Below the pieces are notes generated by a model. The model searched no databases. It was not told where the DNA came from and saw nothing but the letters and a program-made list of their open reading frames with translations. Positions 1 through 64,000 of a DNA stretch of 64,000 nt are shown here, piece by piece. Every line of letters begins with the position of its first letter. Position 1 is the first letter of the stretch. Origin of the DNA: Moniliella sp. 'wahieum' (Eukaryota); contig RSEE01000023.1 of NCBI GenBank assembly GCA_003971905.1, forward strand, positions 620,001 through 684,000. Reading direction: 5' to 3'. Both the position numbers and the translations under genes were made by a program.

Positions 1-1088
1 AATGTGGAGCTCGCCAGTGCCCGTTTGGCCGGAGCCAAACCAGGTCACGAAGATCTATCGGAAAAAAACTACGTCACCTTGCGGCGCTTCCAGTTTGTTG
101 AACTGCTGGATCGGCTCAAGGAAATTGCTCGCTACCTGCCCTACATTGCGCCTGGTGGGGTGCTTTCTGGATTGCCACCACCCTTTGGGACGGAGCCCCA
201 CCCGTCGATTATCGGCCAGGAGGCCGCGTCGGACCGCGAGATTGCGCTGGCCAAGCAGCTGAACGAGGAGCTGGACAACTTTGCTGCTCCAACAACGGCA
301 ATGGGCCAGGCCCGCAAGGCTCGGTTCAACATTGCGCTCAATGCACCCTCGGACCCGGACGTGGAGGTAGTACGCAACCAGCCCAACCCAGGCGCCATTC
401 TGCAGGCCCGTCGGCCCGAGGACCGGTTCGCCAAGATGTGGACCATGGACGTCTCGGGCCGTATCCACAGTTCGGGGGCACGCAGAAGCCAAGGCGTCTG
501 TGGGATCGTGCCATCGCGCACACGGAATGCGCCGGGGCAAAATGGCTTGGCGGTTGAGGATGGCAGCCGACCAGTGAGGGTGGGGGAAGCTGTTCTGAAG
601 GCCCACGGGGGGCAGCACAACAAAAAGTCGATTCGTTCAATCCCTTACCTCCTGAGCACATGCTTCGCACGGTGCCCCAGGGCGTGGGCTCGATCCTGGT
701 CAATGGTGAGCAATTGGGTCGGTACTTTAGTAACTACAAGGACACAGCCTATGTTCAGCGCGCGTTCAACGTCTTGGGTCTCGCAGGTGCTTTCATGTCT
801 ATGCTCTGGTTCCGGTTCCGGTGGCATGACCGGTCAGGCGGTGCGATTGCCCATGGTCTTGCTAAGGCCCTCGTTGGCGCTGCCCAGGTTGGTTGGATCA
901 CGTCCAAGTCTGCCCCCCGGAATTGCTACCACAGCAGACCAACAGGCCAAGGCCCAAGCTGAGTTGGCAGCGAAGATTCTGCTGTTCTGCGTAAGGATGG
1001 GGGTGCTGCGTCGCGACCCCGCATGCCCGAGCGGAAGAAGACGGGCAAGCCCGGTGCTCGTGCCTCCCATACCTGGGTCAAGCGTTGA
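1..1088 (+). CDS. MRPS9: Mitochondrial ribosomal protein uS9m (5' truncated by window edge; frameshifted in assembly)
   Basis: Pieces across frames give GVGSILVNGEQLGRYF..VQRAFNVLGLAGAF, SGSGGMTGQ, GAIAHGLAKAL and the S9 C-terminus LRRDP(R)MPERKKTGKPGARASHTWVKR, with TGA at 1086-1088. Confidence 0.9.
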
Positions 1089-1142
1089 GGGTCACCAGGT
1101 GTCCATATGGAGAGAATTTACCATCCATAAGTCCCTGGTATG

Positions 1143-2203
1143 CTATGTAGTGGTGGAAAAGCGCGCCATCGGATCCATTTCATCAGTGTGACTGTACTCG
1201 GGTGGTACTCTTGCTTGCCCTCGTCCGGTCGCGGTTGTCGATTGTGGTACTCGACAAAGGACTTTTCCCAGGCATGTAGTCGTGCCAATACTTGTCGATC
1301 GTTTGCTCTTCCTCTGATATTTTTTCGCCGGTTCAGAGTGGGTTGGGGTGGGCTCAGCCTGAGAGGGTGGCGCAACGACTGATCCTCCCCCGCGACAGCA
1401 GCAGTGGCGGCGGAAGAAGGGCCGGGCACTACAGCGGGGGAAGAGGAGCTCCACCAGCATGTCCATACCCTGCGTCGGCCGAGGGAGTACCGCCCTCATA
1501 GAAAGCCTTAGTCTTAGCATACTCTTCCCTTACCACTTCCATCAAATCCTCGGCCAACTCTTTGGCCTCTTGAACTCGGCCCGGATCAGGACCACAATGT
1601 GAATGTGCATCGGTTCATCTGCTTCCATGCCCGTGCTGTACTCGGTGTACCCTGACCCGCGCCCCTTGATCTGGACCCGGGTGCCAGTCTCTTCCTGGAT
1701 GTACTTGACAAACATGCCCCCAGGTCCGACGACCTTGGAACGGACATTGAACCAGCGCTTGTGCGACTCAATATCGATGGCAACCTTGGCCTCGGGGCGA
1801 CGTCCGGGGCGCGGAGCCTCCATCCGTTCAGGCACCTTGTTCATCAGCGTCCGCACGGCCTCCACCCCGCGTCGCACCTCTCCGGCGTCTTGGCTGTGAT
1901 CTCGAGACAGAGAGGGGGCTCGCCCCCCGGAGGCGCAGCGGAGCGGGACGGGTACCAAACGCCTTTGATTAGTACTGCGCCCGTGTCGCGGTGGATCTCG
2001 GCTTGCACTGGGCCCTTGGTCAGGGCGGCGCGGTTGACGGCATCGTTAATGTCCACCTTGGCGAGGAACTCGGCGCCGTGAGGCACAATCTCATCGCCCA
2101 TGTCGGGAGCATCTGCCGGGGGCGCTGTCAGCTCTGCACTCGTGCTCGGCAGCACACACTGCGAAGGGGCGCGCATACCTGTTCCCGAGGCCCACCGGCT
2201 CAT
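1143..2203 (-). CDS. KH-domain RNA-binding protein, KHDC4/BLOM7-like
   Basis: KH1-like AKVDINDAVNRAALTKGPVQAEIHRDTGAV and KH2 FNVRSKVVGPGGMFVKYIQEETGTRVQIKGRGSG..EPMHIHI. Probable ATG at 2203 with a GTATGC..CTGAC..CAG intron at 2178-2113. The 3' end is approximate. Confidence 0.8.
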
Positions 2204-2476
2204 GTTGGACAGCGAAGCGGTGGTATGATATAGGGAGCCCGTAGAAGAAGCGAACCCTGCCCAGGGCACCTCGACCGATGAGGGGTGCGTGACGCGTGCC
2301 TCCCGCTCGCTTTGCCGCCCAGGCCGGAAAAGTTTCTGCTGAGCTAAGCATTATTCCGCCGCCAACATTCTGGCCGGCTTCTCGCACCCGCCTGGGCGAC
2401 GGGGAGGCAGAAGGAGAGGACGTCGCTCCCTACGTTCATCCGTCCCCCTCCTCGCCCCCCCAACCCCCTGGCGACC

Positions 2477-2990
2477 ATGCGTGCCACCCCTCCGGCCCTG
2501 CTACTGATCCCCATCATCAAGGGATACCGCCGCATGTGCTGCGCACGGCCGCGCTGGTCAAGCCCCCTGTGCTCGGCCGCGCCTGCCCGCCTCGATCGCC
2601 GCGGCGTCCAAAGCGTTGCAGCAGTCCGAGACGCCTGCTCAGCTGGCCCAGCGGACCGACCTGAGCGCTGAGCAGAAGCAAGAACTTACCAGCGAGTACG
2701 AGAAGCACATGGCTCGCATCCACGCCACCCCGTGGCAAGACTTGCGGGACGCGCATGTCCACCCCTTGACGTCCTTGCTGTGCGGCGGGCGCAGGAAGAC
2801 GACTTCCCGCCCAACCTGCGGATTGAGCGGAGGGTCAAGGCCAAGTACCTTTCTTGGAAGGTACGTCTGCCTGTTTGATCTTTTCCCCGTATTGCGCAGG
2901 GAGACAGGCGGGGCTAGATGCTGACATGTTTGTGTGCAGGTCAACGAATCAACCAAGAGGGAAATCATCAAGCTGGTCAAAGAAAAGTGA
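2477..2990 (+). CDS. Small hypothetical protein, possibly mitochondrial
   Basis: ATG at 2477 follows a C-rich leader. The N-terminus (MRATPPALLLIPIIKG) lacks acidic residues. Coding-like segments ELTSEYEKHMARIHATPWQDL and FPPNLRIERRVKAKYLSWK, a canonical intron at 2861-2939, and last exon VNESTKREIIKLVKEK*. Confidence 0.6.
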
Positions 2991-3677
2991 ACCACCCCAT
3001 GCGAATGCACCCTTACCCGCACACTCTATTGCGGCTTGGTGGAATGGAACGCGGGCGCCAGCGCAAGGTACTAGCTGTAGTGCGTGTCCCTCAACACGTC
3101 GTGTGGGGAGAGCCCGGGAGAGTTAGGGAGCCGGTCTTGAGTGGCATACGGCCGCGCTCGGTGCGGAGGGCCGACCATCTGATCATTGCCCCCTAGATAC
3201 CCTCGGACTTGTGCTCATGGATGTGTGGTTACAGATACGGTTATAAGAGCAGATGCGATCGAGGATAGAGCCCGCCGCTGTGATCATGGGCAGGCAGCTT
3301 GCTAGTAGGTACCGGACCATGGGCTGCCGCCGGCGCCTTGTGATTCAACTAGGTTTGTCTGGGTTTACCGGTTACCGGTTATGCCAAGCCGCGCGTAACG
3401 CGTAACCCAGAAGCACGGCCACCTGCTGACATCGTCTCGTCCCTCAAAGAGCAGTTTTTGGAATTGTGTTCGGGTGCAGCGCGCAGCAGGCGGGAGTTGA
3501 GACGCTGAGAAAAGCAATTAATAAATGAGCTGCTTTCGTAATAATCCCCTGCCAGTACGCCAGTCACCGTACCCCATTACGTCGTCAGCGAGCGAGACGC
3601 GTTGAGTGAGCCAACAACTTGCTTAAGAGGCCTAATTGTGGCGGCGTCACATTCTCCCTCCCACCACCACCATCACC

Positions 3678-4584
3678 ATGAGCGACCTGCGACAAGAAGT
3701 CTGACCGCTAGGCTGGAACGCACTTTTGCGTGACCGCAGCCCCGACGAGAGCGAACTCGTCGGTGTCCGCACTGCGCCTGGCACGCCCGCGCTCTCCCCG
3801 CGACACATCCCCCACCGGCTCCCCGCGCCCTCTCACCCCCGCCTCGAATCGCGCCACCGCACACGAGATGGCCTCGATCCTCTTCGCCGTTTTCCGCCTG
3901 AGGTGCGTTAAGCCCCCTCCCCCCCATCCACTTTCCACGCCCTCTCCCCTCGACTCTTCCCCGCGTTGGGTACGCCACTGACACGAACGCAGGTGGCTCA
4001 ACGGATCTTCCTCTCATTGCCTGTAGAGACGCTGGCCAATTGTTCGCTGGTGTGTCGACACTGGCCGTCAATCCGCCACGCTGAACTATGCCTGGTTCCG
4101 CCACTGGGAAGAGGAGGAGCGACTTCCTCCTCCTCCGGCCAAGGGGTATGGAGCGTACGTATCTCCCCTAAGTGGACTGCTACCCCCGCTGGGCCAGGGC
4201 GGGGCCAAGTGGAGCAAGCGCCAGAGCCGGACCGATTGGAAAAAGGCCTACATACGTTCCGTGCGCGAACGACTGTTTCCCAGGGAAAGCCTGGCGTCGT
4301 ATGGGATTCGAACTGGGGCATCCCGTGTCCAGACCGTCGAGAACAAGTCCCGGTCGGAGAGGATGGCTGATGCGGGCGTCCTCTCAGCCACCGCGTGGAG
4401 GCAGCAACAATGGGCCGCAGAGGCACGCGAAGAGCAGTGGAGCAAGGAGGACATGCGTGAGAGTTACAAGGTCGGAAACAAGGGTGGCAAGGTCAAGGCA
4501 AGTCCGCCAAGGGGGGCAACAAAACGTGGAACGAGTTTGCTCCATGAGATCATCCAGCTCGGCTCGGGACGTTCCACGTTTTAG
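3678..4584 (+). CDS. F-box domain protein
   Basis: Splicing intron 3903-3992 (GTGCGT..CTGAC..CAG) gives the F-box motif DPLRRFPPEVAQRIFLSLPVETLANCSLVCRHW. A charged C-terminus ends at TAG 4584. Confidence 0.75.
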
Positions 4585-6172
4585 GGCGATCTTGTCGTCT
4601 GCCATATCCTGCTACTTTTGTTGTCGACGTCTGTTCCATTCTTCTCGTGATACCTCTCTGGTGCCTCGTGGGCCCCTTGCGACTCGTTGGTTTAGCCTTC
4701 TAGTATCATATTGTTCAATCTGGTTCGCAGGCTTGGTTGGAGGTGCATAGTATGTCAAGATAGGTCGACCAAGGGGGTGGTTGTGCGGTGTGACTCATCA
4801 GAAACGGCTCGAGGTCAAGTTTCAAGCTTCAAGCTTCAAGGGTATAGTAGTTCTTGTGGGTCCAAAGGTCAACCCAGAGGTCAGAGCCTTGAAACGAGCG
4901 TGAAGCGTGTCATGGCATACTACCCCACAATCAAGTCCACTAACCCACCAGCTTTCAGGCCATTTGAAAGTATACCTAGCCCCATTCCAGCGTCCGGTAA
5001 CCGGCAGGTCCATATCCCCATCTTGTACTGTTGCTTCTCTCAAGTCATATTATATAGCCAGTTATGCCCGAACCTTGGTCCTTTTTATAACAGAAGACCA
5101 TCCGTCCCGCGCCTCAAGCTCTCTGACCAGCAGGTTCAGGTTTTGGTCTCCAGCTCCGCACGCTGTGCCGCAGCACGCAGCATGTGCAAGTGCGGCGTTA
5201 TGTCTCGCTGGAGCACATCATGTCTTGCACCCGCTCCCACAGGCCAAGTTTGGTGCGTTGCATGAGGCAGTGTGGGAGGCCATTCTCCAACTCGTGTGCT
5301 CCATCCCCGACACCCAGTCGCAACGAACCAGCTGTGGAGAGGAGAGGATGGGTCGGGCTCGGGCGGAAGGCGCAGCGCACTGACTACCACGTGATGGGGC
5401 CCGGAGCACTCGGAGGATCAGGAATGGAGGTAGACCACATGCTGCGCGATACGGAAACCAGGAGGCGCAGAGCGCGTACCGGAGGGTGGCGCATGAGAGC
5501 ACCGCGCGCCCTTGGAACGCGGGAGAAGAGCTGCTTCGGCTGCTTGAACAAGCACCAGAATGCGACAAGAACCAAGTGCCAGGGACGCACTCAGACCATT
5601 TTTGTCTGGTTTTGACGACGCGAGGATACTACGGCACCAAGACAGGGGGCAGTTGTTTGCGCATTGGAAGGATTTGGCTACTAAGTCTCATCGAAATGGT
5701 TCCTCGCTCGGGTGTCAACCACGTTCATCGTATCCACACGCGCTACCTAGGGTACGGGACCGGATGGTGTTGAGCCACCGGGTGGCTCGTGCTTTGGCCA
5801 ATGTCCTTTCAGTTCCTCCTCAGGCCTAGGAGTTCCGTTGTTTTCTCTCCTGTTTTTCCTTGTTCTCCGCAGCTTAGCCCCTGGTGGCAACTCGCTGCAT
5901 GACGTTCCTCAGTAGGCGTTGCTGGTTGGCTTAGACCACCACCACCACCATCAGTGCGATTGCATCACCTCGAGGACCATCCGGACTCCAGGTCTCATCA
6001 GATGGCGAGAACCAGAGGGTCCTGATATCCCAGTGGCGATCCCCCTGGTTCCTTAACCTTGGTGGCGCTTCCAAGTAACCCCCGCAAGATTAACGGTTCG
6101 GTTTAGAAGTAGCGTTTCCCCTGTCCCAGCCTTAAGCTCTGTCAATAATATGGACGCTCAGAAGAATCGAAT

Positions 6173-6300
6173 TGTCATGGGGGGAGTCCCGAGAGGTGGG
6201 ACCCCCCCCCCTGTAGTTTAGGGGTATAAACCCTTGGACAGATCAATCGGTGGCTCGTACGTTAGGTCCTGCTCCAGATCCTGATGGTTGAACCGAGGGT
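6173..6300 (-). mobile_element. Truncated LTR fragment (3' end), same family as the solo LTR at 42231-43096
   Basis: TGTCATGGGGGGAGTCCCGAGAGGTGGGACCC..GTATAAACCCTTGGACAG..CGTTAGGTCCTGCT..GTTGAACCGAG aligns by eye to the reverse complement of about 42970-43096. Confidence 0.85.
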
Positions 6301-6978
6301 GAGAACTGGTATATCTTATACGAAGCCACTGAAGTACAAGCTTAAAATGCGACAGAGGAAACGTACTATTGGGGTTGGCTCAGACGAGTAATCGTCGGAG
6401 TGGTCACGCAACTACATTTCTCCTTGGTACACTCGCCAAAACAATACTGGTTTGCCTTGCCTGGTATGCCCTCTCGTTCTCTATCCTCCCCATTATCGCA
6501 TTATCGAGAAACGGACGTATATAGAAGCACCGAATGTAACATGGCCGATGCAAGCAAGCACATAATATCCTCTCTTGTTAACGGCCTCCTGCCTCACGAT
6601 TTTGTATAAGAGTCGCCTGCATGTACTTCAAGAGCGTCATGGATCGTGATCATGGCTCACATGCACATACCACACACTCCCGTGCCCTCCTAACCATTTC
6701 TGAACGGAACTTGGAGTGTAACTTGCAGCGTAGCACTACGTTGACCCCACCCGATTACACGAAGGCGTGTGCAGCAGAGCAACTTCTGTCATGCATGTGA
6801 TGATTACTATGTATCTTCCTGACATGGGCAAGTGATGGGATACAAAAGTTAGAAAAGAAAACAGAGTTTATATTGAAGCACGCAGTGGCCGTGGTGGGGG
6901 AGTGTAGCACAAAGGATATGAAGCTTGAAGAGGCGGACAAAAACCCTGGGGGGTGAAAAGAAAGTGGAAAGTCGATTA

Positions 6979-7065
6979 TGGTGATAAACAGGGAATCGAA
7001 CCGTATCGACCCCTGGTCTTCCGCATTAGCCCAGGATGCGCTTTGGGCCACTGAGTACTGACTGC
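6979..7065 (-). pseudogene. Degenerate tRNA-like sequence (tRNA pseudogene or tRNA-derived SINE head)
   Basis: The minus strand reads GTACTCAGTGG..AAGCGC..ATGCGGAAGACCAGGG(GTCGATACG)GTTCGATTCCCTG..CACCA. This gives an A-box-like motif, a perfect B-box GGTTCGATTCC and a CAGGG/CCCTG T-stem. The acceptor stem does not pair. Confidence 0.5.
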
Positions 7066-7168
7066 ATTATTCAGTCTGCTAGATACGGGGGCCAGGCCGT
7101 CAGGAGAGGATGATATTGGCCTCCAACAAGGGGTGTAGCGCCGGGTACCGGTGCAAACCGATGGCGCC

Positions 7169-8013
7169 TCAGGCCTGAGTCAGGGCTACAACACGCCTCA
7201 ACCCGGCCTTTGGCGGAGCCGCCTGCGCGCCTGAGCGCCTCAAGCTCGCGCTTGAATCCAAGCCGTAAGGTGTAACATGTAAAAGGACATCAGATACATC
7301 GGACACTGGAAGACCGAGTTGGGATGTTCTCCCTGTTCTCCCTCGCAGCCCCGCGAGCGCAAGCCACACAGAGGCCACGTGCTCAGCCTAATGGAAGGAT
7401 CATCGATCATCGATCATTAATCATTGATCATCAGCCAATGCACTATGCAGCAGACTGAGTACTGACGACATAGCGATCGAATATCATGCATCATGCGTAA
7501 CATCCTACACATGGGCCAAGCTGGAAGGGTGTTCGGAAGCGGCGCTTTTTCCGAAGTATTCGACTGTAGCTTACTAGTTACTAGTTACTCCAGCTCGCAC
7601 AAGCTCGCACCCTTCAAGCTTCAAGCTTCACCCACGCCCTTGCGCATCTCAGGCCCCTGAGGGCCTGAGGCTGATGCTGACGGAGGCGGAGGGAAGCAAC
7701 AGTAGGTATGGATCGACGAGACTCGATAATCGATAGTACATCTCGATACTCGACTCATACCCAGGGCTGAGCAGCAGTGCGGAGAAGGTGATGTAAGACT
7801 TGATGCGTGGCGCATGATGCATGGTGGAAAGGAGTGCGAAGTCTATGATGTGCATTCGCCCTGCTCGTCACGCGTATGCCGCGTAACCCGCCCACCGCCG
7901 CTCAGCGCTCACGCGTCCCGCGCCGCCGCAGCAATCTCGCAGATGTTCGTGACTGGAACAATCGAATCTTCCAGCGGTGCATCGGGACGTCACGCGTCAC
8001 GCGTCACGCGTCA
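7169..8013. promoter_or_regulatory. Dense cluster of TCA-[palindromic N4]-TCA heptad arrays upstream of the chitin deacetylase
   Basis: Arrays at 7400-7430, 7456-7465, 7484-7493, 7571-7587, 7614-7630, 7902-7917 and 7990-8013. The regulatory role is inferred from position only. Confidence 0.5.
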
Positions 8014-8822
8014 GGGCGGGCAGTGGCTGGCACAGACTGGCACAGGCTGGCGCGAGAGGCGCAGGGTGGCAGAGGCGGGCGCGAGGCGCACGGTGATAAT
8101 CGATCGAGCCCTCTTGCACCGGGGCACTGGCAACGCAACGAAGTGCGATCACATGCAGAGTCTCTCACATGTCTGGTTCGCACAATTCACCAGGTGCTTC
8201 TTTTAGCGCGTGTTGCTGAGCAGGATCTGCGGTTCAGCACCCGCACGCCGCCAGTTTAAGCCTCTTGGCGAACGCGAGTGCTCCCCAGTGCGACCCGGCC
8301 ACGCAGCGCCCGACTCACCTGCAGTCTTACGTCGCGCCGCGGGGGCAGTGGGGGAGAAACCGTTCTTCGGGCCAGCACCTGCGCAGTGTGCTGTGCAGAC
8401 AGCCCTCAAGCTAGCACAGCGTGGGGGCCAATAATTGCTGCGCGCTACGCGTTCTGTGTTGGGTGGCTAGGGGCGGGGGGCCGGTGGGGGCGGGCCCACC
8501 GGCGCAGCGGCAGTCCCTGACCGCTGCTGTGTTGGCACGCGCATGGCGCATGATGATGATGCATGATGTCGATCTGTACAGACAATTTGCGCCCGCTCTT
8601 GCGCCGCCCACACTTGCCTTGTGCTGTCCCAGGGCCACAGGGGCCTCAGGCTGAGGCCCCCCGTCCTCCACGTTTCAGCCTCCCCACCCGCCTCCGGCCC
8701 GCCTCGGCCCTCTTCAAGCTGGCCTGGCCTTCCGACATCTTCCATCCCTCCCCCCACCTCTCCCCCCCCCTCCTTCCCCCTCCCCCTTTCTCCAGCTCCG
8801 GGCCCACGTTCTCTACCAGGCC

Positions 8823-10303
8823 ATGCTCAACGTTGCTTCCCTCGCCCTGGTCGGCGGCCTCCTTGCTGGTCAGGCTGCCGCCCACCTTGGTCATGGTGTC
8901 CCGGGCCACCTCACCCCTCGCATGAAGGCGGAGGCGGCCAAGCGCGGCATGGAGCGTCGCCAGACCTCGTACAACGACCAGACGTGGCAGTCTGTTTCCT
9001 CTGCTGCGGCAGAGTGCGTGGGTTACAACTATGCTCCCACCTCTTCCTTCAGCTCTCACTTCCCCGAGATGTGGGAGATCGCCTCGATTGTGCCCTCGGA
9101 CACGGAGGCGCAGAACGTATGGAAGCAGATCCAGTCCTCGGGCGCTATCCCCAACATTGCACCCAAGGGTACCCCCACTTCCTCCGAGCAAGGCACTCAC
9201 TATGATGAGAATACCGACCCCGACTGCTGGTGGACTGCTACGCTTTGCACCAAGCCCAAGCACCCCAACCTGCCTGTCGACATCATCGACTGCCCTACCC
9301 CGTCCACCTGGGGTCTGACCTTTGACGACGGGCCCAACTGCACCCACAATGCTTTCTACGACTTCCTTAAATCCAAGAAGCAGACGGCCACCATGTTCTA
9401 CATTGGCTCCAACGTGCTCAACTGGCCCTGCAGGCCCAACGCGGTCTGACGGATGGCCATCAGCTCGCCGCTCACACCTGGTCTCACCGTTACACCACTG
9501 CCCTCAGCAACGAGCAGGTCTTCGCTGAGCTCTACTACACAGTCAAGGTTATCAAATGGACCACGGGTGTCACCGTGACCTCGTGGCGCCCGCCTTACGG
9601 TGATGTTGATGACCGTGTCCGCGCCATCGCCAACGCGCTTGGCCTCGACACCATCATCTGGACCGACGACACGGACGACTGGAACGTGGTCCCGTACGTG
9701 ACTTGCCCCCTTTGCCTCTTAGCCTCTGTGATTGCCTGGTACTGATTCCTTTTCTTAGTGGTGGCACGGCTCCTACCGCTTCGATCCAGGCGAACTACAA
9801 CAGCATCATTTCCAAGGGCAAGGATCCCGCCGCCACGGGTGGTGTCGTTGTTCTCACCCACGAGATCAACGCCCAGACGATGCACATGATGATGAACGAG
9901 TACCCCACCATTGCTTCGACTTTCAAGCACATTGTGCCCGTGCACGTGTGCCAGAACAAGACCCAGCCGTACCGTGAGGGCTCGTATGTGTACCCCAACT
10001 TTGAGCAGTACATTGCTGGCACCATTGCCCTCGGGTGTGCCCGACCCTACCGAAATCACCGCCTCTGCCGTCTCCTCGATCCAAGTCGGTGCCATCTCCT
10101 CGTCGGCCCAGGCTACGCTCAGCATCTCTTCCTCTGCAGCCCCTTCTTCGGCCGCTGGCTCTAGCGGCTCGTCTTCGGCCGTTGCCCAGGCGTCGCAAGC
10201 GTCGGCAAAGTCGGACAAGGCCAGCGGTGCCTCCGCTGGCGTGGCCGCTGCTGGCTCGGTGGCTCTGGCTGCCGTGGGCGGCGCGGTGGCCTTGTTCGTT
10301 TAA
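8823..10303 (+). CDS. Secreted, probably GPI-anchored chitin deacetylase (CE4/NodB)
   Basis: Signal peptide, CWWT..C segment, and CE4 motifs TFDDGP, HTWSH, WRPPYGD and VVLTHE. Intron at 9694-9758. Ser/Ala-rich tail with a hydrophobic C-terminus. Confidence 0.93.
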
Positions 10304-11078
10304 GTCTAGTTACTATCTCTAGTTATTAGTCAAGGTCGGGGGGTCCCGAAGCGTCGATGTGTTCTTGTCGATCAGCTTGGGCACCCCTCTGCTGTCGCAT
10401 TCCAGTTCGTCTTTTGGTGCTTCCTAATCATTCTCCCCTTTGTTTCGTTTTGCTTGCGCACTGCACCCTTTTTATCCACTCGTGCCAGGTCGTACCTGTC
10501 TCCTGCTATCCATCATTTGTGTTCCCACATTCATCCCCCCACGTCGGTCGAGATTGAGATTGATCCAATGACCATGCTAGTTTTGTCTGCGATGCTATAC
10601 ATACCGGCAGTAGTATGCTTTAAAGCGCCTTTGACGTTCATCGATAGTAGTAGAGGGCAAAACCCGCCAACTGTTGTGCCAGCATTGTTGGCTTTGCCTT
10701 TTGGCTTTCAGTGTTTCTCTCTCTATCATAGCCTGTTGTTTCTCGCCAGTCCGACCGCTCTTTGACCCCGGCATCACCCCCTCCTTGCCCTTCCTCCCCT
10801 GAATAGCAAACATCAATAGAAATTGCGTCGCGTGGTCGTCGCGTGCTCCCGCCCAAAACGCGGGGATATATATCTGCCCCGTCCAATTGAACTCGAACGC
10901 TATGCACTCGAAAAAAAGAGGGGAGCCCGGCACATTCCTTCCGTGCCGCCGAGCAGCGCACCAACCAAAGCACCCTGGGGTCTGCCCCATCCGATCCAAC
11001 AGCCCGGTTCCCCCAAGTGGGTACCGAGGAGAAAATACACAAGCGGATCGTGGGCTTGATTGGTGTCCCCTCCCTGCC

Positions 11079-13016
11079 TCACACTGGCACCGGTTTGCGG
11101 CGCACCGGGGGACGATGGCTGCCCTGGCGCGACAAGGCAGACAACGGCGGCTTGGACAGGCTAGGAGAGTAGGCGGTCGGGATGGGGCCGCCACACCAAG
11201 GCACACTTGAGGGCGCCACGTCTTCGTGTACAGCGACAGAAGGACTAAGCGGCTGGTGCGTACCCTCCCCCTCGACGGTGGCGGAGAAGGAGAGGTTGGT
11301 CTGGGTGCGCACCGATCCGCGCCGGGGCGGGCGCGGTGGGCGTACAGGTGCGCTGGAGAGGACCGAGCCGGAACCATGCAGAAGCGGGGAGAAGGTTGGG
11401 TGGGTTCGGTGTCGGTGCGGCGCATCCGGAGACGAAAGCGGTGTAAGTGCCAACTGGTCCAAGTTGTTGTCGGCAGACCGAAGAGGGAGGCGGGGAGCGG
11501 ATGGAGTAAGTGGAGCGGGAGCTTGGGTATGCGCTTGAACCCGAACCGGCTCCGAGGCCGGGGCTAAGGATGGAGCCGGGGCGGAGGGATAGCAAGGTGG
11601 ATCAAGGGACGGAGGCGGGGGTGGGTGAGCAGCGGTCGGGGCAGAGTAAGGTAAAACGACTGTGTTGGGATCTGGTCGTACTGCAAGGTCCTGATGGTGT
11701 GAGTCGGGGAGAGCGGGAGGGGAGGGATGATTAGGTTCGGTGGCTGCCTTGTGGACAAACGTGGTGGCTACCAGCGTTTCCCATGCATCCGCTCGGACGT
11801 CGCGGTTCAACTCGTCAATGTGGGCTTGGCTGGTAAATTGGGTCTGGTACTGCTCTCGCCGCGCTTGGATCACAGGGTACGCGCTCGCTACGGCCAGTAT
11901 CACATCGGGGCAATCACGCAAAATGTCGATGCGGGGGTTGGCGTTCATGCCTGTCCAAACCGACCATCCACAAGCATGGTTAGTGGGCGCGCGCTGGGGT
12001 CGGGACCAAAGAGGGGGTCGGAAGATAAAACGTACCAAAGCTCAGAAACGCATAGCTGGGTCGGTTCCCATCCTTGTCAGCCGTGACAGGACGGAGAAGA
12101 GGTTGCCGTGCAGCATACCCTTCCAGGCCCATTCGCCCCACGGGGTAGTGAACTGGTGCTTGCGCGTATTGAAGCTCTTGGTCAGCGTGCCCACATGCTG
12201 GCCTGGCGTGTTCTGTCCCCCCCCCGTAGGAATGGTGATCTCAAATGGCCCACTCTTGTCCCCGGCCGCTTTGCGTACAATGGCCAGAGGCCGTTGGGAA
12301 CTGTGTATTGAACGGAGTTCAACGCTCCACTGCCAAGCAGTCACGCCAGCAGGCGAAGCGGAACGGGAACGGGAACGAGCGTCGCTCCCACCACGTAATT
12401 TGCGTAGCAACGACTTGCCCCCGCCCTTGGTGGTTCCAGCCAGGCTCGGCTCAACCATCGACACCATACTGCCCTGGGACGAAGGAGAAGCGGATGGCAC
12501 GGACGGGTTGGCAACTGTGCAAAACGTCAGACAAGCACCGAAGCCGAGGCGCGAACACTGGGTGCCTTGCCACGCGGGGTCTTGTGCGCCAAACTTTCCC
12601 ACTCTTCTGCGCCATCGTCATAAGACATGCTAGGGCTCAGGCTGAGCGGTTCGGCGGCGGAGGAGAGGCTGTGGTAATCCCCGAACGGGCGCGCTGCCAG
12701 CGACGAGGTAGGGGGGGGGAGCTACCGAGAGAGGAGATGGAGGGCGAGGCGGGTTGATGATGCCGGTCCAGCACAGGCATGGTTGCTAGCCTGTCCGGCG
12801 ACCGGGCAGCAGTGTTGGGGCGAGCGGAGAAGGCAGAGCTGGCATGCGCGGGGGGAAGAGGCGTTGAGTGTCCGCCACACACGCCAGGCGGGGGGCACCG
12901 GCATAGGGCGCGGGCTCGGTGATGTACAGGTGGAGCTGGTCGGTGTAGCTGTCCGAGTGGCCGAGGGCGAGGGAGATGGTGCGGGTGGGGAAGGCCAGGG
13001 GCAAGGGAACGTCCAT
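11079..13016 (-). CDS. Hypothetical protein with a beta-strand-rich central domain and Pro-rich tail
   Basis: Consecutive minus-strand ORFs (12786-13136, 12042-12602, 11079-12038) have protein-like content: HVGTLTKSFNTRKHQFTTPWGEWAWKG and DAWETLVATTFV. ATG at 13016 follows a C-rich leader. Confidence 0.55.
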
Positions 13017-13541
13017 GACGGGCGGGGTGAGGTGGGGGAGGAGACGGGGGAGGGGGAGGAGGTGGTGGTGGCTTGTACGAGGCTCGAAGGATCCTTTTCC
13101 AAGGGGGTGGCCGGCAAAATACCAAAGCAAATGCAACCGTCAACGGGGGAACATACGTATCGCTTCACCGGGCAATCGGTGAAATGGTGAAATTGGTGAA
13201 AGAGTAGGAGGCGTAGAAGCCACAACCAGGCCCTGTGCCTGCCTAGCGCATGTGGGGCTTAACTCTAAAATGCGAAAAACTCCTTTGCTCCCCATAGGTG
13301 TCTGAGTGCAGCAGCAGCCGCAGACAGCAGCTCAGCGGCCAAATGGCAGACGCGCCGCACGCAGTCACATGCCGCACGGGGCCAGTGTACTAGTTGAGCA
13401 CTGATCACCGATCAGTGAAACCGAGTGGCGTCGGACGGGTGACGTGCTTGTGTGAGATGGCCACGTGCTCTGTTGGCCGATTATTATTAAATCGATTCGA
13501 TGCTGGGCGCTGGCAGGAGCAAGGCAGGGGGCCACGGGACC

Positions 13542-13585
13542 TGACATGTGACATGTGACATGCTGAGGCTCAGCGCTCAGGCTGA
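13542..13585. repeat. Heptad array (TGACATG)3 plus TCAGCGCTCA
   Basis: Directly visible in a divergent intergenic region. Confidence 0.8.
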
Positions 13586-13659
13586 GCCGCGGAGCGCTGA
13601 CAGGGCCACCCAGCCGCAGGGACATGGACTCGGACCTATTGGGGCTGGGACGGGGGGCT

Positions 13660-13707
13660 GGAGGGCTGGAGGGTGGAGGGCTGGAGGGCTGGAGGGCTGG
13701 AGGGCTG
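13660..13707. repeat. Tandem octamer (GGAGGGCT)n
   Basis: About 6 near-perfect copies are visible in the sequence. Confidence 0.8.
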
Positions 13708-15557
13708 GCAGGGTTGGGCGCCCGCACCAGCTGGACACCCATGTGGACGCAGCAGCATGATGTGGTGCATGATATGGCGATGCTGGAGTTGCTAGTAGGC
13801 CTTGGAATTGCTGGAGTTCCTCTCGTTCCTAGTTCCTACTGGCTGCTGCAGTGCCCCTGCTGCCTTCGGTCCTATATACGCGGCCAGCAAGCATGTGGTG
13901 TTGCGGCCGGCTCCACCAGGTCCACATCACCGGTCACCGGTCACCTACCTTACCCACCCTACCGCCTCCAGGGGCACTTGTGTACCTTGCCAGCGCGATG
14001 GCCAGACGCGTGCTGCGTGCCGCTTTTTAGTATTACCAGAGTATAAGCCTGCGGCCAAGCCCTTCAGACTCTTTCCAAGCCTTAAGCTTTTTAGGCGGCA
14101 CGCTGCAAGCGCCACACGCTGATCTCCATCTTTTTCCTAGTACTACCTATATAGGGTACTACTTGAGCTTGAAGTTGAAGTAGTATTCGTACTGGACTGC
14201 AAGCCGCACAGTATTACTGTTTGGCACAATTCCATCCCAATATCCCACTTGGGCGTTCAGGCCTTCAAGCTTCAAATTCCAGCCTTCAAAACCTTCAAGC
14301 TTTTCAGCCGCGGTCCAAGTCCCCCCCCATTCCCCACGTGCCACGGCTGTCCCTGTTGTCCGCTATTGTCTGGTCTCCGTGGCCGTGTCCCATCCAACAG
14401 CGGCCCTGGGTCTCAGGATGGTCAATGGTATCTCTTGGGCCTGATCGGCTGTTGTCCCCACTATCTGCATCAACTTCTACCCACTCTCTGGCAACGGCAA
14501 CAAACGCACCTCAGGCCTCAGACTGAAGCCTCACCCCCCCAATCGACTGCCATACTTGCATCATTGTGATCGAGGGGACGGGTAGAATTGAGACCTGCCG
14601 AAGAGGCACAGGCAGGTGTGATTATGATGCGAACCTACTCTACTAGTATGATGATGTGTGCTTTGGTTGTGAGCAATACAGCAGGCACGCATAAAGAGGG
14701 TAGTACAATGCCCCCAAAGCGCGGCTGTTTTGGTTTCCGCCGACACAAAGGAAACACCTCATAAAACGCCCTCTTCAAACACAAAGAGCAAAGATGTCAA
14801 AACGTCTCAGTGCTGGAAGGACGAAACACCTCTCACTGTTAATAGACTTGCCTCTGTGTTTTTTTCACCGATGGCCGTGTTGAGATTGAACCCTTTCATT
14901 GGGGATCCCATCAAGGGAAAACAAGCCGTGGATAGTATGCGCTTTCTGTTCTCGGGGAGCGAATACATAGGCGATCTGGCGCTGAAGTGGTTTCCTTAAC
15001 GAAAAAGGGTACTGATTGAGCTCAGAAAGAAGTCCCCGTGTTTTGTTGTGTGTGGTTATCGAATCGTTTTGCTGCGCCCCACCTCTTTCCCGTCGTAGTA
15101 TCGTATTTTGCCCCGTATACTTTGGTTTGACTTTTGACGCCTTGAACTATATGGCTTGTTTTGTAGGACGGCGGGGGAGTTGCTCGGCGCCATGGAGCAA
15201 GCGGGTGCGTTTGGGAGGCCACCAGACGAGACTGGTCGGGGGGGAGGCGGGCAGGAAGGAAGTGCGTGTGTGGTGTGGATGAGGTGGATGGGGGGCGGTT
15301 GCGCAGTGCGGCGTGTGGGATGGGTGACAGCGCTGATGGGATGCGGTAGAGATGCATGCTGGATGCTGCTAGGGTTGGTGGGTGGCCTCAGCGGCTGAGG
15401 CGCCGAGCAGTTCGCTGCAGTCTGGGCACTCCTGGCCGCCGGCTCAAGGCTCAAGCTCCAAGCTTCAAGGCTCGAGGGCAGCTGCAAGCAAGCCTAACGC
15501 CTGCGCCCACCGCATGGCTGCATGCCCAGCAGTCGGTCCGAACTCCGTCTGAGTACA

Positions 15558-15660
15558 TCCACCACCCACCACCACCACCACCACCACCACCACTACCTCC
15601 TCCTTCTCCACCGCCGCCACCACCTCCACCTCCACCTCCACCCCACCTCCACCCCCACCG
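15558..15660. repeat. (CCA)n/(CCACCT)n microsatellite in the WDR48 5' leader
   Basis: Direct tandem repeats are visible in the sequence. Confidence 0.8.
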
Positions 15661-15734
15661 CCGGCCTCCCTCCACCCCCACCTCCACCCCCACCGCCGGC
15701 CTCCCCCCCCCTCGCCTCGCCTCCCCCCGCCAGC

Positions 15735-18700
15735 ATGGCCGACGCCGCCATGGCTACCCGCCAGCGCGTCACCTATGTTCTCCCGCTCCCCCGCGAGCTC
15801 GGCGGCTGGCGCAGCTCCCTCGGCCCCCACACCCACCCTCCCCCACCACCCACACCTTTGCCGTACCCCCCGCTCCTCCACCCGCGACGCCGCTCGCCTC
15901 GCCCGCCGCGGCCCTCTTCTCATCCCCCCCCCACCCCTCCCACCCCTCCCACGACGCCCTCGCCGACGGCGACCACTCTGATGCCGAGTCAGACGATACC
16001 GCCGGCCGGCTGACCCCGTCTCTGCCACGGCTCGTCCCCGCCCATCCGCCATCCCTCTTCCACCCACCCACCCACGGCACATGCTCCCTGTCACATCGCT
16101 TGCCCTCGACCTCACCACCTGCGTCGAGAGCGCCGATGAGCCCCTTTCCGAGCCTTCGCCCGACCCGCGTCCCGACCAGGCAGACGACTTTCTCCCTTCT
16201 CCTTCTCTGGCGGTGGTGGAGCCTCGTCGCGCATGCGCACACCCCATCGTCCTCGCGGCCTCTTGTACACGGCTGGGCGCGATGCCCTGACCGCGTCGTG
16301 GCAACTCGACCTCCCCCTAGCCTGGACTGCGGACGCCTATCGGGACCCCGCTCAGCCCAATTCTCGTCCTTGGCGAGTGAAGCAACCCTACTGGACTCTC
16401 CACCCTCCTGACTCTCTCAGTTCGGGACGTGCCTTGGAGTCCGACCCCTTGTTGCGTCGCCCCTTATTCCGACAAGGGATTCAAGCTCACTCGGAGTGGA
16501 TCAACGATCTGCTTCTCGTCAACGGCAACCAGACTGTTATCTCTGCCTCGTCTGACAGGCTCATCAAGGCGTGGAATCCGCACGACTCGGCATCTCGCTC
16601 CCTACTCCTTTACCCTCGGTAGCCATGACGACTATGTCAAGTCTCTTGCCGCGCCAGCCTGGCAACTTGGCGCTGGCCAGACCCACACCATCATCCGGGC
16701 GGACTGGATCGGACGGTCAAGGTGTGGGACATGAACGCCAAGCCTGCCAAGAAAACGTCATTGTCCAACGCCACTTCGAGTTCTGGGCTTGGCGCTGATG
16801 ACACGTCGGCTCTCCAGCCCGTTCTCACGCTGACGCAAGAGGAAGATGAACTTCCGTCCTCGGTCTATAGTCTCAGTGTTAATGGGCCAGGGACCCTGAT
16901 CGGAGTGGGGTGTTCGGCGAATGAGGTGTCTGTGTACGATACGCGGAGCCGAGTGCGGGTGGCCAAGCTGGTGGGCCACACGGGTTTGTCCGTTCGTTGC
17001 TCATGTCGCAGACGGACGCCATCTCCTGTCGGCCTCGTCAGACAGCACAGTGCGGCTGTGGTCCATCGCAGAACAGCGTGCGCTCCACACGTTTGAACTC
17101 ATTCGGACTCTGTCTGGGCTCTGTACTCGAACGACCCCTACGAAAAGGACACGCTCACCTCCTTTTATTCGGCTGATCGGGTGGGCGACCTTTGCAAGGT
17201 CGATTGGTCAGATGAGCCCGACATTGTGAGCGGCGAATGTGTTCTGCTGGCTCGCAATCGTCCTTCGATGTTCAACCGACGCGGCAGCCACGTGCCCATT
17301 CCGATCGGCGAAAGTACCACCCCACCGGCCCACCCACACCACGGAGCCAGTCACCAAGGTATCCCATCGCATCGTTGCCGCTGACGATGCGTTTGTTTTC
17401 ACTGCCTCGGACACTTCCTCCTCGGTGCTGGTGTGGCCCGATGTACCCAAGCGCAAGGATCGGCTAGCCAAGTACCCCGCCATTGCCGCACGCGACATTT
17501 CCGGTTCCGCTGGGGGAAGCCAGCTGGGCGAGCCAGGCCAAGGAAGCGATTCAGTCGAGCCAAACTAACCCAACCGACATCTCGTCTGCTGTCGAGATGG
17601 CTGGTGTGCCCGCTTCCAGTCTTGTTTCTCTGGGCGATGACCAGAGCTTGTTTGACGATCGCCCGACTGATGATGGGTCCAGTCTGCTCGACCGGCCTCC
17701 CACTGCGGCGGGGCAACGAGCGCCTGGGCGGATGGCGCTGCTGCGTGAGGTGGCGGATGTGGCGGTACCGCTGTTCCGGCAACCCTGTGCTCGTGTGTCA
17801 GGTGGGGTGGGCTTGATCCGCAGTTCGATGCTCAATGACCGTCGGCATGTTCTCACCATGGACACGCGTGGTTCTGTCGGCATCTGGGACATTTTACTAG
17901 GCGTGTGTCTTGGGTTTTTCGAACGGAGAGCGCTTACCCAGCTGGCGCTCGACGAGGAGGCTCTGACGGGCACAACACCTATCGGCTCGGTTCAAGCCCA
18001 ATCAGCCACGGACATGACCCAGGAGGCGATCACAAATTTACTCACCCATTCGCCTGCGGACCTTCTCGAGCTGATTCGCGAACGAATCGAAGGGTCAGAT
18101 GCGGCGCCGTTTTGGTGTACGACCGACGTGCGTGCTGGCTTGCTCTCGGTTCACCTACAGAGCAACAAATGCTTTGATGCCGAGATGTACATGGACGATG
18201 CCGAGTTTGCCAAAAAGCCGGTTACAAGGAGGACACCCGAAGTATGCTCCCCCTCCCCCCCCCCCGCCTCTCTTTCCATTTGTTAGTTTGCTTCCCTCTC
18301 TTGCCGTACTGACCATCACCTCTTTCTAGTCACATGGGCCGCTGGGTCCTTCAGAATTTGTTTAGGGGGTTCATTGAGCAGGAGATTTCCGCTCGCAGTG
18401 GTTCCTATCGTGACGGTCACTTACAACCGCCGACAGTGACGCAAAAGGCCTGTTGGCAGCTGAGGGCCTACAGCCTTTTTCCGTACGGGAGAAGTTCCCA
18501 AAGCACTCGCGGCTCCTCTGGGGCTAGCTTGGCAATCCCCCTTCTGATAAAACCGTCGTTCTTCCCCGGGCTCGGACCGAGGGGAGCCGAGTGCATGGTC
18601 ACCATACAGCCCTTCCGTCGCATTGGCGGTAGAGGTACAGATGAATCCCTCCAAGATGCCCGTGCGGCCTTGCAACTCGCTCAATTGTCTGCGCCGCATA

Positions 18701-19969
18701 TGGAGGAGGAACACAGTGTGGATACGGGCGATGCCAACGCCCATGGTTCGTCGGCCAAGTCTGGTGGGGGCTTTATGTCGCGTTTCAACGGAAACACAAA
18801 GACAAGGACAAGAAACCCGCTGGCGACGCTGCTTCAGCGGCGCAACGCGCGGCCAGAAGCAATGAACCATTGCATGTCCGCCAAATCCGTGATATTGTTT
18901 CCCGAGTTGCCTTGCTCTCTCCTGCCCTACCAGCTGGTATGGCGTGAAGGACCTTTCCCCGTCCCAAGCTCATCCCCTGCTGGACTTGCCTCCTCTTCCT
19001 TTCCCATCAGGCGTGATGGTCTTGTTTGGTGCCATTTCCCCTCAGGCGGGGCAGGCGCTTCCTGCTTACCGCGAAACGGCGGGACGAATGGGGCAGGATG
19101 TTCCGCTTCTTGAACTGGTGGCCTCGCCTTGGCTTCTGGCCAATTTGCTCACCCCGCCACCAGCTGCCGAGCCTCCCACTTCTCTTGCTCCGCCCCCAGC
19201 GACCACCCCAGCCGCCATCAAGAACCCGGCCGCGTACGAGGCAGCTGTGCAAGATTCTGCCGCCCTCTTTCGCCGCGAGGTGGTCAAGATCAGCTTTATC
19301 CTCACGCCTTGGCTTCCGTCTGGAGCCGACGAGCCATCAGAGACACCCGCCCAACGATCCAGCCTGTTCCTCCCCGAACTTCCTGCGAGCACGACCCGCT
19401 TGACGGCGACGCAGATGCTGCGCATGAAGAAGGTATCTGCGTATGTGCTGGATAAGCTGGCATCGCGGCAGCAAGAGGCCGTACGTGAAGTGCCACAAAA
19501 AGGCATGAACCATGCGCAAGCTGTTGCCCAGCTGGCCGACGTACGCTACTGGTCCACGTTCAAGCTGCCCGCGGAGGATGAGATTGTGATCTTGTGCAAC
19601 GACACGGTTGTTCCCCCCGATATGACGCTGGCCCAAACCAGACGCTTCCTCTTCCGTCAGCCAGGTGACCTTAAACTCGAGTACCGCCGGGCGAAACTGG
19701 GCGAAACCCTTGCCTTCTCCCGCGGTGCTGCGACTTCAGCGCCGCAGCCCCTGCTCTCGCATCTGTTCCCGCACGGGGCCTCGGCCCACCACCACAGCTC
19801 TTCTTCCGTCTCGGATGCTGGCTACGTGGGTCGTCCCTCCATCGCGGACTCGTACGCACCAGCTGCCGATTCGGACGAGGGAGAGAGCGAGACGGACACA
19901 GAGGCCGAGTTGGACAGCTACCGTGGCCCCACCAGCTCGGCCCCGTTGCATCGATTGGGGTACCATTGA
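15735..19969 (+). CDS. WDR48: WD40 deubiquitinase cofactor WDR48/UAF1 (Duf1/Bun107-like)
   Basis: WD repeats [47 protein letters not shown] and [14 protein letters not shown]. Ancillary region [34 protein letters not shown]-terminal [33 protein letters not shown]. Intron at 18242-18329. Confidence 0.9.
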
Positions 19970-20058
19970 ACCGGCAGTCCTGGTCGATCGCGCTCATTCC
20001 CAATTTTTTTTTCGCTTCGCTCGTCCAGAGTTGTCTTGTGTGTGTGTAAAACGAACCA

Positions 20059-20175
20059 TCCCTTTCCTTTTCCTTTCCCCTTTCCTTTCCTTTTTCCTTC
20101 CCTTTCCTTTCCTTTTCCTTCCCTTCTCTCTCCTCCTTTCCTTTCCTTTACCGCTCTGCCTCTCTTTTCTTCCAT
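20059..20175. repeat. Polypyrimidine (TTTCC)n tract between two convergent genes
   Basis: About 115 bp consisting almost only of C and T. Confidence 0.8.
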
Positions 20176-20300
20176 TTATCCCGGCCCAGCTCCCTCTTGT
20201 GTGTGCACACTACTATCCATCCCCTCCTTTAGTCCTGGACCACCATGTTTATCGTGAGCATACCAAAACGAATGGTCAAGTAACCAAGTGGACACCGTAG

Positions 20301-21288
20301 CTAAGGCAGACGGATCGAGTCGATGCGAATGCGCGTGTACTGTTCTTGGTGTTTGAGTGACGCTTCCACTTGCGCGGCATGTGCCGCACCTTGATCCATA
20401 CGGGCGAGTGAGTGTGTTCGACGACGGTTGCCTCGATTTGCACGATCGGTTGGGCCGCTTCTCCCACCGCGCCAGCGAGGGCAGCCGAAGAGTACGGCTC
20501 CGATGGCGTCGCACGGTTCCCAATCCGCTCGGCTTCGGCGGGGGTGAGACCAATGAGCGCAGACAGCGTAGCACCCTTGTTGGCAATGCCATCCACCGAC
20601 GCAGCGTTGGCCTCCCAACTGTTTTCTTGCTGCAGGCCCCGCTGCACGGCATATTGCATCAGCGACTGGGTCCCGGGGGGGCCGGGCAGCTCACGGAACG
20701 AGGCAGGCACACGCAACCGCAGGGCCTCGAGTTCGGTATTGCGCATCTCATTGGGCAACAGCACATTGTCCGCCGTCTTGCGCAGCTGCTTGGCTTGCAG
20801 GCGATGGTGCGTGCGACGCCAGAGCGACTCTTGGGCACGCAGGACGTAGTCCCGCGTACCAATTTCGTGGATGCGGTCCAAGTGCAGCACATCTCCAACG
20901 TGCACATCCGTCATGCCCGGCACGGTCACCACGTCGCCCGGCGCGACGAGGTAGGTCTTGCCCAAAAAGAGACAACCGCATAGAGGTGGGTACTTTGGGA
21001 TCGCAACAGCTCCACCGCCGTTTGGCGCTCCACCGCCTCCAGAGGCGTCTTCTTGTCCACCTTATCCGCGCGGAAGGTTGGAAGGCACCTTGTACCCGGA
21101 CCGGCTCATGTGTAGTGGCCGCGCTCCAGCGCGCTCGGCGTCACCTTGACTGACTCGGCGTCATTCTCGATTTCGTGGAGGATGAGGGGGCTGCGGCGCG
21201 GCGGCTGGGACTGTGCGTGGTGCACGGCGCAGGAGGTGGCGAGGGCGCGCACAGGCGCCGGCCGCGCGGCGGCCGCCGCCCGGAGCAT
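20301..21288 (-). CDS. MRPL49: Mitochondrial ribosomal protein bL21m
   Basis: Presequence-like MLRAAAAARPAPVRALATS. L21 motifs KTYLVAPGDVVTV..VGDVLHLDRIHEIGTRDYVL and IEATVVEHT, ending KHQEQYTRIRIDSI after a frameshift. Confidence 0.85.
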
Positions 21289-21697
21289 CGCGCCAGAGCC
21301 GCTGCGGACGAGGAGGACCATCGGGAGAGCAGTGGGCAGCGGGAAGAAGCGTGTGGGTGCCGCTTGCAGGCCCACCGCAGCAAAGCCAACCTTCCGACGC
21401 AGCCCAGCGGGCGTTGCACCGATCGGCCGTGCGCTAGGGTTGGCGCTGCGCCCGACGCGAATATTTCTAAGCCTCAGCGCCCGGCCGCTGCGCCCGCCGC
21501 GCTCACGTAAGCAGGCGGCCACGGGCGCAGCATCACCCACCACGCGGAGGGCTCATGCGTCACCCGGCTGCCAGCACTCCGCCGCGCCGGCTGCGCACAG
21601 CGCCTGTGTCCGCACCGCGCACCCCAGCAGTGTCGCCCGCGGGCAGCCGCTCTCTTCTTCTCCTCCACCAGCCCTGCTGTGCCCCGCCCTGCCTAGC

Positions 21698-23437
<1,740 letters not shown>

Positions 23438-23938
23438 GCACCTGGCTGGGTGGGATGCTGCGACCAAACAATCGACATGCAAACAGATGTGAGCGAGGGG
23501 AAGGGGGGGATGGTCGATGACGTAGAGGGGGGGGGTGATGCGGTGACAGGTGTGCGTGTAAGTACGAAGTGGCCGAGCGGCGGCAGGCTGTGTTACGTTA
23601 GCTAATCGTAAGCCAGCATGCGCTGAGGCGGGTGTGTGCGCAGTGCTGTTCTCAGCACGCGGGGGGCCGGCTGAGGCACGGCTGGCCGTCGGTTGGGCAC
23701 GCCGGCCGGTCGGAGTATCTGACACTGACACGCTCTGTGATGTGATCTCGATCCAATTTCCAACCCGTAGCCCATCCCGACGTCCGTGCAGCCCCCGCGC
23801 CCAACCGTCGTCCTCGTCCTCGTCGTCCTCATCCCCATCCTCATCCCCATCCTCATCGCCATCCCCACCGCCACTGCCATTCCCACCGCCATTGCCGGCT
23901 GGTTGACCGTATCCGCCGGCACGCCTCCGGCACCCATC

Positions 23939-26900
23939 ATGTACGTTGCAACCCCCCCCCTCCCCAGCAGCCCCGTGGCGACAGGCGGGTCCATGAATGC
24001 TGACTGCCATGCCCTTCGCCAGCCTTTTGCTCCGCCTGCCCTCATCCGTCCACTCCATCCCATCTCCCGAGGGGAGCATTCGTTCTCTTCCCCTCAACCG
24101 CTCCCACTTTTCACCCTCCTTCCCCCCGAGCCCTTTCCCCTTGGTCCCAAAATGCAACCTGATAACCGCACACCCTTTCCACATGCACCAGCCTCCGCCG
24201 GCACTCGTCGCGCCCCCAGCGCACCAATCCAATCCCGGCCCGCCTTCGTTAGCGTTGGACCCCGACTCGGATTCGGCTCCTGGCTCGCGCCACCCAGACG
24301 ACTCGACCTTGTCACAGCGCACCATCCCGCCCCGATCGAACCGCACTCCATTTTTCCAATGCTTCGGCACCGTAGCTTGGCGAAAGACAGCACCCGCCAA
24401 CGAATCAAGAGCACCTTGTCCGCTCACTCCTCTGCCGGCTCCGTTCCACCACCGTCGGCCCCAAGTTCGAGCTCTATGACGAGCCACGAGCATGCGACAG
24501 AGTCGATGGAGGAGGAGCTGGATACGGTGCCCATCACGACCATACTGACCGCCTCCTCGTCCAACTCCTCCCTCTCGTACCTTACCCTCCCAGGAGGACG
24601 CAATGCGGTGAGTGCGCCCATCGTCCCCAACAGTGCCTCTTCGCTGGACCAGGGGCGGGGGGTAGTTCGAAACATCACAAGTTCCATATCGCGTCTTTTT
24701 GGGCGTCGTGGCAAGCAGCATGGATCTGTGGCATCAATGGGAGGTAACTCTTCTCGCAATGGCAATACAGGCCCGCCTTCGCTTCCTGAATTGCACCAGT
24801 CCATATCCACGCCCTCACTCGAGGGTGCTAAGCGGAGCAGGAACAAAGTCAATACGCCCTCGGTCCGAACGACCGCAATTGCTGCCGCATTCGGCATGCC
24901 TACCAGCGTTGGTCTTGACGTTGAACTAGAGGACGCAGAACGCGCAAGGGCTGCGCCCGCTGCGCCCCCCACGCCCACTTCCCAAGCTACGTCGTTTTCC
25001 TCCATGGCCCAGCCCCCGAGGGTTCAGCTGCTTCCAGCCAACCTCTACTCAAACCGGCAAGCAAGCCGCAACTCAGCTCCCGGGGCAACCCTTCCAATCC
25101 TCCATCGACTTTGGAAAGTGGTCATGGGACGCCTGCCGTAACTTCAGAACCCTCTCAGGCTCCGCTTCCTTCCTCGGCGGCCACTTCCTCCATCCCTCCC
25201 ATCTCCACCCCTCCTACCCCTGCATCTTCGACGCTCCCACCAAGGCGCACCTTTGTCTCGGGCCACGCTTCAAAGGAGTCGGCGTCCTTGCTGGCGCAAA
25301 GCTCATCTGCCATGCCTCACCCCCCGCCAAGTGTCAAGCTCTCTGGCGACGTGTCCCAGCCGAATCCACTACGCCCGACCTGGCAATCTTGCCCGCGAAA
25401 ACTGCGTCGGGTGAAACTCGGTGGCGATCCAACTCGGAGTCGCGACCTTCAGCTTTTTCCCACAGACGCTTCGCCAGGCTCATCCGTCGTCCGTCGCGCC
25501 AATCCGCATCACGCATATCCCCTCGCACGTCTACGGCCCACATTGAAGCAGTTCGCTTACCTAGCTTCTCCCTCCCCTCGTCGGGAAACCGGGACCAGGT
25601 CTTTGTCGCTTCTCCTTCAACCGTTCCGGGTCCAGGCTTTGCCGGTCCATCCAGGGCTGGGAACAGACACTCTTCCATTCCTGACACTGCACTCTCCGTG
25701 TGGCCCAGGGAACGGGCCCAACCAGCTCGGTCAAAGACATGTCTACCTCCCCAGGATCCGGAGCAACGGACCCACTAGGGCGCGGACCTTCCAATTGGTC
25801 CGCTCCGCCCAGTTGGGCGGTCGAACCGGTCGGCGGGACCAGTGGAAACGGACCATCCTCCCTTGGCAAAGTCACCGGCACTTCCAACTGGATCGCGCCC
25901 CCATCCTGGGCGGTCGAGGGGGAGATGCAAGGACAACGGCGATCAACCTCTTTCAGTTCTGCGTCTGTCCCAGCGGGCGAGCCCACGGCCACGGGCACAT
26001 CCACCTGGATGGCGCCGGACTCGTGGGCCGTTCAAGCGGAGCAAGGCGCTCGTGAATCGGGTGACTCGGACGAGGAAGACTTGTCTCGGCCCCTTGAATC
26101 ATTGGACCTCGCTAGCGGCTCCCGTCTGGATCCTGCCTCTGGGCGGGCCAACGGGCTGCCGGCTCACCTCTCAATCCTGGCCACCGCTCCCGTCGGCCTG
26201 TGTCCTTCGGATGGGATACGTTGAGTTCGCTTGCGCCCCGTCCAGATCCACGTCACGACCCATCTGGACAAAGCCCTTCGCACGACCGACTTGGCGGGGA
26301 CCGCACTGGGTTCGAACCAGAGCCTGACCTGCCAGGTCCCGCCGTCTTGCCCTCGGGCCTAGACCGCGGCGTGATGCCGACGCCCCCCCTATCTCAGTGC
26401 AGCACGCCCACATCCTCGTTTCCTCTCTCCCATGAGTCGGGCTCGATCCGCCGTTCATCAAATGCTGCCTCGACGGCCCCAGGCCGCTCGGTCGACACGA
26501 TCGAAGAGGTGATGGGCCCGCTTCGCCGGCCCAGGCTACCCGGTCGCGCGGACGGACGGAATCGCCGTCTCGTCCCGGCTCGCCCGACCGCTCCCTCTCT
26601 CGGCTGCGCCGCAAAGAGGAATCGGATGAAACAGGGACACGAACGAGTACGTGGACGGATGCGCGTGCAGATGCCGGCAGCTTGGCCAAGCTGGCCACCA
26701 AGCCTCGGGTGCCCCCACGCGCCACTACCCCGCGAGCCGCCAGTGGCGCATTCGCAGCTGCTTCCGGAGCTGTAGGAACAGCGGCGTCCCTCTTTGGGCG
26801 GCGTACTGGCTCGCCACGTGTGCCTGGTTTGGGGCGGTGCCATCAGCATCACCATCAACATCACCATCAGCATCACCATCATCGCGATCGAGGGGAGCGG

Positions 26901-29900
26901 GAGCGGGACCATCCAGGGAGCAGCATGGTTGTGGGAGGGACGAGCGACCAGTTACCTGGCCAAGCGGCATCGCGTCCTCCTCATGGTGCATTTGGTAGTA
27001 TCATACAAAATGGGTACGACGCGGCTTCCATTGACTCGCTACCGTCGGCTGATGGGATAAGTACCTTTGCCCCCCAGCCTCAGATGAGGAGGACCTATTA
27101 AGCTTGTACCGACATATTGCCCACGTCAAGGAACCCATCGTCGGCTAGGTCGCTCTTCCGGTCCAGCTTCCAATGCGAACGCATCGGATGCTGCTTCTAC
27201 ATCGAATCGGTTGACGGACCTCAACTTGGTCCGCATTACCGTCCTGACGGAACCTTTGCCACGCTCCGTCTCACGCTGCAAGATACAGCGGCCGAGTGCA
27301 AGGCCATCATCTCACGCAAGGTGTCGTTCATGTCGGCTACCACGTCGGCGTGCCGTCTCTTTGTTAGAGACAAGGGTGCCGGTAAGTCTGGCTCCTGTTT
27401 TGTCCGAGTGTGTACTGACCCGTGTGGGACTGAAAGAACGCCCATTGGGCCCCAACGAGAAGCCTGCGATGATTCAGCGCCGACGTCTGATCCAAGCTGG
27501 GTACAACGACTCGGACGGACTGGAGGATCTGAGCAAGGAAGACCTTTCCTACTTTATCAAATTTATTTACCGCCCTGACATTGTCCCCGGGTTCGATTCG
27601 GAAAGCTTTGGGAACTACAAGGCACGCTATGCTCATCTCGACTTGCACAGTCGCAATCTGGAGATGGTCCCCATCTTTCTCTACCGACATGCCGACTGGA
27701 TTGTCTCTCTGGACTTGTCGGGCAATCCAATGTCGGATGTTCCGGCGGACTTTGTCCAGATGTGCACGCACCTCCGCCGCCTTCGCCTCGCCAACTTGGC
27801 ACTCAAACGGATTCCCCCGGGGGTGCGTGTTTCGTCGTCGCTTACCCATCTCGACCTGAGCAGCAATCGCATCCTCCAGCTCGAACCCTCATTGGAAGGG
27901 TGTCGGGCCCTGCAGTCCATCAACGTGCTCAACAACCGTTTGTATCAATTGCCCCCCTGGATACCAAGAGTAGACACGCTGCGCTCGCTCAACCTGTCCA
28001 ATAATCGCTTTGACACCTTCCCACGCATCGTCTCGGCTCTGTCCAATCTGGCCGAGCTGGATCTTTCGTTCAACAGCATTCGCCAGCTTCCGCCTGAAAT
28101 TGGTCAATTGCAAAGCCTAGAGCAGTTGATTCTGGTGGGCAACTCGATCGAGGACCTGCCGGCTGAGATGGCCCAGCTGGGCACTCTCCACACTATTGAT
28201 TTGTGCCGCAACTTGGTTCACGATGTCAGCATTCTGTTTCACATGCCCCGGATTAATGTGGTCAGGTGCGGCCACAATGCCATTCGTCACTTTTGAGGCG
28301 ACGCTGGGGGAGCGGATGCGGATCCTCGAAGTGGGCCAGAACCCGATGACCAAAGTTTCTCTTGCCGCCCCCTCAACGTCTGATTTGACCAGCCTCAATC
28401 TCAGCTCGACCAACATGGCCCGTCTGGACGAGGGTCTGTTCCGTCTTTTGCCCTCGCTCACCGAACTCGTATTGGATCGTAACCAATTTGTTACCCTTCC
28501 TGATTCGCTGGGCGAGTTGGCTAACTTGGTCGTGTTTAGCTGCAACAACAACAATTTGGCCACTCTGCCCGACTCGATCGGAAACTTGCGCAACTTGTCC
28601 AGGCTCAACATTCAGAACAACAACCTCAAACGCCTTCCTGCCTCGATCTGGAATTGTGCTTCTCTCAAGCACTTGAATGTCACCTCCAATTTACTCGAAG
28701 CATTCCCATTACCACCCTTGGTCCCTGGGCCGTCTGCTGCGACTCCAGCAACCAGCTCCATCTCGTCTAATCCCTGCGATGCAACAACAGGCACTGCCCT
28801 GGCCCCGTTCGAGTCGGATCGGAAAGGTTCCGTTGCTTCGCTTCAGCCCCCCTGGACCGACTGGATGGCCCACTCGGTTGAGGAGGCCCGTCCATTAGCC
28901 AAGAGCTTACGCCAATTCCGAGCTGGCGACAATCATTTGGCCGACGATGTGTTTACCATTCTCCGTCTCTTTAAGCATCTGGAAGTGCTCAACCTGAGCT
29001 TTAACGAGATTTACGAGGTACCGCCCACACCTTGTCCCAGCACAAGCAACTTCAAGAGCTGTACCTGTCTGGAAACAGTCTTGCCAGTGTTCCCGAGGAC
29101 TTGCCAGAGTTGCACAACCTCAAGGTGCTCTTCCTCAATGGCAACAAGCTCCAGACCCTGCCGGCCGAGCTGGGGCAGATGAGCGCGTTGGTCGAGTTGG
29201 ACGTGGGCAACAACAACCTCAAGTACAACATTGCCAACTGGGCGTACGATTGGAACTGGAACAACAACCCCCAGCTGCGCTATTTGAACCTGAGCGGCAA
29301 CCCCCGCTTTGAGATCAAAGCCAAGATCCTTACGATCAACGGTCGCCGCAAGAACATTTCTGACTTTAACGATCTGCGCTCGTTGCGCGTCCTAGGCCTG
29401 ATGGACGTTACCGTCGCCGCGAAATCGACGCCGGACGAGTTGATCAACCGTCGTGTGCGCACCTCCCTCTCCAAGGTGAACCACATGTCCTACGGCATTG
29501 CCGATGCGTTGGGCGACCGAGAGGAGATGAGCACAGTGGATGTGGTGGTACCCATGTTCCGCAAGGTCGAGACAGAGGCACTGCTGGCCATGTTTGACGC
29601 GCGCGGACAAGTATCGTATGGGGGAAGTAAGATCTCTCGCTTCATGGCCGAGGCAATTGCGATCCAGTTTGAGAAGCAGTTGGCGCTCCTGGGTCCCGGA
29701 GGCAATGGTGCGACGGTGGAAGATTGTCTTCGTCGGACCTTTTTGCAACTCAACAGCATCTTTACCGAGCTTCTCTCCGAGGAACCCGAACGCCGCACCT
29801 CCGATCTTGCTTCCGTCGACGCTCTCGAAGACCATCTTCCCACTAAGCAGTTGGATGGGGCGTCCACCCCGGATTGGGCCGAGGGTTGCTCCGCCATCGT

Positions 29901-31754
29901 GGCGTACGTTGCGGACCATACGTTGTACATTGCCAATGCAGGTGATGCACTGGCGGTCCTGTCGCACAATGGCGGTCAAGCCGAGTTGATCGCGACCAAC
30001 CATTCGCCCTTTGACCGAAACGAGACCCAGCGAATCCGTGCGGCCGGGGTGGGTGTCTCTGGACGGCTGTGTGAACGGCAAGTTGGAGGTGTCGCGCGGG
30101 TTTGGGTACTACAATCTCTTCCCCGTGGTCAATGCGGCCCCAGCGGTGCACACGGTGCATCTGTCCGATTCGCACGAGTTTGTGATTATTGCGAATCGGT
30201 CGTTATGGGAGGTTTTGTCCTACCAGACGGCCGTTGACATTGCGCGCATGGAACGGGACGAACCAATGATCGCGGCTCAGCGACTTCGGGACCTCGCCAT
30301 CTCATACGGCGGAGATGAGAGCATCATGGTCATGGTCCTCTCGGTCGCCGACTTGTTTGGCAACCGACGCGGCTTTGATCCGCTCGCCGCCGACGTGATG
30401 CGACGGCAACGCTTTGGTGCTGGCACTAGCTTGCCCGCCGATCGTACCCTCGCCCGCCTCGAACGCGAAATCTCTCCCCCGATTGGTCAGATTGCACTGG
30501 TATTCTCCGACATTAAGAACTCGACCCACCTGTGGGAAACCAACTCGGGCATGCACACAGCCATGCGGATCCACAACACGCTCCTGCGACGACAGTTACG
30601 TACCGTGGCCGGTTTTGAGGCCAAGGTGGAAGGCGATGGCATGATGGTACGTTTCCCAGTCTGGGTTGCTGGGGAGGAGATGATCTGACAAAACATTCTG
30701 TTGGCGGCGCTTTCAGGCTAGTTTTTCGTCGGTTGCAGCCGCATTGTTGTGGTGTTTCAATGTCCAGATTGGTTTGCTGCATGAGGACTGGCCGCAAGAG
30801 TTGCTGGAAAGTGAGGATGGCAAAGAAATCTGTGACGAGCACGGCAACGTGATCTACCGTGGACTCCGTCTCCGCATGGGCATTCATTGGGGCAGTCCCG
30901 TGTGTGAGCCGGATCCGATCACGGGACGGATGGACTACTTTGGTCCGATGGTCAACCGCGCCTCGCGAATCGCCAGTGCGGCCGATGGAGGCCAGATCTT
31001 TGTCAGCAACGACGTGGTGCAAGCGCTGAGCGAAACGATTCGTGCATTTGATAACTCCAACCAGATCCGCGACATGGATGGGGAGGACGAGTATCCCATG
31101 TCCAACGTCAACGTCAATCGCAACGTGATCCTGTTGCGTCGGATGGGCTTTGAGATCACAGAGATTGGATTCCGGCGACTCAAGGGGCTGGAAACGCCCG
31201 AGCTGCTGTACCTCGCCCTCCCGCAGCCGCTTATTGGCCGGTTGAACAGCGATCACACCCTGCCCATCGAGGCCCATCCGGCTCATGTGTTTGAGCCAAC
31301 GGTGCAACTACTCAACGCACGCCAGGTGCACGAGATTGGTCTGCTGTGCTTGCGCGTCGAAGCTCTTAGTAATGGCCATCCCTTCCCGGGTATCATGGCC
31401 ATGCACGGAGGACAAGCCCGGATGCGGTACATTGAGGATGCCGTGACGGCCAAGCCCGAGATTCTGGTTTGCATGATTCACGACGATGCATCGGACAAAG
31501 AGTTGGCCCTGGTCCTGATCCAGCTCACCGTCCGTTTGGCCAACGCGGTGGCCAAGATGACGCTCGACATGGTGGTACGCAACATGCCCCGCCTCACCTC
31601 CTCCCCCGACGCTTCGGGCTGGAATGCGGACATCCCCGTGCCCATCCCCCAGGGCGAGAACGCTGGACAGCCACAGACGGATGCGCTGGGCTTGTCCCTT
31701 GGCGAATTGCAGCACCTCGTACGTCACCTGCAAAGCCTGACCCAACTACTGTAG
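23939..31754 (+). CDS. CYR1: Adenylate cyclase (RA - LRR - PP2C-like - class III catalytic); start uncertain
   Basis: Long low-complexity N-terminus and an RA domain (RPDGTFATL..ERPLGPNEKP). LRRs span about 27600-29400, including LKYNIANWAYDWNWN. PP2C-like LYIANAGDALAVL. Cyclase motifs LVFSDIKNSTHLWE, KVEGD, LRMGIHWG and MDYFGPMVNRASRI. Introns at 27382-27436 and 30647-30716. Confidence 0.97.
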
Positions 31755-32525
31755 CTCAGGGCGCGTCTCTGCGCCCTAAAAAAAACAAGATTCACGACCT
31801 GCACATCCTATTTATCCTCCCGTCTTTCGGTGCTTCCTCTCTTGCTCCGTTGCTCCCAGCACCCTTTCCGTTCGTCCTTGCCCTGCGTGTTTGCTTGCGC
31901 GTGTTGTCGCCTGTGCGGGGTCTGGGGCGCGGCTGCAGCCTTGGTTGCGCACAACAGAACGGGTTCTAGTCCCCTCTTGTCGACGCATCATCTTTCTCAC
32001 ACCTATTCTTCATTCATTCGTCATTGCTGCTCACATCGTCTGCGTGGACAGGACACAGACCTGTCGTAGTAGCTCATATCTCTCGCCTCAGGACCCACGG
32101 ACTCACGCGTCCGCCCTGCGTTCATCGTTGCAAAAGCGGCGGCACTGCTGCCCACGCTGTCGGAGTGCAAGAGCACACCAGCACAGGGCCTGTGTGGGGC
32201 GTGCTCGCGTCTGCAATGGGATGAGGCCGGGGTCCCGCCCCCGGCGCCATGGGGGCAGTGTGGCTTTTTGTGCCTGTGCGCTCGCGTAGCCAAAATTGGA
32301 GCTGCCTACTATTATAGACCTCTGTCCTCGGTAACGTCGCAAAAGACGGCAAAGCTACTAGGATTCGTATACTGCCGCTAGAGCTGTTACTTGCAGAGGG
32401 CGCTTGGATGCATCTGGTGCATCTTTCCGCCACCACCACTACGGGTACCACTACGCTCCCCCGCAGTTCGTCTTTTCTCGCTTTCCCGTCTCGTCTCGCT
32501 CCTTGCCTTCCCATCCGTCCCCACC

Positions 32526-33359
32526 ATGCCCCCCGACGACACCTCGGCATGCAGCCACGGCAAAGAGGGGCCCACCCCCCCTCTCAACGACCGTCTGCAC
32601 ACGCCCCTTTTATTCATCTACAACGAGGTGCAGGAGCTTAAGCGCAAGACCTCCCAGCTCGAAGCCAAGCTCGACTCGCTGACCACAGCTCCACGCCCAG
32701 CATCCATGCTCATTGGTAATTCTGCATCTGTGCTCCGTCGTCAGTTGACTGGAGGTGGGATTCAAGGGGATCTCACCAGGCCAAGCAAGATCCCCGACGC
32801 CCGTCCCAGCACAAAGGGGTCCCCTATTACCTTTGCGGAGGCAGTATCCTTTATGAGCAGCACCTCCACCACTAGTATTACGACTTGTAACTTCCCCAAG
32901 GATGGGTTGGGCGTTCCCGTCAGCAAAAAGACGCTACAACGCATTCAAGAGTGGAGCAGTTTTATCCCCATAGCCATACCTGTCATCCTCTCCCCTTACC
33001 TCCACCAGGTACGTTATAGTCACACTGAATGCTGTCCAGGAGGGCTCGGGCTTCCAGCCCCTCATGCCCGGCATTCTCGTATTCGTCTGCGGCCTCTCGA
33101 AATCTACAATGTTATTGACAATCTGATCGTCATGTCCGACATGAAGGCCACTGCGATCCGGACAACAACCAGTGAGTTTGTTTGCCAACATGGACTCCCA
33201 GACGATCTCCTTCCTCCTGAAGAAGCCCTAGTAGATTCATGTCGGCTATGTTTTATTCTTCACAACAGAATGTGCGCAACAAGGATCTGTGTCAGGTTCA
33301 ATGAGAGCCAAAAAGCACACATTATAGTGAAGAAGTTCCGGGGGAAGGGGGACGACTAA
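32526..33359 (+). CDS. Hypothetical protein (N-terminal coiled coil); possibly degenerate
   Basis: Open frame from MPPDDT with a heptad-like YNEVQELKRKTSQLEAKLDSL. GC content falls toward the 3' end. No family recognised. Confidence 0.4.
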   Translation: MPPDDTSACSHGKEGPTPPLNDRLHTPLLFIYNEVQELKRKTSQLEAKLDSLTTAPRPASMLIGNSASVLRRQLTGGGIQGDLTRPSKIPDARPSTKGSPITFAEAVSFMSSTSTTSITTCNFPKDGLGVPVSKKTLQRIQEWSSFIPIAIPVILSPYLHQVRYSHTECCPGGLGLPAPHARHSRIRLRPLEIYNVIDNLIVMSDMKATAIRTTTSEFVCQHGLPDDLLPPEEALVDSCRLCFILHNRMCATRICVRFNESQKAHIIVKKFRGKGDD

Positions 33360-34442
33360 TATTAAAGGTTGTTCCTTTTTTGTCCCAGCTCTCTTTTCGG
33401 GGCGATTGAGAAGGGCATTGTTGACCTACTCTTTGTTTATTCTACGGCATTTTACCGGCATTGTCGTCGTTCTCCCCTCTTGTCCGTGAACATTGCAGCT
33501 TCGCTCTCTTCATCATAAAGACGTTTTTCCTTTTTGTATTAGAGGGATCCATCACCTTCGTGACATGGATGTTTTGACCGTGTACTATGATTGCCTTCTT
33601 TGTGGCATCTTGCTGAGCAGCGGACAGGTTCCTCTCCGTTACAGGTATAGTGACCCCTTCGGTGCAGAGGGACTTTTGGCTCTCTTCCTCATATTTTGTA
33701 ATCGCGGGAAGCGTTTGATTACGAATCGTGTTGGTGGAGGAGGGTTAATGAGAGCGCAATCAACGAGAGAGGCTACGAGTACTGAGTACTATGATGCGCA
33801 AATGTATTCAGGTGACTAAGACGAGTTGTGAGCGAGAAGCGTCAGATCGGAGCTTGGACGACAACACGTTTTTTTGTGGACACGCCGCTATAGGCTGGCT
33901 GTGCAGGTGTCGTGCGAGTTGTGCTCCCTCCAGTCGGAGTGGGAGGTTGCGGACCCCAGGTCGCCTCAGCCCCAACCGGCTTGCCTCAGGCCTGAGCCCT
34001 GAGCCTCAGGCCTCACCGTCAAATGTCCACGGCAACGTCCTCGGTCTGAAGATGCGTTATTTGAGAAGTCGCCTTGGGCGCTCGGCCCCCAGCACGCTGG
34101 GCTCACCGGTCACCGCTCGTCCTCAGGTGGGTGAGGGGCGGCCGGTGAGGCTGGGCCGGCGGGAGTTGGAGGCAGCGCCTTAGGGGTACGGGGGCACACG
34201 TGACTAGTGACTAGGGCCTCGTTTATCTGTCGCCACCGTTCGAAGCTGGGCTCGGGAGCACACAAGAACACGCCTGCCGCCTTGAACGTTTCATGGCCTT
34301 TTTTCTGGCCGTCACATGCCACATGCCATATGTCAGCTTGCCAGGTGCCGTCGCCCGTCGCAGGGACTTGACGCCGACGAGGACTGCCAGCAACATCCAT
34401 CGGTCGTTGCCACCATCCGCTCTGCCCGTTCTCCCTCGACAA

Positions 34443-36142
34443 CATGGCCACGCTGGGACGACGCAGCATGCCTGGAGAACACTCTCTGCGTGGTTCCGCT
34501 GAGCTCGGTGAACCTGGCTTCCCCGACACGAGCAGCAATTCGTCCAACAGCTCCGACTCCTCTGACCGCGCCTCCTTTGCCCCTCTCGCCTCGGGCCGTA
34601 CCTGACCCCGCAGGCAGCATTGGCCAGCCCCACACGCCCACCCACGTACATGATCCCTACTCCCAGCCTTGTCTGCACATCATGGAGAGAGGCTCAAGAC
34701 GTACTCCTTTGATCATGCGCCGGGGGCGGTGAGCCTGTCTCGCGTGGTCGCCCCCACCGCCGCGCCTCCTCCCGCCATCCGTCGAGTTCCCGACCGTACC
34801 CCCAGCCTTCCAACGATTTCCCTCGACTGCTTCGATTCATTCCATTCTCACTCGCGCCTGGGATCTCTCGTCACATGGACTCGATGCTGGAGGCGACATG
34901 GCGCGACCTGTTTGACAATCCACTCGACGATCTCCTCCACACGGCCTTGCTCAATTTACTGGCGGACCCTACGGTACTGAGTTCGCCCGAAGCCATAAGT
35001 TCAGCGTCAGCCGTGTTGGATGGGCATATGGGCAAGCCATTGGACACCCAGATATTTGACCCCCACCTCCACAACGACATGGATCTCCTCCTGCTAGCCA
35101 TGATGCCGCATCGATATCGGGCCAACCTGGACGGGCATCGGGACGACTGCTTTCGACAGCCACGACGGCTGAAGAGCCAGGCAGGACTGACTATGGATCT
35201 TCAGAAACGCTCCAACCTGACGGGACAGGAAGAGAGCATCGCCATTCGCTCCACTGGACGGCCCAAAGACAGCTAGCCGGATTCAACTACCAATCGGCGT
35301 ATTCTTTACCCAACCCGGTCGCCCCGACCCAGCACCTACAGCTAGGTCGCCAGCTCAGCGCTCGCCGGCCCTCCCACCCCTCAGGTCCCCTCCGGACCAC
35401 CGCGGTCCTCTCCCCCGTCTCAGCTCGAACGCACTACCGTCCTGCCTTACCGATTTCCACGCCCTCAGTCCCGCCTCATGTTGCGCCTGGTACCGTCTTG
35501 CCCGGCCCGATGTACCCAAGCGAGCGGGGGTCGAGCTTTCAGGGCAGTGGGGGCCATACCAGTCGCGGCAATAGCGTCACCTGGACCGCCGGCGGAAGCC
35601 GGAACGCTAGCTTTGGAAGCGGCAATGGCACTGCCAGCCGAGGCGGAAGTAGCACCTGGGCCGCAAGTGGTAGTGGCCCCAGCCTTCACAGCGCAAGTGG
35701 CTCGCCGTCTCGCGGAAACAGCGCCACTTGGGGCGGGACTGGGGAAGATGCGCATCGTGCCAGTTGGAACCGGCCCACGAGCGGCATGGGCGCCAGTCGA
35801 AATGGCAGCACGAGTCACTCCACCGGCCCGAGTTCAGGACCCGAGGTATGTACGACCGAAGCCCGCGAAGCAACTCCAGGCTTTCCGGCGCCAAATGCGA
35901 CGCCCTTGCCTCTCCCCTTGCCTCCCCCCCCGTTACTGGGCCGGGTCAATCGGACCCACGCGTCGTTGCCCGACATTCGCATGTCGAACCGCCCCCGCTT
36001 CTCGAGCCAGCCTACCTTGCTCTCTGGACCGCCGCAGTCGGGACCTTCGGCGCCGCACGCGCCACCCAGCGGCTTTCCCGCAGCCCCTTATGCGTTGCCA
36101 ACACGATCGTGGATGCCCCCGCCTCGAAGCCACATGCGCTAA
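34443..36142 (+). CDS. Hypothetical low-complexity protein
   Basis: Successive plus-strand coding-like segments, including the helical MDSMLEATWRDLFDNPLDDLLHTALLNLL and a Gly/Ser-rich then Pro-rich C-terminus ending TAA 36142. Confidence 0.45.
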
Positions 36143-36849
36143 GTGCCTGTTTGGCTTGCGAGAAAGGGCCTTTGGACACAACCAACGTCAACATTGCTCA
36201 CACTTATTAATAGTCACACGGTGTATTGATGATCGGGCGGCCCCAGCGTCTCAGCACGTGACGCGTGATCCTATGATCACATGGGGTTGCTTTGCCTGGC
36301 AGTAGTTCCTGTGGCATGTGTCAGAGGATGCCTTGGTTCGTACGTAGGCAGGTGTGCGACACTTGGATAGGAAATGGAATGGCAGGGAGTGTGAAGCTAG
36401 TGGCCCGCCTGACCGGCTGACGGAGCTGCGTTGGGTTTTCACTGCGGAGGCTGTCCCGCCCAGTCCGGACCAAGCGGGTGATTTTGGACGATTGTGGATT
36501 CAACTTTAGAATCGGCGCATTCCGTGCTGCCCGTCACTGGTGCAGTCACGGTGACTCTGTCTCCGTCACCGCTACGACGCCTGAGCCTCAGGCCCAAGTC
36601 GATCTGGATATGGCAAGAAGTGCTTGAAGCTGGACCAGGTGGACATGTGGACACGCCACGTCGGCACGATTGGTTGGTTGATCCGTCCCGCGAACGATTG
36701 CCTGATAGCCGATACCATAGCCTCGATAACAGCCGGCGGAAATAGATCGGCCAGCAGCCACCACCAAGCTTAAGCTCAAGCTTCACGTCTTCCAGCTTCC
36801 AGACGCACACCAGACGGACCCACCTCGCCTCGTTGCAGCCGCTACCACC

Positions 36850-38101
36850 ATGTCCTTCCGCGCTATCCCCGAAGACGCTTTCAGCGCCGAGCTGGGCCAG
36901 ACCACCACTGAGGTCTCGTCCAACGCGCTTGGCGGCCGCATCCTTGCCGTCAGCGACGAGTGGTTTGCCCCGGCCACGGACCTGATCAAGCCTGGGCCGG
37001 CAGTGTCGCTCAAGGGCCAATTTGGACCCAACGGCGCTCTTTATGATGGCTGGGAGACCCGTCGTCACAACCCGGCGGTGTGGATTATGCCATTGTCCGA
37101 CTCGGTCCCAAGGCGGGTGCGACCGTGTGCGGATTTGACATTGACACCTCCAACTTCAACGGCAACGAGGCTCCGCCGCCGTCTTTGGTTGGCTCAGCCC
37201 CCTGAGGAGGAAGCAGCCGGTAAACAGATCGCTGCAGACGACCCTAGGGTATGTCGTTTTCCCCGTGCTAGGTTGTGCTTGTGTACTGACCGTTTCCCCT
37301 CCGATTCAGTGGCAGCAATTGCTCCCCGAGGTGCCTTGTGGTCCCTCGCGCCGGCACATCTTTGCCCTCACCGCTCCTTCGTCTACTGTCTTTACCCATG
37401 TGCGGCTCGACTGATCCCCGATGGCGGAATTGCTCGCTTCCGTGTGTATGGCCAGATTGCCCCGCTCTCCCCCGGCTTGGGTACGAGGAACAAGTCGATG
37501 GCCCCGAGGCGGCGCTAGGCGTGCTGGACCTGGCGCATGTGATGAATGGTGGCCGCGTGGTGTACACGTCCGACCAGCACTTTGGCGTGGGCGCGAACGT
37601 GCTCCTGCCGGGTCGGGGCAAGGACATGGGAGATGGATGGGAGACCAAACGTTCCCGCACTCCGGGGCACAAGGACTTTATTGTGATCGCGTTGGGTGAG
37701 GCAGCGTTGCTCTCTTACACGGAGATTGATACGCTGCATTTCCTAGGCAATTTCCCGCAAACCGTCGAGTTGTTTGGCACCTCTCTTCCCGAAGGCACCG
37801 CCTGGCCCGTCGCGCCCGGCGCAGTGAGGGGCAGGCAGAGCAAGCGGCTGGCATTCAGTGGACTCAGCTAGCTCCCCGCACACCCATGGGCCCGGGCAAG
37901 CGGCACTTTGTCCCCTTGGCCCCCGCCGGGCCTATCACCCACGTCAAAGTGGTTATGCATCCGGACGGTGGGATCAAGCGGGTACGGTTGGTGGGCAGGC
38001 GGGCCAAGCCGTTGGCCGGCTACAAGGGCCCGATCCCCTCTGTGCCTGTGCCAGTCAGCCCCGACGCGGAGCCGGCTACGTCGGTACGGTCCGGGCTTTG
38101 A
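36850..38101 (+). CDS. DAL2: Allantoicase
   Basis: Two allantoicase repeats: SDEWFA..YDGWETRRHN..DIDTSNFNGN..PDGGIARFRVYG and SDQHFG..DMGDGWETKRSR..EIDTLHFLGNFP..HPDGGIKRVRLVG. Intron at 37249-37309. Confidence 0.95.
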
Positions 38102-38548
38102 GCCGCTGGACCTGACCCAGAGTCGCGGGATATCGTTTGATGGGAGATGCTGGCATGCTGATGGAGGGCGCTGTCCAAGGACGAGGAAGGAAGCGAGCAG
38201 CCAAGGTGCCCACAGGGACTTGAACTCAAGCAGTTTGTCACGTTGCACGCTTTCGGGAGCAACACATCCAATCCAGCATGATCAGTAGTCTTAACCTCAA
38301 CCCCCCGTATATTGCCTGCCACTCTTGCAGCTCTCTATGCTTTGAGTGCTCGCCAGGTAATCTAATGCACATTGGCATCTCTTCTGTTAGGTTGCTGTTT
38401 GGAGACCAAACGCGTTTGAATTAGGACCAGTGTCTATATCTGGAGGGAGGTGGGCCGCAATGCCGACAGCCGCATCACTAACAAAAATCGCATGGTGCGC
38501 CAGCGACGGGTACTGGCAAGAGGCCATAGCCCGCCTAGCCTAGTGGCG

Positions 38549-39964
38549 CTAGGCATTGAATTCAGCATCATCATCCGACTCGGGCTCCGCCAGGACAGCC
38601 GGAATCGTTTCGGGATCTTGAGGGTCACACGACTCAACTTCCTTCTGCTCCTGCTCCGGTTTATCATTTTCCTCCTTCCCGAGGCTGGGTCCGCCACTAG
38701 GGCTATCTGTGGCCCTACTGGCAGCCCGGTCCGATGGAAGCACGACTTCTCTGAGCTTGCGTACTGGGAATGCACGAGCCAACGCCTGGGGCCAATCCTC
38801 CGTCTCTGCCCAGCCTGAGAGGATGTCGAAGACCTGATTGACCGTCAGTACTTTGCGGGACGCCAATTCGGCGCCATCAGCTAGGCGCAAGGTCTGGGCA
38901 TTGATAGGTAGACGCATGGTGCGGATGCCCATCGCACGGGCCTTATTCGCACACAAATTCTTGTACCGATTGTGGTCCACAATCCCACCAACAATGTACG
39001 TCTTTCCTTCCTCCAGCGTCTCGGCTGTCTCGGTGGCATCGGCAGTGAGGTAGATCAGGTCCTCCTTGTTCCAGACGGGTTCTCAGCTCTTGTTGGTATG
39101 GCGGGACCTGTTTCCCCTCGGGCGCGTCCGGAGGCTGGAGAAAGGCAAGATCGGGAAGAGAGGATGGGTCGGCATCAGTGGGCGCAATAAGCGCCTCTAT
39201 CCCCCCGCTGGGCAAGACCGCTACCGATTTCCACCGGCGCCACATGGCATCCCAATTGTTCTCCATGTGCTGTCCCAAGCGGAATCGAGCAAGCTTTCTG
39301 GCTGATGGCCTTCAGCCTCGGGTTCGGGAGAAGAGGAATGAACGTACGCCCGGCCCGGATGGTCCCCCTCGCCCAGAAAGTAGAGGTATTTGAACGGACG
39401 ACTCGAGTGGCGTTGGGTCGAGTAGAGGTGGCCCAGCTGGAGACACATGGAACGTCGTTCCTATCAACACAACGACACGAGCATAGTCAGGGATTCCCAT
39501 TCATCAATGGTTTGGGTGCAAAGCAACGCAATGAAACCAGAAGCCAACCTACTCGGTCCTCCATTAAGCTATCAAAGCCGAGATCGATAATGACGCCCAC
39601 GTCGAGCGGCCGCTTGGGCGGGCTGGGCTTGGCCCGCTTAGGTTCCGGTGGTGCCATCTCGCCCGCCTCGATTTTGGCTTGCATCTCCTGGTAGCGGGCA
39701 CGCTTATTTGCCTTTCGCCTTTGCTTTTCGGCCGCGCGGCGCTCCTTTTTCTGCCTGGGCTTTCTCAAAGCGCAGCTGCTTCTTCCACTGGTTCTTGCTC
39801 ATCCCAGCAGGCGGCCCGCCAGTGGTATCAATGTCAGCGGACCGACGGGGGTCCGTGTGGGAGAGAGAATTGGTGGTGCTTCCAGGCGAAGATGGGGAGG
39901 CCCTTTCGGGCGCAGCGTCAGCCGCGCATGCGGGCCAGTCGGACACATTGGGTGAGGCGGACAT
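38549..39964 (-). CDS. TRM10: tRNA (guanine-9-N1)-methyltransferase
   Basis: MSKNQWKK, VIIDLGFDSLM, LIYLTAD, YIVGGIVDHNRYKNLC, RLPI and RKVLTVNQVFDIL..WPQALARAFPVRK. Intron at 39552-39461. Confidence 0.95.
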
Positions 39965-40159
39965 GGTGGTTCAACAGCTTCTCACCCCACTCCCAGCCCC
40001 ACCCCAAGAGAACAGGTGTGGTCTCCAGCTTGGCCAGACAAAAAATGACGACGGAACACGTGAGGCGGAATTTGGAGGGCGACTGCAGATGCACATTGCT
40101 GGGCGATGACGATTGAAATGTTAACGAAGGCTCAGTCTGCCACCGGAATGCATGACGTG

Positions 40160-40187
40160 TCATGCATCATGCATCAGATCTGAGATC
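40160..40187. repeat. Heptad array TCA-TGCA-TCA-TGCA-TCA-GATC-TGA-GATC upstream of TRM10
   Basis: Directly visible. Confidence 0.8.
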
Positions 40188-40371
40188 TATTCTAACATGC
40201 TACGAGTCAACGCGTCTTCTAGTTTACTCAGTAGAGTCGTTGAGTAGTGCTCAGTATCAGTACCCATTGTTCACTAGACCCATTCGAGCCATCAACAGAA
40301 AGCCAGTCTATAGTCCCAAGAGCAAAAGCCCAGGCTTTCAGCTTGAAGGGCGTTCATGGATACAAGGGCCT

Positions 40372-41389
40372 TTAGTGCTTGGGTCCCCCTGCCTTGGCTT
40401 GCGCAAGAAGCTGCGGCAGAATCTGGTCAATGGACGTGACGTTGGGCGTGAAGCCGACACGCTCATTGTCCGCCTCATCTGCCATGCCTCGACCAGAAAA
40501 GACGTAAAGAAGCACAAAGTTGCGGAACCCTTCAAAGTCAAATGCCCCGGCCAGCTTGGCTTGCTCCTCGGCATCAAACGGCTGCAAGGTCCAATGGTCG
40601 GGCGAGTACGCCGGTCCAGCTTGCCCAACTTCTCCAGCAGCTGGGGCGTGCTTACTTTGAAGCCCGACACGATCCATGCCTTGCCCAGCGGCCCAGCTGA
40701 CGACCCCGGTGTGGCGAACTTTTGAGTCGTCACCACATGGTGCACAAACCGTCCAATGTCACTCAACGTTGTTGACGACACATTGATTCCCTTGGGAGGC
40801 AGCGTCGCCGTCTTGTGGGCGAAGTCAATCACGTTCCATGGTGAGAGAAGATACTCCGCAAACGACCCGTTCACAATTTCAGCCCAAGGAAGGCCAATCT
40901 GTTCCATAGCAAGATCAGTCAGGTGTGCTCAGCGGCCAAAAGGAAGAGAGACGGAACAGGAAAACACACTTGATCCAAAAAGTCGCGGAAGGCCTTTCCA
41001 CCACCAAAGAAAGGGTGGAGCGTGTCGAGGGGATTCCGGAGGTAGTTGCAACCACCAAACCCAGAAGGGACAAAAACCTTGGCGCCGGCGGCACGGGCAG
41101 CCTTGGCAGCATTCGCCTGACCCATTCCTCCGACAGCGGGGTGGACGGTGGAGATGACTCCCTGGATCGAATGCTTCTTGAACGCAGCCTCCAACGCGGC
41201 CTCGTCATCGTATGCGGGAATCTGCTCAATTGCGAACCCGCGCGAGGCAAACTTCTGGATCTCCGGGTTCGAAGCGTTACGTGTGAAGATCACAAGCTTG
41301 TCGTGGGCCTGGTCAAAAGCCTCAGCGACGTTGGTGCCAACATCGCCCATTCCGAGCAGGGCAAAAGTGGTGATGTCGTTGCGGACCAT
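40372..41389 (-). CDS. NmrA/isoflavone-reductase-like NAD(P)-binding protein
   Basis: Rossmann-type start FALLGMGDVGTNV, followed by AAKAARAAGAKVFVPSGFG, GLPWAEIVNGSFAEY and TTLSDIGRFV. Intron at 40969-40899. Confidence 0.8.
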
Positions 41390-42230
41390 GGTTGGATGTG
41401 TTGAGCAAAAGCGGATCAGAAAAGCGGCTCGGGGAGAGGGGGTGGAGGAAAGGATGAATTTTGGTGGTGGTGGTGGGCGGGGCCTGGGACTTTATGCTTT
41501 TTGGCGTGAGCAACGGGTATCGAGGTCATCCAAGATCGGGGGTGGCTGGTGGTTCAGGAGGTTCACATGAAGTTCACGTCATAGAGGTTTGCACGAACAC
41601 CCTAGTAGGGTATGCACAATGCATCATGCATCGCGGAACGAAGTAGCACATGAATCTGCATGATCACCCCTTCTGGAGCGCTCCGCCCACTCCGCGGCAT
41701 CTGCGGGAGGCTCAGGCGCTCAGGCCTGTCGGACATCGCCGGTGAGACAACGCGGAGAGCCGCGGCCAGCTGCGGTGCTCGGAGCCTCAGCCTCAGACTC
41801 AAGGTCCTGCGGCAGGCCTGCGCCGCTTAATGAAATTAATGATCGCACATATATCGGACATCTTCGGTGAAACAGTCCCGAGGGCCACGAACACTGGCGC
41901 CGTCGCGTCACGCGTCACACATCATGCATCATACTTCGTCCGTCGTGGCCAGAGGCACCAGGCCAGCGTATCTCTGCTGACAGCTGAGAAGCACGCCCGA
42001 CGGGAGTACGGGAAACATCATACTAACTATTGGCGCACGATCGGCATCTTAAGATACTGAGTATGCTGACGAGTTCAAAAGAACGCCCTTTTTTATTGGA
42101 AACCCATTTCAGTGCCTTCTCTCCTGCTTGATAGACGATCTCATTTTCGCTCCTGTATATCCACTCTATATACATCCCGCAGAGGACTCTTTTTCGCCTC
42201 TCGCGCGTCTCGCCTTCCCGGCAGGGCAAC

Positions 42231-43096
42231 TGTTATGGGGCTCTCCCGTTATCTTCGGACGATGATCCCCGCATGTCGTAGACATCTCAGCCCAACACGC
42301 GTCAGTCCTGTTAGACTAGCGAGAGAGAGCCAGTCGACACCTTGTCCATGCTGTGGATATCATCCGTGGCCCGCCATGGTCGCATGGGCTCGTCGGTACG
42401 ATACTTTGTGTCCATTGCGTCCAGTCTTGGCAGAACCCTTCCTGCTGCGCCAGACTACGTAGCGTCAGAGCGCCTTTGAGAGCATGGACTGTGCATTAGT
42501 CTTTACCTCTCTGGAAAGTGCCCCGCATTCTGTTTATACCTGTCACATGTCATGAGGCACTTGAGGCCTGGTTCCTTCTGTTGTATATAAGCAGCCACAT
42601 GTCTAAGGCTTGCTTGCTGTGGTCCTTGTCGACCATCCTGTCTTTGGTCTCCCCGTTTACCCGTTCCTCTCTCGCCCTTCCACCTTCTAACACCCTTAGT
42701 ACGCTTAAGAATTTACGACTTACGTCGAGTACGCTGCAAGCTGCGGTTACTCTCATTAGTAGCGCTTACTCTTATTTAGGACTCTTTTTTCCTGCCTACT
42801 ACAGGGTACCGAGTATGGTAACGCTACGAGGAACAGGCTAACTTCGGAGCTCTTGGACCCTTTCAGCTGGTCTGGACCTACGTACGCGGCCCCTACCTCG
42901 GAGGGCCTGAGTTGCGGCCTTTGCACGCAGGCAGCCACCCAAACTAGAGGGTCTCTCCCTCGCCTCTACACCCGCTCGGTTCAACGTTCAACCAGAATCT
43001 GAAGCAGGACCTAACGTATGAGACACCGATTGGCCTGTCCAAGGGTTTATACCGCTAAACTATAGGGGGGTCCCACCTCGGGACCCCCCCATGACA
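42231..43096 (+). mobile_element. Solo LTR of an LTR retrotransposon (866 bp)
   Basis: TG...CA termini with an imperfect inverted repeat TGTTATGGGG / CCCCATGACA. Perfect 5-bp TSD GCAAC at 42226-42230 and 43097-43101. Internal TATA (GTATATAAG, about 42584). A second partial copy lies at 6173-6300. Confidence 0.9.
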
Positions 43097-44027
43097 GCAA
43101 CCATATTCCCCTCAATATGTCGCTGTAACAGTCGGGGCTAGACGAGGGAGACCAACGTCCTGTCAGACATGGGGGGGAAATGAAAAGCTCACATTCGTGG
43201 GGAGAAGCAGAAGGCATTGGGCAGTGAGAGAACAGAAGCAAACGGAAAGGAAAGAGCAAGAGACGCAGGATGCAGAATTGAAAATTGGAGTGAGCTTAGT
43301 CATTTGGTGACAGTCGCCACAGGGAACTCTCTCTCGCACATAGCTGCGCCACATGTCTCGCTACCATCACTCGAGGGTGTAGCAAGGAGAGCTATAAATA
43401 TAACGGTTCGCATTTGTCATGTGCTTCCAGGGTTATAGGAAGAACGCCCCGAACGCGAGGCACAACTAAGACACATGTGCTTCCCTGCCCATGTTGTATC
43501 GCGTGTACCATACCCGCATCATCTTCTTGCTCGCCCGTCTCGCCTGCAGTTCGTTTTGAGAGATGCAGAGTTTTTTTTGTTCGAAACACTTCTACTACTG
43601 ATGCAGCGTGTGCCACCCTTCTGCACAAGCTCGCTCTGGTCTTCACTGCGGCCATATGGGCTAGCCGCTTTTGAATAAAGCCGTGTATTCGTGTGGTGAC
43701 CTGGATGAATATGTTGGGGGGGTATGAAGGTGGTACCGGCAAGTACCGGTTGTGCGGTTGCCGGTTGTGCTCACATGAGGAGTGTTGGATGGAATTTAAT
43801 TGGCGTGTGGCGTTGTGTGGCGCACATGCAGCAGCAAGGCACCGTAGCCAACTCTGGCTCCGCTCAAAACGAGCGTACACGAGATGGCCAGCAGAACGCA
43901 CGTGCGCATAGTCTCCGCTCAGATCTCCGATCGGTCGGCATGCATAATGCAAGGGCGAATGAACGAATGATTCACCTGGCGACACGCACAAGCGCAGTGC
44001 GGGAGTGTCGCATGTCGCAGTGGCATG

Positions 44028-44170
44028 TCACATGTCACATGTCACATGTCAGCCACTCAGTCTGAGTCGGAGTGCTCGGTTGAGGGCCCACACTTGCCCC
44101 GTGCGTGCCGCACCACGCCAGAGTTTCTGCATCCAGCCGCTGCTGTTCGGCCCGTCACGCGTCACGCGTC
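44028..44170. repeat. Heptad arrays (TCACATG)3TCA and (TCACGCG)2 upstream of MAM3
   Basis: Directly visible at 44028-44051 and 44155-44170. Confidence 0.8.
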
Positions 44171-44410
44171 CTTCTGTCGAATCGTGTGTCGACCGACCGC
44201 CCCCACCGCCGATTGGCATGGCTGATCGATCAGACATGGGTGATGCCAGTGGTGCGGGATGGGCCTGCTGTTGCTGCGATGGCCTGCGATGGCCTGCTGT
44301 GGCCTCTGCATGGGCATGGCGGGGAAACGACATGGTGTTTGCTCTGCCCAAACACCACTCGCTCACCAGCACGCCTCGTGTCTCCTCTCCCTCCTGCTAC
44401 CAACACCCCA

Positions 44411-46517
44411 ATGCGCCCGCCTGCCACTGGCCGGCGCGTGTCGGCACTGGGTCCCCATGCACGCGCCGTGCACGCCGTTGCTGGCCTCGCCGCGGCAGCG
44501 CTACGGCCCGTGTTTGCCGCTCCAGCGTCTTCGTCTTTGCCCGCCCCCGTCCGTCTTCTACGGCACTCCCATAGTCCCCTCCCCGATGGCGAGCACCACA
44601 CTCCCTTGCAGCTTTTCTTGGACATCAGCTCCATTGCCTCCCTTGTCTTGCTTGGCGGTGTCTTTGCAGGCTTGACTCTCGGCCTGATGGGGCTCGACAT
44701 GGTCAATCTGCGTGTGTTGAGCACGAGCGGGACCGAGACCGAGCAAAACAATGCACGAATTGTCCTCCGTCTGCTTGAACGTGGGCGACATTGGGTGCTC
44801 GTTGTGCTGCTGCTGGGAAACGTGATCGTCAATGAGACCCTGCCCGTCTTTCTCTCCGACTTTGGCGGCGGCTTGAGCGCCGTCTTATCTTCCACTTTGC
44901 TCATCGTCATCTTTGGCGAAATTGTACCCCAAGCCATCTGTGCCCGGTACGGTCTGTCCATCGGTGCCTACTGCGCCCCGATGGTGCATGCATTTATGAT
45001 TCTCCTTGCCCCCGTCGCCTGGCCGACGGCCAAGCTGCTGGACTGGTGTCTGGGCGAGGAGCAAGGTACGGTCTACCGCAAGGCAGAGCTCAAGGCATTC
45101 GTCTCGCTCCACCAAGCGATTGGGACCGAAGCGTTGACGGAAGACGAGGTGTCTATCATCCGAGCGGTGCTGGACCTGAACGACAAGACGGTGGTGGACG
45201 TGATGACACCGATGGACCAAGTCTACACCCTCGCGTCCGACGACAAGCTGGACGAGCGGGGGATTGACAAGCTAGTTCAACTTGGATACTCTCGCATTCC
45301 CGTCCACGAGGCGGGGCATCCAGATGCCATCTTGGGCATGTTGCTGGTCAAAAACCTAATTAGCTACGACCCCGAAGACGCCGAACCCGTCTCCTCTTTC
45401 CAGCTCACTCCCCTTCCAGAGGCATCCCCCACGCTCACTCTGTTTGACTGCCTCAATTACTTTCAGCACGGTCGCTCCCACATGCTCCTCGTCTCGGACC
45501 ACCCTGGCGAACCAAGAAGCGCGCGGGGCATCGTGACGTTGGAGGACGTGATCGAAGAGCTGATCGGGCGGGAGATCGAAGACGAGTTTGATGAGCACGA
45601 TGATGCGGCCCAGCGGACCGGGGGCGGGCAATGGGAACCGTTGCTGCGCGGAATCATTGAGCGGAGATGGAAGCATGTGCCGAGCTTGTACGGCTTGCCT
45701 ACGGGCCTCGCCTTGCCCACCAAACGTTCGCGTTCGATCTCGCGCCCAATGGGCGCGCAACCAGGCACATATGGTTCTTTGGGAACGAGCCAATCGCTTC
45801 AGCCACGGTTGGCAACCAAGTCGGATGATGACCCCTCAGGACCCGAACCAACGCCTGCCACGCCTTCTCCTGCCATCATGGCGGCCCAGCCAACGCCTTC
45901 TGCTACGCTCTACTCCCCTGGTGCCTCGATATCCACCTTCAAGTCGGGCTCGGTCACCAACACGCCCAAACTAGGAACCCCAAGGTTCCGCGTTCCCGAT
46001 ACCCCGCGTACCGGCGTTGGCTCGGACCTTGGCAAGGCTAAGCCCGCCACCAAACTCGGTACCGCCCCACGCGCGCTGGGCCGAGGTGCCGACGGTGCCG
46101 AGGTGGGATTTGGGCGCGCCTGGGTTGCCCCTGCACCAAGCCGAGGTGCCAGCTCGGCCCGGAGCCGGCTCGGGCGCGGCAAAGACAAGCGTTCCGGCTC
46201 GGGCTTGGACCCCAAGTTCCCTCCTTCTGACGCCAGGCTCAGCCACGACCATCGCGCTTCCGCCGACGGCCGTGGCAAACAAGGGTGAGGAACAGACGTG
46301 GGAGGAGACCTCCTCCTCCGACCCTTCCGGTTCTTCCCCCACCCGCTCGTCCCACAGGGTAGAGGAGGCGGAGCTCGCCGCTCCATCCACACCCACCTTG
46401 GTAGATCCTTCGCCCGAACCGTCTGTCCTCGGGCACGCTACAGCTGCCGCTCAGACAGAGCCAGGGCTGGCGGCGGGGGGGCAGTGTAATATTTTTTGCT
46501 CACACAATGTACCATAG
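44411..46517 (+). CDS. MAM3: CNNM/DUF21 + CBS-pair metal transport protein (Mam3-like)
   Basis: LVLLGGVFAGLTLGLMGLD, HWVLVVLLLGNVIVNETLP, IVIFGEIVPQAICARYGL, GYSRIPVH and GRSHMLLV..GIVTLEDVIEELIG. The 3' end is approximate. Confidence 0.92.
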
Positions 46518-46937
46518 TACCCTATGGCATGTGGCGGTGCGGCAGAAGAAGCGAGGGAGAAAGTCATTGCGAAGCATTGGTACCAATGATTGAGCGGATG
46601 AGCCCACCATAGTACAACTACAACTACTAGTCAAGAGACTTGCCCCAACCATCGCGACTAATAATATTTTGCCAGAAAAGTCTATATCGGGAAACTGTGG
46701 TTGTTGGACCCAGTCTCTTCCATGTGGGTTTTTACTATAGATACGGGAACCAGATTGTCTACTCGTGCTGGAACCAAATAATAGGTGAATCAAATCTTCG
46801 CGCGACTAATGAAGCCCATCGACCAATCGATATAGATGAGCTTTACCGACTGTATCGACTCCATTGTATCGACTCCATTGCTTGTTGTGTCGTCCATGCA
46901 GAGTGCTGTGCAGTACATGTTGGTGTGCGGACGCAAA

Positions 46938-49900
46938 CTACGTCTGCTGCTGGCCTCGCGATCGCCAGCGCGCAAGCAGGACACGAGGCGAAAAGACACG
47001 GAAGAGGTAAAAGCACACAAAGCACGCTGCCCAATTGAACGCAATGTAGATGATGAAGATCCAAACGTTACGACTGGCGTGGTCCGTGGCCATGCTGATC
47101 GTGTTCAAATACTCGTCTGCGTAGGCAAACGCACACCACCCACAGCTTCCCGATGACAGGGGAACCCAATACCCCCGGCCGGAGGGGACTCGCTTCGCCC
47201 CCAGCGCGGCAGTAACGTTGTCCAACGAGGGACTAAAGTTGTCGAGGTAATCGGAACACGTCAGGCCCGGGGGAGGGGATATCGGAACCAGCTCCTGCGG
47301 CGCACAGAGGATCGGTCGACCGGCCATCGCATTACCCATCTGCGCTTCGACAAAGTAGTGCACCGGTGTCGCGGTAATAATGCGACGCCATAAACTGGGC
47401 ATGACGTTGGGTGGGACCGTGACGCCGCTGAGGAGGAGGCAAAACGAGTAGAAGGCCGAAAACAGCACGCCCCCAGGACGGGACTCTGGACCAGACATTG
47501 CACCGACATGGCCATCAAAGGCCAAAAGCTGTAAAACATAAAGACTGTCCAGGCAAAGGATTTGCCAGCCGACCCCACTTTGCCTCCCATCAACCACCAC
47601 GGAAGCCAGTACAAAAAGCCACAGAACCAGTCCCACGGCACCTCAACCGCCATGTACGTCGCAACAAATATCACCCAAGAGTAGATCTTGGCCCCCTGTT
47701 CCCGGGTTTCAAACACCTCGCGCATACTGGTGTAGTGAGGTAACATATGCGAAGCCAAGGGCACCCCTACCACGTTGACTGCATGTGGAACCGCATTCAC
47801 AGAGGGAGCAGAGCGGTTAGTGTTATTGTGACAGTAGAAGTGTAAGAGGCTCTAATAAAGTATGCGCGGTGTGAGGATATGATTATGCGTGTGCACGTAC
47901 CGGAAAAGTGGGAAAAGAGATTGATTTGTAGGCTGGCTAGGCTCGACTTACTGCCCTGCTGCCAAAATGACGATCCAATGAAGAGCCCGGCAACGAGGTT
48001 GAGTGCCATTTTGGAGCCCAAGTAGGCAGGACTGCGCCAAAAGTGGATCCAGGTACGACGGAAAACAATTATGAATTGGCCCAAGAAGCCCACGGCGTAT
48101 TCCGACTCATCTTTCTGCCTACTTGAAGTGTCGGTCCCTAGGTCGCCTCGGCGGTCCTCGATCTCTTGAATGTCATTCTCGATCCTGGCCGCCATCTCAC
48201 TTTGCTGGTACACCGTTGCCCAATCCTCTTGCTCGACAGTGCGCGTACCAATGCAGTCCATCATGAACTCCGCCGGGTTGGCGGACCCACAAGCGCGGCC
48301 AGAGTGGTTCTCAAAGTGGTCAAGAAGTGCCCCGCAGGACCGTTCGGGGGTGTGAATCGGGCCGTTGAAGAGCAAGTTGCCTTTGTCAAGAAGCAGTAGA
48401 CGATCAAATTGGGCCAACAACTCGCCACTAGGCTGATGGATGGTACAGAGGATGGAATGGCCTGCGGCAGCCATGCGCTTGAAGAAGCGGACGAGGGACA
48501 AGGCCGTTAGACTGTCCATCCCCGTCGTTGGTTCGTCAAAAAAGGAGGAGATTGGGATTAGCGGCGAGCTCCACACCAATGGTCAAACGCTTGCGCTGCC
48601 CAGCATCCAGCCCTTCTGCGTCCTCTTCTTTGCCAACCAAAGCATCGGCCCAGGAACCCATGTCAAGCAAGTCAATCACTTCTTCACACCAAGCAAGTTT
48701 TTCCTGTCTCGACTTGGTGGTCTGTTGACGTAGCATAGCAGAGAATTGTAAGGCCTCTCGGACGGTAGTGGTCGACAGATGTGTGTCCATCTGCTCGCAG
48801 TAGCCTGTTTGCTGCGAGAAGTTAGGCGGTAGCGGATACCCATCATAGGTAAAGCTGCCAGTCACCGTCCCACATCCTTGGTCCTTCTCGCCAGCACGTT
48901 CATTAATGACGTCTTGCCGCCACCAGAGGGCCCCATGATGGCAGTCAGTTGTCCAGGGGCTACATAGCCTGTCGCCCCGTTCACAATCCGCCGTGGCGCT
49001 TCGCCGGGGACGGGCACGTCGTACTTCACGTCGTGAAACGTGAAGATGCGCCGTTGTTCTTTGCGCATATAACGAGCCTTAGTGAACTGCGATGTCTGGG
49101 CGAGAGGCAGGGTAGAATTCTCCGTTGCCCCATTCATGCCCGTTAGAGATTTGCCTGCTGATGTAGCACGACGGACAAAGCGTAATCCCCCGGGACCGGA
49201 ACGTTCTGATACTTGGAACTCGCATGCCACCGCATAGGCCACCACCAAGCCAAGCCAGATGCTAAACAAGCCAAATCCCAGCGCCCAGCGACGGCTCCAA
49301 GTCACTGTCCAAATCCACACAGAGAGTGTAAGTAAATCAAGTTGTTTCTCTTCGCACCCTAAAAAAGGAGAGGGCGAGTGCCAACATACAATCATACCTG
49401 ATTTTGAGGTACTCGGCCCCACTGGCCCGGTCCGTTCCAGGGGCGACTTCCCGGAAGAGCAAGTGCGGTAGGACGATGATATACCCTGGTATGCTTCACC
49501 TCCTGGAACCATCAAGGAACAGGTGGCGTCCAACTTGCGAAACTCATTGGTCACAATGAGTTCAAAAGCGATCGCAATCGGGTTAAAGTAGGTGAGCCAC
49601 TTCCACGCTCTTACCATCGATGGCCGTGGGATGACATAGCCCGAATAAAGCGTAAAGTCGATGATTGAAAGCCCAGCCATCAGAGAGGCATGCTCTTTCG
49701 CATGAAAGAGTGCAGCAAAAAAACGATTGAGGGCGACTGTGGTCTCAGTTTGGAGGAATACAACACTCAAAGTAACAAAGAACTGGCTGGGCGTTCGGCC
49801 AAGGTTACAAAGAAAATACATGACGACCAAAAAGATTGCCAGTGGCGGGAAGCGAAAGATGAGATCAAGTAAGGAATTGGCTAACGAGTCGGCGCTGGGC

Positions 49901-51879
49901 CGGACCATACCAAACTTTTTGTGACGGATGACAATACGCCGTTGGTCGTAACCGATCGATCTCTGTTTGAGCCAAGAAGGAGGTGTACAGGAGCATGAAG
50001 AACAAAGCGCTCGTACGAGGGAAGAACCTTCTGTCGTAGGGGACAAGTTGTAAAGCACGCTCCCATATAAAAGACCTTGGGCAAACATGACGGTCAGGAC
50101 GACGAAGTGTTGCAATGGGTTTCCAAATTGAATGAGGAAGCGGCGGTAGAGGCACATGCGCAGTTGCTGGATCCAGGTCGTAGCATAACTTGAACCTTGG
50201 CTTGCTCCCGCCGCCTTGCGGCGATTGAGATTGTGGGCCAGCTCTGTAGCCAAAGCCCCTCTCCTTGTCCGTTTGGTTCGTTGTGTTCTAGTTCAGCCAT
50301 GGCCGCATCTATCTCCTTGGACAATTGCTGCCCCAGTTTGCTTGAGCGCCAATGGATTTCCATGTCGGAAGCTTTGAGAGGAGCAGTGTCTTTATACCCC
50401 TCATCGATGTTGCGTGCTGCTGGGTCTGTCACAGAGACAAGAAAGTCCGCGCAGTTTTGGTGCGGGATTTGGCGGTAGCCCATATCGGTAAAATACTCGA
50501 CAGCTCGATCGGTGGGACCCAAGTAAACCACTCGTCCTTGGTTCAAGAGACAGACTCGGTCAAACTGGGTAAAGATAGGGTCCCCTGCTTGGTACATAGC
50601 CGCCGCAATGGAGGCATTGGATGCACGGGCAGCCGTCTTGAGAGAATGGTCACTTGGGTTGCCGTGCAACTGTCAAGTCCATCCGTTGGCTGATCCAATA
50701 GCAAAACCCGGGCTGCCAGAGCCATGCCCTCATAAACGCTCACTCGTTTCTTCTCTCCGCCGGAGATTCCACGGATTACTGCATTGCCAATCTTGGTATT
50801 GTAAATGTGCTTGAGTCGCAGGGCTGAGGCAAGGGCATGGCGAGTGTCGACACATAATTCGCCCGCGTGTTCTTCTGCACACCAGAGGCAAGGCGGATTT
50901 GTTTGGAAGGGGCCCTAGTTGCATTAGTAAAATCCATCGTCTGGCACAGTCAGCGTAGGAAAGTGCACGTCTTCCTCTGCCAGGTAAATCACTTCTCCGC
51001 GCTGAAGAAAGAAGAGAGAAAGAGAGGAACATTTTGTGTCAGATTGCTGTGCTCTCCTGCAAGATCAATTGGGGGCACGTACAAAAGGCCCGTCAATGTC
51101 GTCGGTGGTGAAATGAGAATACGCACATCGCCAGTGACGGATTGGAAGCTCTCGCGGTAGTTCGCAAGCGACTTGAGCAAAGTGGAACATCCGCTTCCTG
51201 GGCGGCCAAGGACAAGAAGCATCTCGCCTGGATGCATGATTCCAGAAGAAGGGTGAAGGATGTTCTTGACCGACGGGGACGCCGTGATGTTTCCCAACAG
51301 TTGGAGTGGAGACAGAAGGAGAGAGAGCATATTCTTGCCGTACTTGGTGCTGGGATAGAGCCTTGCACTGCCAGATCGCACCAAATGACTGGCAGGGGTG
51401 AGTTGCGGGTGCCATGAGTCGCCTGACGCATCACGTCCGCCACCTGGTCGGGCGGAATGCCTTCTCGTCTGCGCCCTCGCACCTTCGGTCAAGGTAACGG
51501 TAGTCGATGAGGCGCTGCAAGCTGAAACGGGGCAGAGAGTATAGCTAGACCCTGGGTCAAAGAGAGTCGGCGGGTAGGTGTCGGCATACAGGCTAGATAC
51601 AGGCGGTGGGGAGGGGTGCAAGCCATGGGAGGGGGGCAGGGTGAGTGTGGTGGCATGGCTATTTCGCACGCATTGAGGTGGGACAAGGAGGTGTGATGCT
51701 GGTGGAGGCGGTGGGGGGGTAGGAGTGGTAATTCTGCTCTTCCTTGTCGGCATGCTTGGGCCAGGCGACGGGTGGCTCTCGAGGGGGGGTGAGGGACTGC
51801 GGGGTGGTACTGCGAAAGGAGGGGTCTGCCAGCGACGCAAAGAGGGGGAGGGGATGATGGGGTGGCGTGAGTCGGACAT
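46938..51879 (-). CDS. Full-size PDR-type (ABCG) ABC transporter
   Basis: NBD1 [30 protein letters not shown] and [11 protein letters not shown], then TMD1. NBD2 [46 protein letters not shown] and CTIHQPS, then TMD2. Several introns and frameshifts. Confidence 0.95.
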
Positions 51880-52462
51880 GGCGGGGGCGGGCGGAGGGAG
51901 GGTGGGAGGGAGGGCGGATAGAAGAGGGGGGTGGATGCCGCCCAGCAGCATGGGGCGCATCGGCACGGCGTTTATAAGGCGAGGGACGAGGGTGGATGCG
52001 TGTGGTGCACCTGGCCTGCTGGGGTAAGCGCTAGCCCGGTAGGCATGCACTCCCAGCCTGCATCCCCCGACTGCATGCAAGCCAACTCACCCGCTGCCCA
52101 GCACACCGCAGCGCCGCAGACCGAAAGCCAATGGCAACGCACCCAACAGCAGGGGGCTGCCCCCCCCACCCGCTGTATCCCACCGCACCCACCGCGAGAT
52201 CGCCGCCCCCCTACAGACTGCCCCGACGCCTGGCCACGCGCACACTCCCCAGCAGCACGCCTCTCCGCCTCTCGCCTCCGCCTCGCCCTCCTCCTTGCTT
52301 GCTTCGGCTACATATGCGGCCCGGCGCCGCAGCACTCTCGGCTCTGGGCAAAATGGATGTTTGGTGCGCCCCAGTCCCTCTGGGGTTGTCGATCTGCGCT
52401 TGCGCTTGCTCTGAGATGCATCCCCTGCCACGCCAGGGGGAAACTGCACTGACCCCTTGCGG

Positions 52463-53151
52463 CTACGATGCGTACGTGCTGCCTTCGGCCGGCTGCGGCA
52501 GCTTGCGGTTGGCTGGCAGTGCCATCTCCCTGCCAGCAAGCACAACAACAACAGTCAGTCACCTGCCCAGCAAGCAGCCAGGGCACACAGCACGTACTTG
52601 CGCAGTTCACTCAGCACCGTCTCAATCGTGTAGTCTCTCCGCCACGACGACAGCACATTCACGCTCGTCGGGTCCACTGCCCGCCCCAGCTGCGTCAGTC
52701 ACGCTCCTCCCCAGCTAGCATCCGGGGCCACATACCTTTCCATTCGTCGAGCTGATGCCAGGAAGGTGATCTTGGTCAGGAAGGCAACCGTTGGCGGCTC
52801 GTCCGGTAGTTGGGGCCACAATGGATCGTAAGCGAGTAGATCCGGTTCTGGTGGACGAGTGCGGCGGGCCAATGATCGTACCGTTCCAGTTGGACATGAG
52901 CATGTCCGCACCATCATCCAGCCCATAGCTCAGCGTTCCATCTCCCAACCCTTCTCACCCTTCTCCAATTCCTCCAGAAGACGAAAGTTGCGCGGGACTG
53001 GCCAGGGGAAACCAACAGTCCAGGGGCAAAGGCATGGTCAGACAGCAAAGTTCAAAAGGAGACGAGTGGCCGTTGCCACGTGGAGAGGGTTTCTCCTCAT
53101 AGCCCATCAGCGGCAAGGGTGTGAATATTGAATGGACATACCCTTGGCCAT
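52463..53151 (-). CDS. MMS2: Ubiquitin-conjugating enzyme variant Mms2/Uev1
   Basis: Spliced product MAKVPRNFRLLEELEKGEK..SYGLDD..WNGTIIGPPH..WRRDYTIETVLSELRKEMALPANRKLPQPAEGSTY. Introns at 53141-52998, 52735-~52678 and 52597-52530. Confidence 0.95.
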
Positions 53152-53717
53152 GTCAATCAGGTGAAGGCAGCGATGGTGGTGGTGGTGGCGGCGGCGGTGT
53201 CGAGGCGCAACCGCTATGCGCGCAGGCTGATGGCCTGGCTTTGCTGCTGGGCGTACGAGGGTGATGACGTGAGATGCATGCCACTTATCGCGGGCACGCA
53301 TCATGCATTACGTGGCGTGTGATTGCCACCACCTCGAGCTCCTGGAGGCGCCACGGGACTGCGAATTCGAGGGGGTGAAATGTTGACTACTGCGCCGCAC
53401 TTTAACGGCATAACCCTACTGTAATTAAACCAGTTGACCGCCCGCTTCTCGGCATCGAGTACGGACATTACTCACGATCTGGTTTGGCTGCGTGGACCGT
53501 ACCCAGACCCCCCCCTAACACCCGATGAGGAACATGGCTTTACTTGAAGACACTATAGCTGGAAGCTCCATCACGCTGCGGGACTATAATACCCCGGGGT
53601 TACACACATTCGCGTTTCTGCGTTTCGAGGCGTGCGACGACAGAGCGCGAACATACATGCGATCGATCTTGTATACAGAGACATGACGTGCACGATGCGC
53701 GACAGATGCTTGTGAGT

Positions 53718-55245
53718 TCAGTTGGGTGCAAGGCTCACCTCCAGGAGCTCCACCACGCCATCGCGTTCGGGCAGATGTGCGGTGGGGAAGCAAGGGTAGT
53801 CGATCCTCGTCTCGTCGTTGTGGCCTTCGACCCATTGTGCGGGCACAGAAAGGGCAGCGTACCTGCTCAGCTCGACCGAACGGAACACCAATCCATTTTC
53901 AGTTAGTGGTCCAGGAAGCGGCCGTAGGTAGTCTCGTTGCGCTGGGTACTTCCAACCAGGGCTACGGGCGGTGGCGCGCCCGCCTCCCCTGCCCCCGCTT
54001 GCAACGCAGCTCGAATGGACTTGGCCAGGGCAGGTATGAGAGCTGGGTCAAATACGACATCAGCTGCAAGAATGAGCGTGGGACGAAAGGCGGCAAGGAG
54101 CTGGAGCCCCGGCGAGGCAGCCGAATCCTCGGGCTCGGGGGGCTGTCACTAGGATCCTCCAGCTCCGATCGCCAGCGTGGCGGGGCGGCATGGCGTCCCA
54201 GAAATCAAACGATTCAATTTGCATCTCACACGGGCGGAGCGAGTTGATTCGTCTTGTCTCGGCCAGGCGGGTGAGCACATTGGATGCAACGTCGGTGGCG
54301 AGGACTTGGCCCCCACCTGCTCGCTGCAGTACTTGGGCACACAGGGCAGCCAAAAACCCAGCCCCGGCACCCAACTCAAGCACCCGGCTGTGCTGTCGCA
54401 GAAGCGTGTCCTGGTGCGCTAGGAGGTGCGAACCCAAGCGGATGCTGGCCTCCCATGTTTGTAGCCCGGTCGTGCCTTCCGACACAAACGCAGATTCTTC
54501 CGGCACGGTCACGCCGCCCCACCCTTGGAACAGATCACACCCATCATTTAGCGCAGCACCTGGACCCGGAAGGAGCGGGTATAGGTAGCGGGCAAAGAAG
54601 GTTCCGGCCCCACCTTGGCCTTCCAGCGCATGGGGGGCCGGTTGGTTATCAGGCACGTTGAGCCGAGAGCGACCGCTGCTAGCGGGTGGTCGGCGGAGTG
54701 CGAGGGTTGAACAAAGGGGAAAAACGGGTAAGAAAAAGGGCGGAAGGCAGGTCAAGTAATGCACACGTACGGGGCAATGGGAGGTACGCAATCGCTCAGC
54801 ATTACGTATACCGCTCGAGGATGCCCTCGGGCATCTCCTTGATTTGGATCAACACAGAGGGCAGAGGGCAGAGGGCAGAGGGCGCTCACTGGTCAGCGGA
54901 AACACGAGAAAAACACGACAATGCAACGGCACACCAAAATCTTCGGCTCCAGGCACGTTTGGCGCTGCGCTTGATCGATAGCAGATTGCAGACGGGCCAT
55001 GAGCTGCTTGAAGAAGAAACTCTTGCGGTACTGATAGGGCGGGACGGGGCAGACAAGGGACGCGTCTGCTTGAGACGATGGCCCAAATAGGTCTTGCTCC
55101 AGCACCGGCAACAGCTGGACCAGCGCCTCGGCCGACGGCCACAGGAAGAGCGGCGGCGCAGCGGCAGGGACTGCTGGTACTGGAGGCTCAGCGCCTGACG
55201 CACAGGCAGCAGTGCCGGGTCGATACGCATCGCAGAATCGGCCAT
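53718..55245 (-). CDS. EFM3: Protein-lysine N-methyltransferase Efm3/EEF2KMT (FAM86)-like
   Basis: N-terminal PPYQYRKSFFFKQLM. Methyltransferase motifs SEGTTGLQTWEASIRL, VLELGAGAGFL, ILAADVVFDP and TQRNETTY. Confidence 0.85.
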
Positions 55246-55388
55246 GGGTGGTGGTGGTTTGGCAAGGCGCACAGGTTTGCATTTCGTGGGCCTCTGGTGG
55301 ACACGGCGGGCCTCAGGGCCTCAGGCCTCACCCCAGGCCCAGAGGCACTCGCTCGCGGCCGAGGACGCACGCGGGACACTGGGGCGGA

Positions 55389-56110
55389 ATGGGCGGAAGG
55401 CGCACCCATTTGTCTTGCGCTGCCCGCTGCCCCACCTGTGCCTGGCCTGGTTCCACCACCGCCACCTCGCCCGCCACCGATGAACTCGCCCTGGCTGACA
55501 CTGTGTACGTCCCGGGAAAGGAGCTCTGCCGCCCGGGTCAGTGAGGATGAGCGGGAGCAGCTGCAGCAGCTCGAGTACTGGTCAAGTTTGGTGCCGGGGC
55601 GATGGAGAGCTGTCCCGTCAAGTTTGCCATCTGGGCGCGGGGGTTTGGCCTCGGTGCGTTTTTCCAGCTCTTCTCGGCTGCGCTCAGTGCGGAAGACCCA
55701 ATGCGAAGGACCCAACTGTACTCCAAGCCCAGGCCGCTGGCCTGCCCGAACCCAAGTTGAGCACCATGGACCAGACCAAAGAAATGTTCAAAGACACGGG
55801 GCGCCAGATGTGGCGCTCGGGTAAGGGGTTCGCCAAGATTGGCGCGCTCTACTCGGGAATCGAGTGCGTGTGTGGAAGGGTACCGCGCTAAGAACGATAT
55901 TCAAAACTCGATCATTGCTGGTGGCCTCGCAGGCGCCATCCTGGCGCGCAACTCGGGCATCAAGGCCATGGTCGCTGGTGGCGTTGGCTTTGCGCCCTTT
56001 CCAGCGCGATCGATCTCTAGTATGTTCTTCCTGACTTTTTTATTTGCGTTCAAGTTGCTAATCCTACCTCCTTTTTCAGTCTGAGGAGAGAGCCTGCGGA
56101 CGAGCCATGA
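55389..56110 (+). CDS. TIM22: Mitochondrial inner-membrane translocase Tim22
   Basis: [34 protein letters not shown] and [28 protein letters not shown]. Intron at 56020-56079. Last exon LRREPADEP*. Confidence 0.92.
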
Positions 56111-56729
56111 TGCCCGAACAGGACTGGGCCACTTTGGTCACCCTCCCCCCCCCTCGAAAATACGGATTCAAGGGCTCGGTTCATCGGTCCCCCGCGGGGT
56201 TGGCCTTGGTTCCGCTGGACCGGACCGGACCAGTCGGATTCGTGCCCGCATGGAGCAGGATACTGCCAGTGTTAATTTGCCCGTGGTACTCGGGTACGGT
56301 AGGCGCCAGCTCCTGCAGGGCCCCTTTCACCGCCTCTCCCTTAATTGCACTGCTTTGTACCATCTTCTGCTCCACTTATGGGTATCCCTTGGTTGCTTGG
56401 CAGCCCAGCAGTCCCCGGCCCCCATCCATCCCTGCCGGGCCATCGGGGACAATACGATGTGCAATGCCATCCATTACCTGCATCACCTGCATCAACGTTC
56501 AACGTTCCTTTGTGTATGTCCTATGCCCGCGCGCCGGGTACCGCGCTGACGGCCGTAGGAGGCAGTGGAGTGGGAAATCTTGTCAGCTGCCCGCCCCGCT
56601 CACGCAAGGCTCAAAATGCCCAGTCAGACGCACGACAGAACAGATCCCTACCCCGTCCGCCTTCCCAACCCTCGGCGAGACAAGAGGGTCTATCGACTAC
56701 CACTGCCAGCGGCACTGTACTGGACTCAC

Positions 56730-59700
56730 TAGCTCACTGGACTCATGAGTATAGAATAGCCGTGCCCGAGCCCGTGCCCGCGCGGAGGGCACAGTGCAGG
56801 GCGAGGGTAGGTAAGGGCGAAGATAAGGATCGGGTGTGAGCGCTGCAGCGCAAAGGGGAACCGGCGCACGCGCCCTCCCAACCCCGATTCCCCCATCGAC
56901 CCGAGCGAGAGCGAACCATGTGAGCAGCGTGGGTCGGGTGAAATGCAAATAGAGAGATGGACAGGCGGCACGACGCGCCACCCACCGAGCCAGGAAGCTT
57001 GACTGGTGCGGGGTATGAGGTACATAGGCCACTTGCATGGCAGGACACGGCCAACGTACGTCGGCAAGAAGGAGAACGGCGAACGGCGAACGGGACGGAC
57101 AACAAGGCACCGCCGTCCCAGCGTCCCGCCCCCGTCCGCGTCGTAGGCCGCTTAGTGGTCCACGGGCACAGGGGAGAGGGGGGACGGGCGTGTCGGCTCG
57201 TGGCCGACGAGTTCGTGGCCATGGCCGGACTGACCTTGTACCCCCTGCACGGACAAACTCATGTGGCCCATCCCCTCGGGCGGGGCTTTCATCCTGCGAC
57301 CGGGACAGGGACAGAAGCGGCGTCGCGCGCCCCACGGCGACGGCGAAGGCGAAGGCGAAGGTAAAGGCGAAGGCGAGGCCGGCGTCTTGGCCCGACCCAA
57401 GTGCGGCGGCGGGGGCTTGTGCGCACGTAAGCGTGCTCATGCCCTTGGCGCCAAGCGAGCGCGCAGGCTTGCTGGCCTTCTTGGCCTTGCTGCCGCTACC
57501 GGCATCGGACGCGTCGTCGTCCATAGGATGAAACGGTCAGCGCGCATAAAGTGCTCCACTTTCGATGCGCCCCACCGGCCACCGACGGCGCTTGCACTTG
57601 CTTGCGCTTGCGCTTCGTCCCGTTCGGTTCGGCAGCCTCCTCTTTTCGGGCGTACGCGGCGGCTTGGTCACGGCCTCGTCCGAGGCACCTGGACTGGTCC
57701 CAGCAGCTTTGCCCGCCTCGCGATGTCAAACTGCGCCGTACTGGGCGGCTCGGGGGAACGTTGCTTGGCCGTTGCATGTTTCGCCGCCGAGGCGGCAGAA
57801 AAGGACGAGGTGGCAGCGGTCAGGGCCAAGGAAGAAAACGCGCCAAAGGAGCTGGTCTTTTTACGCTTATGCTTCACTGCCGCCCCGGCCTCGGCGTTCT
57901 TCGCCCGTCGAGGGGAAGGCGAGCGCGGGAGCAAGCGTGGAGGTGGAGTGTTGCCCGAGGGCGGCGGGGTACCTCGGCCTTGGTACTGGACCACTGCTAC
58001 GGAAATTGAGTGCATGGCGCATGTTGCTCGAGAAGGACCGAGCGCCATGCGTGCTCCCCGTCTCGTCCGACGCGGCGGCGGCCACGATCGAGTCGGACAC
58101 GGCGCGATCGGTTGCCGTCAGCGCAGTGGGAAGCGGCATGGGACGCGGCGGGGTGGGATCGCCGGGCCACCATGCGAGGGCCGGTGTTTGCGCCGGAAAG
58201 CCATGCGCCAGGACGAATCGGTGGAGCCTGGGTCAAAGTCACCGACTCGTCCGCCGCAGCATCTGGTGTCGCCGCACCACCATGGGAGGAAGCAGTGCCA
58301 CGCGACGTACCCGCCCCCTCGCCCGGGGAAGGGGAGCCAGCGTCATTCGGACCAGTCACCTCGGGCCCAGTGGACGCAATGTCCAGCACACGGATCTTGG
58401 CAGAGGAAGGGTTGCCCAGCAGGGTATATTCGCCCACCGATCTGCGCCGCTGCATCCGTGCTGCTGCCACTGCCGCCGCTGATCCAGCACCGGTGCTCGA
58501 GCCCCCCATGATGCGAGTAAAGCCCGTGCTGGACGATGGCGGTGGGTGGGCCGAGTTGGAGGTAAGGCGGGAGCGACCGATGGCTGCGCGTGCGGTAGCG
58601 CCCAACGCCGAGCGGTCGACGTGGGTGTCGCAACTCCCATGAGAAGTTGGGCAGGAGAGGCGACTCCCAAGTGAACGCCACTCCACTGAAGCTACTGCTG
58701 CCGGCTCCTGTGTTGGCGCCCCAGCCAGGAGCCGAGTGCACCGCCACCGAGCTGGACGACATCATCATGTGCTTGTCAATCGAAGTGCACTGCGCCGGCG
58801 TCGACATCTTGATCAGAATGTCCACTGATAACCCAGGGCTCGGAGCAGTGGCTTGGCCTGGATGGATGGTTGTGCTCCGCTCGGCGGGCGGGCGAGGCAG
58901 GGGTTTGAGGGCCGGGTCAACCACGGGTACGGCGGCGAGCGGCTCGGGTTCAGTTGAAGAGTGGGAGGAGAGAGAGCAGTGTGGAAGAGGGACAGAAAGG
59001 GATCGGGGGGCGGTTGTTTCCTGTCCTTCCTCTCCCCTGGCAGAGGGGATGTGTCGCCTACGGTGGCGGGAGCGGGTTTGGCCCCATGGTCGAGGGGCGC
59101 TGGTCAGAGGAAGGCTACAGGGCCACTCCTTTGGGTTCAGACCCATAGGGTGATCGGGGTCGGCCGCCAGCTCGATCGGCGCTCCAACGTGCTCAGCCAA
59201 AGATCCCGCTCCTTTTGGTTGACGGCCATCACCTCAAAATGATGGTCCTGCACCGAAAGACGGAAACAGCGGGGCGCACGCGACGCGAGCAACTCGTCGC
59301 TGGCGTACGGCCATGTCGTGACGGTCGCTTTCGAGATGGGGAAAAAGTGGCGAACGTCGTAGGCGCCCGACTTGCGTACTTTGGCCATCAGGACAAAGCC
59401 CTCAAACAAGACCAGAGACAGATACTTGTACCGCACCGGCACCTCGGGCGGGGCCAAGGTAGCATGGTGATAATACGTTTGCAAGGGCCCGGCCAGAACC
59501 ACGGGGCCCATCCTACGCAGCAGCTGCTGGGGCAGCATCGGTGGGGCCCCAGCCGTAGAATCAACATCTCTGCCAACAGCTCCCGCTCCCGCCGACGCCC
59601 GGCATCGTCCACTTGCGCCGCCGCATCTTTGACGGCAGCAAGAGCCTCTTCAAGCTTGGAGTGCGCCTCTGGCATCTCCGATGCGTACTTGAGCATCGTG

Positions 59701-62655
59701 GTCAGCACAAGACGATAAAGCATGATGCGCTGGACAGGCTTGACAAAAAAGTCATGGAAGCGCAGCATGGGAGTCGAACGAGAGCCAGTCGTTTGAGAGG
59801 GCGAAGGGGAGGAGGGAGGGGTAGCAGATGCGGCAGGCGCGTGTTGGTTGGGCCAGTCGGCCCGCCTGTCCACCTTCAGGTGCCTTTTTGCTCGGTGCTC
59901 CCGGATCGGAGCTGCGGTTCGAAGGGGGTTCACTCGATTCTTGCGGCTTGGAGTTGCTCCCAGGGCCTGAGTTTGAAGGAGCCGCGACCGAGGAACCTAC
60001 TCCCGAACCCGAGCCAGTCGTGATGGGGGAGTAGCCGAAGCCAACAGACCCACGCTGCCCAAGCTGAGATGGTGGGCTGCATCCTCTTCCTCGGCCGCGG
60101 CTCGAGCCCGGCGCTGCTCGGCAGCCACAGCGCGCTTATGAGCCGCCTCGTACTGCCATCGAATCAGGTCAGAGCAGATGGCCTCGTACGCGGCCCAATC
60201 GCGGGCCGCCGTTCGGCTTCGTGGATCAGCTCGAGCGCTTCGGCATGGCGAGCACAGTAGTACTGGTAGACGGAAAGTTGAGGCGCCTGAGAATCCCAAC
60301 AAAGATCAGTCCCAAGGCCATACCGCAAAAAGGGAAGAAGGAAACATACAATCTTTACCAGCTCTTCAGCAACCTGGATGGTGGCTTGATCAGGCTGGGG
60401 CTCATGGCCAGTTCCAACAGTGTCGCTTGCCACTCACCGGCTCGTCCTCCCCTCCCATGCTGCGGGTACGGCGATGTGCGCCAGGACCCTTGGCGGCCGA
60501 GGAGCGGGATTTCCCGTGGATAGAGCCCTTGGGCTCTCGAATGCCATTGTTGGTTAAAATTCGGTCGAGCTTGACGGAAAGTTGCTGGTGCAAGCGCAAG
60601 AGCGCTTCCGCGTTGCGGCATACCATATCCAGCTTCACGTTCGGTTCGATCATGTCGGCACTGGCACGGAAGTAGGCGAGGCGGGAAGGTTCTCGAAAAA
60701 GACCAAGACAAGGATGGCAAGGTCGTCGGCATAGGTTCGCTCCGTGTCGACGAGCTCGGTGAGCGAAGCGAGCATCTTGAGGACGCCGCTGTTGGTGCGA
60801 CCGCTGTACTCTCTGCTCTTCGTCCAGCTCCCCGTCATGCAGTGCCCCCGTTTGGGCGTGGGCGCACAGGAAGAAAGGCCTCATTTCCCCTGCTCACAGC
60901 AGGAGGTGCAGAAGGAGTACGTGGAGATACGGTGGTCGTAACGAAGGCACCCGTTCAGCTTCTTCTTTCTCCATAGGCGGAGAGGCCGGAAGGGCAGGAG
61001 ATAAAGGTATGGGATCCGTACCTTTTATCGTGGTCGCAGGGGGAGCAGAAGGAGGTGGTGAGTCGAGAAAGGGCATATCAATCTGGGGCAAGCGGCCTTC
61101 CTCTTCCTCTTCATCTTCGTCGGGTACCACCTGAGCCCGTCGCGGACGGGTGTACAAGAACTGGAGTATTTCGAGTCGAGCCAAAGATAGCAGCGGGACC
61201 AGCAGAGAGCGACGCGGCGAGCCGGGCACCCGACCTAGCCAACCCATCGGAATGGCGTAACGAGGAACGACGGGCCAAGTCAGCCGTCGAAGCCGTACTC
61301 GTACTCGAAGTGGCAGTGGCAGTGCTCCCGCGACGTCCTGAGCTGAGCTTGCGACTGAGACTCGCCTTACTCTTCTGACTGAGCTGACGTAGCAAGCTTC
61401 CGCTTGACGAAGGAGGGCGGGAGCCAGAATGAGACTCGTACAGCAAGGAGTCGCTGGAACCAGGTATGTCCATATCCGAGGGAACAAACGAAGGTAGGGC
61501 CTGCCCTTCCCCCCTGTTTTCCCCGCTTCCCAAAGGTACGGGCGAGTCGCTGATCTTAGAGCAAGTCAAAGACTCCCTGTCGGTGGATGACCCAACGGCA
61601 GAGGTGGGAGCCGACGAAGTACTACGGGACGGTACTGATTTTGATGGGGCCGGCGATGGCACCCCCGCATTGTTGAGCAGCGTTGGTGTGGCCAAGGACG
61701 CAGGCAAACGGAGCTGGAAAAGGATTGTCAGCGGACCAGCAAGCAGAAGAAAAAGAGACGAGCAAGCGTGACGCTGGGGGGATGATCGGGGGGGGTGACT
61801 GAGGGGCGTACCTTGCTTGATGCGGGACTCGCGCGGCTGCGCAGCCTGCCGTTTCCCGAGCGCGATCGTGAGGCGCTCTTGCCAATACCCAGGGTGTGGC
61901 GGATGCGGGATGTGGTTTTGCTAGAGGGGGCAAGGGGGCAACGCGGTGTCAACAGGGGAAGAGGGAACCGAACGCTGGTAGGAAGCGACGTCTTTTCCGG
62001 GGAGAGGAGGGGGAGCCATAGCCTCCTGCTTGTGTTGCCCTTTGGCAGCGTCAAGCGAGGGCAGGCTCTTTACTCGCCGCGCAACAACGGTACCCGCCTT
62101 GGTATCGGCTGAGGTTGTGTTGCTACGACAGGGGACAGACTCGGGCGGCTGAGGGCCGGTATGCGGGGGATTGGGTGTGATGGGGAGGCATGGCGGCTCA
62201 GGGATTGCCTCCTGTGGCGTGGGGGGCTTGTCCTGTACCGCATGTGGTTGGGGCTGGGGTGGATGTGGCAGAGAGGTCTTCGGCCGAGATGAAGCGGTCG
62301 CCGTCGGTGAGGGCGCGGACAAGCTGGCGGGCGCGGGGAGGGAGGGGTTGCTGGGGAATGGCCGAGGGCGGGGAGGGGGGAGGGTGCAGCTCCGGCGGCT
62401 GGACGTGTGCCATGTCGGGAGAGGGCGGGGCTGGGAAGATGCCGCTAAGCGCGGGCGAGACGGGGACGCCACGTGGGGGGGCAGGAGGGCGTTGCGCTGG
62501 GTCTGGCGGCGTCGTGGCGCGGGGGGAGGGGGCGGTCGAGGGGAGCGAAGAGAGCGGGGGGGCGCATCGGGGAGGTCGCGGTCGGGCGAGGAGGAGGCGG
62601 GTGCGACGGGTGGGGGAGAGGGGCAGAGGGCGCTGGCCCGCGGCAGGGCTGGCAT
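56730..62655 (-). CDS. Rho guanine nucleotide exchange factor (DH-PH) with long disordered termini; ends approximate
   Basis: DH motifs LTELVDTERTYADDLAILV, YQYYCARHAEALELI and FHDFFVKPVQRIMLYRLVL. PH-like GPVVLAGPL..YKYLSLVLFEGFVLMAKVRK..HFEVMAVNQKERDLW. Confidence 0.85.
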
Positions 62656-63391
62656 GGCAGCGGCGGCTAGCCGGATGTGGTGGAGTGGAGAGGAGTGGAG
62701 TGGAGAGGCGTGGAGAGGAGTGGAGAGAAACAAGGGGGAGAAGCGGTGGAGAAGAGGAGCGGCTGGGCTGAGTGCGCAGCCAAGCGGAGGCAGACAACTG
62801 GGCTGGTTTGGGAGGCTGCTGCGCTCAGCCCCCCACAGCATCCACGCATCAGCGCATCCAGCCTCACCCTCACCCGTCCCAGCCTCCACCCGCCGCCGGA
62901 GTGCCGCAGCCCACCCACACTGCCCCTGCGCCCTCCTATTCACCCCGATCACGTGTTGCGCGGGGGCGCACCATCCATCCCCGCCATTTCCATCGCCATC
63001 GCCACTGCCACCCATCCCCATCCCGCTCCCTCCCCATCCAGCACACATCATTCACCTGGCATCGCAGCGGGGAAGCTTAGATTCGGCCTGGCGTCGCATG
63101 GCAGCCGCCCTGTGCCCGCCTCGCTCGCGCCGTTTAACGTTTAGGCTGCGTGCGCTGGGCTTGCTATTTCAGCAGCGCCTGTCCCACGTCCTCCCCTCCA
63201 AGCAAAGCCTCACGCGTCCGGCGGCGGGATGACGTCACCACGCATCCCAAGTCGCTGTCGGGAGCGGGTGGGGCGAAGCTTAACCTACACCCGTGCATCA
63301 GCGCAGTGTAGCACACAGCTCCCCCTGCGCCCTCTCGTCCGGCGCATGTGTGCACCCTACCTACCCCTCACCTGTGCAGAACCCACCCGCA

Positions 63392-63530
63392 TCACTCGTC
63401 ACTAGTCACTAGTCACTAGTCACTAATCACGTGTGCATGTGACTTCCACCTCAAGTCGCTAGCTTCACTAGTCCTATCACTAGTCACTTCGATATTATGC
63501 CACTACTGACATCGACTGAGATCTGAGATC
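63392..63530. repeat. Heptad arrays (TCACTAG)n and (TGAGATC)2 upstream of the RhoGEF
   Basis: Directly visible at 63392-63429 and 63517-63530. Confidence 0.8.
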
Positions 63531-63769
63531 CGGGGTAAGTCCATTCACCTTTCCAAGCGCACACTTGGCCCCAACAGACCAGAGAACCAACCGCCTCCAC
63601 TTGTGGCATCCCATTGCTTTCCTTCCTCTCCCACCCCTCCCACCCCCCTATATGCTCTCTCGCACGCCACCCCCCGATTTGGCTGTCCTCCGCCTTTGTC
63701 TCTTCCATACAGGGAGCAGGGCACTGTTGCCATCTACATCTCCCCCAGCCGCCAAAAACGTGGGCCTCC

Positions 63770-64000
63770 AGATCGCTCTCTCACAGTCAATGGCAGAAAT
63801 AGCTAGGGATGATTAGGGGTCGAAACACGAGAAGATACTCCGTCCAGACATCCATCAGCTTCCCTCTCTATAATCGAGCATTAAGGCCACGTTGCCTTGG
63901 TCGTCGCTCACATCCTCGGGCGAAGGTGGCCCTTTTCCCGGAGCTAGACCTGTCCATGATGAGGATGCGGAATATGTTGACACGGTCAACGTTGCGTCTT
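63770..64000 (-). pseudogene. Decayed P-loop GTPase-like gene fragment
   Basis: Minus-strand FRILIMDRSSSGK resembles a G1 motif (FRILIMGRSGSGK) with two G>A changes. An in-frame stop follows. Confidence 0.35.

Follow-up and report, generated by a model that had tools for sequence, protein, structure and literature searches.

The DNA analysed here is a single 64-kb stretch (the window) of the genome of a smut-related fungus, in which short arrays with a 7-bp period are scattered through the DNA between the genes. We count 38 such loci; Table 1 gives coordinates and, where recognised, neighbouring genes. Every count of them comes from this one window and from rough gene models. No tRNA was found in a search of the window, and an Rfam search of it gave no family at gathering score, with a chance-level match only, on a 135-nt repeat. 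The arrays that a first-pass annotation had listed are all there, and none is displaced by more than a few bases from its stated coordinate, although the one that it read as (TCAGGCC)n at 33986 is actually TCA-GGCC-TGA, 10 bp of perfect palindrome embedded in a more complex sequence.

Table 1. Heptad arrays and minimal forms in the window, with the strand of the core
Position	Strand	Form	Remarks
2661..2673	- (core on - strand)	13-mer CTGAGCGCTGAGC, one-event form	KH-domain gene region, possibly intron
3365..3381	.	(TTACCGG)2.4, N = T variant	
3392..3406	.	(TAACGCG)2.1, N = A variant	
4821..4840	-	(TCAAGCT)2.9, length 20 = 19 + 1	
6919..6930	-	12-mer TGAAGCTTGAAG, one-event form	flanks match unit 0/6 and 0/6
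7050..7061	+	12-mer ACTGAGTACTGA, one-event form	
7271..7282	+	12-mer TGTAACATGTAA, N = A	
7398..7432	+	(TCATCGA)n, ~5 units	units 3-4 decayed: TCGA to TTAA, TTGA
7454..7465	+	12-mer ACTGAGTACTGA	identical to 7050 copy
7483..7496	.	(TCATGCA)2.0	
7571..7589	-	(TTACTAG)2.7, 19-mer, 7k+5 phase	
7612..7630	+	(TCAAGCT)2.7, 19-mer, 7k+5 phase	
7899..7911	+	13-mer CGCTCAGCGCTCA	
7988..8013	+	(TCACGCG)3.7, 26-mer, 7k+5 phase	
8556..8568	-	13-mer ATGATGCATGATG	~90 bp before polysaccharide-deacetylase ORF
13542..13562	.	(TGACATG)3.0	
13568..13580	+	13-mer GCTCAGCGCTCAG	flanks match unit 0/6 and 0/6
13927..13945	-	(TCACCGG)2.7, 19-mer, 7k+5 phase	
14263..14275	+	13-mer CTTCAAGCTTCAA	
14509..14521	+	13-mer CCTCAGGCCTCAG	
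33983..34015	.	complex TCAGGCC / TGAGCC stretch	13-mer GCCTCAGGCCTCA inside, at 34003
34103..34115	-	13-mer TCACCGGTCACCG	
34200..34214	.	(TGACTAG)2.1	
36257..36268	+	12-mer CGTGACGCGTGA	
40160..40188	.	(TCATGCA)2.4 abutting AGATCT-G-AGATCT	
41904..41932	+	(TCACGCG)n	decayed to TCACACA, TCATGCA
42541..42552	+	12-mer TGTCACATGTCA	
42979..42992	.	GTTCAACGTTCAAC, two units	paralogous copy near 6290 (+) has one GTTGAAC
44024..44051	.	(TCACATG)4.0	~190 bp before CNNM/Mam3 ATG
44153..44170	.	(TCACGCG)2.6	73 bp before CNNM/Mam3 ATG at 44243
53122..53133	-	12-mer TGAATATTGAAT, spacer ATAT	
55317..55330	.	(TCAGGCC)2.0	8-bp variants TCAGGGCC precede
56492..56507	.	(TCAACGT)2.3	sole locus in an apparently convergent (3'-3') spacer
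63131..63143	+	13-mer CGTTTAACGTTTA, N = T	
63398..63432	.	(TCACTAG)4 then TCACTAA	
63477..63488	-	12-mer TCACTAGTCACT	
63516..63530	.	(TGAGATC)2.1	

The palindromic 7-bp arrays are real, and the signal is very strong. The form TNA-pal4-TNA, in which pal4 is a palindromic 4-mer and the N of the two triplets may differ, occurs 61 times in the window as against 6.4 ± 2.6 in dinucleotide shuffles, and with non-palindromic spacers, N again being free to differ, the same comparison gives 65 observed and 98 expected, which bears out the enrichment of palindromic spacers that the earlier annotation had proposed. When both triplets must be the same, 54 10-mers are found against 1.98 ± 1.34 (maximum 6) in 200 dinucleotide-preserving shuffles, and same-triplet 10-mers with a non-palindromic N4 number 30 against 29.3; thus N is identical in the two triplets, copied and not complemented, in 54 of the 61. 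Other xNx' triplet classes around palindromic 4-mers are at background level in the window (200 shuffles). There are 41 exact period-7 runs of at least 14 bp, arrays of 2–4 units among them; in 24 of the 41 the unit is a rotation of T-N-A plus a palindromic 4-mer, and none has an A-N-T, G-N-C or C-N-G centre. T and A are the only constant bases of the heptad; N is free to vary, and so is the 4-mer as long as it is a palindrome. All four bases occur at N among the loci, and 14 of the 16 palindromic 4-mers serve as spacers, a recount that adds ACGT and ATAT to the 12 reported before and leaves only AATT and TATA missing. Two asymmetries are too weak to use: N is C or G at 33 of 38 loci compared with 72% of all spacer TNA (p = 0.046), and TCA outnumbers TGA 23:10 by strand (p = 0.035). 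That the arrays arose as an assembly or sequencing artefact is extremely improbable, given 38 loci with 14 spacers in unique sequence, a rule unlike any sequencing error model, and decayed copies that show ordinary point changes.

Reduced to its minimum, the pattern is the 12-mer [w x T N A][x' w'][w x T N A], in which two direct copies of a 5-bp sequence enclose 2 nt that reverse-complement the first two bases of that sequence. It is present at 67 positions in the window, against 0.2 ± 0.4 in 30 shuffles; its period-5 (4 against 4.2) and period-9 (1 against 0.6) analogues are not enriched over shuffles of the window, and searches with other loop types gave counts at or near the shuffled background. 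The TNA-type runs are 12 (11 runs), 13 (13 runs), 19 (three), 20 (two) or 26 bp (one) long, and the arrays grow in 7-bp steps only (12, 19, 26); runs with control centres fall off geometrically in the window, none reaching 13. The core is present in 8 of the 11 12-mers (chance 2/7, p = 0.003) and in 11 of the 13 13-mers (chance 4/7, p = 0.04), and the three 19-mers and the 26-mer all start at a palindrome centre and end after the A, or show the mirror of that (4 of 4). Simple tandem duplication of a 7-mer was rejected, since the minimal runs are 12 and not 14 bp long and are phased, as was a fold-back to a perfect 10-bp palindrome, for which a count over both strands gives no more than 12 positions, against 4.0 ± 3.3. 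Nor are the 12- and 13-mers decayed long arrays, because their flanks are unrelated to the unit (the 24 of them match it at 1.96 of 6 positions per side). The core is in the + orientation only in 15 runs and in the - orientation only in 11, and the two are interleaved inside one 1.7-kb spacer, which is what one would expect of a symmetric break that can be resolved in two mirror ways. So exact a mutation signature, in ~300-fold excess and with a single period, a single centre and products in two mirror forms, points to a single geometry of the enzyme.

Thirty-six of the 38 loci lie outside every ORF with a Pfam hit and every codon-score exon, in agreement with the previous observation that multi-unit arrays avoid coding DNA; of the other two, one is in a weak opposite-strand segment and one is upstream of the first ATG of its ORF. 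Twelve of the 38 are inside 6919-8568. By our own estimate from a rough map (codon-score exon calling recovered only 20.6 kb), about 36 loci fall in ~17.8 kb of spacer with at least one gene start and one in ~2.6 kb of convergent spacer, and gene bodies hold at most two, although introns should add a few kb. This distribution, the dense clusters near starts (for example those at 44024 and 44153 before the CNNM gene), and the known motif cores matched by some units (ACGCGT, which we take to be the MluI cell-cycle box, and CACATG) would suit a selected gene-upstream element that acts in transcription through hairpin or cruciform extrusion, nucleosome exclusion, or a protein that reads either T.A at 7-bp spacing or the DNA structure. 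We consider such an element improbable. With 14 spacers and four N bases there is no constant sequence that a protein could recognise, the minimal form lacks symmetry and is found in either orientation, the units decay by ordinary CpG transitions with no repair of the palindrome, and the distance to the start codon spans ~70 to more than 1500 bp. A 7-bp frameshift alone suffices to account for the absence from coding DNA, and spacers that hold gene starts are simply most of the non-coding DNA of the window. An array of transcription-factor sites would be expected to have a conserved core, and beyond the T and A none is seen.

The first-pass annotation had offered three readings of the arrays. 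The first, a general promoter element with a symmetric protein as its reader, agrees poorly with a unit in which four of seven positions are free and N is free, and with an asymmetric minimal form whose orientations are mixed within one spacer. The structural element that it proposed holds as a description, hairpins with a TNA triloop being weakly predicted (2- to 5-bp stem, z from -0.6 to -2.4), but leaves the restriction to T-N-A and to period 7 unexplained. The closest of the three is the footprint of a fold-back or template switch, in view of the 5-bp direct repeat with 2 inverted nt, the two orientations, the unrelated flanks and the decay by point mutation.

A possible origin of the arrays is a transposon-free replication or repair error, in which a template switch is followed by hairpin-assisted slippage that adds units. 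A nick or short 5' flap 2 nt before T-N-A would allow the 3' end to copy the displaced strand 2 nt back, and ligation would then leave 7 nt looped out as a hairpin (w x T N A x' w'), the source of a +7 insertion. The product would have precisely the form found, with 5 nt copied directly and 2 nt copied in inverted order, the unit is predicted to fold as a stem with a TNA triloop, and the window contains no transposon. Slippage does act on these arrays, as the duplicated 8-bp variant TCAGGGCC at 55308 indicates, and the paralogous copies of the ~135-nt repeat, with one and two units respectively (Table 1), differ by 7 bp through gain or loss. We nevertheless regard this route as rather unlikely: pairing gives no reason for T-N-A only, since G-N-C and C-N-G would pair better yet are at background; longer and more stable stems (period 9) are absent; a strand-specific process should give one local orientation, and both are interleaved; and the hairpin energies are modest.

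Decayed units carry ordinary point changes, chiefly at CpG, and their palindromes are not repaired. Spacer switches within one array had been thought to go beyond what slippage of one unit can explain, a claim that is no longer called for, because two of the three cases cited, 7400-7430 (TCGA to TTAA/TTGA) and 41908-41931 (CGCG to CACA/TGCA), are what C-to-T and G-to-A transitions at CpG would make from uniform (TCATCGA)n and (TCACGCG)n; CpG transitions do not account for the switch at 40160-40187.

The arrays look like mutational scars, not a sequence code or promoter code, and the stereotyped DNA-insertion process behind them is perhaps a jumping gene leaving. They could quite possibly be the scars of hairpin-capped breaks beside a TNA-centred 7-bp target duplication, that is, the excision footprints of a cut-and-paste element, extended afterwards through slippage or renewed insertion. 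Such an element would integrate at 7-bp staggered cuts centred on T-N-A and thereby duplicate 7 bp of the target, S = w x T N A y z, with hairpin-capped breaks on both sides at excision. Excision would leave both flanks as even hairpins, a host nuclease would open these 2 nt from the tip to give 4-nt self-complementary 3' overhangs, and end joining that retains one overhang and trims the other would give either [w x T N A][x' w' w x][T N A y z] or the mirror form, +7 in every case. A single event would convert L-w-x-T-N-A-R to L-[w x T N A][x' w'][w x T N A]-R, for a net gain of 7 bp, of which 5 are a direct copy and 2 reverse-complement the first two bases of that copy. The window contains such 12-mers in both orientations with unrelated flanks, and their same-phase growth by 7 bp, also seen there, may be due to hairpin-prone slippage or to re-use of the now symmetric site. 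The arrays would then decay through point mutation, chiefly at CpG, as they are observed to do, and would survive only outside coding sequence, where they are found most densely in gene-upstream spacers.

Repair of hairpin breaks at a 7-bp duplication would reproduce every feature of the arrays. The sequence wxTNA is directly repeated on either side of the junction and, by definition of the enriched 12-mer, the 2 nt at the junction are the inverted complement of the adjoining flank, as P-nucleotides are; 5 bp of direct repeat are seen, from which we infer the full 7-bp target duplication. The density of scars, ~2 per kb of spacer, is such that a very active element or a long history is needed. 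In the window there are no matches to an NNTNANN 7-bp duplication flanking inverted ends, no transposase domain among 273 ORF submissions (203 ORFs of at least 130 aa and 70 more, with some repeats), and no long inverted or direct repeats except low-complexity DNA and one 78-nt pair. A spectrum of footprints with deletions and variable P length would be expected, whereas only one product class was detected: in the window the +3 product TNA-TNA is not enriched (41 against 31.7), the +11 product TNA-pal4-pal4-TNA has no occurrence, and plain duplication of the 5-mer occurs once and is not enriched, in tests that cover periodic forms and that irregular non-periodic products would escape.

The scars resemble the hairpin and P-nucleotide footprints of Ac/Ds, other hAT elements, MULE and Transib and the coding joints of V(D)J recombination, in that a direct repeat is combined with a short flank-templated palindrome and repair is by end joining. 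They differ in always being +7 bp, with an even 4-nt palindrome and a strict T-N-A centre, and in forming one product class that has grown into arrays with no element in the window; known excision footprints are heterogeneous. The hallmark of hAT is an odd palindrome, with a transversion, centred on the complement of the base beside the element; this predicts a period of 6 and a complemented N in one of the copies. Forms with period 6 are not enriched in the window (4 against 1.2) and N is the same in 54 of 61, so hAT, the best-known candidate family with a 7-bp duplication, is no match in its present form. A double topoisomerase-I cut at T-N-A, which likewise predicts that one copy has N complemented, was rejected too. 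The target duplication of PIF/Harbinger elements is TNA/TWA, and the arrays share with them a strict and directly repeated T-N-A, but one fixed filler per family would be expected and not 14 fillers templated by the 2 nt before the first TNA. Remnants of element ends between TNA duplications, in the manner of Tc1 or Harbinger, were rejected for the same reason.

In published descriptions of fungal hairpin-type excision, the footprints reported are short deletions or palindromic P-nucleotide insertions, and one or two products can dominate, 35 and 18 of 128 clones in the example given (PMC5873905), a likeness to the single class seen here. MULE, hAT and Transib are all described as leaving hairpins on the flanks (PMC5499845). 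Basidiomycete elements listed with 7-bp duplications are hAT7 in rusts (Pucciniales, Melampsora) and Kyakuja in Agaricomycotina; the paper is silent on Ustilaginomycotina, and it gives 3 bp for PIF/Harbinger (PMC12730594). Both hAT7 and Kyakuja come from the same phylum as our host and share the duplication length that the scar geometry requires, but hAT chemistry does not fit the scars in the case of hAT7. Like hairpin-prone micro- and minisatellites, the arrays have perfect head-to-tail units, a unit-number difference between paralogues and predicted hairpins; slippage alone, however, predicts no limit to T-N-A, no limit to period 7 and no fixed boundary phase. Our literature search found no published description of such palindromic heptad arrays, and the paper on palindromic microsatellites that it returned deals with Fusarium mitochondria and is unrelated (PMC7218506).

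More tentatively, a hairpin-forming transposase, or a nuclease that the host retained from one, might act, or have acted in the past, at very high frequency in open gene-upstream DNA of the Ustilaginomycotina lineage, with an NN-TNA-NN target, a 7-bp stagger and a single exact +7 scar that is re-targeted or slips into arrays; with equal reserve, we suggest that such an enzyme would be so far undescribed. If so, this single process would rank among the main sources of variation in promoter length and of cruciform-prone DNA in the lineage, and a regulatory role may later have been acquired by some of the arrays. Identifying the agent would add to what is known of fungi either a new kind of behaviour for a transposon or a new outcome of repair, and would account for a large part of the insertions that gene-upstream DNA carries in this lineage. 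Motif finders applied to such promoters will call palindromic heptads "regulatory motifs", where the anatomy says scars, and because unit numbers change the arrays could serve as strain markers.

The palindrome rule is not general to heptamer arrays, since among 146 TCA-phased five-unit arrays at 125 metagenome loci a palindromic spacer is missing altogether from 137, and in no array are three or more of the four spacers palindromic. Decayed TCACCGG-type arrays are present at two GC-rich metagenome loci, and at the metagenome locus L062 arrays of the TCACCGG type form the inverted ends of an element ~2 kb long, a case distinct from the one described here.

The heptad arrays of the window, which are short tandem runs of a 7-bp unit made of T-N-A and a palindromic 4-mer, follow a sequence rule that is real and strong and apparently undescribed; all heptad results are drawn from this single window of 64 kb. 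The arrays named in the first-pass annotation are all present, and an assembly or sequencing artefact is very unlikely. Of the 41 runs in the window that repeat exactly with period 7 over at least 14 bp, 24 are built from units of this type (in any rotation), and none of the 41 has an A-N-T, G-N-C or C-N-G centre. Ten-mers with the same T-N-A triplet on both sides of a palindromic 4-mer occur 54 times, versus 1.98 ± 1.34 in 200 dinucleotide-preserving shuffles; the same triplets around a non-palindromic 4-nt spacer are not enriched (30 versus 29.3 in shuffles), and same-triplet 10-mers with other centres are at the background level of the shuffles. When the middle base N is left free in each triplet the count is 61 versus 6.4 ± 2.6; N is nevertheless identical in both triplets in 54 of the 61, and the spacer repertoire includes 14 of the 16 palindromic 4-mers. 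Among identical TNA pairs in the window, palindromic gaps are enriched at 4 nt only (54 versus 2.0), with no enrichment at 0, 2, 6 or 8 nt.

Heptamer arrays in general do not share this palindromic-spacer rule. When metagenome contigs were scanned for five TCA triplets at 7-bp intervals (146 arrays at 125 loci), 137 arrays had no palindromic spacer, five had one, four had two, and none of the 146 had three or four. Ordinary heptamer slippage occurs in the window too, since the period-7 arrays (CAGAGGG)4.1 and (GAACGGC)2.9, at 54855-54883 and 57074-57093, break the rule. We also note (GGGCTGGA)8, a long CCA/proline-rich tract within an ORF and a CT-rich (CCTTT-like) tract, at 13655-13717, 15559-15731 and 20059-20165, respectively, which are ordinary microsatellites off the heptad rule.

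The exact TNA-type runs have quantised lengths in the window: 10 (n=17), 11 (n=7), 12 (n=11), 13 (n=13), 14 (n=5) and 15 (n=4), and then 19 (n=3), 20 (n=2), 26 (n=1) and 28 (n=2). Three control centres there gave a geometric fall-off with no run reaching 13. The minimal form, 12 nt long, extends from a palindrome centre to just past the A and reads [w x T N A][x' w'][w x T N A], where x' and w' are the complements of x and w. This core occurs at 67 positions (both strands) versus 0.2 ± 0.4 expected from 30 shuffles, and its period-5 (1-nt inverted part) and period-9 (3-nt inverted part) analogues occur 4 times versus 4.2 and once versus 0.6, respectively. It is present in 8 of the 11 12-mers (chance 2/7, p = 0.003) and 11 of the 13 13-mers (chance 4/7, p = 0.04), and the boundary phase is the same in all three 19-mers and in the 26-mer. 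The 12- and 13-mers are not eroded long arrays, because their flanks agree with the unit at just 1.96 of 6 positions per side. From this anatomy it follows that the elementary event is a gain of 7 bp at a site w-x-T-N-A, made of five directly copied and two inverted-copied bases. Of the runs with the core on just one strand, 15 have it on + and 11 on -, the two being interleaved inside one spacer, and the heptad runs merge into 38 loci. The same architecture around other centres is seen in two 12-mers that are present in two copies apiece, GCATGGCGCATG (A-T-G centre; 8541-8552 and 58012-58023) and GCTGGGCGCTGG (T-G-G centre; 13502-13513 and 49278-49289); as a class, such non-TNA 12-mers are at background level in the window.

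A sequence of roughly 135 nt occurs twice in the window in opposite orientation, at 6180-6300 (+) and 42980-43090 (-), and over 78 nt (6206-6283 and 42993-43070) its copies are complementary at 90% of positions. GTTGAAC is present once in copy A, and copy B has GTTGAACGTTGAAC, a two-unit array at 42979-42992, with a separate 3-bp difference adjoining this unit difference; the two copies make a natural before-and-after pair. The repeat has a G6...C10 hairpin close to one end and matches no tRNA and no Rfam family; it could be a gene for a small RNA or, alternatively, a miniature mobile element. Slippage also acts on the heptad arrays, since an 8-bp variant, TCAGGGCC, is itself duplicated at 55308. 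Switches of spacer within one array had been reported at three places; two of these fit CpG transitions in uniform arrays (spacers TCGA, TCGA, TTAA, TTGA at 7400 and CGCG, CACA, TGCA at 41908), and at the third site, 40160, one array adjoins another of a different unit. The C-to-T and G-to-A changes of CpG-containing spacers at several units (7400-7430 and 41904-41932) suggest that CpG (or TCG) mutability is high in the Moniliella sp. 'wahieum' genome, which could reflect methylated cytosines or a mutational process directed at repeats. Predicted single-strand folds have TNA triloops and are modest (-2.5 to -8 kcal/mol, z -0.6 to -2.4).

The window is nuclear fungal DNA of 60% G+C, with short introns of the pattern GTGCGT...CTGAC...CAG. 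Among named proteins, its CNNM protein comes closest to those of Ustilaginomycotina: across the conserved half it is 76% identical to the protein of Tilletiaria and 74% identical to those of Thecaphora and Pseudozyma flocculosa.

Genes placed in the window by Pfam matches on ORFs
Gene	Position	Strand
KH-domain gene	about 1.5-3 kb	-
F-box gene	3.9-4.5 kb	+
Polysaccharide deacetylase	from about 8.7 kb	+
WD40/DUF3337 gene	16-20 kb	+
Mitochondrial L21		-
ATP synthase alpha	22-23.4 kb	+
Fungal adenylate cyclase (RA, LRR, PP2C and cyclase domains)	24-31.8 kb	+
Allantoicase		+
tRNA m1G methyltransferase		-
NmrA-like gene		-
CNNM/Mam3	44.2-46.3 kb	+
ABCG transporter	46.9-52.1 kb	-
Methyltransferase-like gene	54.1-54.8 kb	-
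Tim17		+
RhoGEF gene		-

The first-pass annotation had noticed no multi-unit arrays in coding DNA. Of the 38 loci, 36 lie beyond every Pfam-hit ORF and codon-score exon; the exceptions are one locus in a weak opposite-strand segment in the KH gene region and one that precedes the first ATG in the CNNM ORF. That coding DNA lacks arrays calls for no special cause, since an insertion of 7 bp puts the reading frame out of register. Twelve of the 38 loci are within 6919-8568, ahead of the deacetylase gene. By a rough gene map, whose spacer-class sizes are estimates from ORF/Pfam and exon calling and not gene models, about 36 loci are in about 17.8 kb of gene-start-containing spacer, a single locus (56492) is in about 2.6 kb of convergent spacer, and two at most are in gene bodies, though introns should contribute a few kb; array density is about two per kb of spacer. 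The apparent scarcity in introns and 3' spacers weakly suggests targeting or selection. Selection for a structural or protein-binding role would account for the upstream clustering, but it is hard to reconcile with the asymmetric minimal form, with the ordinary decay of the arrays and with a sequence that is free at five of seven positions (N and the four palindrome bases, which are bound solely to pair), and we consider it quite improbable. A palindrome of free sequence must derive from base pairing or copying and not from protein readout, and the fixed period and fixed T-N-A point to enzyme geometry. The heptad anatomy says scar, not code, and the arrays are probably scars left by mutation, not a code under selection.

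One excision-scar scheme reproduces all features of the arrays. An element would integrate via 7-bp staggered cuts centred on T-N-A, duplicating S = wxTNAyz, and its excision would leave even hairpins on both flanks; opening of these 2 nt from the tip would give 4-nt self-complementary 3' overhangs, and if one overhang were kept and the other removed at joining the product would be [wxTNA][x'w'wx][TNAyz] or its mirror [wxTNAyz][z'y'][TNAyz], always net +7 in either orientation. The first event would put the first TNA inside a perfectly symmetric 7-mer, and a further unit in the same phase could come from a second event at that 7-mer or from a slippage step. The component steps are established in other systems: flanking-DNA hairpins are described for hAT, Transib and MULE elements (PMC5499845), palindromic P-nucleotide footprints for yeasts, where 53 of 128 Candida albicans clones carried one or other of two products (PMC5873905), and 7-bp-duplication elements for basidiomycetes, namely hAT7 and Kyakuja (PMC12730594). 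Because neither a fitting element nor a transposase was found in the window, a single product class and no others was found there, hAT chemistry (an odd palindrome with the adjacent base complemented) differs from the pattern, and Ustilaginomycotina are absent from the text on 7-bp elements in the last source, we regard transposon scars as a plausible origin that stops short of being probable. A template switch at a short flap would yield the identical product with no transposon, but it leaves the restriction to T-N-A, the restriction to period 7 and the mixed orientation unexplained, and we think it rather unlikely.

The nearest known system is the P-nucleotide excision footprint, from which the heptads differ in that the palindrome is even and 4 nt long, the centre is strictly TNA, +7 is the sole product, and the units have grown into arrays; no account of such arrays was found in the literature searched, whose coverage left out most subscription journals. 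Two metagenome contigs met in the scan for TCA-phased arrays deserve mention. L062 (G+C 0.59) has inverted ends, at 1500-1600 and 3480-3560, around a segment of roughly 2 kb, and these contain TGAC-heptad runs (TGACCGG, TGACTAG, TGACTGG); the segment resembles a mobile element whose ends are built of heptads, and a relation to the arrays of the window is improbable. In L089 (363 nt, G+C 0.64), positions 300-363 carry a long array of the (TCAGGCC)n type that has decayed and includes the units TCAGGGC, TCATGGC and TCAGGCT; it is similar to the arrays of the window and may come from a related organism.
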